A DNA stretch of 64,000 bases from positions 928,001 through 992,000 of the forward strand of contig CAWCKJ010000004.1 in assembly GCA_963796105.1 (NCBI GenBank), read 5' to 3'. The number at the start of each line of letters is the position of its first letter. The stretch's first letter is position 1. Made by a program: the position numbers and the translations under genes. Below are positions 1 to 64,000 of the stretch, in pieces. Under the pieces are notes generated by a model that was not told where the DNA came from, did not search any database, and was given only the letters and a program-made list of their open reading frames with translations. The DNA comes from a candidate division FCPU426 bacterium (lineage in GTDB: Bacteria > Oederibacteriota > Muellerivitia > Muellerivitales > Muellerivitaceae).

Positions 1-1
1 A

Positions 2-907
2 CGCCAATCGCTTTTATCGCTGGGCGCGGCCGACTCGGCAAGTTATCTTTTCTTTTCGGGCCTTGTCATTCTTGTTTCGCTTCTTCCCTGGTGCATCGCC
101 ATGGGCGCCACTTTTCCGCTGGGAATGCAATTCATCCGGGAAAAAAATTCAACCGAAAAGGAAAGTTTCAGTTTTCTCTACTTGGCGAATGTCCTGGGAG
201 CCTGCTCAGGGGTCTTAGCAACCGCCTTTATCCTGGTGGAATGGCTTGGTTTTAACGGCACCCTCAAGACCGCTTCAAGCATTAACTTTGCTGTCGGGAC
301 AGGATCCTTGATTTGGGCGTTTCTTCTTCCCGCTCCTTTACGGGTCGACACCCCCATCGGCAACAGCCAGGCTCTCAAACAAAACGCCGCCCATTTTTGG
401 TATCCGGCCTTGCTTTTCTCAACGGGATTTATTTCCATGGCCATGGAGGTGGCATGGGTGAGGGATTACACACCCATTCTAGGTAACGAGGTATATGCTT
501 TCTCGGGTCTGCTGGCGGTTTACCTTTTCGCCACTTGGATGGGTTCCTGGTTTTACAGGAGCCGGATGAACTTCCCAAAAGCCGTTCCTGTTGAAACCCT
601 ATTGGTGTTTTTATCCTCCCTTGCTTTTCTTCCGGTGGCACTTAATGATCCGCGCTGGCATCATTCCCCGCTGGTGGCGCTCCTAAGTTTGGCTCCTTTT
701 TGCGGCGCGCTGGGTTACTTGACCCCTTGCCTTATCGACCGCTTTTCCCAAGGAGATGCCCAGGCCGCGGGCAAGGGATACGCTTTTAATATCCTTGGTT
801 GTATTTTAGGCCCCCTTTTAGCGTCTTACTTGCTTCTTCCTTTCCTCGGGGCAAGGTGGACCCTTATCATATTGGCTCTTCCATTCTTTTTTTTCATGTG
901 GTCTTAA
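2..907 (+). CDS. N-terminal membrane part of a fused MFS-like/spermidine-synthase-like protein (5'-truncated by window; frameshifted at T8 887-894)
   Basis: Frame open from window start; repeated motifs 'MGATFP', 'LYLANVLGA..G', 'GFISMAMEVAWVR', 'YAFNILGCILG' typical of this family. Confidence 0.8.
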   Translation, partial: RQSLLSLGAADSASYLFFSGLVILVSLLPWCIAMGATFPLGMQFIREKNSTEKESFSFLYLANVLGACSGVLATAFILVEWLGFNGTLKTASSINFAVGTGSLIWAFLLPAPLRVDTPIGNSQALKQNAAHFWYPALLFSTGFISMAMEVAWVRDYTPILGNEVYAFSGLLAVYLFATWMGSWFYRSRMNFPKAVPVETLLVFLSSLAFLPVALNDPRWHHSPLVALLSLAPFCGALGYLTPCLIDRFSQGDAQAAGKGYAFNILGCILGPLLASYLLLPFLGARWTLIILALPFFFFMWS

Positions 908-1887
908 AAGGAAGGCGCGGCGGGACTCCTTTTCGTCCTTACTTTCTTTTACCCACCCTTGGACTTTTTGTTTTTTCGGCTTTTTTTTGCGGCAGCTACG
1001 AAGAGGGGACCGACTTGTCAGGCATGAAACAAGTGGTACTAAGGAGGGATGCCACCGCTACGGTTATTTCCTACCAGGGACCCTCGCAAAAGGCCCTGTT
1101 GGTCAACGGCATCGGAATGACCGCCATGACGCCCATCCCGAAAATCATGGCCCATCTACCCTTGCTTTTCTGCCGTCATTCCCCCCGATCAGCCCTGGTC
1201 ATATGTTTTGGCATGGGGACAACCTTCCGGTCCGTTGCCAGCTGGGGTGTGGATACCACCGCGGTTGAATTGGTGCCTAGTGTGAGGGACGCCTTTAGCT
1301 ATTATTTCAAAGACGCGCGGGCCATTTTGAACAATCCCAAGAATCGCGTGATCATTGATGATGGACGAAGATATCTTTCCAGGACGCAAGCGAAATTCGA
1401 CGTGATCACCCTGGATCCCCCCCCGCCTCCGGAAGCAGCCGGTTCAAGCCTTCTTTATACAGAGGAGTTTTACACCGCCGCGAAAAGCCATCTTCAAGAA
1501 GGCGGGGTGGTACAGCAATGGATTAATTGGGGTAACGCCAAAAGCATTCAGGCCTTCCTTCGTTCTTTCGTGCGTTCATTCCCCTATGTCCGGGCCTTTG
1601 TTTCCCTGCATGGCGGGGGGCTCCATATGATCGGCTCCATGCAGCCGCTTATCCTACCGGCGGTATCCAGAATCCTTGCTCCTATGCCTCCCTCGGCCAG
1701 GAAGGATTTTGTGGAATGGAACCTAACCAACAAAGAACCGTCCTGGTTCTTGAACCTCATCTTGTCATCGGAAGTAAATGTAAATTCCTTGCTTGATCCG
1801 GATGAGCGGATTACTGTCACGGACGACAGGCCTTTTAACGAATATTACTTACTCCGCAAGTTATTCCCGACCGTTATTCATGATTAG
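799..1887 (+). CDS. C-terminal SAM-dependent spermidine-synthase-like domain of the same protein
   Basis: 'ALVICFGMGTT', 'AVELVPSV', 'DDGRRYL', 'FDVITLDPPPP', 'LYTEEFY'; adding one T to the 887-894 run fuses it to the upstream ORF. Confidence 0.8.
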   Translation: MYFRPPFSVLLASSFPRGKVDPYHIGSSILFFHVVLKGRRGGTPFRPYFLLPTLGLFVFSAFFCGSYEEGTDLSGMKQVVLRRDATATVISYQGPSQKALLVNGIGMTAMTPIPKIMAHLPLLFCRHSPRSALVICFGMGTTFRSVASWGVDTTAVELVPSVRDAFSYYFKDARAILNNPKNRVIIDDGRRYLSRTQAKFDVITLDPPPPPEAAGSSLLYTEEFYTAAKSHLQEGGVVQQWINWGNAKSIQAFLRSFVRSFPYVRAFVSLHGGGLHMIGSMQPLILPAVSRILAPMPPSARKDFVEWNLTNKEPSWFLNLILSSEVNVNSLLDPDERITVTDDRPFNEYYLLRKLFPTVIHD

Positions 1888-1980
1888 AGACAAAAGGGAA
1901 GATAAGCCGTCGCAGAGGTGCTTTCCGCTTCGCGGATGGAAGGGTTTGAACTTAAAATTTGGACATTAGAAACTCATGGG

Positions 1981-4104
1981 TTATGAACCAGGGGTCTTTC
2001 TTAAATTTTCCAATGCGTTGGTGTGGTTCAGGGGGGAGTGAAGCGCGGATTCAAAAGCCTGACGGGCTTTAGCGTAATCCCCCTGGGTAAACCACAAGAC
2101 CCCCAAGTCGTTAAAAATATGGGCCGCCGGATAACCTTCTTCAAGCGCATCTCCAAGGGCTGATAAGGCTTCTGAATTTTTATTTGACGACATGGCAACA
2201 AAAAATATTTTTTCATCTAAGCAAGATTCCAAAAACCGATCCCCTTTGACCAGAAGTTTCATTTTGGAAAGACCTTTCAAGAGAGGTCCTTGGTTTTGGC
2301 CAAATCCTAGATGCAAAAGGGAAGAAGTCAAGGGACGAAATGCCCTTTCCATTACCAGCCAATGATTGGCCAAGGCCAGACTCTCCGGATCATCCAAGAC
2401 GATAATACCCAATACCAGCGTCACCTGTGGAAGGGGCCGATCTGGGGAAAGTTCGAACCACTCAATCCTAGGAAAACGCTTGGAAAGAAAAGGGGCATAA
2501 TTGATGTTAGTCAAGAATGCCATCCAGCGCGCACTTGCAGAGGAAAGATGGGGATTCCGAGCCGCATTATATGGATAGACGGTTACTGTCAAAGTTTGGT
2601 TGAAGGAGCTGGATTCCATTTCAGTCAGGATTAAACCTGGTCCCTGGTCCATACTCCTTTTTTTCAATATTTGATAAGCTTTCCAGTTTTCGAAAGATTT
2701 AGTATAACCGCTCAAAGTTGCATAATCCGAATGACAAGCCGCTTGATAAGGGCCCAGAAGATGGTAAAAATCCATACTGGCCGAGAACGTTACCAACACC
2801 GTTAAAACCAAACCCCGGCTTCTTATAGGTAAATCCCCTAAAAGGATTCCAAGTCCTTCCGATGCAAGGAATAAAAGCATGGGTATGAGCAAAACCAGTC
2901 GGAACATTTCCAATTCTTGAGTCAGCCAGCCGGGAAGAATAAAAAGAAATAATGCCGTTCCGATCCAGAGTGCCTGTGGAGACCGTCTTTGTTGGTAAAG
3001 ACCGACCAAACCCAGGCCCAAGACTGCATCCAAGAGGGGATTTAAAAACCCTCCCCAAAAGGGTTTGTAAGTGAATCGAGGAGTTTGGACACCCCAAAAT
3101 AGACTGCTAAAATAGTCCCAACAGGCTTGCCATTGCGCATTCCAACTGACCCCCTTTTTTAGGATCCAAAGCATACTCAGGTAGTTTCCTGTTTTTTGTA
3201 TAAATGCCGTTAATCCCAAGGGCGCTGCCAGTAGCAAAAGAGGAAATAAAAAGAAAATTAAAGTTCGCCATGGCCGTTCTTTTCTGGAAAAAACGATCCA
3301 CCCTACCGCCACGGAAATCATCAAGGCTACCATGATCCAATGGAGATGGATATAGAAGCCGAAGCCTGCCGTTAAACCCAGTAGCGTTGCACGCAGGTTT
3401 AATTGGCTTTTTGAATTTGAATTGCGAAAAAATCCCAGAGCAATTAGGGCTATTATTTCCCAACACACCAGAAGAACGTGCGGAACACAAAATCGCCCCA
3501 AGTAAAAGGGCCAGAAGGACAAGCCGAAAAAAGTCGTCGCCATCCATGCCGAGGAACGCTGTGCGAAAAAAATTGAAGCAACATAGGCGACGGGAATCGT
3601 CAATAAAGAAAGAAGGGCGGGAAAAAGCCAAAGAGATTCAAGAGAAGGACCGGTGATTTTAAAGAAAAGACCCAAAAGCCAGTAAAAAGCGGAAGGAACC
3701 TGGGTTGCCCCGCCGAAAAGATCCCACCTCCATTTTTCAGATTGTTCCATTGCGAAAAAAGCCGTCAGTCCTTCATCCATGAGAGGCCAACCCGAAAGGA
3801 GTGTGAGGTTATAAAAACGGATGAAAAGGGCGGCCATCAACACCAGAAAGACACTCCAAACAGGGATAGCTGGAAACAATTTATCATTTGGGTTAATGGT
3901 TTTTATCCAGGAGCCACCAGGAAATCGCATTGCCATGCCCATGGGTGCCAAAAGCCCGAACAAAATAAGGAAACTTTTCTCTGCAGGTCCTAAAGCCACG
4001 AAAGAAAAAAGGGAATTAATTGTTAAAAGAACCAAAAATAGGATCCAAGGGGAAAGAATCCACTTGCGAGAAATGTTCCTGGGAAAAAAAGGGTTCAATA
4101 TCAT
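1981..4104 (-). CDS. GT-C fold glycosyltransferase (PMT/ArnT-like, GT39/GT83-like) with C-terminal TPR
   Basis: Polytopic membrane protein, 'FIRFY...PLMDEG' first-loop DE motif; C-terminal TPR 'AHIFNDLGVLWFTQGDYAKARQAFESAL'; ATG at 4104 lies 7 nt after hpnE stop. Confidence 0.7.
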   Translation of the reverse strand: MILNPFFPRNISRKWILSPWILFLVLLTINSLFSFVALGPAEKSFLILFGLLAPMGMAMRFPGGSWIKTINPNDKLFPAIPVWSVFLVLMAALFIRFYNLTLLSGWPLMDEGLTAFFAMEQSEKWRWDLFGGATQVPSAFYWLLGLFFKITGPSLESLWLFPALLSLLTIPVAYVASIFFAQRSSAWMATTFFGLSFWPFYLGRFCVPHVLLVCWEIIALIALGFFRNSNSKSQLNLRATLLGLTAGFGFYIHLHWIMVALMISVAVGWIVFSRKERPWRTLIFFLFPLLLLAAPLGLTAFIQKTGNYLSMLWILKKGVSWNAQWQACWDYFSSLFWGVQTPRFTYKPFWGGFLNPLLDAVLGLGLVGLYQQRRSPQALWIGTALFLFILPGWLTQELEMFRLVLLIPMLLFLASEGLGILLGDLPIRSRGLVLTVLVTFSASMDFYHLLGPYQAACHSDYATLSGYTKSFENWKAYQILKKRSMDQGPGLILTEMESSSFNQTLTVTVYPYNAARNPHLSSASARWMAFLTNINYAPFLSKRFPRIEWFELSPDRPLPQVTLVLGIIVLDDPESLALANHWLVMERAFRPLTSSLLHLGFGQNQGPLLKGLSKMKLLVKGDRFLESCLDEKIFFVAMSSNKNSEALSALGDALEEGYPAAHIFNDLGVLWFTQGDYAKARQAFESALHSPLNHTNALENLRKTPGS

Positions 4105-4111
4105 TTGTGTT

Positions 4112-5446
4112 TTAACCCTTTGAGACAAAGTATTCTTGGGCTTTCTTTGCAGCCTTATGGCCCGATTGGCAGGCGCCCTCAATGGTGGCAGGGAGTCCGG
4201 TGTCCGTGAAATCGCCGGCCAGGAAGACATGGGGGAAAGGCGTCTCACAGGGGGGGCGTGTCTTGTCCGAATCCTTGGACCAGATGAAAGTAGCCGCCAT
4301 CTCGCGGGTGACTTTGGAATGAAGAATTCCGGCTTCCCGGGCCGCCGAACATCGTTCCCTTAATTCCCCCACCGCCAAGTCCACCAGATCCTTTTCACTC
4401 ATTCTCGCTAGTTTTTCAGCCGCGCTGGCCGTGAAGCTCAGGTACTGGCCTTCTCCCTTCCAGTCCCAATTGGCGTTTCTGTTGAAAACCCACTCGAACT
4501 GGGCCCCCGACAACCCCACGATATTCCCGCTGACGACCTCCCGGGAAAGGATCAAATGAACCGAAAGGATGGGGGATTTCCCCAGTTTCGGTAATTTTTC
4601 CAGGATGGGCCAAGTTCCTTTCGGCCAAAGGGCGTGAAGGGAATCCGGAGGAAGCGCCAGGACCAAGGCGTCCCCTGAATAGGCTTTTCCGGATCGGCCT
4701 TTCAACTCAAAACCGCTGTCTTTTATTTTCAGGAATTGGACGCCCTCGTGGAAGTGGACTTTTCCACCCTTTTTTTCGAGGTAAGACGGAGCCAGGGGAA
4801 AGGCCAAGCCGCTCAAGGGTTTGGCGGAGATCCCAAAGGCGCTGTCAAAACGGGAACCGAAGAAAACGCGGTGAAGCACCTCCCCCAGCCCCCCGATGGG
4901 CGCGATATCCGGCCCCACATTCATCACCGCGTTGCAGATCGGGCCCCAGAATCTTTCCCGGGCCATGGGACCCTGGCCCCTCGCGTCCAGGAATTGGGAG
5001 ACGGTCTCCAGGCCGGGCTTGATCTTGAAGGGCTTTTTGGAAAAAGAGAAAAGAGCTTTGGCCATTCCTATTTTCTCGACTAGGGGAAAGGCGTTGGAGG
5101 CCAGAAGGCCGTAGGCCAGGTGAAAAGGAGCGGGAAGCCTGGCGCACTGGAGCCGGACCCTTCCCCCGGGAGTGAGCCAGGAAAGGCCCAGGGGATCAAG
5201 CCAATGAAGGGAATCCTCCTCGCCCAAGCGCCTCAACAGCTTCAGAGTCTCCCGGTAGCAGCCCATGAAAAGATGCGGGCCGTTGTCACAGGGGTGGGGA
5301 AAGGCCTCGGTGGGTAGGGTGGAGTATACCCGACCGCCCAAGAAACCCCGGGATTCCAGAAGCTCCACGCAGTGGCCCTTTTCCGCGAGAGCGGTCGCGG
5401 CGGCCACACCGGCGAAACCACCCCCTACCACGAGAACTTTCGTCAT
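4112..5446 (-). CDS. hpnE: Hydroxysqualene dehydroxylase (FAD-dependent)
   Basis: GGGFAG dinucleotide-binding motif, 'DNGPHLFMGCY', 'LAGDFTDTGLPATIEGA'; follows hpnC-hpnD. Confidence 0.88.
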   Translation of the reverse strand: MTKVLVVGGGFAGVAAATALAEKGHCVELLESRGFLGGRVYSTLPTEAFPHPCDNGPHLFMGCYRETLKLLRRLGEEDSLHWLDPLGLSWLTPGGRVRLQCARLPAPFHLAYGLLASNAFPLVEKIGMAKALFSFSKKPFKIKPGLETVSQFLDARGQGPMARERFWGPICNAVMNVGPDIAPIGGLGEVLHRVFFGSRFDSAFGISAKPLSGLAFPLAPSYLEKKGGKVHFHEGVQFLKIKDSGFELKGRSGKAYSGDALVLALPPDSLHALWPKGTWPILEKLPKLGKSPILSVHLILSREVVSGNIVGLSGAQFEWVFNRNANWDWKGEGQYLSFTASAAEKLARMSEKDLVDLAVGELRERCSAAREAGILHSKVTREMAATFIWSKDSDKTRPPCETPFPHVFLAGDFTDTGLPATIEGACQSGHKAAKKAQEYFVSKG

Positions 5447-5484
5447 GGAGTACCTCCTTGGATAGCCTCAAGGGATGGGCCGGT

Positions 5485-6318
5485 TTAAAGCCATTTAAAT
5501 AAAAAACAACGGCCGATCGTTCCCAGAACCGAAAGCATTTTATCAAAGAAGCTCAAGGAAACCCTTCCTTGAAGGATTTTCTGGGGATGATTCCTTAATT
5601 TCTGGAAAAGTTTCACGTAAACCGCGGCTATGGCTTCGGCTGTTTTCAGATCGCCTCTCTGCCGAAGGGTGAGGGCTTCACGGGCTTTTTCCAAGAAGGA
5701 CCAGGCCCGGTCCAGTTGGAATTGCACGAAGGCCGCCCAATGGGAGTTGTTCTCGCCGATCATGGATGGATGGATGTGGAAACGTTTGAAGTCCTCAAGG
5801 GGAAAATAACGGCGTTTCATGCCAGTGTCTTCCAGGTAATCCCTCGTCATGTTGACCAATTGAAGGAACACTCCCAGGTTCTCGGCGTAAACGCGGTGGG
5901 CGAAGTCCTTGTATCCGAATATCTCCATACTGGCAAGGCCGGGGCCTCCCGCCACTTTCAATGCGTATTGATGAAGTTCCTGAAAAGTCTTGAATTGGAC
6001 AGGCCTCAGGTCCGTCTCGACGCCCGAGACAACACGCAAAAGGGGTTCAGGGGAAAGCCCATGGCGGGCGACGGTTTCCTGAAACTTTTGGAACGAGGGT
6101 TTTGGAACTTTTCCGGCGAGACAATTTTTGAGGTCCTTTTTGAAAACAGCCAGTTTTTTCCTTTTGACAGGGAGCGGGTCGGTTCCATCCGAGATATCAT
6201 CCGCTTCCCAGCAAAAGCGGTAGAGGACCTCCATGGCCGATCTTTTATCCCCGGGAAGCAGGAGTAAAGGCAGGTAAAAACTTGTTTTTTTTCGGAGCGA
6301 ACCAACTTGGGGATTCAC
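5485..6318 (-). CDS. hpnD: Presqualene diphosphate synthase (squalene/phytoene synthase family)
   Basis: 'TSFY', 'LYRFCWEADDISD', 'QLVNMTRDYLED'; position between hpnC and hpnE. Confidence 0.8.
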   Translation of the reverse strand: MNPQVGSLRKKTSFYLPLLLLPGDKRSAMEVLYRFCWEADDISDGTDPLPVKRKKLAVFKKDLKNCLAGKVPKPSFQKFQETVARHGLSPEPLLRVVSGVETDLRPVQFKTFQELHQYALKVAGGPGLASMEIFGYKDFAHRVYAENLGVFLQLVNMTRDYLEDTGMKRRYFPLEDFKRFHIHPSMIGENNSHWAAFVQFQLDRAWSFLEKAREALTLRQRGDLKTAEAIAAVYVKLFQKLRNHPQKILQGRVSLSFFDKMLSVLGTIGRCFLFKWL

Positions 6319-6343
6319 GAAATTCTCCCGAGGTTTATTAAAT

Positions 6344-7213
6344 TCAAGACCGAACTAATCCCATCAAAGTTCTCAAGACCAGGAGCGTCTTGTCCAGGGG
6401 ATTCAGGACGGGCCGATTCTCGAAAACATTGTAGCCCATGTCCCGGATTTTACTGAGTATCCCCTTTCCTCCCAGGTATGTGGCTTGAAGCTCCAGCCTC
6501 AAGCGCCCACGGACGGCGGAAAGGAGAGGATAACCTTGCCGGTAATAATTGTCCGTAAAGTCCACGGCGTTTTTCACCAATTGCCTTGTGCTATCCAAGA
6601 CTTTTCCGTCCAATAAATTTTTTTCTTTCACTCCGAACTTCTTCCATTCGCTTTTAGGGTAATAGATCCGGCCGCGGCACAGATCCAGGGCGGTATCCTG
6701 CCAAAAATTGATGAGTTGAAGTCCACCGCAAATGAAATCAGAGTATTGGTGAAGCTTTTCTTCGCGGATGCCCGATATATAAAGAACCATTCGGCCCACG
6801 GGATTGGCGCTATGACGGCAGTAATAAAGCAAGGAATTCCAGGTGGAGTAGCGATGTTTCTCCAAATCCATTCGATAGGCTTTTAGAAGATCCAGTGGAA
6901 GCGATAACGGAATATCTAATGTTTTAATCGTATTGGCGAAGGCCCGCAGGATGGGGCGGGCCGGCATGCCCTTCATGGCGTTTCGAAGCTCTTTTTCCCA
7001 AAGGTTCAATTCGGATAGGCGTCTTCCCTTGAAAGATTCCTCATCAGCGAAATCATCCGCGGTTCGTGCATAAGCGTATAAGGCCGCCACATGGGGGCGG
7101 CTTTTTTCGGGCAACAGCCAGGAAGCCACCGGAAAATTCTCATAGTGTTTTTGGACTAACTGTTGGCATTCCTGGTAAGCCGGTTCCAAGCCGGGAGGAA
7201 GAAAGTTTTTCAT
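6344..7213 (-). CDS. hpnC: Squalene synthase HpnC
   Basis: 'HYENFPVAS', 'YAYARTADDFADE', 'YCRHSANPVGR', 'LQLINFWQD'. Confidence 0.9.
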   Translation of the reverse strand: MKNFLPPGLEPAYQECQQLVQKHYENFPVASWLLPEKSRPHVAALYAYARTADDFADEESFKGRRLSELNLWEKELRNAMKGMPARPILRAFANTIKTLDIPLSLPLDLLKAYRMDLEKHRYSTWNSLLYYCRHSANPVGRMVLYISGIREEKLHQYSDFICGGLQLINFWQDTALDLCRGRIYYPKSEWKKFGVKEKNLLDGKVLDSTRQLVKNAVDFTDNYYRQGYPLLSAVRGRLRLELQATYLGGKGILSKIRDMGYNVFENRPVLNPLDKTLLVLRTLMGLVRS

Positions 7214-7448
7214 TCAAGACCATTATTCAGAAAATAAGGCCGGGGGAGAACTTAAAAAGGCGAAAACATTCCTAATTAATTAAGACTGTTTAGTTAAAAT
7301 ATTTTCAAGACCCTAAAGATAGTCCCAATTATTCCTGATTTTTCCGGATATTTAGCTCTGAATGCCTTTCAAAAGCGCAAAAATATAGGAGAAATGGTAA
7401 ACTTCCTTCCTGTTTTAACTACTCCTTAACAATGGAAATTAATCAAGC

Positions 7449-8531
7449 ATGAATTTCAGCAAATCCTTTTATTTGGGAATCCTCACTTCCTTATTCGGAT
7501 TGACCCTCTCGGCGGAAATCGCCTTAAGAATGACCGTTCCAACGGGGTTCTGGTACCGTCATTTTGATATTTCGGGGGACATGACCAGTCTGGCGGAATT
7601 AAGGGACCGAATTCAGTTTTTCCCAAAGAATGATTCCGGTGAACGACCTATCCTGTTGTTGGGCGACAGTGTTTTAGGCGCCAGCGCCCTGATGGAACAC
7701 CGCATTCCCGGCGCTAGGGAAAAAACCCTCACAAGTTTTTTAAGGAAAGACTTCCAAAACACAAAGGAATTCCCCCTGAGCTTGGGTTCCGACGGCCTTC
7801 TGCTTCCCGACATCGAGGCCCTGACACCCGAATTTCTTCCCCGGAAACCAAGCGAGATTCTCCTGTTATTGAACTTCCGGATGTTTTCCCAGGAGTTCAA
7901 CGAGGGGACTAAGGCCCTCTCGCGGTATTTCCTAAAAGACCATCTTCCGCAGGATGTTCAGCAAAGAATAGGCAATGATCCTAAATCCAATCCTGAATCC
8001 CGCCTGAGTGACGGGCTCTACGAATTCTTGAGCAGGCATTGGTTCCTTTTCCGGGAAACCCAAACAGCCAAAACCCTTTGGTATTACCCCAGCCAGAAGG
8101 ATTTTTTCCAAAGAATCCTGGAAAAAATAGTTGGGCAAAACGAAACTCAATTGGAAATCGTCGAGGCGGCTTTGAAGCAAAAGATAGCTTCCTACTACCA
8201 GCCTTATCTTTGGGACTCCAGGGAACTTCCCTTAACCTGCCTGAAGGTGGTCTTGGACCAGTGGGAAGCCCAGCATATCCCTGTTCTAGTCGTCATGACC
8301 CCTCAAAACAAAAAATTCATGGGTGACTATCTGGATGAAGCCAGCTTTGATAAGAATCGAAAAATTCTATCGGGTTTCATGAAGCCTTATCAAAAAGAGG
8401 GAATGTTGTATTTCGATTGGGCCGAACACTATCCCTCCTCCGACTTTCTTGATCACTGCCATTTGAACCAACAGGGTAACGAGAAATACGCTAAAGAACT
8501 GGCGGATTTATTGGAGAGGGAACTGCCATGA
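7449..8531 (+). CDS. Membrane-anchored SGNH-like acyltransferase/hydrolase (DltD/AlgJ-like)
   Basis: N-terminal TM with 'AEIALR', 'LLGDSV' and C-terminal 'FLDHCHL' DxxH motif; upstream of MBOAT. Confidence 0.7.
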   Translation: MNFSKSFYLGILTSLFGLTLSAEIALRMTVPTGFWYRHFDISGDMTSLAELRDRIQFFPKNDSGERPILLLGDSVLGASALMEHRIPGAREKTLTSFLRKDFQNTKEFPLSLGSDGLLLPDIEALTPEFLPRKPSEILLLLNFRMFSQEFNEGTKALSRYFLKDHLPQDVQQRIGNDPKSNPESRLSDGLYEFLSRHWFLFRETQTAKTLWYYPSQKDFFQRILEKIVGQNETQLEIVEAALKQKIASYYQPYLWDSRELPLTCLKVVLDQWEAQHIPVLVVMTPQNKKFMGDYLDEASFDKNRKILSGFMKPYQKEGMLYFDWAEHYPSSDFLDHCHLNQQGNEKYAKELADLLERELP

Positions 8532-8650
8532 AAAACACCGATTTCTGGAAGGGGATGGGGGTCGGGATCATCCTGTTCCTTTTGGTCCTGGCGATCCTGC
8601 TTTTTTCCGGGGACCTGTCAGCCTCTAAATTCATTTACGTGGATTTTTGA
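8528..8650 (+). CDS. 40-aa single-TM DltX-like acyl-shuttle peptide MKNTDFWKGMGVGIILFLLVLAILLFSGDLSASKFIYVDF
   Basis: Not in ORF track; ATGA overlap with upstream stop, its TGA abuts MBOAT ATG at 8651; ends in FIYxxF motif. Confidence 0.85.
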   Translation: MKNTDFWKGMGVGIILFLLVLAILLFSGDLSASKFIYVDF

Positions 8651-9853
8651 ATGGTATTCAACACCAGCTGGTTCATGCTTTTTTTCTCAGGGTTTTACTT
8701 GGCCTTGTGGCTTATTCCGCATGCCCGGATCCGGTTTTTTTACCTCCTGATTTGCAGCGCTGTATTCCAGTATCACTTCGCGGGCCCGGCTGGCATCACT
8801 CCCATTATTATCATGGCCATTCTCACGTATTTTTTCGGTCTATGGGTCGCAAAATATCCGAAGGATAACCCATCCCGTAAAAAAATATTCACCCTGGGCC
8901 TACTGGTTCCGGTGGTTGGATTGCTTTGCTACAAATACCCCTCATTGCTGATGAATTCAGTGGGTTCCATGATCGGCGGGGGAGGGGGGCAATGGTTATC
9001 GAGCCACGCCTATCAACCAGCCTTACCCCTCGGGATTTCCTTTTTCACTTTTGAGTTTGTTCATTACCTGACGGATGTGTACCGCGGGTCCGAACCGGTC
9101 AAAAATCCTTTTAAATTCGGGATCTTCTGCCTTTTTTTCCCCTCTATCGTGGCGGGTCCCATCAAACGGTACCAGCCGTTCCTCGCCCAGTTAGAAAATG
9201 ATTTAAACCGCCCCCCCTGGCCCAAGGCCGTACTGGGCCTGGCGCAGATGTTTTTGGGTTTTTTCAAGAAGCTGGTCATCGCGGATAACGCCACCACCCT
9301 TATTCACCTTCTGGAAAAACGAACCGATTTGACCTTCGGGCCGGTTTGCTTGTTGCTGGCGCTCCTGTCTGTCAGGATTTTATTTGATTTCAGCGGTTAC
9401 AGTGATATCGCCATCGGGATCGGGAAAATGATCGGGCTCGACCTTCCGGTGAATTTTAATTTTCCCTACATTTCCAGGAATATCACCGAGTTTTGGAGGC
9501 GCTGGCATATGTCCCTGAGCAGTTGGATCAGGGATTACATCTACATTTCTTTAGGTGGCAATCGACTGGGAGTGATTAGAAAATTCTTCAATCTTATGGT
9601 GACCATGTTCGTCTGCGGTTTATGGCACGGGGCCAGCTGGCATTTCGGACTCTGGGGCCTTTATCATGGCATGGGGTTGGTGCTTCATAATCTCTGGGAA
9701 AAATCGACTTTTGGACGAAAGTGGTTTTCCTTCGGATTAACGCGATGGATGGATATTGCGGTGACAAATATATTTGTTGCCTATGGCTGGCTTTTGTTTT
9801 TTTATCCCATGGATGAGGTCTTGAAAATCACCCGCCATTTGATCCATCTGTAA
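8651..9853 (+). CDS. MBOAT family O-acyltransferase (AlgI/DltB-like)
   Basis: 'LPLGISFFTF', 'FFPSIVAGPI', 'FDFSGYSDIAIG', 'FWRRWHMSLSSW', 'GLWHGA'. Confidence 0.92.
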   Translation: MVFNTSWFMLFFSGFYLALWLIPHARIRFFYLLICSAVFQYHFAGPAGITPIIIMAILTYFFGLWVAKYPKDNPSRKKIFTLGLLVPVVGLLCYKYPSLLMNSVGSMIGGGGGQWLSSHAYQPALPLGISFFTFEFVHYLTDVYRGSEPVKNPFKFGIFCLFFPSIVAGPIKRYQPFLAQLENDLNRPPWPKAVLGLAQMFLGFFKKLVIADNATTLIHLLEKRTDLTFGPVCLLLALLSVRILFDFSGYSDIAIGIGKMIGLDLPVNFNFPYISRNITEFWRRWHMSLSSWIRDYIYISLGGNRLGVIRKFFNLMVTMFVCGLWHGASWHFGLWGLYHGMGLVLHNLWEKSTFGRKWFSFGLTRWMDIAVTNIFVAYGWLLFFYPMDEVLKITRHLIHL

Positions 9854-9868
9854 ATTTTGGGAGTCCAT

Positions 9869-11857
9869 ATGCGCGCCAAGCGCCCGACAAAATACATTCT
9901 CACCTTGAAAATATTGATCGTTTTCCTGCTTTTTTCAAGTCCACCCATTCGTCCCGTCTTCGGCATAACCCCGATGGAGTATTTTAACAGCCTGGTGGCA
10001 GGGAGGGATGACGCCGGTTTTCGGGACGGGACTTTTTCACAGGCTCTTTTCGATCATCCCAACGGACTTGCCATCGATGATTCCGGCAATCGGCTTTTTG
10101 TGGCCGATTCGGGCAACCATCGGATCAGGCTAGTTCATTTAGATGAGGATAGCCGGGTGGAAACCTTAGCTGGTAACGCTACCCTGGGCGGGACCGACGG
10201 ACCCTTGTTGCAATCTTCATTCAACCAACCATCGGTTTTGGCTTATCTGCCGGGGGACCGGATTGTCGTTTATGAATGGGGAGGTGACCTGCGTTTAATT
10301 GATATCAGGAATAATTTCGTCTCCACCTTGGCCGGCAATAAGGCCGAAACAGGCCTGAGTACCATCTGGGGCCTGGGTTACAGCACTCAGGATGACTCGC
10401 TGTATTTTACCGAGCCCGATGAGAAGAGGTTGAGGAAGATGGATATGAAGTCCCGGAAGATTTCGACGGTTTTTTCCGATAACGCCCAAGTGCCCAGGCC
10501 CCGGGCCGTTTGTGTCTGTGAAAACAAGCTTTACGTGGCGGATTTTGATTTGTCGGAAATCTACCAAGTGGAACCCTCGGATAACACCTCCACACCCGCC
10601 GCATTGATAAAAGCTGGAATGGGAAACCATGTTCACGCTTTGGCCGGTTCAAGCGGGGTTCTCTACGCCGCTCAGGAAGGGCCTGATCCCGTGGTTCGGG
10701 TTTTGCCGGACCCCCATCCGGTCAAGCAGGCGACAGCGTGGGGATTTTTGGCGGAGAACAACGATCCAAATACGGAACCCCTTATGGATTTTTCAGAAAG
10801 AAATTCCCTGGCCGGCTTCGTGGTTTCGCCGAAGGAGAAGCGCAAGTTATTTATCACCTGTCCGGATATGTTTCAATCGATCATCAGTGTGAAGGATTAT
10901 GACTTTGAAAAAAATTGGAATTCATTTACCAGCGATGATTTTGATTATCCCGACGAAAAACCGGTTCAAACATTTCGCATATTGGTAGTGGGGGACTCAA
11001 GGGTCAAGGGCGCGGCGCTCCCGACTTCTGTTGACTTTTTGGGAGATACCCTGGATGCCGATATAATTAAATGGGACCACGCTTCCTCGAGTTGGACGAA
11101 TACCTTTGCCAAGCAGGTGGAATTTCTTTTGAATGCCAAGGCCGCCTTAAGCGGGGTGAGGCGCCATTTTGAGGTTTTAACATTGAGTGTGGAGGGTGTG
11201 GCTTCAGGCTCCCTCATTAACGCTCCCGCCTTGGATTTGGTGAAGAAAAAAGACGTGGATCTTGTCCTCGCATTGGCGGCTTCCTCAACCTATCAGGATT
11301 ACTTTATGTATCCATTAACGGCCGAAGGTATTCCCGGAAGATTTGATCCTGAATATGCTTTGAAGCCGGTTAATTCTCGGATTCCTCCCGGAGTCCCCCG
11401 GCACTTATACGATCTTTGTATGAAGAAAAATTTACTCAGGTTGGAAAATAACCAATTTGTTTGGACCATTGACTGGGATAAGTGGGATAGTTTTGATCCG
11501 GAAATTCGTAAGGATTTGATGGAATTAACGGCCAGGCCCTTCCAAGTCAGTCAAACTGGGCTTCAAAACCTTATAACGTCGGGCGGCAACCCCAGAAAAT
11601 TAATTGTCCTTTATGTGCCTTGGAGGAATTGGAAAAATGAGAGTTATGAACATTTCTGGAGGGACACTTGTTCGGAAGAACACTTAAACCTGATGGATTT
11701 AAGCGATCCTTTTTACGCCCTGAAAACGTGTTTTTATCCGACTGCCCAGAGGCTTCACACGCATCATTATTTAATACACGGGAACACCCTTATCGCGTAT
11801 CTATTAAGTCATTATTTGACTGAACAGAAATGGGTACCATTTAATATTGTAAAATGA
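9869..11857 (+). CDS. Exported NHL-repeat beta-propeller fused to SGNH-like domain
   Basis: Signal-like N-terminus; NHL repeats 'FDHPNGLAID..LFVADSGNHRIR'; 'RILVVGDS' SGNH block I; GGGAG RBS before ATG 9869. Confidence 0.7.
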   Translation: MRAKRPTKYILTLKILIVFLLFSSPPIRPVFGITPMEYFNSLVAGRDDAGFRDGTFSQALFDHPNGLAIDDSGNRLFVADSGNHRIRLVHLDEDSRVETLAGNATLGGTDGPLLQSSFNQPSVLAYLPGDRIVVYEWGGDLRLIDIRNNFVSTLAGNKAETGLSTIWGLGYSTQDDSLYFTEPDEKRLRKMDMKSRKISTVFSDNAQVPRPRAVCVCENKLYVADFDLSEIYQVEPSDNTSTPAALIKAGMGNHVHALAGSSGVLYAAQEGPDPVVRVLPDPHPVKQATAWGFLAENNDPNTEPLMDFSERNSLAGFVVSPKEKRKLFITCPDMFQSIISVKDYDFEKNWNSFTSDDFDYPDEKPVQTFRILVVGDSRVKGAALPTSVDFLGDTLDADIIKWDHASSSWTNTFAKQVEFLLNAKAALSGVRRHFEVLTLSVEGVASGSLINAPALDLVKKKDVDLVLALAASSTYQDYFMYPLTAEGIPGRFDPEYALKPVNSRIPPGVPRHLYDLCMKKNLLRLENNQFVWTIDWDKWDSFDPEIRKDLMELTARPFQVSQTGLQNLITSGGNPRKLIVLYVPWRNWKNESYEHFWRDTCSEEHLNLMDLSDPFYALKTCFYPTAQRLHTHHYLIHGNTLIAYLLSHYLTEQKWVPFNIVK

Positions 11858-12575
11858 ATCATTTCAAGAGGCCTCACAGCCGGAAGCTTTCCAAGATTTA
11901 TCCATTATTCTCTTTTGATTTTTTTAACCGGTTATCCCCAAACCAAAATGAATCAAACAACAAATAAACAGTTTCAATGCATGAGGGTTTGGAAGGATCC
12001 GTAAAATCAACCGAGGCCATTACCGCAATTTTTTTCCATCTTAATGCAGTTTATTCCCCATCTGAATCAAAGTTATATTTTTAGGAATGAAAGCCAAACA
12101 ACTTCTCAAGAAGTGTAAAAAGCCTTGTAAAACATACAATTTCCTAATTTTTTAATAATTTTAAAAAATTTTTGAATTAAATCAGCCGCTTGCCGTCTAT
12201 ATGGCAGGAAGTCATCAATTTAATTTGTCATTAGATAATATTTTGGTGTTCCTTATCTCGGAGGTCAGAATGAACCGGTGGTCTTATTTAGTTATAGTTT
12301 CATTCTTCTCCTTGCTTGCATCCCGTCTTCGGCATAACCCCCATGGACTATTTCAACAGCCTGGTGGCAGGGAGGGATGACGCCGGTTTCCGGGATGGGG
12401 TATTTTCACAAGCTCTTTTCGATCATCCAAGCGGATTGGCGATTGATGATAGCGGAAACCGGCTTTTTGTGGCAGATTCCAGAAACCATCGGATCAGGTT
12501 AGTTCATTTAGATGAGGCTAACCGTGTGGAAACACTAACTGGAGGCTGGTGTGCGCCCCAAACCTTGGACAGTTT

Positions 12576-13412
12576 TTACTCCAAGTTGAGAATAGGTTTT
12601 CCGGCGATTGGTTTGAGTGACTTTAAAGCCTCGAACTCCTCAGGCGGCATGTAGCCGATAGAAGAATGCAACCGTTTTTTGTTATACACCTCCTCGATGA
12701 AGTATGGAAGTCTTTGAAGCACTTCCTGATAAGTTTCGTAATTGAATAGATGCACCTCCTCATATTTCAAGGTTTTGAAAAAGGATTCCGCATTTGCATT
12801 GTCGTAAGGGTTGCCTGTCCTGGACATGCTGATCCTTAATCCTTTGGACTCAAGCAGGGCCACGTAATCCCAGCAGGCATATTGCACCCCTCTGTCTGAA
12901 TGGTGGATGCATCCCGGAAGAGGATTCCTTTCCTCTAAAGCCATGCGTAAAGCCGAAAGCGACAACTCCCGATCCAGTCTCTTGGAAACCGCCCACCCGA
13001 TCACCTTTCTGGAAAAACGATCCAGAATGGCCGCCAGATAAACAAAGCAAGTGAGGATTCGGATATAGGTAATATCCGCCACCCACACTTGATTGACAGC
13101 AGTTTCTGCCACCCTTTCCAAGAGGTTGGGGAACACCGGCAGGTCGTGATTGGATTGGGTGGTTTGGATCTTGAACCTTTTCCCCCAAATAATAGGGTAA
13201 AGACCGTATTTCCTTACCACCCGCCGAATCCGTTTGGCGTTAATCCTTAATCCCTCCCGTAAAAAGTGGTGGTAGAGCCTCCGATAGCCGTAGTAGGGGA
13301 AGGTCAATCTCACCTGCTCGATTCGGTTCTTTAAGTCCAAATCTCTTTGTTCCTGAATCTCCGGTTCACTTTTAAGTGCAGAATAATAGGTACTTCGAGG
13401 AAGCCCCATCAT
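12576..13412 (-). CDS. IS3-family transposase OrfB (DDE integrase core)
   Basis: 'WVADITYI', 'HHSDRGVQY', 'DNANAESFFKTLKYE'. Confidence 0.95.
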   Translation of the reverse strand: MMGLPRSTYYSALKSEPEIQEQRDLDLKNRIEQVRLTFPYYGYRRLYHHFLREGLRINAKRIRRVVRKYGLYPIIWGKRFKIQTTQSNHDLPVFPNLLERVAETAVNQVWVADITYIRILTCFVYLAAILDRFSRKVIGWAVSKRLDRELSLSALRMALEERNPLPGCIHHSDRGVQYACWDYVALLESKGLRISMSRTGNPYDNANAESFFKTLKYEEVHLFNYETYQEVLQRLPYFIEEVYNKKRLHSSIGYMPPEEFEALKSLKPIAGKPILNLE

Positions 13413-13756
13413 TTGGCATCCTCTTGAAATTGAGCCAAATTCCTTGAGGTGATCACGGAGGTATCGAGCTTTCTCTGGTTTTCCGCGTATTTTTGGAATT
13501 TTTTTAAAAGGTCTATCGCCATGATCAATTCCCCAATCTTGGCTTTGAGTTTCTCATTCTCTTTTTCCAATATTTTTTCGTGAAGGGAAGGTTTTTCAAC
13601 CAAGGTTCCTTGGCGATATTTATCGCGCCAACGGGTTATAACGCTTGGATTGAGCTGGTATTGACGAGCAGCTTCATTGAGCGATAGGCCAGTTTCTACC
13701 TCGTGGACGACTTGTTCTTTGAAATCAATACTGAACTTCCGTCTTATTTTACCCAT
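13409..13756 (-). CDS. IS3-family transposase OrfA (HTH)
   Basis: 'RRKFSIDFKEQVV', HTH then coiled coil; A7 slippery site 'LLKK'. Confidence 0.92.
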   Translation of the reverse strand: MGKIRRKFSIDFKEQVVHEVETGLSLNEAARQYQLNPSVITRWRDKYRQGTLVEKPSLHEKILEKENEKLKAKIGELIMAIDLLKKFQKYAENQRKLDTSVITSRNLAQFQEDAK

Positions 13757-15752
13757 TTGGAAATGCTCCTTTGGGGGGTTACCCCTTGAGCCGTTTCCCT
13801 ATTCTCTATTTTTTGCTTCAACTGTCCAACTTGTAGGGCGCGTTCCAGGCGATACTTCAGGAAATTTTGATGGGCCGCTATCAAAAGCTTCCTTTAACCA
13901 ACCCACAGTCTTGGCCTACCTGCCAGATGAAAGTCTGGTGGTTTATGACGCAGGCGCTAAAAATCTTCGATTGATTGATCTTAAGAAAAAAACGGTTAGA
14001 ACGGTGGCGGGAAACTCTATCGAGACAAACCTTGGAGAGATTTGGGGTTTAAGTTATTGCCTGAAAGATGACAGTGTTTATTTTACTGAACCAAACGAGA
14101 ATAGATTGAGAAAATTGAGCATGAAATCAAGAAAGCTTTCAATGGTTTTTCAAAATAATCCTCAAATACCAAAACCGCGGGCAATCTGTGTCAACGAAAA
14201 TAATATTTATATTGCTGATGCTGAGTTGCCGGAGATTTACCAAGTGGAACTCTTGGTAATTCTAATGCGCCTGAGTTTCCTATGATAAACGTTGGTGTTT
14301 GTAAAAATGTACATGCTTTGGCCGGGACAAATGGGGCGCTTTATGCAGTCCAAGAGGGGCCCAATGCCATTGTTCGTATATTGCCGGATAATCAACCAGT
14401 AAGCATGGCAACGGCATGGGGCAGTGTGGTTGAGAATGATGATCCTGTCGCTGAACCCCTTTTTAATTTCAAACACGAAGATTCGCCATCAGGTTTTGTT
14501 GTTTCGTCCAAAGAAACACGCAAACTGTATATTACCTGCCCTGACATGGTTCAATCCATCATGAGCGTTAAGGATTATAATTTTGGAAAATCATGGAACG
14601 TGGATTATTATTCCGCGGCGGATGATTTTGACTATCCTGATGAAAAGCCCGCAGGAACATTCCGTATTCTCATCGTCGGGGATTCAAGGGCAAAAAGTGC
14701 GATGCCTTCCACACCGTCGGATAAAAGAAGTAATTTATCCACTGATGACGTCATAAAATGGGACAACGAGTCCACAAAACGGATGAATTCATTCCCCAAA
14801 CAACTGGAATTTCTCTTGAATGCCTATGCGTCTTTGAACGGTGCGAGAAATCATTTTGAAGTTTTGACGCTGAGTTTGGCGGGCGCCAAGTCGGTATATC
14901 GTATAAATGGGCCCGCTTTAGAGTTGGTGAGAAAAAAAGATGTGGATCTAGTCATCGCTTTGACAACAGAATCCAACTATACGGATTTTTTTTGTAACCC
15001 TTTAACGGCAGATGGTATCCCCGGGGGTTTCGATCCCGAATATGCGCTTAAACCGCTTGAATCAAGGATTTATCCGGGTGTTCCGCGTCACTTATTCGAA
15101 CTTTGCAAAAAGAGAAATTTTGTTCGGATTGAAAAAAACCAAATATGGTGGTCAATAGATTGGACCCAATGGGATAGTTTCGGTCCTGAAATTCAAAAAG
15201 ACTTGATGGATTTAACAGCCAGGCCATTTCGGGTTTTTCAAGACAAGCTTCAATCCATGAAAACTTCCAAAGGGGTCACCAAGGAACTTCTTATGTTATA
15301 TATACCCTGGGAGTATTGGAAAAATGATGTATTCAACCGATTTTGGAGGGAGACTTGTTCTGAACAACATTTGAACTTACTTGACTTAAGCGAATCATAT
15401 TATGCAATGAAAACAAGTTTCTATCCCACTAATCAAATACAACTCTCGCGCCATTATTTATTACATGGAAATACCCTTATAGCATTGCTTTTAAGTCACT
15501 TTTTAACCGACCAGAAATGGGTTCAGCTTGATATTGAAAAATAGAATTTCCTAAGTTGGAGAATTTCAAGCGCGGCTTAAGGATTCCCGTTTTCAGGAAA
15601 TACCTGTAGCATATTCAACGATATTGTGTTTAACATGAATTAAAACAAATTCGATATGTTATCCTTAATCGGATTGGGAAGTACTTGAGATTGTCTCCCG
15701 TTGAACAATATGACATGCCTGACTCATTAAAATTATTTTTTGGAGGTCGACA

Positions 15753-16280
15753 ATGTTAAAGATGATGTTTTTTAGCGTTTATTTAATCGCCATTAACATG
15801 CTTTATTCACAAGATACCCCTGTTCCCGCGACTGGCAGCCAAACGAACGGTGTAGCCACGCTCGACCTTACGCCCACCCCCTGGATTGTGAGCGAGTGGA
15901 AAGAAGAGGTTCTTCCTTGGGCCGCCTGGTTCAAGAAAAACACGATGGTCACCGATAAAACCGATTATGTTCATTTCTTTTGGAACGCGCAGGACTTCAA
16001 GCCGAACTTCGAGGGAAAGGAAAAAAAATCACGTTTGTCCGAGGCCGCCTTGGAGCTGGTGAAACGCCTTTATCCCGCCGATGCTAAGGCCGATGCGGTC
16101 AAGGTCGACATTGTTTACGTCCTGGAGAGGGATTCCTATGGTCAGCCGAAGTGGGACAGCCTGCAACAGGTGGCCCACTATGAGTTTGTCAAATCCAAGG
16201 CCCTGAAATTAATCGGGAAGAAAACACGGCTTACCGAAGCCTTGATAACAAAGGCTTTCGACAAGCTCGTTATTTATTAA
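15753..16280 (+). CDS. Hypothetical exported protein
   Basis: GGAGG RBS, signal-peptide-like N-terminus, 175 aa. Confidence 0.6.
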   Translation: MLKMMFFSVYLIAINMLYSQDTPVPATGSQTNGVATLDLTPTPWIVSEWKEEVLPWAAWFKKNTMVTDKTDYVHFFWNAQDFKPNFEGKEKKSRLSEAALELVKRLYPADAKADAVKVDIVYVLERDSYGQPKWDSLQQVAHYEFVKSKALKLIGKKTRLTEALITKAFDKLVIY

Positions 16281-16396
16281 AAATGCTTCTAGGGGATGCT
16301 AGAGGTCCCAGCGTCGTGATTCCTTGATATTGGTATTTTTTCCGAATAAACTACGAATTCCTCAAATACCCTAAAATCTTTATCTATAGTTAGGCA

Positions 16397-16473
16397 GGAC
16401 GTTTAGCTCAGCTGGTTAGAGCGTCGCGTTCACATCGCGAAGGTCACTGGTTCAAGTCCAGTAACGTCCACCA
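16397..16473 (+). tRNA. tRNA-Val (anticodon CAC)
   Basis: Acceptor GGACGTT/AACGTCC, D arm, anticodon stem TCGCG/CGCGA with loop TTCACAT, T loop GGTTCAAGTCC, encoded CCA. Confidence 0.95.
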
Positions 16474-16477
16474 TTCG

Positions 16478-16513
16478 AAAAAGCCTGTTTCCCGGCGGAA
16501 ATGGGCTTTTTTT
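16478..16513 (+). terminator. Intrinsic terminator after tRNA
   Basis: Stem AAGCCTGTTTCC/GGAAATGGGCTT followed by T run. Confidence 0.75.
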
Positions 16514-16616
16514 ATTCGGGATTTGTTATAGGTTTAAAATAGTTTATCTTAAGTTCCGGGATTAATCCTGGTATGACGTTCCGAACAGATGAATAAAGAA
16601 AAGGATTCTGGGCCAT

Positions 16617-17267
16617 ATGAACGACGACCGAATGGAAGAGCGCCGGGACATGGTGAAGGAACAGTTGGAAAAGAGGGCCATTCGGGAACCCCGGCTCCTG
16701 AAGGCCATGCTGGATGTTCCACGCCACCTCTTCGTGCCGCCCCATTTGCAGGAGGACGCCTATAAGGATGGCGCTTTGGAAACGGGTAAAGGGCAATCCA
16801 TCAGCCAGCCCTATATCGTGGCCTCCATGATCCAGTCCATCGAGCCCCAGACCACCCACCGGATCCTGGAAGTCGGGACGGGAAGCGGTTACTCGGCCGC
16901 GGTTTTATCTTGCCTGGTGCAAAAGGTTTATACCATCGAGCGGGATGAGAGCTTGATATCTCCGGCCTTGAGGATATTCAAGGACCTGAGCCTGTCCAAT
17001 ATCCAGGTGAAAAAAGGGGATGGCTCCATCGGCTGGGCCGAGGAAAAACCTTTTGACTCGATCCTGGTGACAGCGGCGGTTCCCCAGACCCCTCCCGCCC
17101 TGGCGTCCCAATTAAAAGTGGGAGGAGTCATGGTTCTTCCCGTCGGCGGGAGGGGAGAACAAAAACTTTTCAGGGTGGTGAAGCGGGGAGAGGGCCGGTA
17201 CCAGGAAAAAGAACTTTACGCCGTCCGCTTCGTTCCCTTGATTGGGGAACAAGCTTGGAAAGAATAA
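16617..17267 (+). CDS. pcm: Protein-L-isoaspartate O-methyltransferase
   Basis: 'VPRHLFVP', 'GQSISQPYIVA', 'ILEVGTGSGY', 'GDGSIGW', 'VRFVPLIG'. Confidence 0.93.
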   Translation: MNDDRMEERRDMVKEQLEKRAIREPRLLKAMLDVPRHLFVPPHLQEDAYKDGALETGKGQSISQPYIVASMIQSIEPQTTHRILEVGTGSGYSAAVLSCLVQKVYTIERDESLISPALRIFKDLSLSNIQVKKGDGSIGWAEEKPFDSILVTAAVPQTPPALASQLKVGGVMVLPVGGRGEQKLFRVVKRGEGRYQEKELYAVRFVPLIGEQAWKE

Positions 17268-17308
17268 AATATATGAACGTATCAGCGATAAATTCGATAG
17301 ACTTTCAG

Positions 17309-18127
17309 ATGAAAAATATTTTTCGATTTTTGATAGCGGTTTTGCCATGCTTTATTTTCCAAACCGGCAGGTGCCTGGCCGAAGATTCCGAAAAATCCGC
17401 CTCGTACGAGTTCCAAAAGGGATTGGCGGCCCTTCAAGAGAGGAACTTCGAGGAGGCCAAGAAATGGTTCCTTTATTCCGCGAATAAGGGAAATGCCGAC
17501 GCGCAATATTTCACCGGTTACATGGACTCGAAGGGTTGGACGGGGAAGGTTGATTGGGACCAGGCATTCCTTTGGTTCAAGAAGTCGGCCAAAGCCGGGA
17601 AAAAGGAAGCCCAATACCAGACCGCATGCTGTTATTTTGATGGAAAGGGGACAAAGAAGGACCCGATCTTGGGTATGGAATGGCTGGAGAAAGCCGTGAA
17701 TCAGGGGGAAGCGGACGCCGAGTGCCGATTGGGAATCTGTTACGGTAAAGGAGAGGGAGTTCCGGTCAATCAAAAGATGGCTATAAAGTGTTTCAAATCC
17801 GCCTTGGAGCATGGGTGTAAATTGATTCCCAAAGACCCAGCTCTTTGGGGCCTGGAAGGGGCATCCATAACCGTGTCCGGTTATTTAAAGTCCAATATCG
17901 ACAAAGCATCCGGGAAAATCACGGGTTGGGTTTTGTTCCTGGAGAAGCCTATCTCATTGGGAAAGAAAAAAAATATACCGGCCGTTCATGTGGAGCCCAC
18001 CCTCGTGACGGACGAGATGTCCCAGCAAAGGGTTCAGGTCAAAGGCGTTTATCACTGGCTGAATAATCCCCAACAGGGGTTTGAGTTGGAAATCATCCCC
18101 GTCAAAATCGAAGTTCAGGATCAATAA
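17309..18127 (+). CDS. Exported Sel1-like repeat protein
   Basis: Signal peptide then Sel1 repeats 'SANKGNADAQY', 'SAKAGKKEAQY', 'AVNQGEADAECRLG'. Confidence 0.8.
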   Translation: MKNIFRFLIAVLPCFIFQTGRCLAEDSEKSASYEFQKGLAALQERNFEEAKKWFLYSANKGNADAQYFTGYMDSKGWTGKVDWDQAFLWFKKSAKAGKKEAQYQTACCYFDGKGTKKDPILGMEWLEKAVNQGEADAECRLGICYGKGEGVPVNQKMAIKCFKSALEHGCKLIPKDPALWGLEGASITVSGYLKSNIDKASGKITGWVLFLEKPISLGKKKNIPAVHVEPTLVTDEMSQQRVQVKGVYHWLNNPQQGFELEIIPVKIEVQDQ

Positions 18128-18153
18128 TCGATCAACATCTATTAAACCTACGC

Positions 18154-20313
18154 TCAGGGTTTAATTTTCCCGAAAGCCGTGGCGGGAACCACCTCCCAGG
18201 TTTTATCCTCCGGCTTTATCCAAACCAAATGAACCGCAAGGGACGAGCCTTGGTCCTTCTCGATTTCCAGTTGGAGGGGGTGGGGACCTGCCCGAAGTGG
18301 TACGGGTTTCTCCAGTGGGACGGGTGTTTTATCCAAGGTTAATTTGGCCCTGTCCGTTGTCAAGACCTGGAAGGAGTAGCTCCCCTTGCGGGGAATCATC
18401 AAGCTACCGGTCCATCTAATCCTGAAAGGGGGGCCGGCCGTGAAGGGGAATTCCCATTTGGTGCTGAAATTCAACAAGGGATCCCAGCGCGCCAGCAAGG
18501 GCCTGGATTTCCAACGGCCCGATTGGATGTAAACGCCCCTCAAGCCCCGGTTCCAAGCGCGGTACTTGGAGAAAGTTTCCTTCGCGACCGCGTCAACGTA
18601 AACCAGGGCGCGGTCTTCGTTGTCCCTGAGCCCAGTTTTTTGCCCCATGGGAAACAATTGCGAGAGGAAGTCCAGGGTTCCGGCTTTCCCCTCCCCTAGG
18701 ATGAAGATCGAGTCCTTATCGCGGGGAAGGCGCCCCTGGGACAGGGCCGTCAAATTGAAAGGGGACATGGCCTTCCGGGTCTGGTAGCCCAGGAAGTCAA
18801 CCGTATGGTTTTTGAAATAAAAGGGCTCGATATAGTAATAAAAATCACCGGGCGCGTGGCGTTCCAAATCCTCCAAGGTCCGGCCGATATAAGTCTGCTC
18901 CACCCCGAAACTTCTCCAGCATTCCTCGTTCCCGGCCTGGTCCACGAAATAGGTCCTGGCGTTTTGCGAGGCGATCAATCCCAATAGCACATATAGAAGA
19001 ACCGCGGGGAATCTGGAGGCCTTGAAAGCCCCGGCCCTTTGCCACAAAAAATCAAGCGCGCTTCCGCCGAAAAAGGCCACGAAAGGCGTCAAGGCCACCA
19101 GGCGGTTGGAGTGGGAAACGTCGGTGGAAAGGAGTCCGGGAAGGGACATGACCCAAAATCCCCAAAGCGGATAAAAGCCCGAGGGTTCTCTCCTTTTACG
19201 CCAAAGAAGGGCCATCCCTAGGATAAAAAGAATGGCGGTGGAATCGTCCAGCATCCGGTGGCCGGGAATGTTATGGCGGGGGTTCCGGTCGCCGGAACGG
19301 TTGAACATCAAGGCGGTTCCGGTCCAAACATCCCAAAGGGGCTCCAGGCTTCTCTGCCGCAGGATTTCGGTGCCGATGAACAGCTCCTTTTCCCTGTGCC
19401 CGATGTTCCCCCGGCTCCACATGCAGGCCAGAAGCGGCGCGGTCATGACCAGGACCAGGAGGAAATAAAGCAGGATGGGACGAAGCAAATCCTTCCTTTT
19501 CCGGATGATCAGCTCATAAAGCGAAAAAACCACCATGAGGAGAGGCACAATTTTGAATGCCTGGTAAGTATAGAAACCGGCGCTGACGAACAGGGCCGAG
19601 AGAATGAAGGCCCATTTCTTCCCGCTTTGAATCCAGAAGCACCAAAAAGCCATGGCGCCGAAGAGGTAAAAAGGGACCTGGAGGCTGGGGTAGCCGTTGC
19701 GGGTCTCGATCCAATTCCAGCGCATGACCGCCAGGAGGAACAGGGAGAATAAAGCCGTCCGCTGGCCGGCCCACTGGCGGAGAGCCCAGTAAATGAGGGG
19801 GAAGGATGCAAGGGAAAGGAGGATGAAAAAGAGGTGGAAGGTGAAATAGGAGGACCCCGCGATCCCGAACCATCCCGCCAATTGGTAAAAGAGAAGGATC
19901 TCGGGAACCTCGTAGTCCAGCAATTCCCCGAAGGGACGCCAGCCCTCGCGCAGGATGCGCAAGGCGCAAAGTCCCGTCAAACCCTGGTCGGTATGCATGC
20001 CCGAGGGCATGGAATCCAGGCGGTAGATCCGCAGGAAAAAGCCCAAGCCCAGGACCAGAGCTCCCAGCAGGATCTCGATCTTGAGGGGCAGGGGGTTTGG
20101 GCTTGCGGTTGATGCGGAAGAAAGGCTCCCCAGTTTCCAAAGGGCCAGCCCGTAAAACAACAGGCCTGGCCAAAGGGTCAGGGGATTCTCGGCGAGAGAG
20201 AGAAAAGCCTGGCCCACGACGGCTAGGAGAAGAACCGGAAAAACGGGCATAAAAGGCGAAACGGATGGAGCGGGCGATCTTACCGAAAGTTTAAATAACC
20301 GGAATAAAACCAA
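18154..20313 (-). CDS. GT-C fold glycosyltransferase (PMT/ArnT-like) with C-terminal PA14 domain
   Basis: 'FFLRIYRLDSMPSGMHTDQG', many TMs; C-terminal 'GLRGVY...FRIRWTGSL.IP..G.YSFQV.TTDRAKL' PA14 pattern. Confidence 0.72.
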   Translation of the reverse strand: MVLFRLFKLSVRSPAPSVSPFMPVFPVLLLAVVGQAFLSLAENPLTLWPGLLFYGLALWKLGSLSSASTASPNPLPLKIEILLGALVLGLGFFLRIYRLDSMPSGMHTDQGLTGLCALRILREGWRPFGELLDYEVPEILLFYQLAGWFGIAGSSYFTFHLFFILLSLASFPLIYWALRQWAGQRTALFSLFLLAVMRWNWIETRNGYPSLQVPFYLFGAMAFWCFWIQSGKKWAFILSALFVSAGFYTYQAFKIVPLLMVVFSLYELIIRKRKDLLRPILLYFLLVLVMTAPLLACMWSRGNIGHREKELFIGTEILRQRSLEPLWDVWTGTALMFNRSGDRNPRHNIPGHRMLDDSTAILFILGMALLWRKRREPSGFYPLWGFWVMSLPGLLSTDVSHSNRLVALTPFVAFFGGSALDFLWQRAGAFKASRFPAVLLYVLLGLIASQNARTYFVDQAGNEECWRSFGVEQTYIGRTLEDLERHAPGDFYYYIEPFYFKNHTVDFLGYQTRKAMSPFNLTALSQGRLPRDKDSIFILGEGKAGTLDFLSQLFPMGQKTGLRDNEDRALVYVDAVAKETFSKYRAWNRGLRGVYIQSGRWKSRPLLARWDPLLNFSTKWEFPFTAGPPFRIRWTGSLMIPRKGSYSFQVLTTDRAKLTLDKTPVPLEKPVPLRAGPHPLQLEIEKDQGSSLAVHLVWIKPEDKTWEVVPATAFGKIKP

Positions 20314-20462
20314 AACGGACTCCTCTCGGTTTTTAAGGATATAACCGAAGCATCATACCCGAAAAACCAGATGATGAACGTTGACGATGCGGAAAGGGCT
20401 GAATAGGATAGCTTCGCTGCGGTTGCAGCGGCTTAAAATCAAATTATCCCCATCAGGCCAAC

Positions 20463-20849
20463 ATGCTGTCACGAAAAAACTTTCTTTCACCCTCCCTTTC
20501 ATCAGGTTCTTTTTATTCGGCCACATTCGTACCGGCGCTCTTGGCTTGGGCGATATTGGCGGTCTATCAGCCTGTCCTGTCCTTGAATCCGTTAAGCGGC
20601 GTCTCTCCTTGGCCCTTATCCATCGCCGCTGATTTGGTTTTTCTTTTCGTGGTGATGAACCTCTTCGTTTCCTCATTTCTCTCCCCCGATTATTCCATGG
20701 TTTTCCGCTTGTTTCTCGCCGGGATGGCGGGACTGGCTTTTTACGAGGGGCTTCTGGGAGCGCTGGATTCAGCGTTTGGCCAGCTCTTTTGGGGATGGAC
20801 CTTGGCCGGCTTCCACCACCTTTTATTCCAAAAGGGGAGGCAGGTTTGA
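20463..20849 (+). CDS. Small membrane protein, possibly degenerate Mrp/Mnh DUF4040-like subunit
   Basis: Hydrophobic; 'GALDSAFGQLFWG' loosely resembles the APDVALTEA..G motif; translationally coupled to next gene. Confidence 0.4.
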   Translation: MLSRKNFLSPSLSSGSFYSATFVPALLAWAILAVYQPVLSLNPLSGVSPWPLSIAADLVFLFVVMNLFVSSFLSPDYSMVFRLFLAGMAGLAFYEGLLGALDSAFGQLFWGWTLAGFHHLLFQKGRQV

Positions 20850-21385
20850 GAAGGGCTTCCTGGGTATTCACGGCTCTTTTAGGCGCGGTGATGTTATACG
20901 CCTGCGCCCAGCTTCCTGGGACCTTGGACCCCTCATCCCCATTGGCCTCCCACGTGACCAACCGTTTCCTGGAAAGGGCCGCCCAGGAAACAGGCTGGCC
21001 GCATCCTGTCCCGGCGATCTTATGTGATTACCGTGGATTCGACCTTTTCGTTTTAGCCGTCTTTTTCCTCGGCGTGGTTTGGTTGAACCTTCTCCTGGGC
21101 TTGGAAGAGGACTCCCATCTTTCCTTGCGGGGAAGAAACGGGAAAGCCATGCTGCTGGGCCTTCTAGGTTCGGGGATCGGATTATTCCTGGGGATGTACA
21201 GCCTTTGGAAAGGATACAATTTCCTGGATTTTGACCCGTTGGCGTTCTTGTTCAAACCAGCCCTGGCCCGTAGGGCCGGGTCCGCTTTATTAGGACTGGG
21301 AGCCTTCCTGGCCTTGGCGGGAGTCCTGCTTTCTTTCCCCCGCAAACCGGCTCCCAGGAAGAAGGAGGAAACCCATGACCATTGA
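20846..21385 (+). CDS. MrpB/MnhB-like subunit (divergent)
   Basis: 'AILCDYRGFD' motif; TTG start overlapping upstream TGA with GGGGAGG RBS. Confidence 0.65.
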   Translation: MRRASWVFTALLGAVMLYACAQLPGTLDPSSPLASHVTNRFLERAAQETGWPHPVPAILCDYRGFDLFVLAVFFLGVVWLNLLLGLEEDSHLSLRGRNGKAMLLGLLGSGIGLFLGMYSLWKGYNFLDFDPLAFLFKPALARRAGSALLGLGAFLALAGVLLSFPRKPAPRKKEETHDH

Positions 21386-21716
21386 ATGGGAATTTTTTTT
21401 CCACTACGCCTTACTTGCCTTCCTCTGCCTGGTGGGATTCCATGGTCTTTTTTTCCATGAGAACCTGCTGAAAAAAGTCCTATCGCTGGCTCTTTTCCAG
21501 TCTGGAGTGATCCTACTGCTTTTATCCCTGGCGGATGTCCGGCAAAAAGCAGGTATTTCCCCCGCCGAATTGAATCCCCTGGGCCATGCCTGGGCCCTCC
21601 TGCTGGTGTTTTCTTTCGTCGGGATCACCTTGGCGCTCTTGGTTTTTTGCGCGGCTTTTTACCGGAAATACGGGTCACTTGAGCCAGCCGAAATCGATAA
21701 ACGGAACCCGCTTTGA
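21375..21716 (+). CDS. MrpC/MnhC-like (NuoK-like) subunit
   Basis: 3 TM; 'GFHGLF..NLLKKVLSL..FQSGVIL', 'NPLGH', 'YRKYGSLE..EI'. Confidence 0.75.
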   Translation: MTIEWEFFFHYALLAFLCLVGFHGLFFHENLLKKVLSLALFQSGVILLLLSLADVRQKAGISPAELNPLGHAWALLLVFSFVGITLALLVFCAAFYRKYGSLEPAEIDKRNPL

Positions 21717-23224
21717 AAGAACACCTGCCTATCCTCATTCTTCTTACGCCCCTAATGGGAGCGTTTCTTTGCGCCGCGTCCTCTTTTTTCCCCGGCAGGT
21801 TCACCCGGATTTTTGCCGCGCTCTCCCTCGTACTCGGGCTGGTTTTGACGATGGTCAGTTTCCGCGCCTTGCTTTCAACCGGAATCTGGCGGTATGAAAT
21901 GGGCGGCTGGCCCCCGCCCTGGGGCATTGAAATCGTCCTGACCCCCTATACGGCCTTCCTGGCTTGCGTTTTACTGGCGCTGTCCCTGGCGGTCCTGGTT
22001 TACCTGGGCGGTTTGCGCTGGACGGCTCCAGGGGGAGTTTGGGGGGAAAACCTCGCGTATTCTTTTCTTCTTTTGATGACCACGGCGGCATTGGCGCTTC
22101 TATTCACGAGGGATACGGTCAATTTCTTCCTATTCCTGGAGGTATTCCTGGCCGCGGGAGCCGGCCTCCTGGCCTCCCTGGGCGAGAAAGCCTGGCTGGC
22201 GGCTTTTTATCTTTTTTTCTGGGGGTCCGCCGGGGCGGCCCTGTACCTCGCGGGCATCGTGTTTCTTTACGCTGGCACCGCCACGGCGAACCTGGATGAT
22301 ATCCTCGCCCAGCTATTCATCTCCAAGAATTTCCCGGTGGCCCTGACAGGCTGTTTTTTCCTGGGACTGGGTTTTATTTATCCCCTGGTTTTTCCCGCGC
22401 CTTTCTTTTTCCAAAAAACCTTGAATCGGATCCCGGCTTTTCTTCTGGGTTTCTTTTCCTCGGTCCTTCCCAGGCTGGCGGCGGTTTTATTATTTAGTTT
22501 TTATTTTTTCATGCTGGACATCCCCGGAATGATGGTTCCCCCTTGGATCGGAGCCCTGGGTTACCTGGTTTCCCTGGCGTTCCTGACAGGCTTTTTCTTC
22601 GCGTCCAGGCAGAAAGACTATTTGCCCACGCTGGGTTTCCTGAGCGCGGCCCAAATGGGTTTTCTTTTCCTGGGATTCCACCTGGGAACCAAGAGCGCCT
22701 TGACCGGATCCCTTTTGGAGATCCTCAGCCAGGTCTTGACCGTGGCCGGGTTGTTTTTCATCGGGCAGAATTTGCGGGAGGATGCCGGCATCCTCTCCCT
22801 GACCCGGCTGGCTGGCATGGCCCGGCAGAAGCCCCTGGTGGGATTGGCGCTGGTGATTTTCGCCGCCTCCATCGTGGGGGTTCCCCCCACCGGGGGATTT
22901 TTCGGCAAGTGGTTCCTGGTCCAGGGGGCGATGGAAAAACACGATTGGCTGTCCTTGGCCACCCTGGCGGCGGTGACGGCTTTTAATTTCCTGTTTTTCG
23001 CCCGCTTGACCCGCCTGATCTACGAGCACCGCCCGGATTATCCGGCGCTGCCCTCCACGCCCCTGAAATCCAGGCTGCCGGTGTGGCTGTTGGCCGCCGC
23101 CATCCTTCTTTTGGGAATTTTCCACGAGGGGTTGATCCACCAGTTCGTCGAGCCTGCCCTGCCCAAGGCCTTCCAGAACCTGCCCGTGCCCAACGTGCCT
23201 TTCCTGGGCAAGGAAGTGGAGTAA
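21713..23224 (+). CDS. MrpD/MnhD-like proton-conducting membrane subunit (divergent)
   Basis: 'YEMGGWPPPWGIE', 'NFFLFLEV', 'GVPPTGGFFGKW'. Confidence 0.8.
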   Translation: MKEHLPILILLTPLMGAFLCAASSFFPGRFTRIFAALSLVLGLVLTMVSFRALLSTGIWRYEMGGWPPPWGIEIVLTPYTAFLACVLLALSLAVLVYLGGLRWTAPGGVWGENLAYSFLLLMTTAALALLFTRDTVNFFLFLEVFLAAGAGLLASLGEKAWLAAFYLFFWGSAGAALYLAGIVFLYAGTATANLDDILAQLFISKNFPVALTGCFFLGLGFIYPLVFPAPFFFQKTLNRIPAFLLGFFSSVLPRLAAVLLFSFYFFMLDIPGMMVPPWIGALGYLVSLAFLTGFFFASRQKDYLPTLGFLSAAQMGFLFLGFHLGTKSALTGSLLEILSQVLTVAGLFFIGQNLREDAGILSLTRLAGMARQKPLVGLALVIFAASIVGVPPTGGFFGKWFLVQGAMEKHDWLSLATLAAVTAFNFLFFARLTRLIYEHRPDYPALPSTPLKSRLPVWLLAAAILLLGIFHEGLIHQFVEPALPKAFQNLPVPNVPFLGKEVE

Positions 23225-23416
23225 AAGACTAAAAAATTCTAAATCCAACACAGGTTCTTTCTGAACCACAAAGACACAGTTGTAAAAAGTCTGAAAATTA
23301 ACAGGTTATAGGCGTCAACGACTCTTCGCTATGAGGCAAAGAGTACTGTACGGCGCGAAGCGACAAAGTGGTAAAGCTTTAAGTAAAACTTTGATGGCCG
23401 CTGAACCTGCGGCTCT

Positions 23417-24553
23417 CTACGGTCTTGCTGGCCGGCCCCATTTATTCCGGAAATAGAGGTTGGCGGGCATTTCGAAGTAACGGAAAGACAAATAGGCCAA
23501 ACCAGTCACCGCGCAGGCGAAAATAAGATAAGCCAGACACTCGTTTGTTCCCTCCAAGACAGGCCAAAGGAAAAAGAGAACCAAGGGGTGAAGCAGGTAT
23601 CCGCCGTAGCTTAATTTGCCCGGGAAGCAAACCCATCCCCAGCCTTTGGAATTGAAGAAGTCCAGATGGATCCCCCCAAGCATGAAAAAGAAGGCCCCGA
23701 ATCCCATGCAGGTGAGACCGTAGGTGTGGTTCCAGAAATCCGCCCTGAAATCGTAATGAAAATAATTGAGCAGGAACAAGGCCAACCCCGCGAGGCAGAA
23801 ATACAGGCTTTCAGCCTTGTGGTTCTTGAGATAGGCTCCCAGGCGCTCAGAAGCGATATAAAGAAGGCAGCCCATGGCGATCCAGCTGTAGGGCAGGATG
23901 GGGGATGTGTCCAACCAGGGCCGGCTAGGCGAAACCAGGAGCTGAGTAATGTTGAAAAAAGGCGGAAAAAACACGAGGCTCGCCAGAAAGAAAACTAACT
24001 TTCTAACATCTCCCAGTTGCCTCAAGAGAATGGGATATAAAAGGTAGAACTGTTCCTCCACCGACAAACTCCAAAGCACGTCCCAGTGCAATCCGTAACT
24101 GGGGGTGGTATGGAAATGCACAGTGCGGTACCAATTGAACCAAAAAGTAGAGATTGAGAGCCAAAAAGAGGGGGTCAAAGGGACATGTGGATTCGTCATG
24201 CAGTTTTCAAAAGCCTTGGAAGCGGCGTGCGGGATTGAAAGCGCGATAATCCCGGCAAGGATGGAAAGTGAGAGAAGCGGGACAATCCGGCCGAAACGCC
24301 GGACGTAAAAATCCCTGAAGTCAGGCTGAAATAATCCTCCCGGATTGGACGCGATCAACCTGGTGATGACGAAGCCCGAAACCACGAAAAAAACACTTAC
24401 CCCCAGGGCGCCGTTGTACCAAAGCTTCCACCAAATAAACGCGAGAATATCGGATGAGAAAGGGTGGGTGATGAACCGCTGGCCCAAGTGGACGCTTAAA
24501 ACCGACAGGATCGCGAAGGAACGGGCCACGTCGATGACGGCTATTCTTTTCAT
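23417..24553 (-). CDS. Acyltransferase-3 (OafA/YrhL-like) membrane O-acyltransferase
   Basis: 'IDVARSFAIL.V..H', 'GVSVFFVVSGFVI', 'FYVRRFGRIVP', 'WSLSVEEQFYL', 'SFRYFEMP'. Confidence 0.9.
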   Translation of the reverse strand: MKRIAVIDVARSFAILSVLSVHLGQRFITHPFSSDILAFIWWKLWYNGALGVSVFFVVSGFVITRLIASNPGGLFQPDFRDFYVRRFGRIVPLLSLSILAGIIALSIPHAASKAFENCMTNPHVPLTPSFWLSISTFWFNWYRTVHFHTTPSYGLHWDVLWSLSVEEQFYLLYPILLRQLGDVRKLVFFLASLVFFPPFFNITQLLVSPSRPWLDTSPILPYSWIAMGCLLYIASERLGAYLKNHKAESLYFCLAGLALFLLNYFHYDFRADFWNHTYGLTCMGFGAFFFMLGGIHLDFFNSKGWGWVCFPGKLSYGGYLLHPLVLFFLWPVLEGTNECLAYLIFACAVTGLAYLSFRYFEMPANLYFRNKWGRPARP

Positions 24554-24747
24554 GAATCGGGACTTCCTGGAAAATAATTTGCGAGTAAAACTCGAGTTTT
24601 GAAACCGCTTTATTTTAGCAATTTGTAACTCGAATAGGCGAAGTGTCAGGCCAGATTCGGCCCATGAATCCCGGAATAACCTCCGGCCGCTCGATGGGAG
24701 TTATAATGATTGAGGCTAAAAGATGATCCTTACCCAAGGCGGGCTTC

Positions 24748-27204
24748 TTGAAGTTCAAATTACTAAGGTTTTTCAAACGGATAGCCCCCCTGTTTTTGAT
24801 GGGATCGTCAGGGACTGTTTATTCCGGGGTTTGTCCTAACATCATCGTCGACCAGTTCGGGTACCAAACCGCCGCGCCCAAGCTCGTCATCTTCTCCCAG
24901 CCAGTCTCTGGCATCGGAAGTCCTTCCACTTTCACCCCGGGGCCGGCCTTCAACCTCATCAACGCCTCCGCCGGCGCCACGGTTTTTACCGGAAGCGTCT
25001 CCCAATGGGGCGCTGGGGGAGTGCACACCCAATCGGGGGACATGGCTTGGCAGGGGGATTTTTCAACCTACACCACTCCCGGCTTTTACTATATCCAAGT
25101 TCCCGGGGGGTCCAATCCGGGAAGCCAGTCCTATCATTTCCAAATCAACGACGCCGTATACAACGGCGTAGTGACAGCCTCCCAGCGGATGTTTTTCTAC
25201 CAACGCTGCGGGGGGGATATAACCCCTGCCAACGGGGGAAGCTGGAACCACGCCGCTTGCCACGAGGGGGAGGGCCAGGACCTTTCAGCGGACCTTTGGG
25301 ACAACAACGCGGACCAAGGCGCTGGAACGACGCTGAACGTCCACGGCGGATGGCATGACGCGGGGGATTACGGCAAATATGTCACCTTCGCCCACAGCAC
25401 ACTCTGGTACCTTCTGCACTCGGTGGAATGGTTTCCCGCGGGCTACACGGACAACACCAACATCCCGGAATCGGGAAACGGGGTTCCGGACATGCTGGAC
25501 GAGGCGAAGTGGGAATTGGACTGGATGCTCCGCATGCAGCGCTCCGACGGGGCACTTTATTCCATGGTGGGTTACGGCCCCAACGGCAGTAATAACCAAG
25601 GAAATCCCGCCAACGACACCATTCAGCGCTTCTACACCAACGTTTCCACCACCGCCACGGCCACGGGCGCCATGGCCTTCGCCCTCGGCTCGCGCGTATT
25701 CAAGAATTATCCACCCTGCGCCTCCTACGCCGTGACCTTGAAAAACGCGGCTGTTTCGGCCTGGGGATACCTGGCGGCCAACCCCAACCCTGTCACGTTC
25801 AATTCCACGGGCATCTCCAGCGCCAACGCGAACCAGGGGCCGGGGTGGGACGCTGAAGCGAGGGTTGGCGCCGCGGCGGAACTTTTCGCCCTGACGGGAA
25901 ACACCGCCTATCAGGCCTATTTCGACAGCTATTACAACTCGGCCTCGGTGACGGATAGCGGGGGATTCCAGCCCGTTCACAATCCCCCCAGGCCCTACGG
26001 CGATTGGTTCGATCCAAGCCTTTCGGAACCCCTCGAGCTGGGGATGATTTCCTACTGCCTGGCGCCGGGCGCCACCGCCGCCGTGGTTGCCTCCATTCAG
26101 AACGCCTTGACGAATGAAATCGAGTGGAACATCATGCCGAACAACCCCGGGACCAGCGCGAGCGGGGACCCCTATATGGGTTATATGTTTGACGGCCATT
26201 ACTGCTGGGGCTCCAACCAGATGAAGGCTTCCTGGGGGAACCAGCTTTTGTTCGCGGTGAAAATCGGCGCGAATCCTTCCCGGAACACCGCTTATACCAA
26301 CCAGGCCGAGGAGTACCTCCATTACTTTCACGGGCGCAATCCCTTGAACTGGGTTTACTTGACCAACATGGGACCCAAGGGCGCCAACCTGGGGGCCAGC
26401 CAGAGTGTCATGTCCATTTTCCATAGCTGGTTCTGGCAGGGAACGATTTACGACGGCAATACCGGCGTCTCCGCCATCGGGCCCGCGCCCGGCATCCTGC
26501 CGGGAGGGCCGAACCAATTTTACGTACCGGACGCGTCTTTCAACGGCACGATCTCGCCTCCCCAGAATGAGCCGGAAATGAAATCCTACAAGGATTGGGG
26601 AAATGGATGGCCGCAGGACGCCTGGGAAGTCACCGAGCCGGACCAAGGTTACCAGGGTCATTACCAGTTCTTGGTTTCGGCCTTCGCGGTTTCTGTTTCC
26701 TCGGCGGGAACCCCAAGCAAAACCATAACCCCGACACCTTCTTCCACCTTAACGCCCACGAGCACCCTGACTTCAACCACAACTATCACGCCTACTAATA
26801 TTCCGACCGCTACTCCGACTTTCACCAACACGCCCACTTCAACGCTTTCCCCAACACCGACGATGACCATGACCTTTACGCCCGCATTGACGAATACACC
26901 CACACCCACCAATACTTCCGGGCTTTCGATTGTGAGAGTATGGGATCCCTATCCCAATCCAGTACGGGGAGCCGGGCCTGTTACCTTCAACGTCCAAGGT
27001 CCACCGGGCGTCACCCTTACCTGGGGAGTTTTCACGACAGCCCTTAGAAAAATAAACGGCGGAACCAAGGTTGTTTCCGGAGATGGTTTTTTCACTTGGG
27101 CTTTGAGCGACAAGGATGGAAGGCCCGTCGCCAACGGGTTGTACTATTTTGCCGTTACTTCCCCCATAGGCCGGCAAATTTTCAAGATTTTAGTCCTGCC
27201 CTAA
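24748..27204 (+). CDS. Secreted glycoside hydrolase family 9 with N-terminal Ig-like domain, Thr/Pro linker and C-terminal sorting-like domain
   Basis: 'IVDQFGY', 'FFYQRCG', 'GGWHDAGDY' catalytic motif, 'WGSN', 'HYFHGRNP'; CTD 'YPNP...ANGLY...KILVL'. Confidence 0.88.
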   Translation: MKFKLLRFFKRIAPLFLMGSSGTVYSGVCPNIIVDQFGYQTAAPKLVIFSQPVSGIGSPSTFTPGPAFNLINASAGATVFTGSVSQWGAGGVHTQSGDMAWQGDFSTYTTPGFYYIQVPGGSNPGSQSYHFQINDAVYNGVVTASQRMFFYQRCGGDITPANGGSWNHAACHEGEGQDLSADLWDNNADQGAGTTLNVHGGWHDAGDYGKYVTFAHSTLWYLLHSVEWFPAGYTDNTNIPESGNGVPDMLDEAKWELDWMLRMQRSDGALYSMVGYGPNGSNNQGNPANDTIQRFYTNVSTTATATGAMAFALGSRVFKNYPPCASYAVTLKNAAVSAWGYLAANPNPVTFNSTGISSANANQGPGWDAEARVGAAAELFALTGNTAYQAYFDSYYNSASVTDSGGFQPVHNPPRPYGDWFDPSLSEPLELGMISYCLAPGATAAVVASIQNALTNEIEWNIMPNNPGTSASGDPYMGYMFDGHYCWGSNQMKASWGNQLLFAVKIGANPSRNTAYTNQAEEYLHYFHGRNPLNWVYLTNMGPKGANLGASQSVMSIFHSWFWQGTIYDGNTGVSAIGPAPGILPGGPNQFYVPDASFNGTISPPQNEPEMKSYKDWGNGWPQDAWEVTEPDQGYQGHYQFLVSAFAVSVSSAGTPSKTITPTPSSTLTPTSTLTSTTTITPTNIPTATPTFTNTPTSTLSPTPTMTMTFTPALTNTPTPTNTSGLSIVRVWDPYPNPVRGAGPVTFNVQGPPGVTLTWGVFTTALRKINGGTKVVSGDGFFTWALSDKDGRPVANGLYYFAVTSPIGRQIFKILVLP

Positions 27205-27467
27205 ATAGCTCTTTCCTCAAACTCAAATACTCCATTAAATTTTCCCGAGAATTTACAAATCCGGTCTGAAAAAGCGTTTTATCTTTGATTATTTCCGAAG
27301 TTTTCCCGGTTTTTATCCGGTGGGGGTTGTATTTCTTTGGGGGGATGAGTGATAAAATTACATTCTCGGTAAATATCATTTGAAATGAAAACGTTTTTAT
27401 GCCCGTAAATACGGTTAATCTAAGAAATCTTAATTTGGAAAATTTGGCGTAACCGGTTACTGAATAA

Positions 27468-30400
27468 TTGAAAACCATGAATTTTAAAATACACTCCAAA
27501 AGAAATATAAAACACCGAAATTGGATCCAAAAAGAAACCATCTTTTCGGTATTTGTTTTTTTATGGATGGGTTACATGATCCCGGTCCATGGCCAAGTCA
27601 TCGGGACCGGGACGGGAATCTGCGCCCAATATTACGCGGGCGAGAATTTCAATACTTTTTACTTCAATGAGACCGACCCGACCATCAACTCCAATTGGCC
27701 GGGGAACGGGGCAGCCCCCTCCAATGGATCGGTCACCATCCCCAACGGCCCCTTTTCAGTCAAGTGGTACGGATCGGTCCAGGCCCAGTATTCGGAACCT
27801 TATACTTTTTGTACCGACACGGACGACGGAGGAAGGCTTTGGGTCAATGGGGTCCAGCTAGTCAACGCTTGGGTGGACCAGGCGGCCACCTCCAATTGTG
27901 GTACCGTCACACTCGTGGCGGGACAATACTACAACATCGAGATGGATTATTACGAGAACGGCACTGGGCCGGCCAGCGCCCAGCTTTTCTGGTCCTCTCC
28001 CAGCACCCCTCAAACCATCATTCCCTCCACCCAGCTTTACTGCTCCTGCCTGCAGACCACCAAAACGGTCAGTCCAGGCGTGGTGGCGGACGGGGGATCT
28101 GTCACCTATATCCTAACGACCAGCAATTGCGGAAGCGCCCTGAGCAACGCCCAGGTTTGGGACACCCTGCCCTCCAATGTCACCTATGGAAGCAGCAATC
28201 CGCCCCCGTCAGTGAATTCCAATCCCTATTTCGTCTGGAACATCGGGTCCATGGCGGCCAGCCAGACCTACTCCGTGACGATCATCGCCACCGTGAACGC
28301 CGGAGTCCCGAACGGGACTTCGGTGACCAACGTGGCCAACGACCTGGCCACCGGCGTGGCGCCCTACCAGTCGGCCCCTGCCGTCTTCCGTGTTTTCAAC
28401 CCAGGCACCGAATTCGTCAAGTCCGCCAATCCCACCATGGTGTCGCCAGGCGGGCCCGTCACCTATAACCTCGTCTTCTTCAACCCAGCCCCGGCTCCCG
28501 TCACGGGATTCGCCCTGCAAGTGGACGACGGAGGACAGGCCTTCGGGGCCTACCGGATGAACACGGACTTCAACATCATCAACAATAGCGGGGCCGCGGT
28601 GAATATCTCCGATTTCACCATCAAGATGTGGATTTCGGACAATATCACTCCCAGTCAATTGGGCGACGGGGTTTATTACGGCGGGGCCGCCACGGATAAC
28701 AGCTGGAACGGTCCGGCGGTGGGAATCACGACCACGGCCCTGTCCTCCCCCATCACTTACCCGGCCAACCGGCAGGCCGCAATGGAAATCGACATTAAGA
28801 CCACCACCGCCGACACCTTGGCCAATGGGGTCACTTGGGGGGGAATCGAGACCTACCTCGCCCCGACCAGCATCCCCCTGCAGAACTATCCCAATTATTA
28901 CAGCCAGGACCCCGGGGCCGCCTACCAGCCGGGCCAGAATTACGGTTATTCCCTTTATTACCAGGGACAGCTGGTTTACGGGACATGCGCGCCCGGATAT
29001 ATCGAGCCCCTGGATCCCATTCCCACGAACGTCACCTATGTGGGAAGCAACCTGGGAGGGGCGGTCAGCAATAACAGCGTGTATTGGATGACCACTTGCC
29101 TTTACGGCCAGCAGTCCGTGACCTACACCTGGTGGGGGACAGTATCCTCGTCCGCCACGGCGGGGCAAATCATTCCCAATCAGGCGACCTTCAATGACGT
29201 CAATGTGGACAACCAGATTCCCCAGGGGCTTTCCAACAACGCCAATGTGACTGTCATCGGAACTCTTACCCCTACACCCACCGGGACAAGATCCCCGACC
29301 CCCACGCCCACGAGAACCCCGACCCCCACGGTGACGCCCACTCCCACCAACACCCCTACCCCGACGCCAACTCCCACGAAAACGAACACACCCACGCCCA
29401 CCCCAACTCCGACTCCCACTCCTACCAACACTCCCACGCCAACCCCGACCAACACGCCTACTCGGACCCCCACTCCTACACCGACGAATACCCCGACGCC
29501 CACCCCGACGAATACGCCTACCCGGACTCCGACTCCCACTCCGACCAATACTCCCACGCCCACCCCCACTCCTACACCGACGAATACCCCGACTCCAACC
29601 CCGACGAATACACCTACCCGGACTCCGACTCCCACTCCGACCAATACTCCCACGCCTACCCCCACCCCCACTCCATCTCCTACGCCGACCAACACGCCCA
29701 CACGGACCCCCACACCCACTCCGACTTCCACCCCAACACCCACGCCAACCCCCACTCCCACGAATACCCCGACCAGAACTCCGACCCCGACTCCGACGAC
29801 TACTCCCACCCCCACCCCAACGCCAAGCCCGACGATGACGCCGACCCGAACTCCCACTCCCACACCCACTACGACCCCTACACCCACGCCGACTCTCACA
29901 CTGACCCCAACACCTACGAACACCCCGACGCCTACGCCGACCAGGACCCCGACGCCTACTCCCACACCCACGCCGACTAATACCCCCACTAACACACCCA
30001 CCCCCACCCCGACAACAACCCCGACACCCACGCCGACCAGGACCCCCACTCCCACACCGACTAACACGCCTACCCCCACTCCTACCACAACCCCCACTCC
30101 GACACCTACCAATACCCCGACGAGGACGCCGACACCCACCCCGACTCATACGCCGACCACCACGCCTACGCCTACTCCGACACCCACACCCACGATCACA
30201 CCCACACCTACCCCCAGCCCGACCGGGACGCAATCGCCCACGAACACGCCGACCGTGACCCCCACCCGAACCCCGACCCCGACTCCGACGAATACCCCTA
30301 CCATCACCCCTACTCCCACGCCGACCAATACTCCCACGCGAACGCCTACGCCAACCCCAACTCCGACCCCAACGACCACGCCTACGAATACGCCAACGAA

Positions 30401-33400
30401 TACGCCCACTCGCACACCCACGAACACGCCTACGCCTACCCCCACGACGACTTCTTCAAATACCGCGACCAACACGCCCACGCGCACGCCGACTCCCACC
30501 CCGACGCCTACCCCCACCACGACCCCTACGCCGACACCCACGAATACACCGACTTTAACCCCGACCCCGACCCGCACCAACACCCCCACAACAACCCCGA
30601 CCCCGACGCCGACAAATACTCCTACTTTGACCCCCACGCCGACTCCCAGCCCGACCGGGACGACCTCGCCCTCGAATACCCCGACCAATAGTCCCACGCG
30701 CACCCCGACTCCCACCCCCACCCCAACACCCACTATCACCCCTACTCCGACGCCCACGAATACCCCGACCTCGACCCCTACTCCGACGCGCACCAGCACT
30801 CCCACTACCACTCCGAGCCCGACCATGACAAATACCCCTACCTTGACCCCGACGCCGACCCCCAGCCCGACGGGAACCACCTCACCCACTAATACGCCGA
30901 CCAACACGTCCACTCGCACGCCGACGCCTACCCCGACCTCGACACCCACCATCACCGTGACTTCCACCCCCACAACCACCCCCACCCTGACTGCCACCCC
31001 GACGATGACGCCGACTCCCACCACAACCACCACTTCGACGCCGACGAATACCCTGACTTTAACGCCCACTTTCACTTCGACGCCCACCCCCACTACGACC
31101 ACCACGTCCACCGCCACGAATACGCCCAGCCTGACACCCACCCAGACGCCGACCCGAACCCCGACCACGACCACCACTTCCACGCCGACACCTTCGCCCA
31201 CCCTGACACCCACCTCGACCGCGACGCCCACACCTACGACTACAGTCACATGGACCCTGACGAATACGGCGACACTCACTCCCACCGCGACCCCGACACC
31301 TACGCCGACCACGACCACCACTTCCACGCCGACACCTTCACCCACGCTGACACCCACTTCAACGCCGACACCCACGCCGACCACCACCGTCACAGCCACA
31401 CTGACGAATACAATGACACTGACTCCCACCTCGACTCCGACTCATACTTCAACCATTACCGTCACCTCCACTTTGACCAATACATCCACCCTGTCCCCCT
31501 CTTCGACCCCGACCCCTACTTCGACCATCACAGTCACGGCAACCCTAACCAACACCCAAACCCTCACCCCCACTTCGACCCCAACCCCCACTTCGACCAT
31601 TACGGTCACGGCCACTTTGACTAATACACAAACGACTACTCCCTCGCCGACTTCCTCTCCTACCCCGACCATCACAGTCACGGCAACCCTAACCAACACG
31701 CAAACCCTCACCCCCACTTCAACCCCGACCCCCACTTCGACCATTACGATCACGGCTACATTGACCAACACGCAAACCACTACCCCTTCGCCGACGCCCA
31801 CGCCCACCTTGACGATCACGGTTACGGCCACCTTGACCAATACCATCACCCTGACTCTGACGGAAACTTCCACCCGCACGGATACCATTACTGTGACAGT
31901 CACGCCCACAAACACCTTGACTATGACTCTGACCGTGACAAATACGAATACCGTGACATACTCGCCGACCCAGACATCGACCCCGACGGTGACAGGCACT
32001 TCCACGAACACGCCGACCGTGACGGATACCCGCACCCCGACGAACACATTCACGGTGACCAACACACCGACTTCCACGAATACCCCGACAGTCACGAACA
32101 GTCCGACCAATAGCCCAACGGTCACAAACACCTACACGCTCACAAATACTCCCACTGTGACAAACACGCCAACGGTGACCAATACCCCGACCCAGACCTA
32201 TACCCCGACGGTGACAGGCACTCCCACGAACACGCCGACCGTGACGGATACCCGCACCCCGACGAACACATTCACGGTGACCAACACACCGACTTCCACG
32301 AATACCCCGACAGTCACGAACAGTCCGACCAATAGCCCGACGGTCACAAACACCTACACGCCCACAAATACTCCCACTGTGACAAACACGCCAACCGTGA
32401 CTAATACCCCGACCCAGACTTCCACCCCAACAGTCACAAACACGCCGACGAATACCCCGACCGTGACGGATACCCGCACGCCGACGAACACATTCACTAT
32501 GACTAACACGCCCACAGTCACGAACACACCGACCCAGACCTTCAGCCTGACAGTCACGAACAGTCCGACCAATAGCCCGACGGTCACAAACACCTACACG
32601 CCCACAAATACTCCCACCGTGACTAACACGCCAACAGTGACCAATACCGCGACCCAAACGTACACTCCGACTGTGACGAATACGCCAACGAACAGCCCGA
32701 CTGCGACGAATAGCTTCACCCCAACCAATAGCTTCACGGTCACCAACACCTTTACACCTACGAATACACCTACTGTCACGAACACCCCCACCGAGACCTT
32801 TACTCCGACAGAGACCAATACGCCGACCAATACCCCGACGGTCACAAACACCTACACGCCCACAAATACTCCCACCGTGACTAACACGCCAACAGTGACC
32901 AATACCGCGACCCAAACGTACACTCCGACTGTGACGAATACGCCGACGAACAGCCCGACTGCGACGAATAGCTTCACCCCAACCAATAGCTTCACGGTCA
33001 CCAACACCTTTACACCTACGAATACACCCACGGTCACGAACACCCCCACCGAGACCTTTACTCCGACAGAGACCAATACGCCGACCAATACCCCAACGGT
33101 CACAAACACCTACACGCCCACAAATACTCCCACTGTGACTAACACGCCAACAGTGACCAATACCGCGACCCTAACATTCACTCCAACTGTGACGAATACG
33201 CCGACGAACAGCCCGACTGCGACGAATAGCTTCACCCCAACCAATAGCTTCACGGTCACCAACACCTTTACACCTACGAATACACCTACTGTCACGAACA
33301 CCCCCACCGAGACCTTTACTCCGACAGAGACCAATACGCCGACGAATACCCGTACGCCGACGAACACATTCACTATGACTAACACGCCCACAGTCACGAA

Positions 33401-34343
33401 CACACCCACCCAGACCTTCACCCCAACGGCGACAAGCACCTCCACTAACAGCCCAACAGCCACGAACACTTTCACCCAAACGAACACACCCACTACCACC
33501 AACACCTGGACCCAGACGAATACGGCGACGATGACGAATACCCCTACTAACACCCCGACTGTGACGAATTCCGCGACCCAAACATTCTCCCCGACCGTGA
33601 CAAACACTCCGACCAACACCCTGACCGCCACGGACACCTTCACGCAAACGAACACTCATACCCCGACTAATACGTCCACGATCACTGATACGCCCACCCT
33701 GACCTTCACCCCGACCGTCACCCCAACCCCCACGAATACCCCGACACCGACCCTGACCAGGACCGTGACCAACACTCCCACGGATTCGATGACGCCTACG
33801 GCATCCCTCACCGCTACGCCTACGGCTTCGCCAACCCTTACTAAAACGCCGACGGTCACGCGGACTCCGACCTTGACCCGCACTCCAACGAAGACTTCCA
33901 CGCCCACTTCCACCCGGACGCCTACACCGACCCGCACCCCCACGAGGACCCCGACACCCACGAAGACCCCCACGCCCACGGTGACGGCTTCCTATACCCC
34001 GACTTTGACCCCGACCCCGACTATCACCAACACGCCGGGGGCGACCTGGACGCCGGAAACCGACATATTCACGGTGACCAAGAACTTGTTCCAGGGCGGG
34101 GAACCGGTCTTCATCACGGTCGGGACCAGCCAATATCCGGGGAACCTGGAATTGAGCGTTTACAACTCGGCGGGGGAACACATCAAGACGCTGGTGGACA
34201 GGTACCTGACGGCGCCTTACACGGGGACCGTTTATTGGGACGGGACCAACAAATTCGGGGACAAGGTCGCGAGCGGGGTTTACATCTTCTACCTGGTGGA
34301 GCCCTTTGACCGCAAAGTGAAGCGGATCATCTTCATCAAGTAG
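27468..34343 (+). CDS. Giant secreted protein: PA14, DUF11-like Ig domains, CBM3-like insert, ~1600-aa Thr/Pro stalk, FlgD-Ig/T9SS-CTD-like end
   Basis: PA14 'FSVKWYG...[11 protein letters not shown]...YNIEMDYYE'; DUF11 '[21 protein letters not shown]'; CTD '[23 protein letters not shown]'; alternative start ATG 27477. Confidence 0.85.
31981..32420 (+). repeat. Two tandem ~222-bp near-identical units inside the Thr/Pro stalk
   Basis: ccccgacggtgacaggcact recurs at 31981 and 32203. Confidence 0.8.
32581..33350 (+). repeat. Three tandem ~258-bp near-identical units inside the Thr/Pro stalk
   Basis: cggtcacaaacacctacacgccc recurs at 32581, 32839, 33097; identical antisense ORFs in track. Confidence 0.88.
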
Positions 34344-34437
34344 CCAAGAAGTCCGTCGATATTTCTCCGATCAACCCCGGCAAAATTCCTGTTAACAGAT
34401 GTTCCTTTGCCCATTAACATGGGGTAAAAGGTCATAA

Positions 34438-36030
34438 ATGAATTCTTATAAGCGAAATCCATTTTTAAAAACCCGGGTGATGAACCTCCTCATGGCCGCG
34501 GGCCTGGCGATGGCCTATATTTCCCAGCCTGCCTGGGCTGACGCTTCCAAGACGGAAGAGGGGAAGGACCCCCAATGGGAAGCCTTGGACCCCGGAATGA
34601 TGCCGGTGGTGAGGGTATTTTACGGGACGGACCGGATGCCCATCCCCGGGGGAACAGGCGCCCAATACGGGAACGGAAAAGGGGACGGTCAAATCCACTA
34701 TGGCAAGGCCGAGGCGGTTTTAGCCGTCAACTACCGGCGGAATCCTTCCAAGTACAGTAGCTGGCTGGGTTTCCAGCCGGGCAAACCGGACAGCCCTTCC
34801 AAAGTGGGGTTCCAGGAAATCCCGGAAGGGGCCTTCAAGCGGGAGATCGGGAAGGATAAATCCAAGGCCACTTTTATTTTCATTCACGGTTATAACAACA
34901 GTTTCCAGAGCGCCGCCTTCCGGACGGCGAAAATCGCCTATGACCTTCAACTCCAGGGCACGCCCCTCATGTACAGCTGGCCTTCCGCCAATTCCTTGTT
35001 TGGATTCGGCCAGGACCTGGAGGGGGCCGATAGCCCCGAATCGGTGGGCCATTGCGCGGACTTCCTTAGGCTGGTGTTACGGCACTCGGCCTCCGGAAAG
35101 GTGAATCTCCTGGCCCACAGCATGGGAAGCAGGATCCTCTGCAAGGCCCTCTTGAAAATGGACCGGCGGGACTTTCACAGGCTTGGCTCCGTCATTCTGA
35201 TCGCCCCGGAGATCGATGTGAGGGATTTCAAGGAGATGTATTTCGGAAAGGGCGGCCTGCTCGGGAAATGCGGCAGGAAGCACCCCTTCCTGGTTTACGC
35301 CTCGGGCCAGGATTACGTCCTTCTCACGGCTGACGCCCTCGGCGGGGGCAAGCGCCTGGGCCAGGGCGGGAAACACGCTCCCGCGATTGAGGGGCTGACC
35401 ACCATCGACGCCACCCAAGTCTCCGTGGATTGGGGTCTCGGCCATGAGCTGGACCACCATGACGGCGTCATCAACGACCTTTACCTGTACCTGAACCAGG
35501 GCCTGCCGGAATCCCGGAGGCTACTGACCCTTAGGCCCAAGCGCGGCGAGTCCACTTACGAGCTGTTCGACGGGGTCCAGGAAATCCGGAAACCCTGGAA
35601 CTATTCCTACGCCGTGGGGGGGCAGGCGGGACTCCAGGACGAGTCCGTCAAGGTGAGCTGGTTTTGCCTGGGGAATTACCTCCAGCCCTGGCTGGCCTTG
35701 AACCGGGGATTCCTCAACCCCGAGCTGGACCTCAGGTTGAACCTGTCAGATGGGGAATGGCGGCCCTATCTCCAAGCTGGGATCGCTTCTTACCGGACCA
35801 GTAACTTGGACACCCTAGCCGGCGCCGGGGCCCTGAGGTTCGGCGGGGGATTGGAGAGGATTTTCGAGACGGGGTGGGCTGTGGGGCTGGAAATCGACGG
35901 GATGGATAAGTTGTGGCCCTCGGGGGCCATCGCCCAGGACGCGGTATTGGATTCACTCTTCAACAACAGGAACTTCCCATGGGACCAGATCCACCTTCAA
36001 TTGACGAAGTATTTCGACATTGATATATGA
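34438..36030 (+). CDS. Exported alpha/beta hydrolase (DUF900-like esterase) with C-terminal beta-strand-rich domain
   Basis: 'VFYGTDR', 'FIFIHGYNNSF', 'YSWPS', nucleophile 'AHSMG'. Confidence 0.8.
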   Translation: MNSYKRNPFLKTRVMNLLMAAGLAMAYISQPAWADASKTEEGKDPQWEALDPGMMPVVRVFYGTDRMPIPGGTGAQYGNGKGDGQIHYGKAEAVLAVNYRRNPSKYSSWLGFQPGKPDSPSKVGFQEIPEGAFKREIGKDKSKATFIFIHGYNNSFQSAAFRTAKIAYDLQLQGTPLMYSWPSANSLFGFGQDLEGADSPESVGHCADFLRLVLRHSASGKVNLLAHSMGSRILCKALLKMDRRDFHRLGSVILIAPEIDVRDFKEMYFGKGGLLGKCGRKHPFLVYASGQDYVLLTADALGGGKRLGQGGKHAPAIEGLTTIDATQVSVDWGLGHELDHHDGVINDLYLYLNQGLPESRRLLTLRPKRGESTYELFDGVQEIRKPWNYSYAVGGQAGLQDESVKVSWFCLGNYLQPWLALNRGFLNPELDLRLNLSDGEWRPYLQAGIASYRTSNLDTLAGAGALRFGGGLERIFETGWAVGLEIDGMDKLWPSGAIAQDAVLDSLFNNRNFPWDQIHLQLTKYFDIDI

Positions 36031-36254
36031 GGAGCGGCCCTTACCGGTAAGCAGAGATAAACAGTCCACATTTCAACGGAAATTCCTCCGATATAAACAA
36101 AGGGCCCTCCCCATGAATATTTTCAAGACCATCTTTCTTTTAAGGAACAACCCTCCCTAAGCTTGTGAATAGGCAGGGTGACGCCCACATGGCCTAAAAC
36201 AGCCGTTAAACCAGGTTTGAATAAAGGGGGAGAAAGATGGAAGGAGATAAAAAC

Positions 36255-37258
36255 ATGGATAACCCAAGCTCCACCAGGGAGTTCGTCATTACCCGAGTTT
36301 TCAAGGCGCCCAGGGATTTGGTCTTCAGGGCTTGGACTGAGACGGACCGGATTGGCCGGTGGTCCAGCCCCAAGGGAGTCTCCATTAAAAGCGTCAGGAT
36401 GGATTTGCGGCCTGGCGGCATCCTTCATACCTGCATGATCACCCCTGACCAGGCTGAAATGTGGGGGAAGTGGGTGTTCCGGAAAATCGTCCCGCCCGCG
36501 GAACTCGTTTATGTCAATTCCTTCTCCAATGAGAAGGGGGGCTTAACCCGCCATCCCATGAATTCCCAATGGCCCTTGGAGCTGCTGACCACCGTCCTTC
36601 TCAAGGACTTGGGTCGGGAAACGGAAATCACGCTCAAGTGGATCCCCATCAACCCGGCCCAGGGGGAAGTAAGCGTCTTTGAAAGCGCCATGGAAGGGAT
36701 GAAAGCCGGCTGGTCCGGAACCTTCGACCAGCTGGAGGAATACTTGGCGGAAGCCGGGAAAGAAAAAGGGCCACATCCCTTGGACCTTAAACTCACCCGG
36801 ACGGTAAGGGCCTCCAGGGAAAAGGTATTCGAGGCCTTCACCCAAGCGGAGCACCTCGTCCATTGGTGGGCTCCGGGGGGTTGACCATGCCCCAATGCGA
36901 GGTTGACTTGCGGCCGGGCGGTGCCTGGCGTTACAGCTTCCGCTCGCCCGAGGGCTGGGAGCATGGCTGCGTCGCCGTTTATTCGGAGGTGGTTCCGCCC
37001 CGAAGGCTTGTCATGGAAAGCCATGTTCCCGGGAAGGACGGCCAGCCGATATTCAGGATCAGGCAAATCATCACCCTTGAGGAAAAAGGGGAAGGGACCG
37101 AGGTGAACTTGGAGGCGAAAATCCTCCTGGCCAACCCCGGGTCGGAGCCTTATCTCGCCGGGATGAGGGAAGGCACGAACCAGACTTTGGACAACCTCGT
37201 GGCATACCTGTCCAAGCCGTCCGCCGGCGTCCTCAGCGGAAATACGCCCAAAACATAA
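36255..37258 (+). CDS. Double SRPBCC (AHSA1-like) domain protein split by a 1-nt frameshift at G6 36875-36880
   Basis: Two domains 'ITRVFKAPRDLVFRAWT' and 'LTRTVRASREKVFEAFT...VDLRPGGAWRY'; one extra G joins the ORFs; AAGGAG RBS. Confidence 0.8.
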
Positions 37259-37273
37259 AACTGGTTTTGAACC

Positions 37274-37496
37274 GGCTATTCCGCCGGGAGGACCAGGTAT
37301 TCCGCAAGCCGGTGGAGGATATTCCGCCGGTAGGGCCGGATGTTCTTGGGGTCGGTGGGGGCCATTCCTCCTGTGGCTGGGGGATATTCCCTTGGTACGA
37401 CCAGGTAATCCTCCGGCTTGTAGGGGCTATTCCGGCGGCTGGCCAGGTATTTTCCCGGCATGACCAGATATTCCGGGGATCGTTGGGTGCCATTCC
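37274..37496. repeat. Phased array of 11 degenerate TATTCC-like motifs at 20-22 bp spacing
   Basis: Motif starts 37277, 37298, 37320, 37341, 37363, 37385, 37406, 37428, 37448, 37469, 37491. Confidence 0.75.
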
Positions 37497-37656
37497 CTCG
37501 TACGAGGCCGGATGGAATAGGGTGATGGGACTCGAATAATTGGAACAAAGGCGTGACTCCTTGGTAAAAGCCAAAAGACCCGAAACTTCCAAGACTGTCA
37601 ATCCTATCAAAATTTAAAAGTTAATTCGACTTTGGCAAATTGCGGGTTGCCTCGCG

Positions 37657-37741
37657 TTTCCCCCTCTGAAAGAGGGGGAATAAGGGGAAGTTAGCCTTTT
37701 ATCAACAACTAATACCCCCCCACCCCCCTTTTTCAAAGGGG
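37657..37741. repeat. REP-like palindromic repeat (CCCCTCT-GAAA-AGAGGGG / CCCCTTTTTCAAAGGGG), left copy
   Basis: Inverted homolog at 39271-39419; partial third copy ~37843-37860. Confidence 0.7.
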
Positions 37742-38033
37742 CTTATATAGTTAACTCCCTTTTCCTTCTTTTGCCTTCTTTTTTTCAGGCGTTTTTTGTT
37801 TATTTGCGGGCATATCGTCCTTTCGGGAGTGAAGTAAATAAGTCCCTTTTCAAAGGGGGGCAAAGAATTCGTGAAATGCACTTTCCGTATAGGCATGTAG
37901 GATTTTCTTTGAATCCCATTTATCCCATGCATGCCGAACCTCAATTAAGCTTTTATAGAAAGTTCGGTATCGTATCGATTTCCTTAACTGCTTTATGGGG
38001 AATCGGTACATCTGTGGCGAAAATTCTTTCGAT

Positions 38034-39116
38034 TCAATTCCAAATCACATCCAATGTAGCCGTGCCTTTCACCGAAAGCCTCATGACGATTCCCTCGTTG
38101 TCGGCGTAACCCCCTATCACCTTGAAGGATTTCACTTTGGTTTTGAGGCTGGTATAGCGGCTGAGGGGCCGGTTCAAGGCCTTGTTCATGATTGCCTTAT
38201 ACTCATCCAATTTATAGCCGATGGGGAGCTTGGTGATCTGCCGGAGGGCCTTCTTGAAATCCGATTTGTGCATCCAATCGGCGATTTCAAGCAAGAGGTC
38301 ACTGGACTTGATGTCGTAATCCAGGTCCGGAAAGTCGAACATCCGGCGTTTCGGGTGGTAATGGGGGGTGCCCTTCAAATAAACCGTCAGCCTGGCCGGC
38401 TTTCCCGAGAGGTTGATCACGGGGTTGTAGTGCAATTTCGCCTCCGCGACCACCTTGCCTCCCGATCCGTAAAAGCGGATCCCGTCAAGGGTCAGCTTGC
38501 TGCTTCCCGTGCCGGGCAAAACCCTGCGGGTGAGTTTCTGCCGGGGGTCCCGGAAAAAGGCGTTGATTTCCTTATAACTGATGCGGGTATTGCTCGTGGC
38601 CTGGAAGACGGGGGGGCCGGGCTTGAAGGCCTGGAGAGGCGGCATTTTCCTGGGGGCGGATTCTGGTTTGGGCCCGAAGACGATCTCGGGCCTGGCGTTC
38701 ATTTCCAGGATCGTGTGAAGGGTCGAGGCCTTCTTGCGGTCGGTCCTCATCCTCCCGACGCTGAGGGTCTCGGGCCGGATCAAGAGCCAGATGCCCTTAT
38801 CCAAGAAGATGGGGTCCTGCATTTCCTCCCAGAGGTCCGAGAGGTGGGAGTTCAATTGGAGTCCGGGCAGGATCACCAGGTAAGGCAGCAAGGGCTTCAG
38901 CTCACCCTTGAAAAAGTTGGTGACGTGCCGGAAGAGGCCGCCTCCTTTGGGAAAGACGATCTCCACCGGCAGGCGCACCAGGGCTGGCTTGACCGCGGGG
39001 AAGCTCCGGGCCGGGGCCGGGAGCACTTTCACGAAATGGGAGGGGACCGTGGCGCACCCGGTCGAGAGGGTTAAAAGGACCGATAGAAAAACCAGCCGGA
39101 CAGCGCTATTCGGCAT
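38034..39116 (-). CDS. Lipoprotein, DUF4403-like
   Basis: Lipobox 'LSTGC'; 'LWEEMQDPI.L..GIWLLIRP', 'VYLKGTP.Y','DLDYDI'. Confidence 0.6.
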   Translation of the reverse strand: MPNSAVRLVFLSVLLTLSTGCATVPSHFVKVLPAPARSFPAVKPALVRLPVEIVFPKGGGLFRHVTNFFKGELKPLLPYLVILPGLQLNSHLSDLWEEMQDPIFLDKGIWLLIRPETLSVGRMRTDRKKASTLHTILEMNARPEIVFGPKPESAPRKMPPLQAFKPGPPVFQATSNTRISYKEINAFFRDPRQKLTRRVLPGTGSSKLTLDGIRFYGSGGKVVAEAKLHYNPVINLSGKPARLTVYLKGTPHYHPKRRMFDFPDLDYDIKSSDLLLEIADWMHKSDFKKALRQITKLPIGYKLDEYKAIMNKALNRPLSRYTSLKTKVKSFKVIGGYADNEGIVMRLSVKGTATLDVIWN

Positions 39117-39270
39117 AACCTTTTCCCCCGTCGTTTCACCGCATGAACAACCCTGTTAATGATTGGGACCCTGTACTCCAGCCTTGCCAAAGTAGCATAA
39201 TGCGATAGGTTTTTGCATGAGGTACTTTTAGCACCTATCTCAAAATACCTACTAAGCGGACGATAGCGGA

Positions 39271-39419
39271 TTCCCCCCTTTGAAAAAGGGGGGAGGGGGG
39301 TATTAGCTTTTGTTGTGTAACACCCAGAGGCTAACTTCCCCTCAATCCCCCTCTTTCATACTGTTCCTCATATAAATTTAAAAAATGAGAACAGCATAGT
39401 GCTTTAGCACAGAGGGGGA
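39271..39419. repeat. REP-like palindromic repeat, right (inverted) copy with ~50-bp insertion
   Basis: Reverse complement matches 37667-37741 (gaaagaggggga...ggggaagttagcct...ctaatacccccc..cctttttcaaagggg). Confidence 0.7.
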
Positions 39420-39513
39420 GGGGATCTATTGTTCGTGGTTCGCAGAATAAGCAAAATTGATTTTGATATAAGTCCTGACATTTTACGATTTATATCACTT
39501 GAGGGAGTTTTCC

Positions 39514-39975
39514 ATGTCAGCTCGACGCGAATTGAGGTTCAAGACCCTGGATGACGCCAGGCGGGAATTGGCCCTTTTGGAGAAGGGTCCAGTGGCCACG
39601 ACTGGGAACTGGAACTATTTCCAGATTCTGACCCATTGCGCCACCTCCCTGGAGGGAACGATGAAGGGGGTGAAGAGGGAAATGTCCTGGTGGAGAAGAC
39701 ACGTCTCGGGGCCCCTGGGGGCCAGAAAAGTGATGTCCCAGGGTTTTATCCCAGCCGGAGTCAACGCCGTCATGAATCCGACTTTTGAGAAGCTTGAGGG
39801 GGACGAGAAAGAGGCCCTGGCCCGTTTGAGGAAAGCCATGGAGGATTTTGAGAAATTCGAGGGCGTCTTGAGCGAGCATCCAAGGTTCGGCCCGCTTAAA
39901 AAGAAGAAATGGGTCCATTTCCACGCCATGCATTTGGCGAACCACCTGGGATTCGCCAAACTCAAGGAATCATAG
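39514..39975 (+). CDS. DUF1569/DinB-like protein
   Basis: 'RRELRFKTLDD', 'GNWN..QILTHCA', 'HPRFG.L....W..FH..HL.NHL.F'. Confidence 0.75.
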   Translation: MSARRELRFKTLDDARRELALLEKGPVATTGNWNYFQILTHCATSLEGTMKGVKREMSWWRRHVSGPLGARKVMSQGFIPAGVNAVMNPTFEKLEGDEKEALARLRKAMEDFEKFEGVLSEHPRFGPLKKKKWVHFHAMHLANHLGFAKLKES

Positions 39976-40481
39976 CCATTCAAGGTATACAAAATCCAGG
40001 AAACAAAGGTAAATAAAATCAGATATTTTTGTTTCTAAAAGGCGTTAAGCAAAATCAAATCTTTTGCCACGGATTCAGGGGATACAGGGGATGGCTATAA
40101 ATCAATTCAATATAAACGACAATTTCACCCAGATTTATTTGAAACCACAGAATACAGGGTTATAAAACCAACAACTAAATTTGGAAATTTGTTTTAGATC
40201 ATAACAAGAGCAGTGCTCTTGCGCCCATTGGGCGTTATGGTCAAGCCTGAGGACCTTGGAAAAATTAATTTTTCCATTGACCGTCAGCTGGACCATAGAA
40301 CGTGATCGAAATGCGTTTTAAATCCCATGTATCCCATGCATCTGTGGCTAGAGTCGATTAAGGACAGGTGTTTAAAGGAATAAGTAACGCCAGTCGATAA
40401 ATTCGGATTAGGTTTTCATCCTTAATTGCCTATATTTATTGATCATTTGAGGAAGCCTGCCGTTCCTTGCATAATAAGGCC

Positions 40482-42299
40482 ATGCGCCAGGCCAAATTCC
40501 CCCAGGGTTTCGTCTCTCCCACCGTCCAGATCTTCCGGGCTTTCGAGGCGATCTTTAACAACTTCCGCTACTACACAGGGATGTCCTGCTACCTGGTCCC
40601 CAAGGACAACCCGGACCAATGGATCTGCCTCCAGCCCTCCCCGAACAATTACGGAATCAACGAATTCGAGGACAGGTTCGGGCCCCGCCTGGACCGCGCC
40701 AAGTACAACCAGAGGAATTTCAAGAAGGCAGCCAGGAGCAAGCGCGCGGTTTGTTCCACCCATTCGGGATTCTTTGATTTTTGCGTCCCGGTCTTGAACA
40801 GGGGCAAGTGCATCGGTTTCATCGTATCGGGTTATTTCACTAAAAAGGTCGCTGACCGCGGGGAACTGGAGCGCCAATGGGAAATATGGACCGGCAAGAA
40901 GCCCCTTTCGGATGATACGGATTTCAAACGCTTCGTCCTGAACGCCTTGAACATGCCCCTCTTGGACGGACCCCAAGCAAACGCGCACCGGGAGCTCCTC
41001 GAGATGGCGGCCTCGCTCATTTCCGGCGAGGGAAACCCCGAGGGAATCATCTTCCGGGCCACGGATCTGAACCACAAGGTCTTCACGAAATGGAAACTGA
41101 ACAAGGGCTGGCCCATGAAGGCCCTGGGATTGGATTTGCCCCCCTCGGACCGGTCCTGGACGGACAAGGAATTCGGCGAGACCGACAGGATCGTCACCAA
41201 GATCAAGAGGAAGCCGGTGATGGGCATGGCCCTTTTGTTGGTGGAGGAGCCGGACGATTACCTGGACGAGGTGGACGCCATGATCCGGCAGAAGCGCCTC
41301 GAGCGGGAGGGCTTTTTCCACGCCCAACGGCTGGGCGAGACGGTGGCTTTCCCCCTGTGGGACGAGGGCCTGGTGTTCCTCACCTCGCCCCGCCCCGGGT
41401 CCAACCCGACCCAGGCCCGGCTTCAATTGAGGGACAAGGCCAGGTCCATCGCGGAAAAGATGGGGAAGCTTTTCGGGACCCGCGCCCTGGTCGGCGTCGG
41501 GTCCATAATGCCTGGGGCCGAGTCGCTGAATCCCTCCTGCCAGGAGGCCTTCCAAGCCCTGCAATGGGCCATCCACCAGGACAAGGACATTATTTTTTAC
41601 GAGGAGATCGAGCCGCTGGAAACCAAACCGCCTGGGAAGGGAAAGCCCTGGCCCGACGCCCAGGCCCTGGTGGAGGCCTGCCTGAGGGGATCGAGGGCCG
41701 AGAAGGCGTTCGTGCTGGACCATTACCTCGGCGACGTCCTGCGCCAGACCGCCGAGCGCCCCGACCTGGTGCGGGTGCACCTCATCGACGCCCTTTCGCT
41801 TTACGCCTCGTCGCTGGAAAAGGCGCTGCTTCTTCCGTCCGGGCGCCTCTCAAGCTTCCTCAGGGAATGGGTCCCCCGCTTGGAAAAACTGAGGGCCACC
41901 CATGAACTCTTCGGAACTTTCAAGACCGCGGTCCAGGTGTTCACGGAATTCTCGAAGGACCCGCCGGCCGCGGAGAGGGAGGCCACCGTCCAGGAACTGA
42001 AGGCCTACGTGGCCGAGCACTTCCGGTCGGCCTTGAGGGCGGACAGCGCCGCCAGGCAGATGGGCCTCTCCCGGGCCACCTTCTACCGCCTGGTCCGGAA
42101 ATGGATCGGGATGGGGTTCAACGAATACGTCAAGAAGGTCCGGCTGGAGGAGGCGAAGCGCCTTTTGCGCACCGGCCGTGACAGCGTCGCGCGGGTCGCC
42201 CAGGAATGCGGCTTTTCCTCCAGCGGTTATTTCATCTGGGTTTTCAAGGAAGCCACGAAGCGGACACCCCAGCAGTACCGGAACAACCCCGACGCATAG
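40482..42299 (+). CDS. AraC-family regulator with N-terminal PocR-like sensor domain
   Basis: 'CSTHSGFFDFCVPV..G..IGFIVSG'; C-terminal 'RLEEAKRLL...VAQECGFSSSGYF..VFKE..TPQQYR'. Confidence 0.85.
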   Translation: MRQAKFPQGFVSPTVQIFRAFEAIFNNFRYYTGMSCYLVPKDNPDQWICLQPSPNNYGINEFEDRFGPRLDRAKYNQRNFKKAARSKRAVCSTHSGFFDFCVPVLNRGKCIGFIVSGYFTKKVADRGELERQWEIWTGKKPLSDDTDFKRFVLNALNMPLLDGPQANAHRELLEMAASLISGEGNPEGIIFRATDLNHKVFTKWKLNKGWPMKALGLDLPPSDRSWTDKEFGETDRIVTKIKRKPVMGMALLLVEEPDDYLDEVDAMIRQKRLEREGFFHAQRLGETVAFPLWDEGLVFLTSPRPGSNPTQARLQLRDKARSIAEKMGKLFGTRALVGVGSIMPGAESLNPSCQEAFQALQWAIHQDKDIIFYEEIEPLETKPPGKGKPWPDAQALVEACLRGSRAEKAFVLDHYLGDVLRQTAERPDLVRVHLIDALSLYASSLEKALLLPSGRLSSFLREWVPRLEKLRATHELFGTFKTAVQVFTEFSKDPPAAEREATVQELKAYVAEHFRSALRADSAARQMGLSRATFYRLVRKWIGMGFNEYVKKVRLEEAKRLLRTGRDSVARVAQECGFSSSGYFIWVFKEATKRTPQQYRNNPDA

Positions 42300-42800
42300 C
42301 GCCGGATAAGCAAACCGGCCAAAACCTTTAAATTGGCCATAAATTCAGCTTAGGCTGATACTAAATCGTCATTCTAATGAATCATTATCTGAATTCCTCA
42401 ATTCCCTCCGGTGGTAGTCTTAGAGTTACTAACAAGAATTAAAGTCCACCACGGGTTTCTTCGAAACCACTGGGGCACAGCAAGGAAAAGATTTAAAAAT
42501 TCAAAGGATTTTAATTGTGTCTTTGTGAACTGCCGAAGGCAGTCTGTGGTTAAAGCTTTTTTGTTGGAAGTTTTAAATAAAAAAAATGCCCAATTCTTGG
42601 AAGAGCGTGGAACCCTTGGGCGGTCCCTCGCCGTGAAGGTCCTATTCATCCCAAATGAAAAAGTGGAAGGAATAGCCGGGGAGCGGGGGACGCTTGAAAC
42701 CGCTTCCAAGGGGATTTTTTCCGTAAAAAGTTTCACCGTTCATAAAAACATTTTCATTCCGGCTCGTCCGCCGGTTTTAAAGAGCGATGGGGAGCCTGCC

Positions 42801-45800
42801 GTGACTGTTCGCGAAAGAATCATTCCTATTTTCCTTTCCCTGCTTCTGGGCCTATTCCTATGCGCCATTCCAACGGGGAACGCCTGGGCCCAGGCCGGTT
42901 CCTGCACGGTGGTCAGCGCCACTCTTACATGGGCCACGGATGACGAGGGTTATATTTTCGTGAACGGACAGTATCCCGTCAGCTGTTACTGGCAGAACTG
43001 CTGGGAGGGGGCCGATTGCGGCAATTCCGCCGTCAGCTGCCAGACCCCCATGACGATCTGCAATGGGGACTGCGCGGGCTTCTTCAACAACACCGGCGAC
43101 AACATACTCGCGGTTTACGGTTGGGCCTCGGACACGGGGTGGAACGGTTCCTCGTGGCTGTTGAGCCTGACTTTAGGGGGGGCCGGATGCACCATGACCA
43201 CCCAATACGTGGAGTCGGGAGGACCATGCGTGGTCGCGAAATACATTTTTAACGACACGAACGCCAGCGGCTATAACCTGCCAACCACCCTGCAGGGGGG
43301 AGGGTCCGGCGTTTACGCCGGCTGGCTCACGGCTGGTTTCAACGACAACGGATGGGTGGGACCCTATTCTGACCCCGTGACGGCTGATTGGGGTTACAAC
43401 TGGTTTCCCATTCCCAATCCGGCTTCGCCAGGTACGTATGTGCCTTGGACCTGGGGCGTTTACGGTTTTAACTACACCACGACCGCGGGGGACGGATACC
43501 TCTATCGAGAGCACTTTACCATCGGCACGAATTCTTGTTCCAACACGCCGGGCCCGACGGTGACTCCGATATTCACCTTGACGAAAACCAACACCCCGAA
43601 CCTGACCCTCACCGCCACGCCAACTTACACCTATACCTATACTAATAGCCCGACCCCGACCAGGACTCCCACGCCCACCAACACACCCACGATTACGCCC
43701 ACTCCCACCCCAACCAATACACCCACGAGGACGCCCACACCCACCCCGACTCCCACGCCCACCAACACTCCGACCAGGACGCCTACTCCGACCCCCACGA
43801 ATACACCGACCAATACGCCAACGCCCACGCCGACGAATACCCCGACACCCACTCCATCGCCAACCCCAACCAGGACGCCAACCCCAACACCCACCAATTC
43901 ACCGACCCCAACACCCACGAATACGCCGACCCGGACCCCAACACCCACCCCAACGAATACCCCGACTAATACCCCAACTCCCACGCCCACTCCTACACCT
44001 TCCCCGACACCCACCCGTACTCCCACACCGACTCCGACAAACACCCCCACCCCAACTCCAACCAACACCCCGACTAGAACCCCGACACCTACTCCCACGA
44101 ACACCCCGACCCCTACCCCCAGCAACACACCCACCCCTACGCCGACCAATACGCCCACACCAACTCCTACGAGGACCCCAACACTAACTCCCACCAACAC
44201 CCCGACACCATCGCCCACCCCAACCCCAACTAGGACTCCAACACCCACACCCACAACTACTCCCACGCCGACTCCCACTAACACACCTACCTCCACTCCG
44301 ACTGTAACGCCTACTCCCACTCCAACCAGGACCCCGACCCCAACACCAACGAATACTCCAACTCCCACTCCCACGAACACCCCGACTCCAACCCCCACTA
44401 CGACGCCAACACCGACCCCAACCAGGACTCCTACTCCCACGCCTACTAACACTCCGACACCCACTCCGACCACAACCCCGACCCCCACCCCCACGAATAC
44501 TCCCACACCGACCCCGACAAGAACGCCTACTCCGACACCGACAACCACTCCCACCCCGACTCCGACCAATACACCCACTCCGACACCTACTAACACGCCG
44601 ACTCCAACCCCGACCCGAACCCCGACGAATACTCCTACCCTGACACCCACCAATACACCCACAAATACGCCGACGCCCACACCCACGACAACTCCAACGC
44701 CTACCCCGACGAGAACTCCCACTCCCACGTCTACGAATACACCGACTCCAACACCGACAGCCACTCCGACACCCACTCCTACCAATACGCCCACAAGAAC
44801 ACCCACCTCCACTCCGACTCCCACGCCGACCACAACCCCTACTCCAACCCCGACCCCGACTCCCACCATTACCCCAACACCCACTAATAGCCCCACGGGA
44901 ACGCAGTCGCCAACGAACACGCCGACGATTACTCCGACCAAGACTCCGACTCCGACTCCCACCAACACTCCAACGATCACGCCCACGCCTACCAATACCC
45001 CCACAAGGACTCCGACTCCTACACCGACTAATACGCCTACTCCCACTCCAACAACGACCCCTACCCCAACACCCACTCCAACAACGACGCCTACTCCCAC
45101 ACCCACTAATACGCCCACCCCAACCCCCACGAGGACGCCCACTCCCACTCCAACGACCACCCCGACCCCTACACCCACCAATACCCCGACTCCTACTCCC
45201 ACGAATACTCCTACACTCACTCCTACAACTACCCCGAGCCCTACTCCAACGAGAACCCCGACGCCTACCCCTACGAATACTCCTACACCCACCCCCACGA
45301 CCACCCCGACACCTACTCCGACTAGGACACCGACACCCACTCCTACCTCCACGAATACCCCTACACCCACCACAACCCCGACTCCGACCCCCACCCACAC
45401 GCCAACCATCACACCAACTCCAACCAATACGCCTACAGGAACTCAGTCTCCCACGAATACTCCTACCATCACCCCGACCAAGACCCCGACGCCTACTCCT
45501 ACACCCACTCCGACTGTGACACCTACTCCAACGCCCACGAATACCCCAACGAACACGCCTACCAATACGCCGACGCCAACACCTACCACGACTCCCACGC
45601 CGACCCCAACGAATACACCCACAAGGACTCCGACGAATACCCCGACCCCTACTCCTACGACCACATCCACCCCTACGCCGACTTCTACACCTACTTCTTC
45701 CCCAACTAATACCCCGACACCCACCCCAACCACAACGCCGACACCTACTCCAACCAACACTCCTACGGTTACCCCCACTCCGACAAACACGCCGACGGGG

Positions 45801-47957
45801 ACGACATCTCCTACCAATACGCCCACGGTCACGCCCACGAATACGCCTTCCCCAACAGCTACCAGTACTCCAACTACAACGCCGACACCTACACCTACCG
45901 CTACACCCACCGCAACACCTACGAACACGTCGACCCATACACCCACCACCACCCCGACCCCTACTTACACATCTACTCCCACACAAACACCCACTCCTAC
46001 TCCAACCGATACCTCCACTGACACGCCTCTTTTCACCTTTACAAACACCAATACGCCCACAGACACATCAACCCCCACTAACACCAACACACCTACGAAC
46101 ACGCCGACTAATACTCCCACTCCAACACCCACTAATACCCCGACACCGACATTCACGGACACGCCGACATCCACGCCAACACCTACTCCAACCGATACCT
46201 CCACTGACACGCCTCTTTTCACCTATACAAACACCAATACCCCTACCGACACTTCCACCCCCACTAACACCAACACACCCACGAACACGCCGACTAATAC
46301 CCCCACTCCAACACCCACTAACACTCCCACCAACACCAACACTCCAACGGAGACTTCCACGCCCACGAATACCTATAGCCCCACTAACACGCCAACCAAT
46401 ACCCCGACCCCTACTCCCACCAATACCCTGACCAACACCAACACGCCCACTAATACCCCCACCGCTACCAACAGCTCTACTCCCACCAAGACTTATACGG
46501 CCACCAATACCCCCACCAATACCAACACCCCGACTAACACCAATACTCCTACCAATACGCCTACTCCTACTCCCACCAGGACGCCTACTAACACTTCCAC
46601 TCCCACGAATACGCTTACAGCCACGAATACACCCACTAATACCAATACCCTGACACCTACCCCCACGGCGACCTTCACTCCCACCCCCACGCCTGCCGCG
46701 GTATTGGCCTTGCAGAAACAGGAGTCGGAATCAACAGGTTCCTCGGGGGATATGGTGACCTATACCTTGAATGTGAATGTTTCTAACGCCAACGCTCCCG
46801 GGGTAGTGGTGCAGGACCAACTGCCTCCCAACTGCACTTTCACGGCCTTCGGGGTCTCACCAGCAGGAACATCGGCCGTAACCACCGTTTCAGGCGGGGT
46901 GACCATGATGAACTGGACATTGCCCACCCTTATCCCTGGAAGCTACCAATTGACTTATACAGTCTCGATTAACAGCTTCACGCCCGCGGGACCCATTGTG
47001 AACTGCGCGGTCTTAAACTATCCGGGAATCTCACCATTGAGTTCCTGTGCCACATTAATGGTGACAGGGAGCTACACGGTGAAGATCGGGGTGTATAACG
47101 AGGCGGGGGAACTGGTCAAGACCCTGTTGGTGACCCAATATTCCCAGCCCTTGGTGGACCTGCAGTTGAAGAACGGGGATCTGATTAATGGAATGAATGA
47201 CCCCATCCTGATATATGACCAGAACACCCAGATCACGGTGTGGAACGGGACGGACCAGAACGGGAACCCAGTGCCCAATGGTGATTATTACGTGAAAGTG
47301 GACAATGTCGATTCCTTCGGGGTGGATAAGAGCGTGGTATTGAACGTGGTGGTGAGCAGGTCGTTGGAGAAGGTGACGATCGACATTTACAACGAGGCTG
47401 GGGAGATCGTGGACACGCTCTACAGCGTGGTGGAGGACCCTCAAGGGACGGTGATTACGGGGGTGAAGCTGTCAGGGACGGTGTTGGAGCCGGGATCGCC
47501 GACAGACGGGAACCTGATTATTACGACAAATAACGGTGTCACAGCCATCTGGACAGGGTACGCTTCAAGCGGGGCGGTGGTACCCAACGGGAAATACTTC
47601 ATCGAGGTGCACTCCACCGATGGAAAAGGCGGGGAGACGGTGATCGTGACATCGGTGATGGTGCTGAACAACCCGAAACAGACGGTGCCGAAAGTGTGGG
47701 CTTATCCGAACCCCTTAACCGGTGGTTTCAGCCAGGTGGAGTTCCAAGGATTTGCGACAAACGTGAACCTGACGGTGAGGATTTACGACCTGTCGGGAGA
47801 GCTGGTGACGGAACTCAAAGGCGCCGGGGGAACGAGCCGGGTGACCTGGAACGCCGCGGGAATCGCCAGCGGGCTCTACATCGCCAAGGTGGAACAGAAG
47901 GACCTGACAGGGAAGATCATTGCCAAGCAGACAATCAAGGTTTTGGTGGGGCAATAA
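42801..47957 (+). CDS. Giant secreted protein: Cys-rich lectin-like head, ~1050-aa Thr/Pro stalk, DUF11-like domain, tandem FlgD-Ig domains and T9SS-CTD-like end
   Basis: GTG 42801 after GGGGAG gives signal peptide ending 'AWA-Q'; '[10 protein letters not shown]', 'W..GFND.GW'; CTD '[23 protein letters not shown]'. Confidence 0.85.
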
Positions 47958-48039
47958 ACCTAAACCCTATTCTTCAATGGATGACGACTTCCTTATTTTG
48001 CGTTCCGCTTTTGTTCATCACCTCGATGTGGTACTTGCC

Positions 48040-48275
48040 TGGGCTGTCGGAAAGGGAGGCCCCCTGTCGGAATAGGCGGTCTACCTGCCGGACGCCTTGC
48101 CGGAAAGGTCGGGCTCCTGTCGGCATAGGCCGGTAAGCCGAGATAACCCGTCGACAGTACCGTCGGCATAGGCCGGTAAGCTGAGATAACCCGTCGACAG
48201 TACCGTCGGAATGGGAGATAAACCGCCCACATTTCCGTCGACACCCGTCTTTAGGAGGGATATTCCGCCGGAAAC
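48040..48275. repeat. Modular repeat array with two tandem 43-bp units and GATAACC/CCCACATTT/GATATTCC modules
   Basis: gtcggcataggccggtaagc(c/t)gagataacccgtcgacagtacc at 48119 and 48162. Confidence 0.8.
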
Positions 48276-48307
48276 CCAAGTTCAATAGGCCTTAACTGCC
48301 CCTATAG

Positions 48308-48432
48308 ATTAAGACTTTAGCTGAGTCTCTGAGTCCCTGTGCCGATTTTCATATAGAAATTAATGATATCGGTACGATACCAGCCACTTTTAAATCTAAA
48401 TGGAAGGCTGGCATGTGGTGGATATTGGTTTT
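48308..48432 (+). repeat. Double-hairpin non-coding element, copy A
   Basis: 123/125 identical to 50379-50503; divergent inverted copy at 57124-57241. Confidence 0.9.
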
Positions 48433-48569
48433 CCGCCCACATTCCTGCCTGCAGGTTTCGAGATTTGACGGTTTGGCATGGAACGCGCCCTACAAGTTGG
48501 ACAGTTGAAGCAAAAAATAGAGAATAGGGAAACGGCTCAAGGGGTAACCCCCCAAAGGAGCATTTCCAA

Positions 48570-48917
48570 ATGGGTAAAATAAGACGGAAGTTCAGTATTG
48601 ATTTCAAAGAACAAGTCGTCCACGAGGTAGAAACTGGCCTATCGCTCAATGAAGCTGCTCGTCAATACCAGCTCAATCCAAGCGTTATAACCCGTTGGCG
48701 CGATAAATATCGCCAAGGAACCTTGGTTGAAAAACCTTCCCTTCACGAAAAAATATTGGAAAAAGAGAATGAGAAACTCAAAGCCAAGATTGGGGAATTG
48801 ATCATGGCGATAGACCTTTTAAAAAAATTCCAAAAATACGCGGAAAACCAGAGAAAGCTCGATACCTCCGTGATCACCTCAAGGAATTTGGCTCAATTTC
48901 AAGAGGATGCCAAATGA
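48570..48917 (+). CDS. IS3-family transposase OrfA
   Basis: Identical protein to 13409-13756. Confidence 0.92.
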   Translation: MGKIRRKFSIDFKEQVVHEVETGLSLNEAARQYQLNPSVITRWRDKYRQGTLVEKPSLHEKILEKENEKLKAKIGELIMAIDLLKKFQKYAENQRKLDTSVITSRNLAQFQEDAK

Positions 48918-49750
48918 TGGGGCTTCCTCGAAGTACCTATTATTCTGCACTTAAAAGTGAACCGGAGATTCAGGAACAAAGAGATTTGGACTTAAAGAAC
49001 CGAATCGAGCAGGTGAGATTGACCTTCCCCTACTACGGCTATCGGAGGCTCTACCACCACTTTTTACGGGAGGGATTAAGGATTAACGCCAAACGGATTC
49101 GGCGGGTGGTAAGGAAATACGGTCTTTACCCTATTATTTGGGGGAAAAGGTTCAAGATCCAAACCACCCAATCCAATCACGACCTGCCGGTGTTCCCCAA
49201 CCTCTTGGAAAGGGTGGCAGAAACTGCTGTCAATCAAGTGTGGGTGGCGGATATTACCTATATCCGAATCCTCACTTGCTTTGTTTATCTGGCGGCCATT
49301 CTGGATCGTTTTTCCAGAAAGGTGATCGGGTGGGCGGTTTCCAAGAGACTGGATCGGGAGTTGTCGCTTTCGGCTTTACGCATGGCTTTAGAGGAAAGGA
49401 ATCCTCTTCCGGGATGCATCCACCATTCAGACAGAGGGGTGCAATATGCCTGCTGGGATTACGTGGCCCTGCTTGAGTCCAAAGGATTAAGGATCAGCAT
49501 GTCCAGGACAGGCAACCCTTACGACAATGCAAATGCGGAATCCTTTTTCAAAACCTTGAAATATGAGGAGGTGCATCTATTCAATTACGAAACTTATCAG
49601 GAAGTGCTTCAAAGACTTCCATACTTCATCGAGGAGGTGTATAACAAAAAACGGTTGCATTCTTCTATCGGCTACATGCCGCCTGAGGAGTTCGAGGCTT
49701 TAAAGTCACTCAAACCAATCGCCGGAAAACCTATTCTCAACTTGGAGTAA
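48914..49750 (+). CDS. IS3-family transposase OrfB
   Basis: Identical protein to 12576-13412; -1 frame open from A7 at 48821-48827. Confidence 0.95.
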   Translation: MMGLPRSTYYSALKSEPEIQEQRDLDLKNRIEQVRLTFPYYGYRRLYHHFLREGLRINAKRIRRVVRKYGLYPIIWGKRFKIQTTQSNHDLPVFPNLLERVAETAVNQVWVADITYIRILTCFVYLAAILDRFSRKVIGWAVSKRLDRELSLSALRMALEERNPLPGCIHHSDRGVQYACWDYVALLESKGLRISMSRTGNPYDNANAESFFKTLKYEEVHLFNYETYQEVLQRLPYFIEEVYNKKRLHSSIGYMPPEEFEALKSLKPIAGKPILNLE

Positions 49751-49779
49751 AAACTGTCCAAGGTTTGGGGCGCACACCA

Positions 49780-50068
49780 GCACAATCGCTTCGAAGTGGC
49801 ACAATCCCCGAAAAGTGGCACATTCGGCCAAGATGCCCCTATGCTGAGCCCACAAGGCGAAGCATGTGATTTGGGTGTGTTGGCGCCAAGATATTGGGCG
49901 CCAATAAGCCGGTGTCAGAAAAACTGTGGTTTTATTGGAGTTTTTTATCCGTTTTAATAACCGTTTTTGATTGTGCCAACCGATTGTGCCATTGTGCCAC
50001 TGGATTGTGCCAATTGTGCCACTCGGTTTTACCGGGTTTGGCACAATCGCCCCGAAGTGGCACAATCC
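49780..50068. repeat. Cluster of ~10 TGGCACAAT 9-mers in both orientations around an AT-rich core
   Basis: Forward at IS junction, 49797, 49816 (variant), 50039, 50058; reverse at 49970, 49983, 49991, 50004, 50013. Confidence 0.85.
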
Positions 50069-50079
50069 GGCTCCGGGAA

Positions 50080-50330
50080 TACGAGGATAAACCGCCCACA
50101 TTTTCGCCGGTAAACCGAGATAACCTGGTGACAGGCTGAGATAACCTGGTGTCATTTTCGACGGTAACCCGGGATAACCTGGTGACAGTCCCGGTTGCAT
50201 GTGTAGGGAAGGGGATAACCCGGTAAACTAAATTGGCAAGAGGCCGGTTTTTCCGGCGACATGGGAGATAACCCGCCCACATTTCTACCAAAACCCGCCG
50301 CTCAGCCGAGATATTCCACCGGAAAACCAG
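50080..50330. repeat. Second GATAACC/CCCACATTT/GATATTCC modular array
   Basis: gataa(c/a)c at 50086, 50119, 50140, 50173, 50214, 50267; gatattcc at 50310; related to 48040-48275. Confidence 0.75.
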
Positions 50331-50378
50331 CTCACTTGTTCGTTAACCTAATCTCATGGGGAGTTATTCTTCCAATAA

Positions 50379-50503
50379 ATTAAGATTTTAGCTGAGTCTC
50401 TGTGTCCCTGTGCCGATTTTCATATAGAAATTAATGATATCGGTACGATACCAGCCACTTTTAAATCTAAATGGAAGGCTGGCATGTGGTGGATATTGGT
50501 TTT
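50379..50503 (+). repeat. Double-hairpin non-coding element, copy B
   Basis: Direct repeat of copy A with 2 substitutions. Confidence 0.9.
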
Positions 50504-50599
50504 TCACGGGTATCCAACGCTATTCGCGGAGTTTATACTAGCTTTTTAAGGCCTAGGTGAACCCATCCAACCGCTTTGGCGGTCCGGGAGTCACAATCC

Positions 50600-52738
50600 A
50601 TGAACCAGCGTCATAAGCCAAAACAACAGCATAGGAAAAAGGCCATCCCCCGCCCAAAAACGGGAAAAAGCCCGAAAGCCCGCCGTCCCAAGCCTGGATA
50701 CCGTCCTCCCCAATCGCGGACTCCAGCGCGAAAGCATCCTGCCATCCGCCACCCGGAAAGCGAGGATGTTTACCGCTCGATCATCGATAACATGCAGGAC
50801 GGGTTCATCCGCACGGACATGGAAGGAAATATCATTCTGGCAAATTTCTCCGCCTTGAGCCTGTTGGGAGTTGATTCCTTGGAGGAAATCTGCCTGGCGG
50901 ATATGAGGAAAAACTTCTACGCGGACCCAGAGGACAAAAACCGGGTATGGAATGCATTGATGGACCATGGGATTTTCCGGAATTTCGAAACCACCCTCAA
51001 ACGGAAGGATGGAAGCCCTATGTTTGTATCCTCCACGGCCCGGGTCGTCCGTGACGGCAAGGGCAAACCCATCGGCATCGAGGGATTCTTCAGGGACATA
51101 TCGGAACGCAAGCGGCAGGAGGAGGAGACCGCCAAATCCGGGCAGTGGCTTCAAATGGTGCTGGACCATTTCCCGGGGCTGGTTTTCGTCAAGGACCGGA
51201 ATTCGGTGATACTGGGGTGCAACAAGTATTTCGCGGAGTCGGCTGGGAAATCAAACCCGTCGGAGGTCGTTGGCAGGACCGACTTCGAGATGGGTTGGCC
51301 GAAGGCTGAAACTGACCGTTTCCGGGCCGACGACCGCGAGGTGATGGAAAGCGGGAACCCGAAGCTGGGCATCATCGAGCCGCTGACCCGCCAGGACGGG
51401 CAGTTCGCCTGGCTGGAGACCAACAAGGTCCCCTTAAAGGACTCGAAGGGCCGGGTGGTCGGCATCCTCGGGACGGCGCACGACATCACCGAAAAGGTGA
51501 AGGCGCAGGAACTCCGCATCGCCAAGGAATCCGCCGAGGCCGCCACCAAGGCCAAGAGCCGCTTCCTGGCCCACATCTCCCACGAGATCCGGAACCCCAT
51601 GGTCGCCATTCTCGGTTATTCCCAGCTCCTGGATCGGGACACCTCCTTGACCCCCCAGCAAAAGGAATACCTGGGAATCGTCAACCAGGCGGGGGCGCGC
51701 CTTTTGGAACTCATCAACGACGTATTGGAAATGGCCAAGATTGAAACCGGGCGCTTGGAGTTGAAAAACCACCCATTCCATTTACTGAGTGTCATCAAGG
51801 AAGTCTCGGAACTGATGAGGGCCCGGACCTGGGAGAAGAAATTGGAATTCCGGACCGAGGCCGCCTCGGGCTTGCCCCGCCAAGTGACCGGCGACGAGGC
51901 CAAACTGCGGCAGATTTTCCTGAACCTCCTTTCCAACGCGGTCAAATTCACGGATAAGGGAAGGATCACCTGGCGGATCGGCACACGCCGCGAGCCTGGC
52001 GGAAGCAGCGGGAAGATCCGCCTGGTTTGCGAAGTGGAGGATACCGGCATCGGGATCACCCCCAAGGACCAGGAAAAATTGTTCCATACTTTCCAGCGGG
52101 GCGACTCGCCCGGCGCGGCAGGGAAGGAAGGGACGGGCCTGGGGCTTACCATCAGCCGCCATTTCGCCCGCCTGATGGGCGGGGACATCACCCTCAAGAG
52201 CGAGGCGGGAGCGGGCAGTTGTTTCAAGGCGGAGGTGGTCCTCGAGGAGAACGAGGATTTGGGCGCCGTGTCTAAACCCCGCGAGTCGTTTCCGGTGGTC
52301 CGGATCAGGGCCGGCCAGGGTCCTTACCGGGTCCTGGTGGCCGACGATAAGCCGGATAACCTGCTGTTGCTGAGGCTGATGCTGGAACGGGTCGGTTTCC
52401 AGGTCCGGGGAGCCTCCGACGGGAAAGAGGCGGTCGCGGTGTTCGGGGAATGGTCACCCCAGCTTGTTTTCATGGACCTGGGGATGCCGGTGATGGACGG
52501 TTTCGAGGCCGCCCGGCTCATCAAATCCCACCAGGCGGGAAACCAAACCGTGATCGTGGCCGTCAGCGCGAGCGTTTTCGAGGAGGAGCGCAACAAGCTG
52601 AAGGAATACGGCGTCGAGTGGTTTCTCCCAAAGCCGTTCCGGGAGGAGGAACTTTTCCAAATGATCGAAAAATGCCTGGGTGTCCAGTTTGAGTACGGCC
52701 CCGAAGACCCGGGCGGCCCCCCAAAAAGCGAGCCTTAA
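50600..52738 (+). CDS. Cytoplasmic hybrid histidine kinase (PAS-PAS-HisKA-HATPase-REC)
   Basis: Two PAS/PAC, 'SHEIRNPM', 'NLLSNAVKFT', 'DTGIGI', 'GTGLGL', REC 'LVADD..FMDLGMP..KP'. Confidence 0.92.
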   Translation: MNQRHKPKQQHRKKAIPRPKTGKSPKARRPKPGYRPPQSRTPARKHPAIRHPESEDVYRSIIDNMQDGFIRTDMEGNIILANFSALSLLGVDSLEEICLADMRKNFYADPEDKNRVWNALMDHGIFRNFETTLKRKDGSPMFVSSTARVVRDGKGKPIGIEGFFRDISERKRQEEETAKSGQWLQMVLDHFPGLVFVKDRNSVILGCNKYFAESAGKSNPSEVVGRTDFEMGWPKAETDRFRADDREVMESGNPKLGIIEPLTRQDGQFAWLETNKVPLKDSKGRVVGILGTAHDITEKVKAQELRIAKESAEAATKAKSRFLAHISHEIRNPMVAILGYSQLLDRDTSLTPQQKEYLGIVNQAGARLLELINDVLEMAKIETGRLELKNHPFHLLSVIKEVSELMRARTWEKKLEFRTEAASGLPRQVTGDEAKLRQIFLNLLSNAVKFTDKGRITWRIGTRREPGGSSGKIRLVCEVEDTGIGITPKDQEKLFHTFQRGDSPGAAGKEGTGLGLTISRHFARLMGGDITLKSEAGAGSCFKAEVVLEENEDLGAVSKPRESFPVVRIRAGQGPYRVLVADDKPDNLLLLRLMLERVGFQVRGASDGKEAVAVFGEWSPQLVFMDLGMPVMDGFEAARLIKSHQAGNQTVIVAVSASVFEEERNKLKEYGVEWFLPKPFREEELFQMIEKCLGVQFEYGPEDPGGPPKSEP

Positions 52739-53324
52739 TCCGATAAGCGGGTTTTAATTCCTAATTTCTTATGCTGGCTTGCTTTCCGATCATCGGAAAT
52801 CCTCAACCATTCTCCGAATAAAATTATATGGCTCTCTCTGAAATGCTTAATACTCTGTAAAATACCGGACAGATATGTATTTTTGTGCCTTCGGAAATTT
52901 CCGAGCTTCTTATTAAACTTTCAGAGCGAAATGACCAAGCAACTGAAGTGAGACTTGATATTTTTATCCCAATAAGTCCGACTTTATAAAAAACGCTCAA
53001 AATTTCAGAACGAAATTCAGCGGGTTTTATTTTTTCCTCAACAACTTCACGTGCTTTTCCATACAATAAATCACTTCGAGCTATATCATTCACTGCGATT
53101 TCCAAACACAAATCAAGGATTTGCTCATCTGTAATTTCCAAAGCAATAAAAAATGTTGAACGTCCTTTTAGAATTTTCGCCGCATAAAATAGCAGTTGCG
53201 GGTAATCACCGAACCATTCGTCCGCAAGAGAACGAAAACGCGATTCGGAATATTTTGCTTCTGCGATTCTTATCGATGCTACGCTAATTTCAGGATTACC
53301 TAAGGAAGCTTCAATACAATAATT

Positions 53325-54736
53325 CACTGCTGTCCTAGATAAACCTATTTGTCTTTGAACCTCCCAGGAAAACAAGCGATTTAGGACAGGCTCGTGAATT
53401 TTCTGGGATAAGCCCCCCTCTTTCGTCCTGATGCTGTCCAAATTAAGAATGTATTAATTCCATCTGCTTTTCCAAGGGTTCCAGTCTCGCCACTAGGAAC
53501 GGTGCATCCAACCAGGCCCACAAATCACGATAGGTCAACAGGTTCATCCGTAGCATGGCAGCCAAGTGGGATAAACTCCAGGCGATCCGGCTCTTCAATT
53601 GAAGGAACTTCAACAGTAGCATGGCAATCAATGCTGTCCAAATCTGCGTCTGAACGGCATTCTCAGTGGTACCCACAAAAGTTTTTACCCGGAGGTTCTG
53701 CTTGAGAGCCTTGAAAAACAACTCGATCTGCCAACGTTCCTTGTAAATGGCACCCACCGTCGAGGCGGCAAAACCCATGTGGTTGGTCAGGAACACCAAC
53801 TCCCGCTTCTGGTCTTCGTCCCATACCACCACCCGTCGCATCTCTTTAGGGTAGGCTTCATGTGACCGAAACGTCGTCAACCGTATCACCTGGTCCTTCA
53901 GGACGTTGCCCGTTTTCGGAACCGTCAGGCTTTTCACCACCTCGTAGGCCATGTTGATCTTGGCCCGGGTCACCCACCACACGCCTTGGAATGTCCATCG
54001 GGCCAGAAGAAAGAAATCCACATACCCCCGATCCATCACCACGATTGAATCCACTGGAAAATCGAGCTTTTGGGCCACCTTCACGTCATGCGTGCCTCCC
54101 TCCGTTACGAGTCCCCAGCAGGGCAAGTACCCCTGATGGTCCAGCAGAAGATGGAGTTTGATGGCCCCTTTGGTTCTACGGAATTTCGCCCAGTCGAACA
54201 CTGACAAACAAAGGTCGATGGTGCTGGAATCCAGGCTATAAAGAGGATTTTTAAACCTGAATTTTCTTTTTGAGGTGGCCGCCAACAACTGGCACTTCGA
54301 TAATAAATGGTAAAAAAGCTTTTGTTGAACCCGCCAAGAACGCTTGGTGTTGGCATAGGCCAAGGTGGATTTAGTGGGAGCTTTGCAAAGACCCAAGTGG
54401 GTCAATTTCCCAAGGGCCGTACTGAGGCCGCCACAGATTTCCCTCAAGGAATGGGCTGCTCCCATCTGGCAGAAAAGCATGGAAACAAACTGATCCCAGC
54501 AACTGAATCCCTTGGAGTGCTTTTCGGCTTCAATCTCTCGCACGATTCGCTCAAAAGCGGTTCGGTCTACGAGTTTCAACACTTGGGCAAATAGACTGGT
54601 TGGTGGTACCATAAAAAAGCGCCTCCGTATGTTTGAAGTAGCGACGGCTGGTAACCGTTGCTTTGGGCTGTCATCAAACCCAATTCTACTTCAATCGGAG
54701 GCGTCTTTTTTTAGGCCTTTATTTAGGACAAGAGTG
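53325..54736 (-). mobile_element. IS4-family insertion sequence (1412 bp)
   Basis: IRs CACTGCTGTCCTAGATAAA / CACTCTTGTCCTAAATAAA; 9-bp TSD ACAATAATT at 53316-53324 and 54737-54745. Confidence 0.93.
53443..54612 (-). CDS. IS4-family DDE transposase (DUF4372 N-terminus)
   Basis: 'FSCWDQFVSMLFCQ..SLREI', 'LDSSTI', 'MDRGY', 'YKERWQIELFFK'. Confidence 0.93.
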   Translation of the reverse strand: MVPPTSLFAQVLKLVDRTAFERIVREIEAEKHSKGFSCWDQFVSMLFCQMGAAHSLREICGGLSTALGKLTHLGLCKAPTKSTLAYANTKRSWRVQQKLFYHLLSKCQLLAATSKRKFRFKNPLYSLDSSTIDLCLSVFDWAKFRRTKGAIKLHLLLDHQGYLPCWGLVTEGGTHDVKVAQKLDFPVDSIVVMDRGYVDFFLLARWTFQGVWWVTRAKINMAYEVVKSLTVPKTGNVLKDQVIRLTTFRSHEAYPKEMRRVVVWDEDQKRELVFLTNHMGFAASTVGAIYKERWQIELFFKALKQNLRVKTFVGTTENAVQTQIWTALIAMLLLKFLQLKSRIAWSLSHLAAMLRMNLLTYRDLWAWLDAPFLVARLEPLEKQMELIHS

Positions 54737-55939
54737 ACAATAATTAAAAAATTCCAAAATATCTCTTGGCCTATTTAATGTCATCCTACCCAGATATTCA
54801 TCAATTGGGATTTTTACGATATGTTTTGGAAATATATCTATCCATGAAACATCACTTTTTTTATATCTATGACTTATAAGTTTTCTTATTCTTAATTCCA
54901 ATAATTCTAATAGTTGTTTATCTGACCAGCGGATATTTAGAAAAAAACTTCTATATTTTTCTTCTTGAAAACCAACTTCTCGGGTTAATCTAATAACCCT
55001 TTCCAGTAAATCTTGTCTTAAAGCAATAATTACTTTTAAGCCAGGGACCCGTGAAAAATCACGTGCATTTTCTATCAATGCTTTTATTAGTTTAAATCTT
55101 AATTTGTCATCAACCCAATCCTCATCTAACTTATCAATAACAACAAAGTGTCTTGGCAAACAGTCATTGAAATATTCATCCGTTAATATTTGAACTACTT
55201 CATTTAATTCGGCAATTTGGATCTGATCGATAACTTTTTGGGCTTTATGAAGAACTTCAGATTTAGTTTCTACCGCAAAAGAATTTTGAGCTTCTATTGA
55301 AGTTTTTAGTTTTGATAATTCAGCGCCTATTTTTGAGTTAATATCTGATTCTAATTTTTCCGTTACTTCTTTTACACGATGCTCTGTTGTTTGCCAAAAT
55401 GATTCACCCCATTGGCGTAAATAATCTAACGCTCTTTCTTTCTTTTTATCTTTTTTAAAAAGTAAAAGAAATGTCGATAAAAAATCATTTTGATCTTTCT
55501 CCGTTCGCATTTTAAATTTCATTTTTATCATTTCGACACAAATAATATGTTTCCATAATAATTTATAAAATAAACTTAAATTCACACCTATTGATTCTAA
55601 AGTCTGCAAAAATTCAGAATCGGCTAAATATCTAAATGAAAGTTCATCTGGATTTAATAATACGGTGAAATGTTCTCTTTGGTTCAATTCTATTAATAAT
55701 GCGGATTTACCAACACCGGTTCTTCCAACAACGATACATTTGTTATCAGAACAATTTATAAGTGTTTGAATATCACCATTATCATAAAAGCAATTTAAGA
55801 GAAATTCTTTATCATCTTCAGCTGCGGCTGCGCCGACACTATCATATTTATTAAACTTAAATTTATCTTTCCGATTTGATGACATTACTTAACTCATTTC
55901 ATTAATTAAGAGAAATTATTTTATACTATTTTAAACTCG

Positions 55940-56925
55940 CATGCTTCTGTATTAAGTGACCCTTGAAATAAAGGAATACATAGGTATACTGTCCGCTACG
56001 GGAGGTGGTACATGAGCTACCAGCGGATGAAAAGCATTAAAATTCTGAGGAAAATCCACACGGAAGAAGAAGCCCGCCAATGGGTGTGGAGATGCCGTTT
56101 CGGCGGGAAAGACTTTGTTTGTCCCCAATGTGAGGGCGAAAGCTTCTGGCAACACCAGGCCAAGCCTGAAGTGAGGGAATGTGACTATTGCCGGAAACGT
56201 CTTCGGCTTCGCGCCGGGACGATTTTTGAAAGCTCCAAGCTGCCTCTTTTAACCTGGGTCAGGGCCATCAGTTTGATGATGCAGGGCAAACGGGGTATTT
56301 CGGCCCTGGAACTGAAGCGGCATTTAAATCTTTCGGATCATTCGGCATGGCTTCTATTGCATAAGATCCGGGAAGGTCTTAGGCAAAAGGACGAAAGCTA
56401 TACTCTAAAGGGCGTCATTGAGTTGGATGGGGCGGTTTTTGGGAAAAAGGCCAAGGAAAACCAAGTGGAAGTCTTGGTGGCGGTGGAAAGCAAGGAATGG
56501 GTGGATGAGAATGGTTGCAAGAAGGAAAAAGCGGGTTTTGCCAAGGTGAAGGTAGCTATGGAAACCAAGTGGGAGAGCCAGGAATTCGTGAATCAGACTA
56601 TGGAAAAAGGCTCTTTCCTCAACACAGATGCTTCGCCAGCCTTGCGTGAACTCAAAGGAGTGGAGGCAGACTACCGGGTGATGGCCAATGACCCGAAAGA
56701 GTTGGAAAGTTGGTTGCCCTGGGTACACCGGTTCATTTCCAACGCCAAGGCCTGGATCATTGGAACTCATCATGGCGTTGATGCTAAGTATTTAGGCCGG
56801 TATCTAAGTGAATATGCCTATCGGTTCAACCGTCGTCATGATCCCGATTCCTTATTTCACCGTGCTTTGACCGCATGTGCCTTAGCAAAACCCATTACAG
56901 CACGGTCACTTTGTGCATAAGCATA
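55940..56925 (+). mobile_element. IS1595-family insertion sequence (986 bp)
   Basis: IRs CATGCTTCTGTATTAAGTGACC / TATGCTTATGCACAAAGTGACC; 8-bp TSD TAAACTCG at 55932-55939 and 56926-56933. Confidence 0.9.
56012..56920 (+). CDS. IS1595-family transposase
   Basis: Zn ribbon CPQC..CDYC, 'GTIFESSKLPL', 'VIELDG', 'GTHHGV..KYL..YL.E..YRFNRR'. Confidence 0.92.
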   Translation: MSYQRMKSIKILRKIHTEEEARQWVWRCRFGGKDFVCPQCEGESFWQHQAKPEVRECDYCRKRLRLRAGTIFESSKLPLLTWVRAISLMMQGKRGISALELKRHLNLSDHSAWLLLHKIREGLRQKDESYTLKGVIELDGAVFGKKAKENQVEVLVAVESKEWVDENGCKKEKAGFAKVKVAMETKWESQEFVNQTMEKGSFLNTDASPALRELKGVEADYRVMANDPKELESWLPWVHRFISNAKAWIIGTHHGVDAKYLGRYLSEYAYRFNRRHDPDSLFHRALTACALAKPITARSLCA

Positions 56926-57123
56926 TAAACTCGAGAATATTTTGACTTGAAAGTCTCTTTAACAGCTACGAATAAATACTTTGACTCACTTATAATAGTG
57001 TAAAAATAAAACATATTCCTGAATTCTAAATTAGGCAATGACTCTTTGAAGTAGTAACTCAAAATTAGGAATTTCTGAGAATTCGGTGGGCAAAACAGGT
57101 AAAAAGGGAACGTTTTTGTGCAA

Positions 57124-57241
57124 AAAATCAGGTTTCACCACATGCCAGCCATCAGTGAAGCTTTTAAAGAGGCTGGTATAGTACCGATTTCATTAACTGT
57201 TTTATGGTAAATCGGCACAGGGACTCAGAGTCTCAGCTAAA
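57124..57241 (-). repeat. Double-hairpin non-coding element, copy C (inverted, divergent loops)
   Basis: Reverse complement TTTAGCTGAGACTCTGAGTCCCTGTGCCGATTT...ATCGGTACTATACCAGCC-N20-GGCTGGCATGTGGTG. Confidence 0.88.
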
Positions 57242-57482
57242 AACCACAAAACTATTGGGTAAAGGCGTAAAAAACAACTCCGAAGAATTACAAACAAAAT
57301 CCGATTCCCTCACATGGCGACTTTCTAAATAAGCCAATTGAAACGGTATAGTCCCACATGTCTTTTCTGACTTATGGAAATGTGGGACAGGGTCTCAGTT
57401 AAGAAAATACCTAAAATTCATGGGGTATAAGCTTCAAAAGAACATTGATGAGGAAAAAATCCGTTTTAGGCACAGAAAACTC

Positions 57483-58643
57483 TCAGTTGGTCACCTGACA
57501 TCCTGCGGTTTTTAACGCGGGTATTTGGGTGTTGGTGGCCGCCGCGCTCAAGGGGTTACCTGTCACGAAGATTTGGGCGGCGTTCGGCCCCAGGCCGGTG
57601 TTGGAAACCAAAGCGGACAAATCGGTTATTAGATTGGACGACAAAACCAGCCAATTGAGTTTTGTAAGGCCGGACAAAACCGTAATGACGCTGATTTGGT
57701 TTGAACTCAAATCCAGCGACGTAAGCTGCGTCAGGGTGGATAAAGGGGAGATATTGTTGATGAGGTTGCCGTCCAAACGCAGGAAGGTCAGGTTGGTCAG
57801 GGTGGATAACGGTGAAAGATTGCTGATTTGGTTGTTGGACAGGAATAGATTGACCAACTGGGTCATCCCGGATATGGGGGAGAGATCGCTGATTTGATTG
57901 GAATAGACATAAAGGCTGGTGAGGTTCGTCATAAAAGATACCGGGGAGAGGTCGCTGATTTGATTATTGTCCACATCGATAAAAGCGAGGTTCGTCAAGC
58001 CGGATAAGGGTGTAATGCTGTTGATTTGGCAGCCCCCCATATAAAGTTGGGTAAGGTTTGTCAGGCCGGATAAGGCCGTGACGGAGCCGATGGGATTGGC
58101 AGTCAAGGTCAGATGTGTCAGGGCCGTCAGGTTCTTGATCGGTGTGAGGTCGGTGATCGAATTGCTATAAAAACTAAGCGATGTCACCCCGGAACAATAT
58201 TGAAGGCCCTCCAGGCTCGTGATGCCTTGGCTGTCGCCGTTCAAATTCTTGAGGGTGGCCAATTGGCAGTCCGTAATCTGGTTGGAAGAAGTGGCCAGAG
58301 CCAGTTTGATGACGTTCAGGAGGTTGGAGTCCGGGATAGTGACGGTCACGCACGTTGTCGGGGTCGCCGTCGGGCTGTGGGTGATAGTCGGGGTTGAAGT
58401 GATTGTCGGCGTAGCTGAAAGCGTAGCTGTGGGGGACGAAGTGGGAGTCATTGAAAACGTCGGGGTTTTGGTTTGTGTCGGCGTCAAAGTGACGGTCGGT
58501 GAGTTGGTCGCCGTGGAAGTGTGGGTCGGTGATGCGTTGCCCGGGGGCTGGGTGGGGGTGGAACTGTTACTACTGCAGGAACTAAACAGGACCGCCGTGA
58601 CGGGGATAAAAAAAACAAAGAACCAAATGGTTTTAGACCTCAT
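57483..58643 (-). CDS. Lipoprotein with Thr/Pro linker and internalin-type leucine-rich repeats
   Basis: Lipobox 'LFSSC'; cap 'IPDSNL..VIK'; 22-aa LRR 'LTNLT.L.L..NQISDLSP'. Confidence 0.88.
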   Translation of the reverse strand: MRSKTIWFFVFFIPVTAVLFSSCSSNSSTPTQPPGNASPTHTSTATNSPTVTLTPTQTKTPTFSMTPTSSPTATLSATPTITSTPTITHSPTATPTTCVTVTIPDSNLLNVIKLALATSSNQITDCQLATLKNLNGDSQGITSLEGLQYCSGVTSLSFYSNSITDLTPIKNLTALTHLTLTANPIGSVTALSGLTNLTQLYMGGCQINSITPLSGLTNLAFIDVDNNQISDLSPVSFMTNLTSLYVYSNQISDLSPISGMTQLVNLFLSNNQISNLSPLSTLTNLTFLRLDGNLINNISPLSTLTQLTSLDLSSNQISVITVLSGLTKLNWLVLSSNLITDLSALVSNTGLGPNAAQIFVTGNPLSAAATNTQIPALKTAGCQVTN

Positions 58644-58794
58644 AGCAGCCCCCTTAAATATGTACGGCCCGTATTTTCAGCTTTGAAACATTATCCATGA
58701 CCAGTCTAAATTCCGATATATCAAAATTTTTATGTGGTTTTCGGAATTTTGGAAAATCAAACGTTTTTCCACCTTCGCGGAAAACCCCGGCTTT

Positions 58795-58853
58795 GCCTTA
58801 TGCTAAATCTTCAGGTGACAGGTTCACCCTACGCTAAAGCTTCGGGTGACTGG
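58795..58853. repeat. Two tandem REP-like units (CCTACGCTAAAGCTTCGG-type)
   Basis: ccttatgctaaatcttcaggtgac and ccctacgctaaagcttcgggtgac. Confidence 0.5.
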
Positions 58854-59007
58854 CCAGAAATGTCAGCACTCAGAAGTAACAGGAACTGATACGGTGGATT
58901 TCGCGAGAAAAGAGGCTTCATCAGCAAATCAGGCTAAAGATTCGTAGGATTAGGCAAGTAAATTTACACCCCCTTTCCTACCATTCTCCCATGACGCGGA
59001 GTTAATA

Positions 59008-60651
59008 CCTGAATTTTGCACCGAGTTTACCGATTCCGTGGCCAGATCGGCCTGAATCGGGACCCGACAGTGGCCATTTTCATCAGAAGTGAACTTATGT
59101 GCAAAGAATTTTTTGCACCAAGCCACTTCTAGGCCGCCCTGGGTCTTTCCAATCGTTTTCGATCAAGGTATTTGAGGAAACCCAATAGGCCCGCTGTCCT
59201 ATCATCATGGATTGAATACCTCACCACATCCCGATGGCCGTGATACTGGATTCGGGCGGCTACAAAGAGCATCTTCAAACGTGCGATCCGAAGGGTATGG
59301 TCCGGCATGGTGATCTGTTCCTTCTCCTGTGGCTTCTTTCCCGGTCGCTTTTCTTTTCCACAATGGCCCACCATTAGTTTCATCCACCTCCAGAGGTTGT
59401 AAGCCAGCATCACGATCTGGAAAAAAGCATGGTGGCTTTGGAAACTCTTAGAGGGAATTGCTAATAACCCCTCCCGTTGCGCCTCACCAATCAGGTTTTC
59501 CACATCCGCGCGCAGGTCGTATTCCTCAACCACCCGATGGGGTGCTCCCAGACAGTTGGTCGCGAAGATTCGGTAGACATATCCTTCCATTTCAGGAAGG
59601 CTCAATTGTTTCTCCCGCGCTTTTTCATCCAGCGTCCTCATCGCCACAAACCGGACTGGTTGTTGCCAGCCTATGGGTTGATGGACACATTCGTTGTATT
59701 CGTGTTCTCCATGGCGGTACCAACCCTTTTTCGTGAAAGGCGGGTCATGCCGCTTGTTCCCGAAGATGAAAGAAAACCCTTCTTTTTCACAGGCTTTCAC
59801 GCTTTCCCAGCCGATCATTTCACCGTCACCGCGCACCAGAATCGTCCGGACACAGGACGGCAAGAGTCGCCGGAATTGTCTAATTTGGCGGGCCACTTCC
59901 TCAGAACTAAGGGTGGTTCCGCGTCTTTGGGTTCCGCACAAATATTCCCGGGTTTCCTGGAGAAAACACAGAATGGGCCTCAGTCCCTTCTTGCCCCGGT
60001 GCTTGGGGTTGTATCCTTTTCGGCTTCCCTCGATATTTCCGTAGACCGTTGCGGTGGTGGTATCGATGTTGATCTCCACCTTCTTGGGGGCATATTTCAC
60101 CTGTCCCCAAACCTTGGCCCGTAACGCCCCACTCAGATTCAGCAACGATGCCGACTGCCCGATCCCCAGCGACCTCAGGTATCTCCAAAAAGTTGTCACT
60201 ACCGGCAACAAGGGAACCCGCAGTAAACCGCACAGCATGACCTCACCCCGCAGGTAGGCAAAATGGCCAAGTCTTTGGAACCCGATGAAAAGAAGCATTA
60301 GGATGCCGCTTACCATCCGGTAGTGGCCCAAATTCGGAAGGCGTTTAGGTGCGGCATAGTGTTTTTTGAATTCCCGCTCAAAATCAAGAAGGTCGAACAT
60401 CTTCGCCAATGCCAACAATCCGCCAAAAGCTGTTAGGCGGTCTTCGCAAATACCTACGGGAGTATTGGCCGTAATCTTGGGCGCGATTCTCCCGTTTCGA
60501 TTGGCTTTTTTCTGGACTTGCGGGTTTGATTTCTGAGGCGTATCTTGACGTTTCACCATCTGGGGGACCCTCTTTTAGGATGAGTTGGCTTCGCAACCCT
60601 TATCCTATAATGGTTTCCTAGATGGTTTTTTTATTAGGCGCAAAATTCAGG
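59008..60651 (-). mobile_element. IS1380-family insertion sequence (1644 bp)
   Basis: IRs CCTGAATTTTGCACC / CCTGAATTTTGCGCC; 5-bp TSD TAATA at 59003-59007 and 60652-60656. Confidence 0.92.
59129..60559 (-). CDS. IS1380-family transposase
   Basis: 'LTAFGGL', 'INIDTT..VYG..EG..GYN', 'VRGDG', 'Y..RA.VEN.I.E'. Confidence 0.9.
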   Translation of the reverse strand: MVKRQDTPQKSNPQVQKKANRNGRIAPKITANTPVGICEDRLTAFGGLLALAKMFDLLDFEREFKKHYAAPKRLPNLGHYRMVSGILMLLFIGFQRLGHFAYLRGEVMLCGLLRVPLLPVVTTFWRYLRSLGIGQSASLLNLSGALRAKVWGQVKYAPKKVEINIDTTTATVYGNIEGSRKGYNPKHRGKKGLRPILCFLQETREYLCGTQRRGTTLSSEEVARQIRQFRRLLPSCVRTILVRGDGEMIGWESVKACEKEGFSFIFGNKRHDPPFTKKGWYRHGEHEYNECVHQPIGWQQPVRFVAMRTLDEKAREKQLSLPEMEGYVYRIFATNCLGAPHRVVEEYDLRADVENLIGEAQREGLLAIPSKSFQSHHAFFQIVMLAYNLWRWMKLMVGHCGKEKRPGKKPQEKEQITMPDHTLRIARLKMLFVAARIQYHGHRDVVRYSIHDDRTAGLLGFLKYLDRKRLERPRAA

Positions 60652-60809
60652 TAATAATTAAAACCATAACGAAAAAGGGGTGATTTCTTTCATGTTTTAA
60701 AAAGAGACCGGATAGATTTTGTCCAATAGGGAAGCGAAGTGGTAAAATTCACCCATGATTTGGCCGTTGTGAAAAAGAGTCGTTCTTTAATTCGGAAGGA
60801 ATAATATCC

Positions 60810-62492
60810 ATGAGATCCGCCAAATTGGTTTTTGGAATTCCCCTTTTATTTTTGGTCCTCTGGGCCCTCAACCCCGCGGCCTGCTCGAACAAGAAGAACC
60901 CTACGTCTCCCAATGATGTAACTCCTGTCACCTGCCCCTTCCCTGGGCAGGCTGGCAACACCCAGGCTGGTGTGAGCCTGTTCGCGAACGGCGCCGGGTT
61001 CCTGGTGGCCAGCCAGATCGGCCTTACCCAATACGCCGCTATCCAAAGTCTCTCGGTCTATCTCGGGAACAACCCCACCCAGCAGATCCAACTGGCCCTT
61101 TACTCGGATAACGGGGGAGCCCCCGGCACCTTGGTGGTGGCAGCCCCAGCCCAGGCCGCCGTCACTGGATGGAACGAATGTGTTGTTTCACCTGTCACTT
61201 TGATTCCCGGTACCTATTGGATCGCCTGCCAGGTCCAATCCTCCACCCAGGCGGCCTATAAATCCGGGGGTTCCTCGTATTATGTGTCCTATTCATGGGG
61301 TGGGTTCCCGGCCAATTATCCCACCGGGGGAATCACGGTGGCCGATACCTTGTCTCTTTATGCCAGTTACTGCGTGCAAAACACGCCAACCTTCACCTTG
61401 ACCCCCACGAATACCGGGACCTTCACTTTCACTCCCACATCCACGCCGACTCCCACGAATACCAAAACTTTCACCCCAACCTATTCGTTCACATACACTT
61501 TCACTGGGTCCAATACCCCCACCATAACTCCCACCTTTACGAAGACCAACACCCCCACCCAGACTTATACGTTCACGAATACCTACACCCCCACCAATAC
61601 CTTCACCCCTACTCGGACTTACACCCCGACGAACACCCCCACTATCACCAACACCTATACCCCGACTTTCACATCCACCAGCACCCCCACTCTCACCGCC
61701 ACCCCGACGCCTATTCCCACCCTTCTTTCCTGGAGCGTCACCACGCCCTACGGGATTGCCGTTGACGTGAACGGCTACGTTTATGTGACCGACGAGACCG
61801 ACGAGAACGTCCAAAAGTTCACCTCCGCGGGGTCGCCTGTTACGCATTGGGGGGCCAGCGGCTCGGGGACCGGACAATTCTACGGGATTTGGGGGATCGC
61901 CGTGAATGCCGCGGGAACCACGGTTTATACCGCGGAATACATGGCCTCGAACGACCGGGTCCAGTATTTCGACCCCAACGGGACCTACCTCGGGAAATGG
62001 GGCGGGACTTATTTCGCGCCCCGGGGCGTGGCCGTGGCTTCGGGGGGAAACGTTTATGTGAGCGACGACGAAGACATCTATGAAGTAACCTCAACGGGAA
62101 ACCCCATCACCCAATGGTCCAATATGAACAATACTTACGGCATATGCGTCGACGGATCCTCGAACGTTTACGCGGCCGATTCAACGGGGGGGTCAAATAG
62201 CGAGGGAGCGATCATGAAATACACCGGCAGCGGCGCGCCGGTCACCCAATGGAATGAAATGGACCCCGTTGCCGTGGCGGCGGACGGGAACGGGAACATC
62301 TATGTCTCGGACTATGGCAACGGCAGTATCTTGAAATTTACCAACACAGGGACTTGGGTGAAGACCTATGGAAGTTTCGGTTCCGGGCCGGGACAGTTCA
62401 AGGGACCCATCGGCGTGGCCGTGAATTCGGCCGGAACCACCTGCTATGTCGCGGATACTTCCAATAACCGAGTGGTGGCTTTCGCCCCTTGA
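60810..62492 (+). CDS. Lipoprotein with beta-sandwich domain, Thr/Pro linker and NHL beta-propeller
   Basis: Lipobox 'PAAC'; '[23 protein letters not shown]'; NHL repeats '[12 protein letters not shown]', '[21 protein letters not shown]'. Confidence 0.82.
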
Positions 62493-62603
62493 ACCGGGCG
62501 CTTTCAGCCCGATTAGAACCTTTATTATCAACAGTCCACAAAGCAAGTCATGAGGGCCAATTGTCAGCTTTAAGAAAATTTTATAACCAATAAGGAGAGC
62601 GTC

Positions 62604-63890
62604 ATGAGAAAGCCGATCAAGCTTTTCACCTGCCTGCCGTTATTCGTTTTCGCGGGGACTCTGGGTCCGGTATTTGCTCAAACAAATGATCTCAATCTTC
62701 CGCCTCCCCCGCCGATGCCCGCGGCCCAATCGCCGGCCGCGGCGCCGGCCCCGAGATACGCGGCAGTAGCGACGGCGGTCCCGACGCCGGCCATTACTGG
62801 ACCCAAAGTCACGGTGGGCGGGATGGTGGACGCTTTTTACAGTTACAACTTCACCAACGCTTCCAACAACGTTCCCGGTGCCGGGAACGGAGGCGCTTAT
62901 TTTTACAGCCAAGCCGACGACAGTTTCGCGCTCGGCATGGCGGAAGCCGTATTTACCGCCACGCAGGGTGAGGGCAGCGCCCATTTGACCTTGGCGGATT
63001 TTCCCAACGGCGCGGTGGGAGGGCTCTCGACCCCCGGACTCGACGTTTTGCAGGCTTATGTTTCCTACAACCCGGGGGAATGGATGTTCAACGCCGGGCG
63101 GTTGGTCACCTGGATGGGGAACGAGGTAATTGAGAGCAAGAGCAATTGGAACTACACCCGCTCCCTGAGTTTCCAGTACGCCATCCCCTATTGGTACGAG
63201 GGCATCAGCGCGAATTACGCCCCCGTCTCCCAGTTCAATCTCAGCGGTTTCGTCGCGGACGGTTGGAACCACTCCGGCGACACCGCCTTCTACGATTGGG
63301 GGAAAACCTACGGCCTGCAGGCCAACATCAAGCCCAACGAGGAATGGGGCATCGTCTTGAACGGGATTGCGGGGCCAGGAGCCACCGCCGGCAGCGCCTC
63401 CGCCCAGGGAAACGCCCGTTATTCGGCGGAAGGCATCGTGACTTGGTCGCCCACCCCGGAATGGTCGCTGGCATTCGACGGGTTGTGGGGGGCCCAGGAC
63501 CTGCCGGATGGGGGAGTGACCTTGAAAAGCGCCGACGGTTCCTTGTCTTATTTGGCCTATAACCTGCCTTACTGGACCTTGGACTTCTATATCCGCTGCC
63601 AGGTGCAGAAGGACTGGGCCTTGGCCCTGCGTTTGGAGGAAGTCCAGGACAGCTTCAACCTGTTGCACATCTACGGGGCCGTAGCCGCGCGAGACGCCCT
63701 GGACATCGAGGCCCGCGAGGTGGCCTTCACGGTGGAGCATAATTTCACCCCCAATACCCTCATGAGGCTGGAAGTGCGTTATGACGACGCCCTGTCCGGA
63801 GGATCGGAATTGATTGATACGGCCGGCCCATTCGCGGCGGGAAGCCCCAGCCAGGTCACAGGAACCGCCGGCGCGGTCTTCAGTTTCTAA
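62604..63890 (+). CDS. Outer-membrane beta-barrel porin (BBP2/DUF1597-like)
   Basis: Signal peptide, 'GGMVDAFYSYNF', 'QAYVSY', 'G.EVIE..NWNYTRS', C-terminal Phe. Confidence 0.8.
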   Translation: MRKPIKLFTCLPLFVFAGTLGPVFAQTNDLNLPPPPPMPAAQSPAAAPAPRYAAVATAVPTPAITGPKVTVGGMVDAFYSYNFTNASNNVPGAGNGGAYFYSQADDSFALGMAEAVFTATQGEGSAHLTLADFPNGAVGGLSTPGLDVLQAYVSYNPGEWMFNAGRLVTWMGNEVIESKSNWNYTRSLSFQYAIPYWYEGISANYAPVSQFNLSGFVADGWNHSGDTAFYDWGKTYGLQANIKPNEEWGIVLNGIAGPGATAGSASAQGNARYSAEGIVTWSPTPEWSLAFDGLWGAQDLPDGGVTLKSADGSLSYLAYNLPYWTLDFYIRCQVQKDWALALRLEEVQDSFNLLHIYGAVAARDALDIEAREVAFTVEHNFTPNTLMRLEVRYDDALSGGSELIDTAGPFAAGSPSQVTGTAGAVFSF

Positions 63891-63940
63891 AAGCCCCAGG
63901 CCGCGGAGACGGGGGTTAAAACAACCTGAGAGGAGAAAAA

Positions 63941-64000
63941 ATGCCGCATGTCATCGTAAAGCTCTATCCAGGAAGGTCGGATCAACAGAAGGCTGAATTG
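63941..64000 (+). CDS. 4-oxalocrotonate tautomerase family protein (3'-truncated)
   Basis: AGGAG RBS; MPHVIVKLYPGRSDQQKAEL with catalytic Pro1. Confidence 0.8.
   Translation, partial: MPHVIVKLYPGRSDQQKAEL

What the first reader, a model, noticed from the sequence alone, without database searches (positions are those of the whole stretch)
24748..47957. Mucin-like Thr/Pro-stalk secreted proteins sharing a T9SS-CTD/FlgD-Ig-like C-terminal tag
Seen: GH9 (24748), giant protein 1 (27468) and giant protein 2 (42801) share one layout: signal peptide, carbohydrate-active or binding head, Thr/Pro stalk (~70, ~1600, ~1050 aa) and a ~90-aa terminal domain. That domain reads (YPNP)...(V/I)(Y/F)...W...(A)(S/N)G(L/V)Y...K/R-hydrophobic end. 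The two lipoproteins (57483, 60810) have stalks but no such domain. Known: Bacteroidota T9SS cargo carry a similar CTD. Inference: a C-terminal sorting/export system displays a cellulase and glycan-binding heads on long stalks, a non-cellulosomal polysaccharide-capture apparatus in a lineage that otherwise does not look like Bacteroidota.
Basis: partly seen in the sequence, partly recalled or inferred. Interest (0 to 1): 0.72.

Follow-up and report, generated by a model that had tools for sequence, protein, structure and literature searches.

The report
Type IX-like export outside Bacteroidota
Three long-stalked proteins here end in a type IX secretion-type tag shared by about 120 proteins of this uncultured Goldbacteria-group genome, which also encodes the matching SprA pore and 19 carrier-like barrels but no recognisable motor or anchoring enzyme, so it likely exports cellulases and adhesins through a stripped-down version of a system said to be confined to Bacteroidota and their kin.

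Summary
GH9, giant 1 and giant 2 have a signal peptide, a head, a Thr/Pro stalk (71, about 1600, about 1040 aa) and a homologous C-terminal domain of about 90 aa. Only giant 2's passes the type A T9SS model, but a profile and a predicted fold place the family nearest the PorU/PorZ CTDs. 123 ORFs in the genome end in it. The genome encodes a SprA homologue (passes TIGR04189; fold matches SprA) and 19 PorV/PorQ-family barrels, 10 abutting a CTD gene. No PorU sortase or PorZ body was found. GldL/M/N were not detected here or in about 99 phylum genomes, but no positive control worked. The host belongs with Goldbacteria/Firestonebacteria, not FCB. Best reading: the outer-membrane half of T9SS (pore, carriers, tagged cargo) without the Bacteroidota motor or sortase; retention of cargo on the surface is inferred. 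The system is general-purpose: about 27 of 100 scanned cargo look carbohydrate-related, and giant 2's head has no known family. Papers I read call SprA FCB-specific. This scan had already noted the same system in this genome and in Elusimicrobiota and Goldbacteria.

The parts
24748..27204 (+). GH9 cellulase-family protein: signal peptide, CelD_N Ig (aa 30-120), GH9 (aa 138-637, DAGD motif at 204 and a Glu in EVTEP at 627), short stalk, CTD
26707..26919 (+). 71-aa Thr/Pro linker of GH9
26920..27201 (+). GH9 C-terminal domain; below the TIGR04183 cut-off, but AF2 model (pLDDT 94.6) is nearest PorU and PorZ; predicted to dock on a PorV/PorQ-like barrel
27468..34343 (+). Giant protein 1 (2291 aa): signal peptide, PA14, DUF11, weak CBM3-like domain (E 0.01), DUF11, stalk, CTD
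29247..34067 (+). 1607-aa Thr/Pro stalk of giant 1, built from degenerate tandem repeats (periods 24-258 nt, 62-95% matches)
34062..34340 (+). Giant 1 C-terminal domain (FTVTKN...WDG...ASGVY...KRIIFIK class, 27 members in the genome); weak PorU/PorZ/FlgD_ig/CHU_C hits
42801..47957 (+). Giant protein 2 (1718 aa): signal peptide, Cys-containing head of no known family, stalk, DUF11, FlgD_ig-like repeats, CTD
43602..46712 (+). 1037-aa Thr/Pro stalk of giant 2
47679..47954 (+). Giant 2 C-terminal domain; passes TIGR04183 (39.9 bits, cut-off 23) and PF18962
57483..58643 (-). Predicted lipoprotein with 66-aa Thr/Pro stalk and LRR domain; no CTD (comparison case)
60810..62492 (+). Predicted lipoprotein with 118-aa Thr/Pro stalk and NHL propeller; no CTD (comparison case)

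Best explanation
The three proteins carry a type IX secretion-type C-terminal domain and are likely cargo of a reduced T9SS-like pathway made of a SprA pore and PorV/PorQ-like carrier barrels, with no recognisable GldKLMN motor or PorU sortase. Shown: the tag, its roughly 120 copies, the SprA homologue, 19 carrier-family barrels, 10 cargo-carrier gene pairs, and no PorU or PorZ body. Inferred from the Flavobacterium mechanism: Sec moves the cargo to the periplasm, the folded tag enters the SprA-like barrel and binds the outer loops of a carrier docked at its side gate, and carrier plus cargo leave sideways. Because no sortase is found, the tag is probably not cut off; long-stalked cargo would stay held by the tag on a carrier, with the stalk pushing the head outward (at most about 500 nm for giant 1 and 320 nm for giant 2 if fully extended at 0.31 nm per residue; this retention step about 50%). 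Cargo such as these three, which have no carrier gene beside them, would use a shared stand-alone barrel. What powers release is open; my guess is that it does not use a Gld-type track.
For: Tag: profile of 26 tails hits PDB PorU (3e-7), PorZ (2e-6) and translocon-bound type A CTDs 8GLK/8GLJ ahead of FlgD (0.09); GH9-tail model ranks PorU and PorZ first, TM 0.73 and 0.65; 123 ORFs end in it; 120 terminal versus 15 internal matches; Lys or Arg six residues from the end in 101 of 123, like the near-invariant type A lysine (PMC10994853). Pore: a 2017-aa ORF passes TIGR04189 as a whole protein (207.6 > 200), its family profile hits F. johnsoniae SprA at 1e-47, hhalign to FCB SprA gives probability 100, and a model of its last 1150 aa has about 26 long strands in a row and ranks SprA first (E 1e-35). 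Carriers: 16 matches over the NF033709 cut-off; best PDB hit PorV 3e-23; 10 of 19 lie directly after a CTD gene with gap 0 to -28 nt, against 3% expected (binomial 6e-11, paralogues not independent). Predicted complex of the stand-alone barrel with the GH9 tail: 0.66 versus best control 0.00, runs agree in at least 87% of contacts, partner pLDDT at least 80, Lys89 in the interface; the mark was reached by 116 of 157 solved and 2 of 215 mismatched pairs; PorV-CTD complexes are solved, so this may show likeness only. Conservation: SprA-like in 92 of 99 phylum genomes, tails in 99 of 99, PorV family in 31 of 31 family genomes. Missing parts: C25 peptidase 0 of 31 in the family while the same search rang in 8 of 99 in the phylum; PorU and PorZ models match only their CTD ends; GldM 0 of 99, GldN 0 of 99, GldL 0 here and one weak hit in 98.
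Against: No experiment shows export, binding or surface display. Two of the three tails fail the curated type A cut-off. The motor searches have no working positive control: none of the 14 control genomes passed and my attempted control record gave no GldM, and the Gld models are built on Bacteroidota, so diverged homologues could be missed. In Flavobacterium release from SprA needs energy (PMC10994853), so a system with no motor needs another explanation. The stand-alone barrel scores higher on PorQ (100 bits) than PorV (75) and passes neither equivalog. 123 cargo against 19 barrels means most cargo cannot have a private anchor. The SprA half-model has pTM 0.59 and TM 0.46 to SprA. SprE, SkpA, PorG, PorD, PPI and Plug were not searched.
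Confidence: 0.7

Rival explanations
1. It is a complete, energised T9SS whose motor and ring have diverged beyond recognition or been replaced by another inner-membrane motor such as an ExbBD/TonB set.
For: Energy is needed for release in F. johnsoniae. No positive control for the Gld searches. The genome has four ExbB/TolQ-type genes besides MotA.
Against: SprA, PorV and CTD models all still detect their homologues here, while GldL/M/N give nothing over about 99 genomes. GldK hits are FGE-type proteins far below cut-off (63 versus 350 bits) and a recalled GldK cysteine-loop motif found nothing. By eye three ExbB genes sit beside TonB-receptor-like genes and none is beside the SprA gene. No conserved candidate motor gene appears around 80 SprA loci.
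Confidence: 0.14
2. The pathway exports these proteins but releases them; the carriers recycle and the Thr/Pro tracts are linkers or self-assembling fibres, not cell-anchored stalks.
For: 123 cargo share 19 barrels. GH9 has only a 71-aa linker. Type A cargo are released or re-anchored in Bacteroidota.
Against: No sortase to cut the tag. The tails are nearest PorU and PorZ, whose CTDs are not cleaved. Head-stalk-tag order with stalks over 1000 aa fits a tether at the tag end (inference). Goldbacteria cells were captured bound to cellulose (PMC7031533).
Confidence: 0.1
3. The tail is an ordinary FlgD-like Ig cap with no sorting role, and the SprA-like barrel has another job, for example in envelope biogenesis next to lptFG.
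For: FlgD_ig is the best Pfam hit for two of the three tails. About 7 of the 123 hits look like FlgD-Ig domains of short non-stalk proteins. The SprA-like gene neighbours lptF/lptG in 53 of 80 loci.
Against: Terminal position, conserved final Lys, closer match to PorU/PorZ than FlgD, and tight coupling of tail genes to PorV-family genes; a CTD-bearing gene lies within the fetched flank in 31 of 80 SprA loci.
Confidence: 0.05
4. The genes are Bacteroidota contamination or a recent transfer into this bin.
For: The genome is a metagenome-type assembly in 16 contigs.
Against: Contamination 0.32%; the SprA-like gene sits among lpxA/lpxC/lptFG/gap genes; it is present across the phylum and in 58 of 61 sampled genomes of the phylum holding an Elusimicrobia-titled record; in the tree non-FCB SprA form a group apart from FCB SprA; no SusD (control rang).
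Confidence: 0.01

Closest known systems
Bacteroidota T9SS outer-membrane module: SprA/Sov translocon, PorV shuttle, type A CTD cargo (F. johnsoniae; PDB 6H3I, 8GL6, 8GL8, 8GLJ, 8GLK)
   Same: Sec signal plus C-terminal Ig-like tag with a terminal Lys; very large SprA-family barrel ending in Phe; FadL-like carrier barrels.
   Different: Non-FCB host; SprA about 350 aa shorter, 19% identity over the aligned N-terminal 1048 columns; 19 carrier-family barrels, 13 of them 435 aa or longer with C-terminal extensions; no GldL/M/N, PorU or PorZ body detected.
PorU-PorV and PorZ-PorQ attachment-complex pairs of Porphyromonas gingivalis (uncleaved CTD held on a barrel)
   Same: The GH9-class tail is nearest the PorU and PorZ CTDs by profile and fold; the stand-alone barrel is in the PorV/PorQ family.
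   Different: Here the tag is on enzymes and adhesin-like cargo; no C25 sortase or PorZ propellers exist.
Type B CTD cargo with cognate PorP/SprF shuttles (SprB-SprF; PMC12618676, abstract and outline only)
   Same: Cargo gene followed by a dedicated barrel gene (10 cases).
   Different: Barrels score as PorV/PorQ family, PorP/SprF only weakly (17 bits versus cut-off 90); tails are type A-like; the three window genes have no barrel beside them.
T9SS-tagged cellulases of Fibrobacter succinogenes and Cytophaga hutchinsonii
   Same: Non-cellulosomal GH5/GH8/GH9 enzymes with a C-terminal export tag (PMC6851124).
   Different: Those hosts are FCB and the Fibrobacter tags are reported as cleaved; here cargo carry Thr/Pro stalks of up to 1600 aa and no sortase is found.
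Ca. Cellulosimonas argentiregionis / Goldbacteria cellulolytic arsenal (PMC7031533)
   Same: Same broad lineage; GH5, 8, 9, 44 and CBMs, cellulose-bound cells.
   Different: That paper has 0 occurrences of T9SS or FlgD; the export route was not addressed.

Membership tests
Type IX secretion system (canonical) | Cargo with N-terminal signal peptide and C-terminal Ig-like CTD ending in a conserved Lys strand | tested here: met
   signal peptides judged by eye, no predictor run
Type IX secretion system (canonical) | SprA/Sov translocon | tested here: met
   TIGR04189 207.6 > 200; PDB SprA 1e-47; fold search
Type IX secretion system (canonical) | PorV-family carrier barrel | tested here: met
   16 over NF033709 cut-off; family level only: PorV and PorQ equivalog cut-offs not reached by the one tested
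Type IX secretion system (canonical) | GldL/GldM (PorL/PorM) proton-driven motor | tested here: inconclusive
   No match in this genome, GldM 0 of 99, GldL one weak hit in 98; no positive control worked
Type IX secretion system (canonical) | GldK/GldN (PorK/PorN) ring or track | tested here: inconclusive
   GldN 0 of 99, nothing rang in controls; GldK only FGE-type hits at 63 bits or less versus 350
Type IX secretion system (canonical) | PorU C25 sortase and PorZ (attachment complex) | tested here: not met
   PF01364 0 of 31 family genomes while ringing in 8 of 99 phylum genomes; PorU and PorZ models match only CTD ends
Type IX secretion system (canonical) | SprE, SkpA, PorD, PorG, PPI, Plug | not tested
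   No search run; a skp-like gene 7 kb upstream of the SprA gene lies in the usual lpxD cluster (by eye)
Type IX secretion system (canonical) | CTD-dependent export across the outer membrane | not testable with these tools
   needs cells or a reconstituted system
Type A CTD (TIGR04183 / PF18962) | Score over the curated cut-off: giant 2 | tested here: met
   39.9 bits, cut-off 23
Type A CTD (TIGR04183 / PF18962) | Score over the curated cut-off: GH9 and giant 1 | tested here: not met
   No TIGR04183 hit at E 0.01; 6 of 20 paralogous tails of the GH9 class do pass
Type B CTD with PorP/SprF shuttle | PorP/SprF barrel (TIGR03519) beside the cargo gene | tested here: not met
   best 17 bits versus 90.55; CHU_C below cut-off
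Cellulosome | Cohesin/dockerin modules on the enzymes | tested here: not met
   none reported in Pfam scans of the three proteins or about 100 cargo; rest of the proteome not scanned
FCB superphylum host | Placement in FCB; SusC/SusD systems | tested here: not met
   SusD 0, control rang; a locus with a 53%-identical SprA relative lies in the phylum of a Ca. Goldiibacteriota-titled record; no marker-gene tree was built
Mucin-like glycoprotein | Dense O-glycosylation of the Thr/Pro tract | not testable with these tools
   composition only

The most novel reading that the evidence does not exclude
SprA pore, carrier barrels and CTD tag form an ancient export-and-display system of the Goldbacteria-Firestonebacteria-Elusimicrobiota group that works with no Gld motor and no sortase, holding cargo on carrier barrels by an uncut tag. 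It would predate the link to gliding, so the Bacteroidota motor and sortase would be later additions, and in this lineage it builds a coat of enzymes and adhesins on stalks hundreds of nanometres long (9% of the genome).
Probability: 0.4. Interest if true: 0.85.

Novelty: new variant of a known kind. Interest (0 to 1): 0.66.

Why it matters
[quoted passage not shown] A conserved SprA + carrier + tag module with no detectable motor in two non-FCB phyla challenges the range and makes the origin question testable: it offers a natural minimal system for asking whether carrier release from SprA needs a motor. It also gives a likely export route for the cellulases of Goldbacteria, a little-studied cellulose-degrading lineage.

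Tried and rejected
Positive control for the Gld searches: none of the 14 control genomes passed a Gld cut-off; the phylum of a record titled Ignavibacteria gave GldM 0 of 41 and its list shared 40 handles with the Elusimicrobia-centred list, so it was no control; a Parabacteroides record with sprA gave no GldM, probably because the gene is elsewhere in that genome. Single-sequence search of the SprA-like protein against PDB found nothing; only the profile did. The first genome scan with the single protein found no loci. Giant 2's head: no Pfam; an alignment with an 18-member in-genome family gives only E 0.12 when giant 2 is left out, and that family hits a fungal lectin at E 0.03 over 26 positions only: lectin function not supported. 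The ESM Atlas did not answer. CBM3 in giant 1 is weak (Pfam E 0.01; PDB 2XBT E 0.19). No RNA holder was listed for the GH9 gene; no evidence either way. Assembly artefact for the stalks rejected: frames are open, repeats are diverged, 56 of 123 cargo have 300 or more stalk residues and a second genome of the genus has equally long tagged frames. ExbBD/TonB as the motor: no linkage to the SprA gene seen. Nine literature searches listed no paper on SprA/PorV/CTD in Goldbacteria or Elusimicrobiota; the library lacks most subscription papers.


Full report
Observation. The three ORFs, their stalks and their tails are real. GH9 (24748-27204) has CelD_N and a GH9 domain (E 4e-55). Giant 1 (27468-34343) has PA14, two DUF11 domains and a weak CBM3-like domain. 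Giant 2 (42801-47957) has a head with no Pfam family, then stalk, DUF11, FlgD_ig-like repeats and the tail. Stalks measure 71, 1607 and 1037 aa, about half Thr in a Thr-X pattern. The tails align at 27-31% identity. Only giant 2's passes the type A CTD model. The two lipoproteins have stalks and no tail. The interval also holds unrelated genes, so it is not one operon.

The tail is a genome-wide tag. An HMM iterated from the three tails over the last 130 residues of 20,170 ORFs converged on 123 proteins; it hit 0 of 2460 shuffles, and on full-length ORFs gave 120 terminal and 15 internal matches. About 7 of the 123 look like FlgD-Ig domains of short non-stalk proteins, so the true number is about 115-123. 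98 of 123 have 40 or more stalk residues, 56 have 300 or more, and their genes fill 9% of the genome. The sixth residue from the end is Lys or Arg in 101 of 123; type A CTDs have a near-invariant Lys there (PMC10994853 section on substrate binding; PMC11285876 passages). The three window tails fall in three different classes of 39, 27 and 13 members. A 26-sequence profile, mostly of the GH9 class, hits PorU, PorZ and two translocon-bound CTDs before FlgD. The AF2 model of the GH9 tail (pLDDT 94.6) ranks PorU and PorZ first, at modest E-values (6e-5, 2e-4), FlgD at ranks 35 and 41.

The matching machine. One SprA-like ORF of 2017 aa lies on contig C3 between lptFG/lpxA/lpxD and an Fn3-rich tagged protein. 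As a whole protein it passes TIGR04189. A 30-sequence profile hits F. johnsoniae SprA at 1e-47, and hhalign to 20 FCB-type SprA proteins gives probability 100 over 1048 columns, covering the N-terminal two-thirds only. For the rest, a model of the last 1150 aa shows about 26 consecutive long strands and ranks four SprA entries first (E 1e-35 to 4e-29; next hit 7e-6), though pTM is 0.59. The PorV/PorQ family model finds 16 matches over cut-off; 19 genes in all, 10 directly downstream of a tagged gene with touching or overlapping stop and start codons. Thirteen are 435 aa or longer; by eye their extensions include Fn3-, OmpA- and TPR-like domains (not scanned). One 318-aa stand-alone barrel has orthologues at 53-83% identity in 20 of the 29 loci fetched from the family and its profile hits PorV best. 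ESMFold2 docks the GH9 tail on it at 0.66 versus 0.00 for the best of three controls, with the terminal Lys in contact; the mark was reached by 116 of 157 solved and 2 of 215 mismatched pairs, runs agree in at least 87% of contacts and partner pLDDT is at least 80; like complexes are solved, so this shows likeness rather than binding.

What is missing. PorU and PorZ models match only CTD ends. The C25 peptidase family is absent from 31 of 31 family genomes while ringing in 8 of 99 in the phylum. PorP/SprF is far below cut-off. GldM: 0 of 99 and 0 of 41 in a sample of another phylum. GldN: 0 of 99. GldL: none here, one weak hit in 98. GldK: four FGE-type proteins at 63 bits or less. The tool flagged that no control rang for GldM and GldN, and my attempt at a control failed, so absence of the motor is 'not detected', not proven.

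Host and spread. SprA relatives found by genome scan carry titles Ca. Goldiibacteriota, Ca. Firestonebacteria, Elusimicrobiota and Spirochaetia; the closest (44-57% identity) are titled only as bacteria. The genome holding one of these close relatives is listed in the phylum of the Goldiibacteriota-titled record, as is the Firestonebacteria-titled one. PMC7031533 (passages and one section) places FCPU426 in Goldbacteria, with Firestonebacteria and Elusimicrobia as nearest neighbours; that this genome is of the former FCPU426 group is my recalled guess, untested. The genome has flagellar genes (by eye) and no SusD. SprA-like genes occur in 92 of 99 genomes of the phylum (58 of 60 near-complete) and 58 of 61 sampled from the phylum of an Elusimicrobia-titled record; tails in 99 of 99. 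In a FastTree of 86 SprA proteins (317 columns, midpoint root; loci with truncated frames left out) the 21 FCB-type sequences form one clade (support 1.0) apart from the 65 others, which sort by lineage. Sampling was biased to relatives of the query and to Bacteroidota, and the root is arbitrary, so this argues against recent transfer but does not give an order of events. lptF/G neighbours the gene in 53 of 80 loci.

What the cargo are. I scanned non-stalk parts of about 100 of the 123 with Pfam at E 1e-6. Nineteen carry glycoside hydrolase domains (GH5 x5, GH8 x4, GH9 x3, GH12 x3, GH30, GH44, GH62, GH116) and about 8 more carry CBM, PA14, malectin, lectin or expansin-like domains only. Others have S8 or kumamolisin-type protease domains (6), IgGFc-binding domains (4), propellers or Fn3, and roughly a third have no match. 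So polysaccharide use is a main but not the only purpose. A second class of 68 stalk proteins lacks the tag; 27 match a crude lipobox pattern against 9% background, and more look like lipoproteins by eye.

Mechanism. By analogy with F. johnsoniae (PMC10994853 passages): Sec export, tag binding inside SprA to carrier loops, lateral exit with the carrier. In that organism loading needs no energy but release does. Here no Gld parts are seen, so release is either powered by something unrecognised or is spontaneous; I favour no Gld-type track, and cannot name the substitute. With no sortase the tag is probably kept, as on PorU and PorZ, and the head-stalk-tag order would then project heads outward. 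All of this is inference.

Comparison and novelty. It works like the outer-membrane half of T9SS. It is not filed as a canonical T9SS: the sortase test failed and the motor and ring tests were inconclusive. PMC11285876 says T9SS genes are absent from non-FCB phyla, PMC12611786 calls SprA FCB-specific (passages; its Extended Data Table 2 not seen), 10.1101/031039 found none outside Bacteroidetes (passages), and PMC12635249 infers an origin from gliding (passages and first part of Discussion). Term searches in 10.1101/765248 on Elusimicrobia and PMC7323717 gave nothing relevant; PMC12204202, PMC10515386, PMC11205867 and PMC6851124 were seen as passages, PMC12618676 as abstract and outline. No supplements were read. 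Nine searches found no paper on this system; curated models already label some of these proteins, so it may be noted in papers outside the library. Earlier notes of this scan describe the same system in this genome and in Elusimicrobiota and Goldbacteria; I had reached the reading before opening them and do not count them as support. Verdict: a real feature, a new variant of a known kind, interest 0.66.

Noticed in passing
G000:C3:423845-427589 and C3:401381-404943: Two pairs of PorV/PorQ-family barrel genes flank the flagellar gene cluster: one pair directly upstream of the flgF/flgG-like rod genes, one pair behind a tagged stalk protein at the other end.
   Followed up: partly
L007:9357-14210 (G000:C3:218356-223212): A 1618-aa Fn3-rich tagged protein directly follows the SprA-like gene; a tagged gene holds this position in 9 of the 15 loci of close relatives. 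Candidate dedicated partner of the pore.
   Followed up: partly
genome-wide, e.g. window 57483-58643 and 60810-62492: 68 Thr/Pro-stalk proteins lack the tag; many look like lipoproteins with LRR, NHL or CBM-like heads. How they reach the surface, if they do, is unexplained.
   Followed up: partly
G000:C11:5386-35216, C6, C4 (e.g. L158, L182): An 18-member family of Cys-rich heads starting 'AQCTP' with no Pfam match sits on stalks of 600-1300 aa, five in tandem on C11; 14 of 18 are tagged.
   Followed up: partly
window 46713-47957: The DUF11 + FlgD_ig repeats + tail cassette of giant 2 is nearly identical in about 12 giant proteins with different heads, suggesting head swapping on a fixed base.
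   Followed up: partly
window 40467-42299: AraC-family regulator with a PocR sensor domain lies 500 bp upstream of giant 2 on the same strand; possible regulator of it.
   Followed up: no
window 34438-36030: DUF900 alpha/beta hydrolase fused to a C-terminal outer-membrane beta-barrel-like region (weak OMP_b-brl hit), 94 bp after giant 1.
   Followed up: no
window 4112-7213: hpnC/hpnD/hpnE-like squalene synthesis genes on the minus strand (by eye), suggesting hopanoid or squalene synthesis.
   Followed up: no
window 12576-13756, 48570-49750, 53443-54612, 56012-56920, 59129-60559: Several insertion-sequence transposases; an IS3-type element interrupts a second copy of the NHL/SGNH gene at 13677-15544, and an identical copy lies just after giant 2 (by eye).
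   Followed up: no
loci L031, L040, L057, L058, L062, L076 and L034: Records titled Clostridia or Ignavibacteria carry SprA genes that branch inside the Elusimicrobiota group in the tree, so their titles are probably wrong (L062 was not in the tree).
   Followed up: partly

Follow-up and report, generated by a model that had tools for sequence, protein, structure and literature searches.

A double hairpin that recurs in the window (the whole 64,000-nt stretch of DNA that was analysed), twice directly and once inverted, raises the question of what kind of element it is and how it arrived at its sites. Self-comparison of the window bore out the direct repeats A and B (48301-48432 versus 50372-50503, 97%) and the inverted copy C. 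The 5' block, both stems, the 1-nt linker and the tail given in an earlier sequence-only reading were found again by re-inspection of the sequence. C differs from A only in the loops and the linker; A and B have the same 76-nt core, and B lies in a stretch of 132 nt, host and unit together, that is duplicated locally (97%). The three copies reported there are real, but the window holds six members (Table 1) and the source genome has the element at 150 loci. Overlooked were the divergent member, whose host is related to that of A, B and C, and the fourth full member, which lies in a different host of heptamer type. The member with the collapsed left hairpin is inserted between T and G inside a palindrome of purine/pyrimidine runs.

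Table 1. Features in the window (a slash in a core marks the unit end)
Feature	Position	Strand	Remarks
Fourth full member, 79 nt	37931..38009	-	T/G core; 71 bits
Member with collapsed left hairpin	39358..39410	-	28.7 bits
Host repeat, left part, split by A (the former 5' block)	48316..48338	+	uninterrupted host 10 times in genome
Unit A, 76 nt	48339..48414	+	T/G core at both ends, centre C-G-A
Host repeat, right part at A (GTGGTG tail)	48415..48420	+	
Presumed IS3-type element between A and B	48471..49781	+	second copy at 12545-13855
Host repeat, left part at B	50387..50409	+	
Unit B	50410..50485	+	identical to A
Unit C, 77 nt	57142..57218	-	T/G core, centre C-T-A
Host repeat, left part at C	57219..57241	-	
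Divergent member, left stem GTCCCACA, right stem decayed	57314..57388	-	T/G core; 27 bits, E 2e-4

The mobile unit is the twin hairpin alone, 75-81 bp long (typically 76-77 nt). The 5' block and the GTGGTG tail, previously counted as parts of the element, belong instead to a separate host repeat that the unit interrupts; the genome has five filled copies of this host beside the uninterrupted ones. The unit is laid out as y/R1..Y1-N-R2..Y2/r, and its first and last bases are identical to the target bases. It consists of two homologous monomers placed back to back, which accounts for two features already pointed out, the RTRCC start of all four arms and the preference of the wobble pairs for opposite strands. 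The ends share merely 4-5 bp and the arms diverge beyond that. The doublet is the unit: apparent singles proved on inspection to be doublets with a divergent partner, save a few hits, and in tandem arrays units are joined end to start. A second loop of exactly 20 nt holds for A and C with their 9-bp arms, but across the family loop length is only modal: 160 of 255 units have 8-bp arms around a second loop of 22 nt, and lengths run from 20 to 27 nt. Substitutions are not spread evenly over stems and loops. Among 255 units the two loops have 235 and 229 distinct sequences, and 38 of 3570 stem cells are broken as counted by a parser biased toward intact stems. Folded on its own, the unit does better than dinucleotide-shuffled controls (A and C, both strands, z -3.0 to -4.0), and folding is weaker with the formerly included flanks (RNA z -1.4 to -3.0). 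Two-sided changes occur at 8 of 16 stem pairs, a covariation score reached by 0 of 500 shuffles. Position 3 is G.T in 262 outer-first hairpins and A.C in 255 inner-first hairpins; this irregular pair is symmetric and therefore the two strands are equivalent.

The element is a short, palindromic repeat with many extragenic copies and a restricted distribution, being present in 28 of 31 genomes of the bacterial family and in 0 of 68 others in the phylum; model hits across the family number about 700. Viral contigs gave 0 matches, and literature searches returned no account of this element. Insertion is precise and often falls within other repeats; the two ends carry an identical YR dinucleotide, which is TG and in rare cases CG or TA, so that a 2-nt core stands at both ends without net duplication. 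Exact removal of the unit restores an 18-mer present elsewhere in 105 of 221 units (some of these are tandem junctions), while five alternative boundaries do so in just 0-1 units. Empty sites, orthologous or paralogous, are known in a gene and at start codons, and the 3' ends of tRNAs are restored at insertion. One suspected insertion within a tRNA gene turned out to lie in a tRNA-derived repeat. Among public runs, none of RNA was listed as containing the stretch; four DNA runs, covering mainly the IS elements, contained no joint at the units.

The centre of the unit follows the target. If one base is skipped, Y1-N-R2 reads as the reverse complement of the target dinucleotide: C-N-A for TG, C-N-G for CG and T-N-A for TA. 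This rule is obeyed by 99 of 101 strict twin hairpins, which were found without a flank constraint, and a locally shuffled genome yielded 0 strict twin hairpins. Among adjacent hairpin pairs it holds in 99/99 family members versus 10/233 non-family pairs. In 265 non-tandem units, the centre base and the base outside were A/T in 251, G/C in 10, A/C in 2 and G/T in 0; the other such pair was C/G in 253, T/A in 7, T/G in 2 and C/A in 0. Collapsed to 67 target classes, the association gave Fisher p values of 2e-6 and 1e-4 (about 2e-5 and 1.5e-3 after one mis-oriented row was moved by hand). Non-TG events are few, about five CG and two TA target classes plus tRNA copies. One monomer is found with either terminal pair, and 36/36 and 35/35 of its inner bases are the same in the TG copy and the CG or TA copy. 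One CG copy (L246) has matching ends and an unmatched centre, and a sister subfamily with the centre GGGGA-N-GTCCCC departs from the rule. The 2-nt repeat at the ends covaries with the centre; because ends and centre nearly always change together, reading the centre as a guide is not separable from a requirement that the ends match. The CA strand has ATAG at the centre, followed by 2 nt and a 5-bp stem. Of the 291 units listed, 174 have ATAG as the tag on this strand, and the third base of the tag is free; the tag position reads ATNG on one strand and ACNA on the other, with no GTAG or CGTC. Judged from genome variation, the cut dinucleotide is complementary to tag bases.

We put at about even the chance that this is a REP/BIME-like non-coding element inserted precisely at YR, which likely moves as single-stranded DNA that an HUH transposase of the TnpA-REP/RAYT type cuts and rejoins in trans. 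The enzyme would read where to cut from the bases at the unit's own centre. The A.C mismatch in the 3' hairpin of each strand would leave A-Y-N-R unpaired 5' of a 5-bp stem, much like a REP tag, and the tag is indeed unpaired on both strands in the predicted folds. Tag positions 2 and 4 would presumably pair with the two bases that flank the scissile bond. Since the tags of the two strands overlap, one trinucleotide would set the identical cut on both strands and give exact ends. Cuts at both ends would free a circle of ~77 nt, for which 484 of 578 strand-folds predict a dumbbell. The circle would then join a matching YR in exposed single-stranded DNA, such as other repeats, tRNA 3' ends and start codons, and joining into its own junction would yield arrays. 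The suggestion of a non-autonomous mobile element end was right in that the element appears mobile and non-autonomous; the element, however, is the complete twin hairpin rather than an end.

Known REP systems share several of these traits. In the account of the group 3 REP/TnpA-REP system of Marinomonas sp. MWYL1 (REPtron Mb), the REP consists of GTAG, 2 bases and a 5-bp stem, T2 and G4 choose CA, a change of tag shifts the site, and this position-2/4 guide rule of the transposase was established in vitro (PMC8266576). Our unit likewise has a tetranucleotide, 2 nt and a 5-bp stem, a dinucleotide site predicted by tag positions 2 and 4, and a site that shifts with the tag, here by natural variation and there by tag changes. 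As far as described in the same source, it differs in the tag (ATNG/ACNA versus GTAG), in loops of 20-30 nt versus 4 in REPtron Mb and 3-4 nt in group-3 REPs, in the overlap of two tags in one trinucleotide, and in that no tnpA-REP gene was found flanked by the unit (PMC8266576). Tail-to-tail REP dimers such as GTAG-19 of Opitutus terrae are also inverted dimers with the tags inside, 1-2 bp apart, and some REP dimers are reported within other palindromes or in frame in genes (PMC3733652). By that description, our unit is set apart by the lack of a GTAG/CGTC tag, by fixed ends at a YR core, by its many unrelated hosts and by restored tRNA 3' ends (PMC3733652). With E. coli BIMEs and Pseudomonas REPINs it has in common the doublet as unit, tandem arrays, a stem mismatch and insertion into or beside other repeats (PMC3333891, PMC3116915), and excision as a single-stranded circle has been proposed for BIMEs (PMC3333891). 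By these accounts BIMEs vary in their linkers and cut sites, and a REPIN folds into a single long hairpin that has its tags outside; in our unit the two monomers fold separately and the ends are exact. IS200/IS605 elements have a hairpin at each end, no net duplication and a 4-5-nt site; our unit is two-fold symmetric and usable on either strand, has a 2-nt site, and was not seen in an autonomous form. End hairpins and the absence of net duplication are shared with IS200/IS605 ends and their non-autonomous derivatives. Target reading by pairing with an internal guide, as described for IS200/IS605 (PMC3479197), would be a further shared trait.

We searched for the enzyme in several ways. No Y1 gene flanked by the unit was found among the 16 Y1 hits of the genome and 10 further Y1 loci, and no partner gene among the ORFs near the copies in this genome, among 1041 ORFs beside 318 units, among 108 HUH-motif ORFs of the genome, or among the loci read for Y1 families and their flanks across the order (incomplete genomes). 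An active TIR-bounded Y1 family does not track the element (13/22 pattern-positive versus 6/10 pattern-negative genomes, hand count). Two candidates were rejected: a divergent TIR-type Y1 protein present in 9/32 genomes and absent from the source genome, and GxxExxY genes present in 26/30 other family genomes, two element-free ones included. No partner was recognized among the tyrosine recombinases (36 hits), IS110 (1) and reverse transcriptases (0) of the genome. An autonomous form with a gene between the monomers was absent from the inspected hits (26 of about 40 new loci viewed). A RAYT remnant of 106 aa occurs family-wide and also in the three element-free genomes; it was rejected as the catalyst because HUH and the catalytic helix are missing.

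Taking these results together, we tentatively propose, at somewhat less than even chance, a self-guiding minimal DNA transposon with fused REP-like ends, in which guides overlapping in one trinucleotide program the same dinucleotide cut on both strands. It would have been retargeted naturally several times (TG to CG, TG to TA), would settle in other selfish repeats and at tRNA 3' ends while leaving these intact, and would be kept family-wide alongside a RAYT that is domesticated and catalytically dead and may bind the element or hold it in check. The spread of REP/BIME is still termed unresolved in the literature consulted (PMC8266576, PMC3333891), partly because the ends are ragged. The element described here has exact ends and natural variants with a joint change of centre and target base, and therefore makes that question directly testable. 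It also illustrates how other repeats, tRNA ends and start codons can serve a repeat as safe places to land. If the self-guiding transposon is true, it would supply natural genome-scale evidence that REP insertion is guide-directed, together with a programmable substrate of 77 nt; should simple core matching be the mechanism, the element is still an undescribed family-wide repeat.

Core matching is what the former "multi-site recombination site" now stands for, kept solely as a rival and in our view unlikely: an excised circle would undergo conservative recombination via the matching 2-nt core, by a tyrosine or DEDD recombinase acting on a folded substrate (attC-like or IS110-like). The centre would track the target only because the terminal stem base pairs must stay paired. 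The same core at both ends, the absence of net duplication, the head-to-tail arrays, the predicted dumbbell and the L246 copy all suit it, as does a genome with 36 tyrosine-recombinase hits and one IS110. Against it, the arms abut with a 0-1 nt spacer versus the 6-8 bp of tyrosine-recombinase cores, and no recombinase gene adjoins any of the 318 units. Integron attC sites carry RYYYAAC and GTTRRRY boxes between gene cassettes, with an integrase; the unit alignment shows no such boxes, and the copies are dispersed in the genome rather than lying between cassettes. Non-autonomous IS110 elements resemble ours in the 2-nt core at both ends and the lack of net duplication, but a bridge RNA directs them to a common target of about 11-14 nt. 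Our 162 distinct 12-mer targets have only YR and a weak CC..GG bias in common, insufficient for one bridge RNA.

An ordinary DDE MITE with 4-bp inverted ends and a 2-bp target duplication, its centre later corrected by template switching or conversion between the arms, appears improbable. Formally, the boundaries do allow a description as TGCC..GGCA with a 2-bp duplication, and DDE elements are plentiful in the genome. For known DDE MITEs, terminal repeats of just 4 bp would be too short. If the centre had been corrected afterwards, many unmatched centres should remain and the position-3 mismatch should be repaired as well, yet this mismatch is kept in about 255/299 hairpins. Recent non-TG insertions with matched centres have in part been seen, and the unit arms are unlike the IS30 ends of the sister genome. 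MITE terminal inverted repeats are given as 15-30 bp (PMC3733652), and here, unlike in DDE-mobilised MITEs, the 2-nt repeat is tied to internal sequence.

We also give little credence to a unit that is now passive, that is, an old insertion in larger host-repeat composites, homogenised by conversion and without mobility of its own. Many copies do share hosts and spread as host-plus-unit composites, which are gained or lost as wholes between two congeneric genomes, and some copies are conserved at orthologous sites across genera. The 67 target classes, near-identical units at different positions of different hosts in one genus, and insertions in unique sequence, genes and start codons argue for mobility.

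The lead of the sequence-only reading, a structured non-coding or cis-regulatory RNA with variable guide-like loops, is very improbable: its stems covary and start codons hold 10/310 copies, but the strands are symmetric, either one can be the mRNA strand (21 versus 13 copies) with no strand bias, Rfam matched a single tRNA in the window and not the element, insertion into other repeats is precise, and loops match their own targets no better than shuffled pairings (5.02 versus 4.91-5.11). The loops are not guides. The element between A and B, which we take to be of IS3 type from its two ORFs, is a bystander.

The sequence-only reading described copies A, B and C of the twin-hairpin repeat accurately: A and B are direct repeats with 97% identity and C is inverted. 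Their near-identity was also confirmed: A and B share the same core sequence, from which C deviates solely in the loops and the linker. The three copies are real, but three is not the total: with a covariance model, six members are detected in the window. An Rfam search of the window gave no match at the element. A single-hairpin profile yielded 292 monomer matches in 150 clusters (238 with E<0.01) in the 5-Mb genome. By the same covariance model, 28 of 31 genomes of the bacterial family have members, against 0 of 68 genomes elsewhere in the phylum; the three member-free family genomes still gave no match at E 0.5.

Alignment of 119 doublets indicated that the unit (75-81 nt) consists of two homologous monomers placed back to back with one base between them, which is why all four arms start with RTRCC. 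The unit flanks are other repeats. The 5' block and GTGGTG tail, previously taken as element parts, belong to one host repeat (a repeat split by the unit) that is found uninterrupted ten times and filled five times in the genome. Exact removal of the unit restores an 18-mer known elsewhere in 105 of 221 units, some of them tandem junctions, while each of five other boundary placements yields 0 or 1. Among 47 distinct non-tandem empty sites, 22 are intact elsewhere, compared with 13% of 69,799 intergenic TG/CA sites. Orthologous or paralogous sites that lack the unit were found at start codons and within a gene. In a congeneric genome 12 of 55 units could be mapped to the genome studied here, and nine of these sites lack the unit; in three rows a unit sits in another host or at another position. 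Among the hosts are heptamer repeats, purine-run palindromes, REP-like hairpins and IS-end hairpins; the names used for these hosts are GxxExxY-, DUF559- and GIY-YIG-type. Tandem arrays reach eight units, all with the same junction.

The locus can be written y|R1...Y1-N-R2...Y2|r, in which the last base of the unit equals y and the first equals r. If one base is skipped, the centre (Y1-N-R2) reads as the reverse complement of y-r. This rule is obeyed by 99 of 101 matches in a strict scan without flank constraint, and the same scan on the locally shuffled genome gave no matches. Among adjacent hairpin pairs of the whole genome it is kept by 99/99 family members versus 10/233 others. The core, the YR dinucleotide at both unit ends, is mostly TG; CG and TA are also present, with the centre following the core. 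In 265 non-tandem units (323 parsed minus 58 tandem rows, the GGGGA subfamily and long-loop units set aside), the inner and outside bases are A/T in 251, G/C in 10, A/C in 2 and G/T in 0, and on the other side C/G in 253, T/A in 7, T/G in 2 and C/A in 0. After collapse to 67 target classes, p = 2e-6 and 1e-4; one row is a TG unit read backwards, and with that row reassigned manually the values become about 2e-5 and 1.5e-3. The core switch is not confined to a single subfamily, since for two monomers a TG copy and a CG or TA copy differ in nothing but the terminal pair. Where the unit is inserted at tRNA-Arg 3' ends, it sits within the acceptor stem, at C|G or C|A, with a matching centre, and its first arm rebuilds the last six tRNA bases (both such copies of this genome and four in relatives; one further copy is degenerate). 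Exceptions are one CG copy with an unmatched centre and a few one-sided changes. A sister twin-hairpin subfamily (centre GGGGA-N-GTCCCC), found within a poly-C/poly-G palindrome repeat, departs from the core rule. Units of about 100-160 bp downstream of tmRNA and tRNA-Leu(gag), Glu(ctc) and Ser(gct, tga, cga) have one internal repeat in common and finish with a copied tRNA or tmRNA 3' end; they look like tiny integrative elements.

The unit works like a REP doublet. The closest known kind is the tail-to-tail REP dimer with 1-2 bp spacing, as portrayed in passages of PMC3733652. On the strand with core C|A the centre is ATAG in 174 of 291 units, the third base being free, followed by two bases and a 5-bp stem. 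In the Marinomonas REP, according to passages of PMC8266576, GTAG is followed by two bases and a 5-bp stem, CA is cut via T2 and G4, and a tag change shifts the site; PMC3479197 gives the structural basis of guide reading. Applied here, the T2/G4-type positions give predicted cuts at C|A on one strand and T|G on the other, C|G for CG copies and T|A for TA copies. It is about an even call that the unit is mobilised as a single-stranded circle, in trans, by a tag-guided HUH enzyme. Such an enzyme would bind the 3' hairpin on either strand and cut both unit ends, and the freed circle would be joined into a matching YR; excision of a single-stranded doublet circle is proposed in PMC3333891. The circle is predicted to fold as a dumbbell (484 of 578 predictions), and the exact ends would follow from the two tags overlapping. 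The main rival, core-matched recombination in which the centre follows the target only via stem pairing, is rather unlikely in our estimate; the genomes do not separate it from guide reading because ends and centre change together. Searches of open-access text turned up no paper in which the centre of a repeat naturally covaries with its target. As a class of repeat the twin-hairpin family is ordinary; what surprises, and lends itself to testing, is its exact ends together with the centre-target rule.

A structured ncRNA is very unlikely, and the unit failed the test of one functional strand. Stem covariation is present in 57 sequences chosen for diversity and intact stems (two-sided changes in 8 of 16 pairs; a score reached by no shuffle). 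At position 3, outer-first hairpins have G.T (262) and inner-first hairpins A.C (255), and therefore both strands look alike. In the predicted fold the 5' hairpin closes fully and the 3' hairpin leaves the linker and its first three and last three bases unpaired. The mRNA strand is sometimes one strand of the unit and sometimes the other (21 versus 13 of 79 units, with 30 far from any gene). Loops seldom recur (235 and 229 distinct sequences among 255), and they match their own targets no better than shuffled pairings. The unit is not classed as a GTAG REP, since its tag is not GTAG and, among the loci read, no REPtron (a REP plus its tnpA-REP gene) was found; DDE MITE, attC and IS110-type target also failed their tests.

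The search for a partner enzyme found none: genes beside the units showed no recurring family, and the Y1 genes examined are flanked either by inverted repeats of their own or by GTAG REPs. A single-copy, roughly 105-aa protein, a remnant of a RAYT (REP-associated tyrosine transposase), occurs in 30 of 31 family genomes; outside the family its one weak match is an ordinary RAYT. Its clade is small (4 clusters at E<1e-30 in a protein library). The predicted structure (pLDDT 88) keeps the Y1 fold, aligning with IS608 TnpA (Z 15.3, rmsd 2.6, 104 aligned) and TnpA-REP (Z 9.9, rmsd 2.2, 98 aligned). The HUH motif and catalytic helix are absent: R and E stand in place of the histidines, and the chain stops ahead of the catalytic tyrosine, which by known chemistry excludes it as the catalyst. 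It is possibly a domesticated hairpin-binding protein. Its link to the element is only a lead: the three element-free genomes have it too, and any gene specific to the family would share the element's range. In some of the active TIR-bounded Y1 elements a 25-nt hairpin interrupts the right inverted repeat.

Coordinates of the repeat units and other features (C followed by a number, contig of the same assembly; L followed by a number, locus handle)
Feature	Location	Remark
Unit A	window 48339..48414, +	
Unit B	window 50410..50485, +	
Unit C	window 57142..57218, -	
Repeat tracts upstream of A and B	window 47990-48300 and 49780-50330	21-22, 33 and 43 bp repeats; split by IS3-type element
Inverted pair of palindromic repeats	window 37667-37741 and 39274-39358	purine/pyrimidine runs; one contains a collapsed family member
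Presumed IS4-type element	window 53443-54612	10 near-identical genome copies
Presumed IS1595-type element	window 55940-56925	32 near-identical genome copies
Presumed IS1380-type element	window 59129-60559	22 near-identical genome copies
Secreted-type protein, 1848 aa	window 42411-47957	very long Thr-Pro repeat; comparable repeats at 29200-33700
Units at ATG start codons, in frame	C1:59845, C4:750289, C13:4774	would extend N-terminus by 26-27 residues
Unit creating 26-codon leader	C6:188581	leader stop overlaps the start
Repeat of ~65 nt in centre of unit	C2:103367, C4:769514	apparent TA duplication
GGGGA-N-GTCCCC sister subfamily	C2:239230, C2:249568, C3:488141, C3:588234; L073, L075	
RAYT remnant	L397:3280-3600 (C4 near 794,800)	
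Active TIR-bounded Y1 elements, 312-318 aa	e.g. C12:332364-333302	at least 13 copies in genome
TIR-type Y1 protein	L363:1426-2436	HUH motif lost, catalytic-motif tyrosine retained
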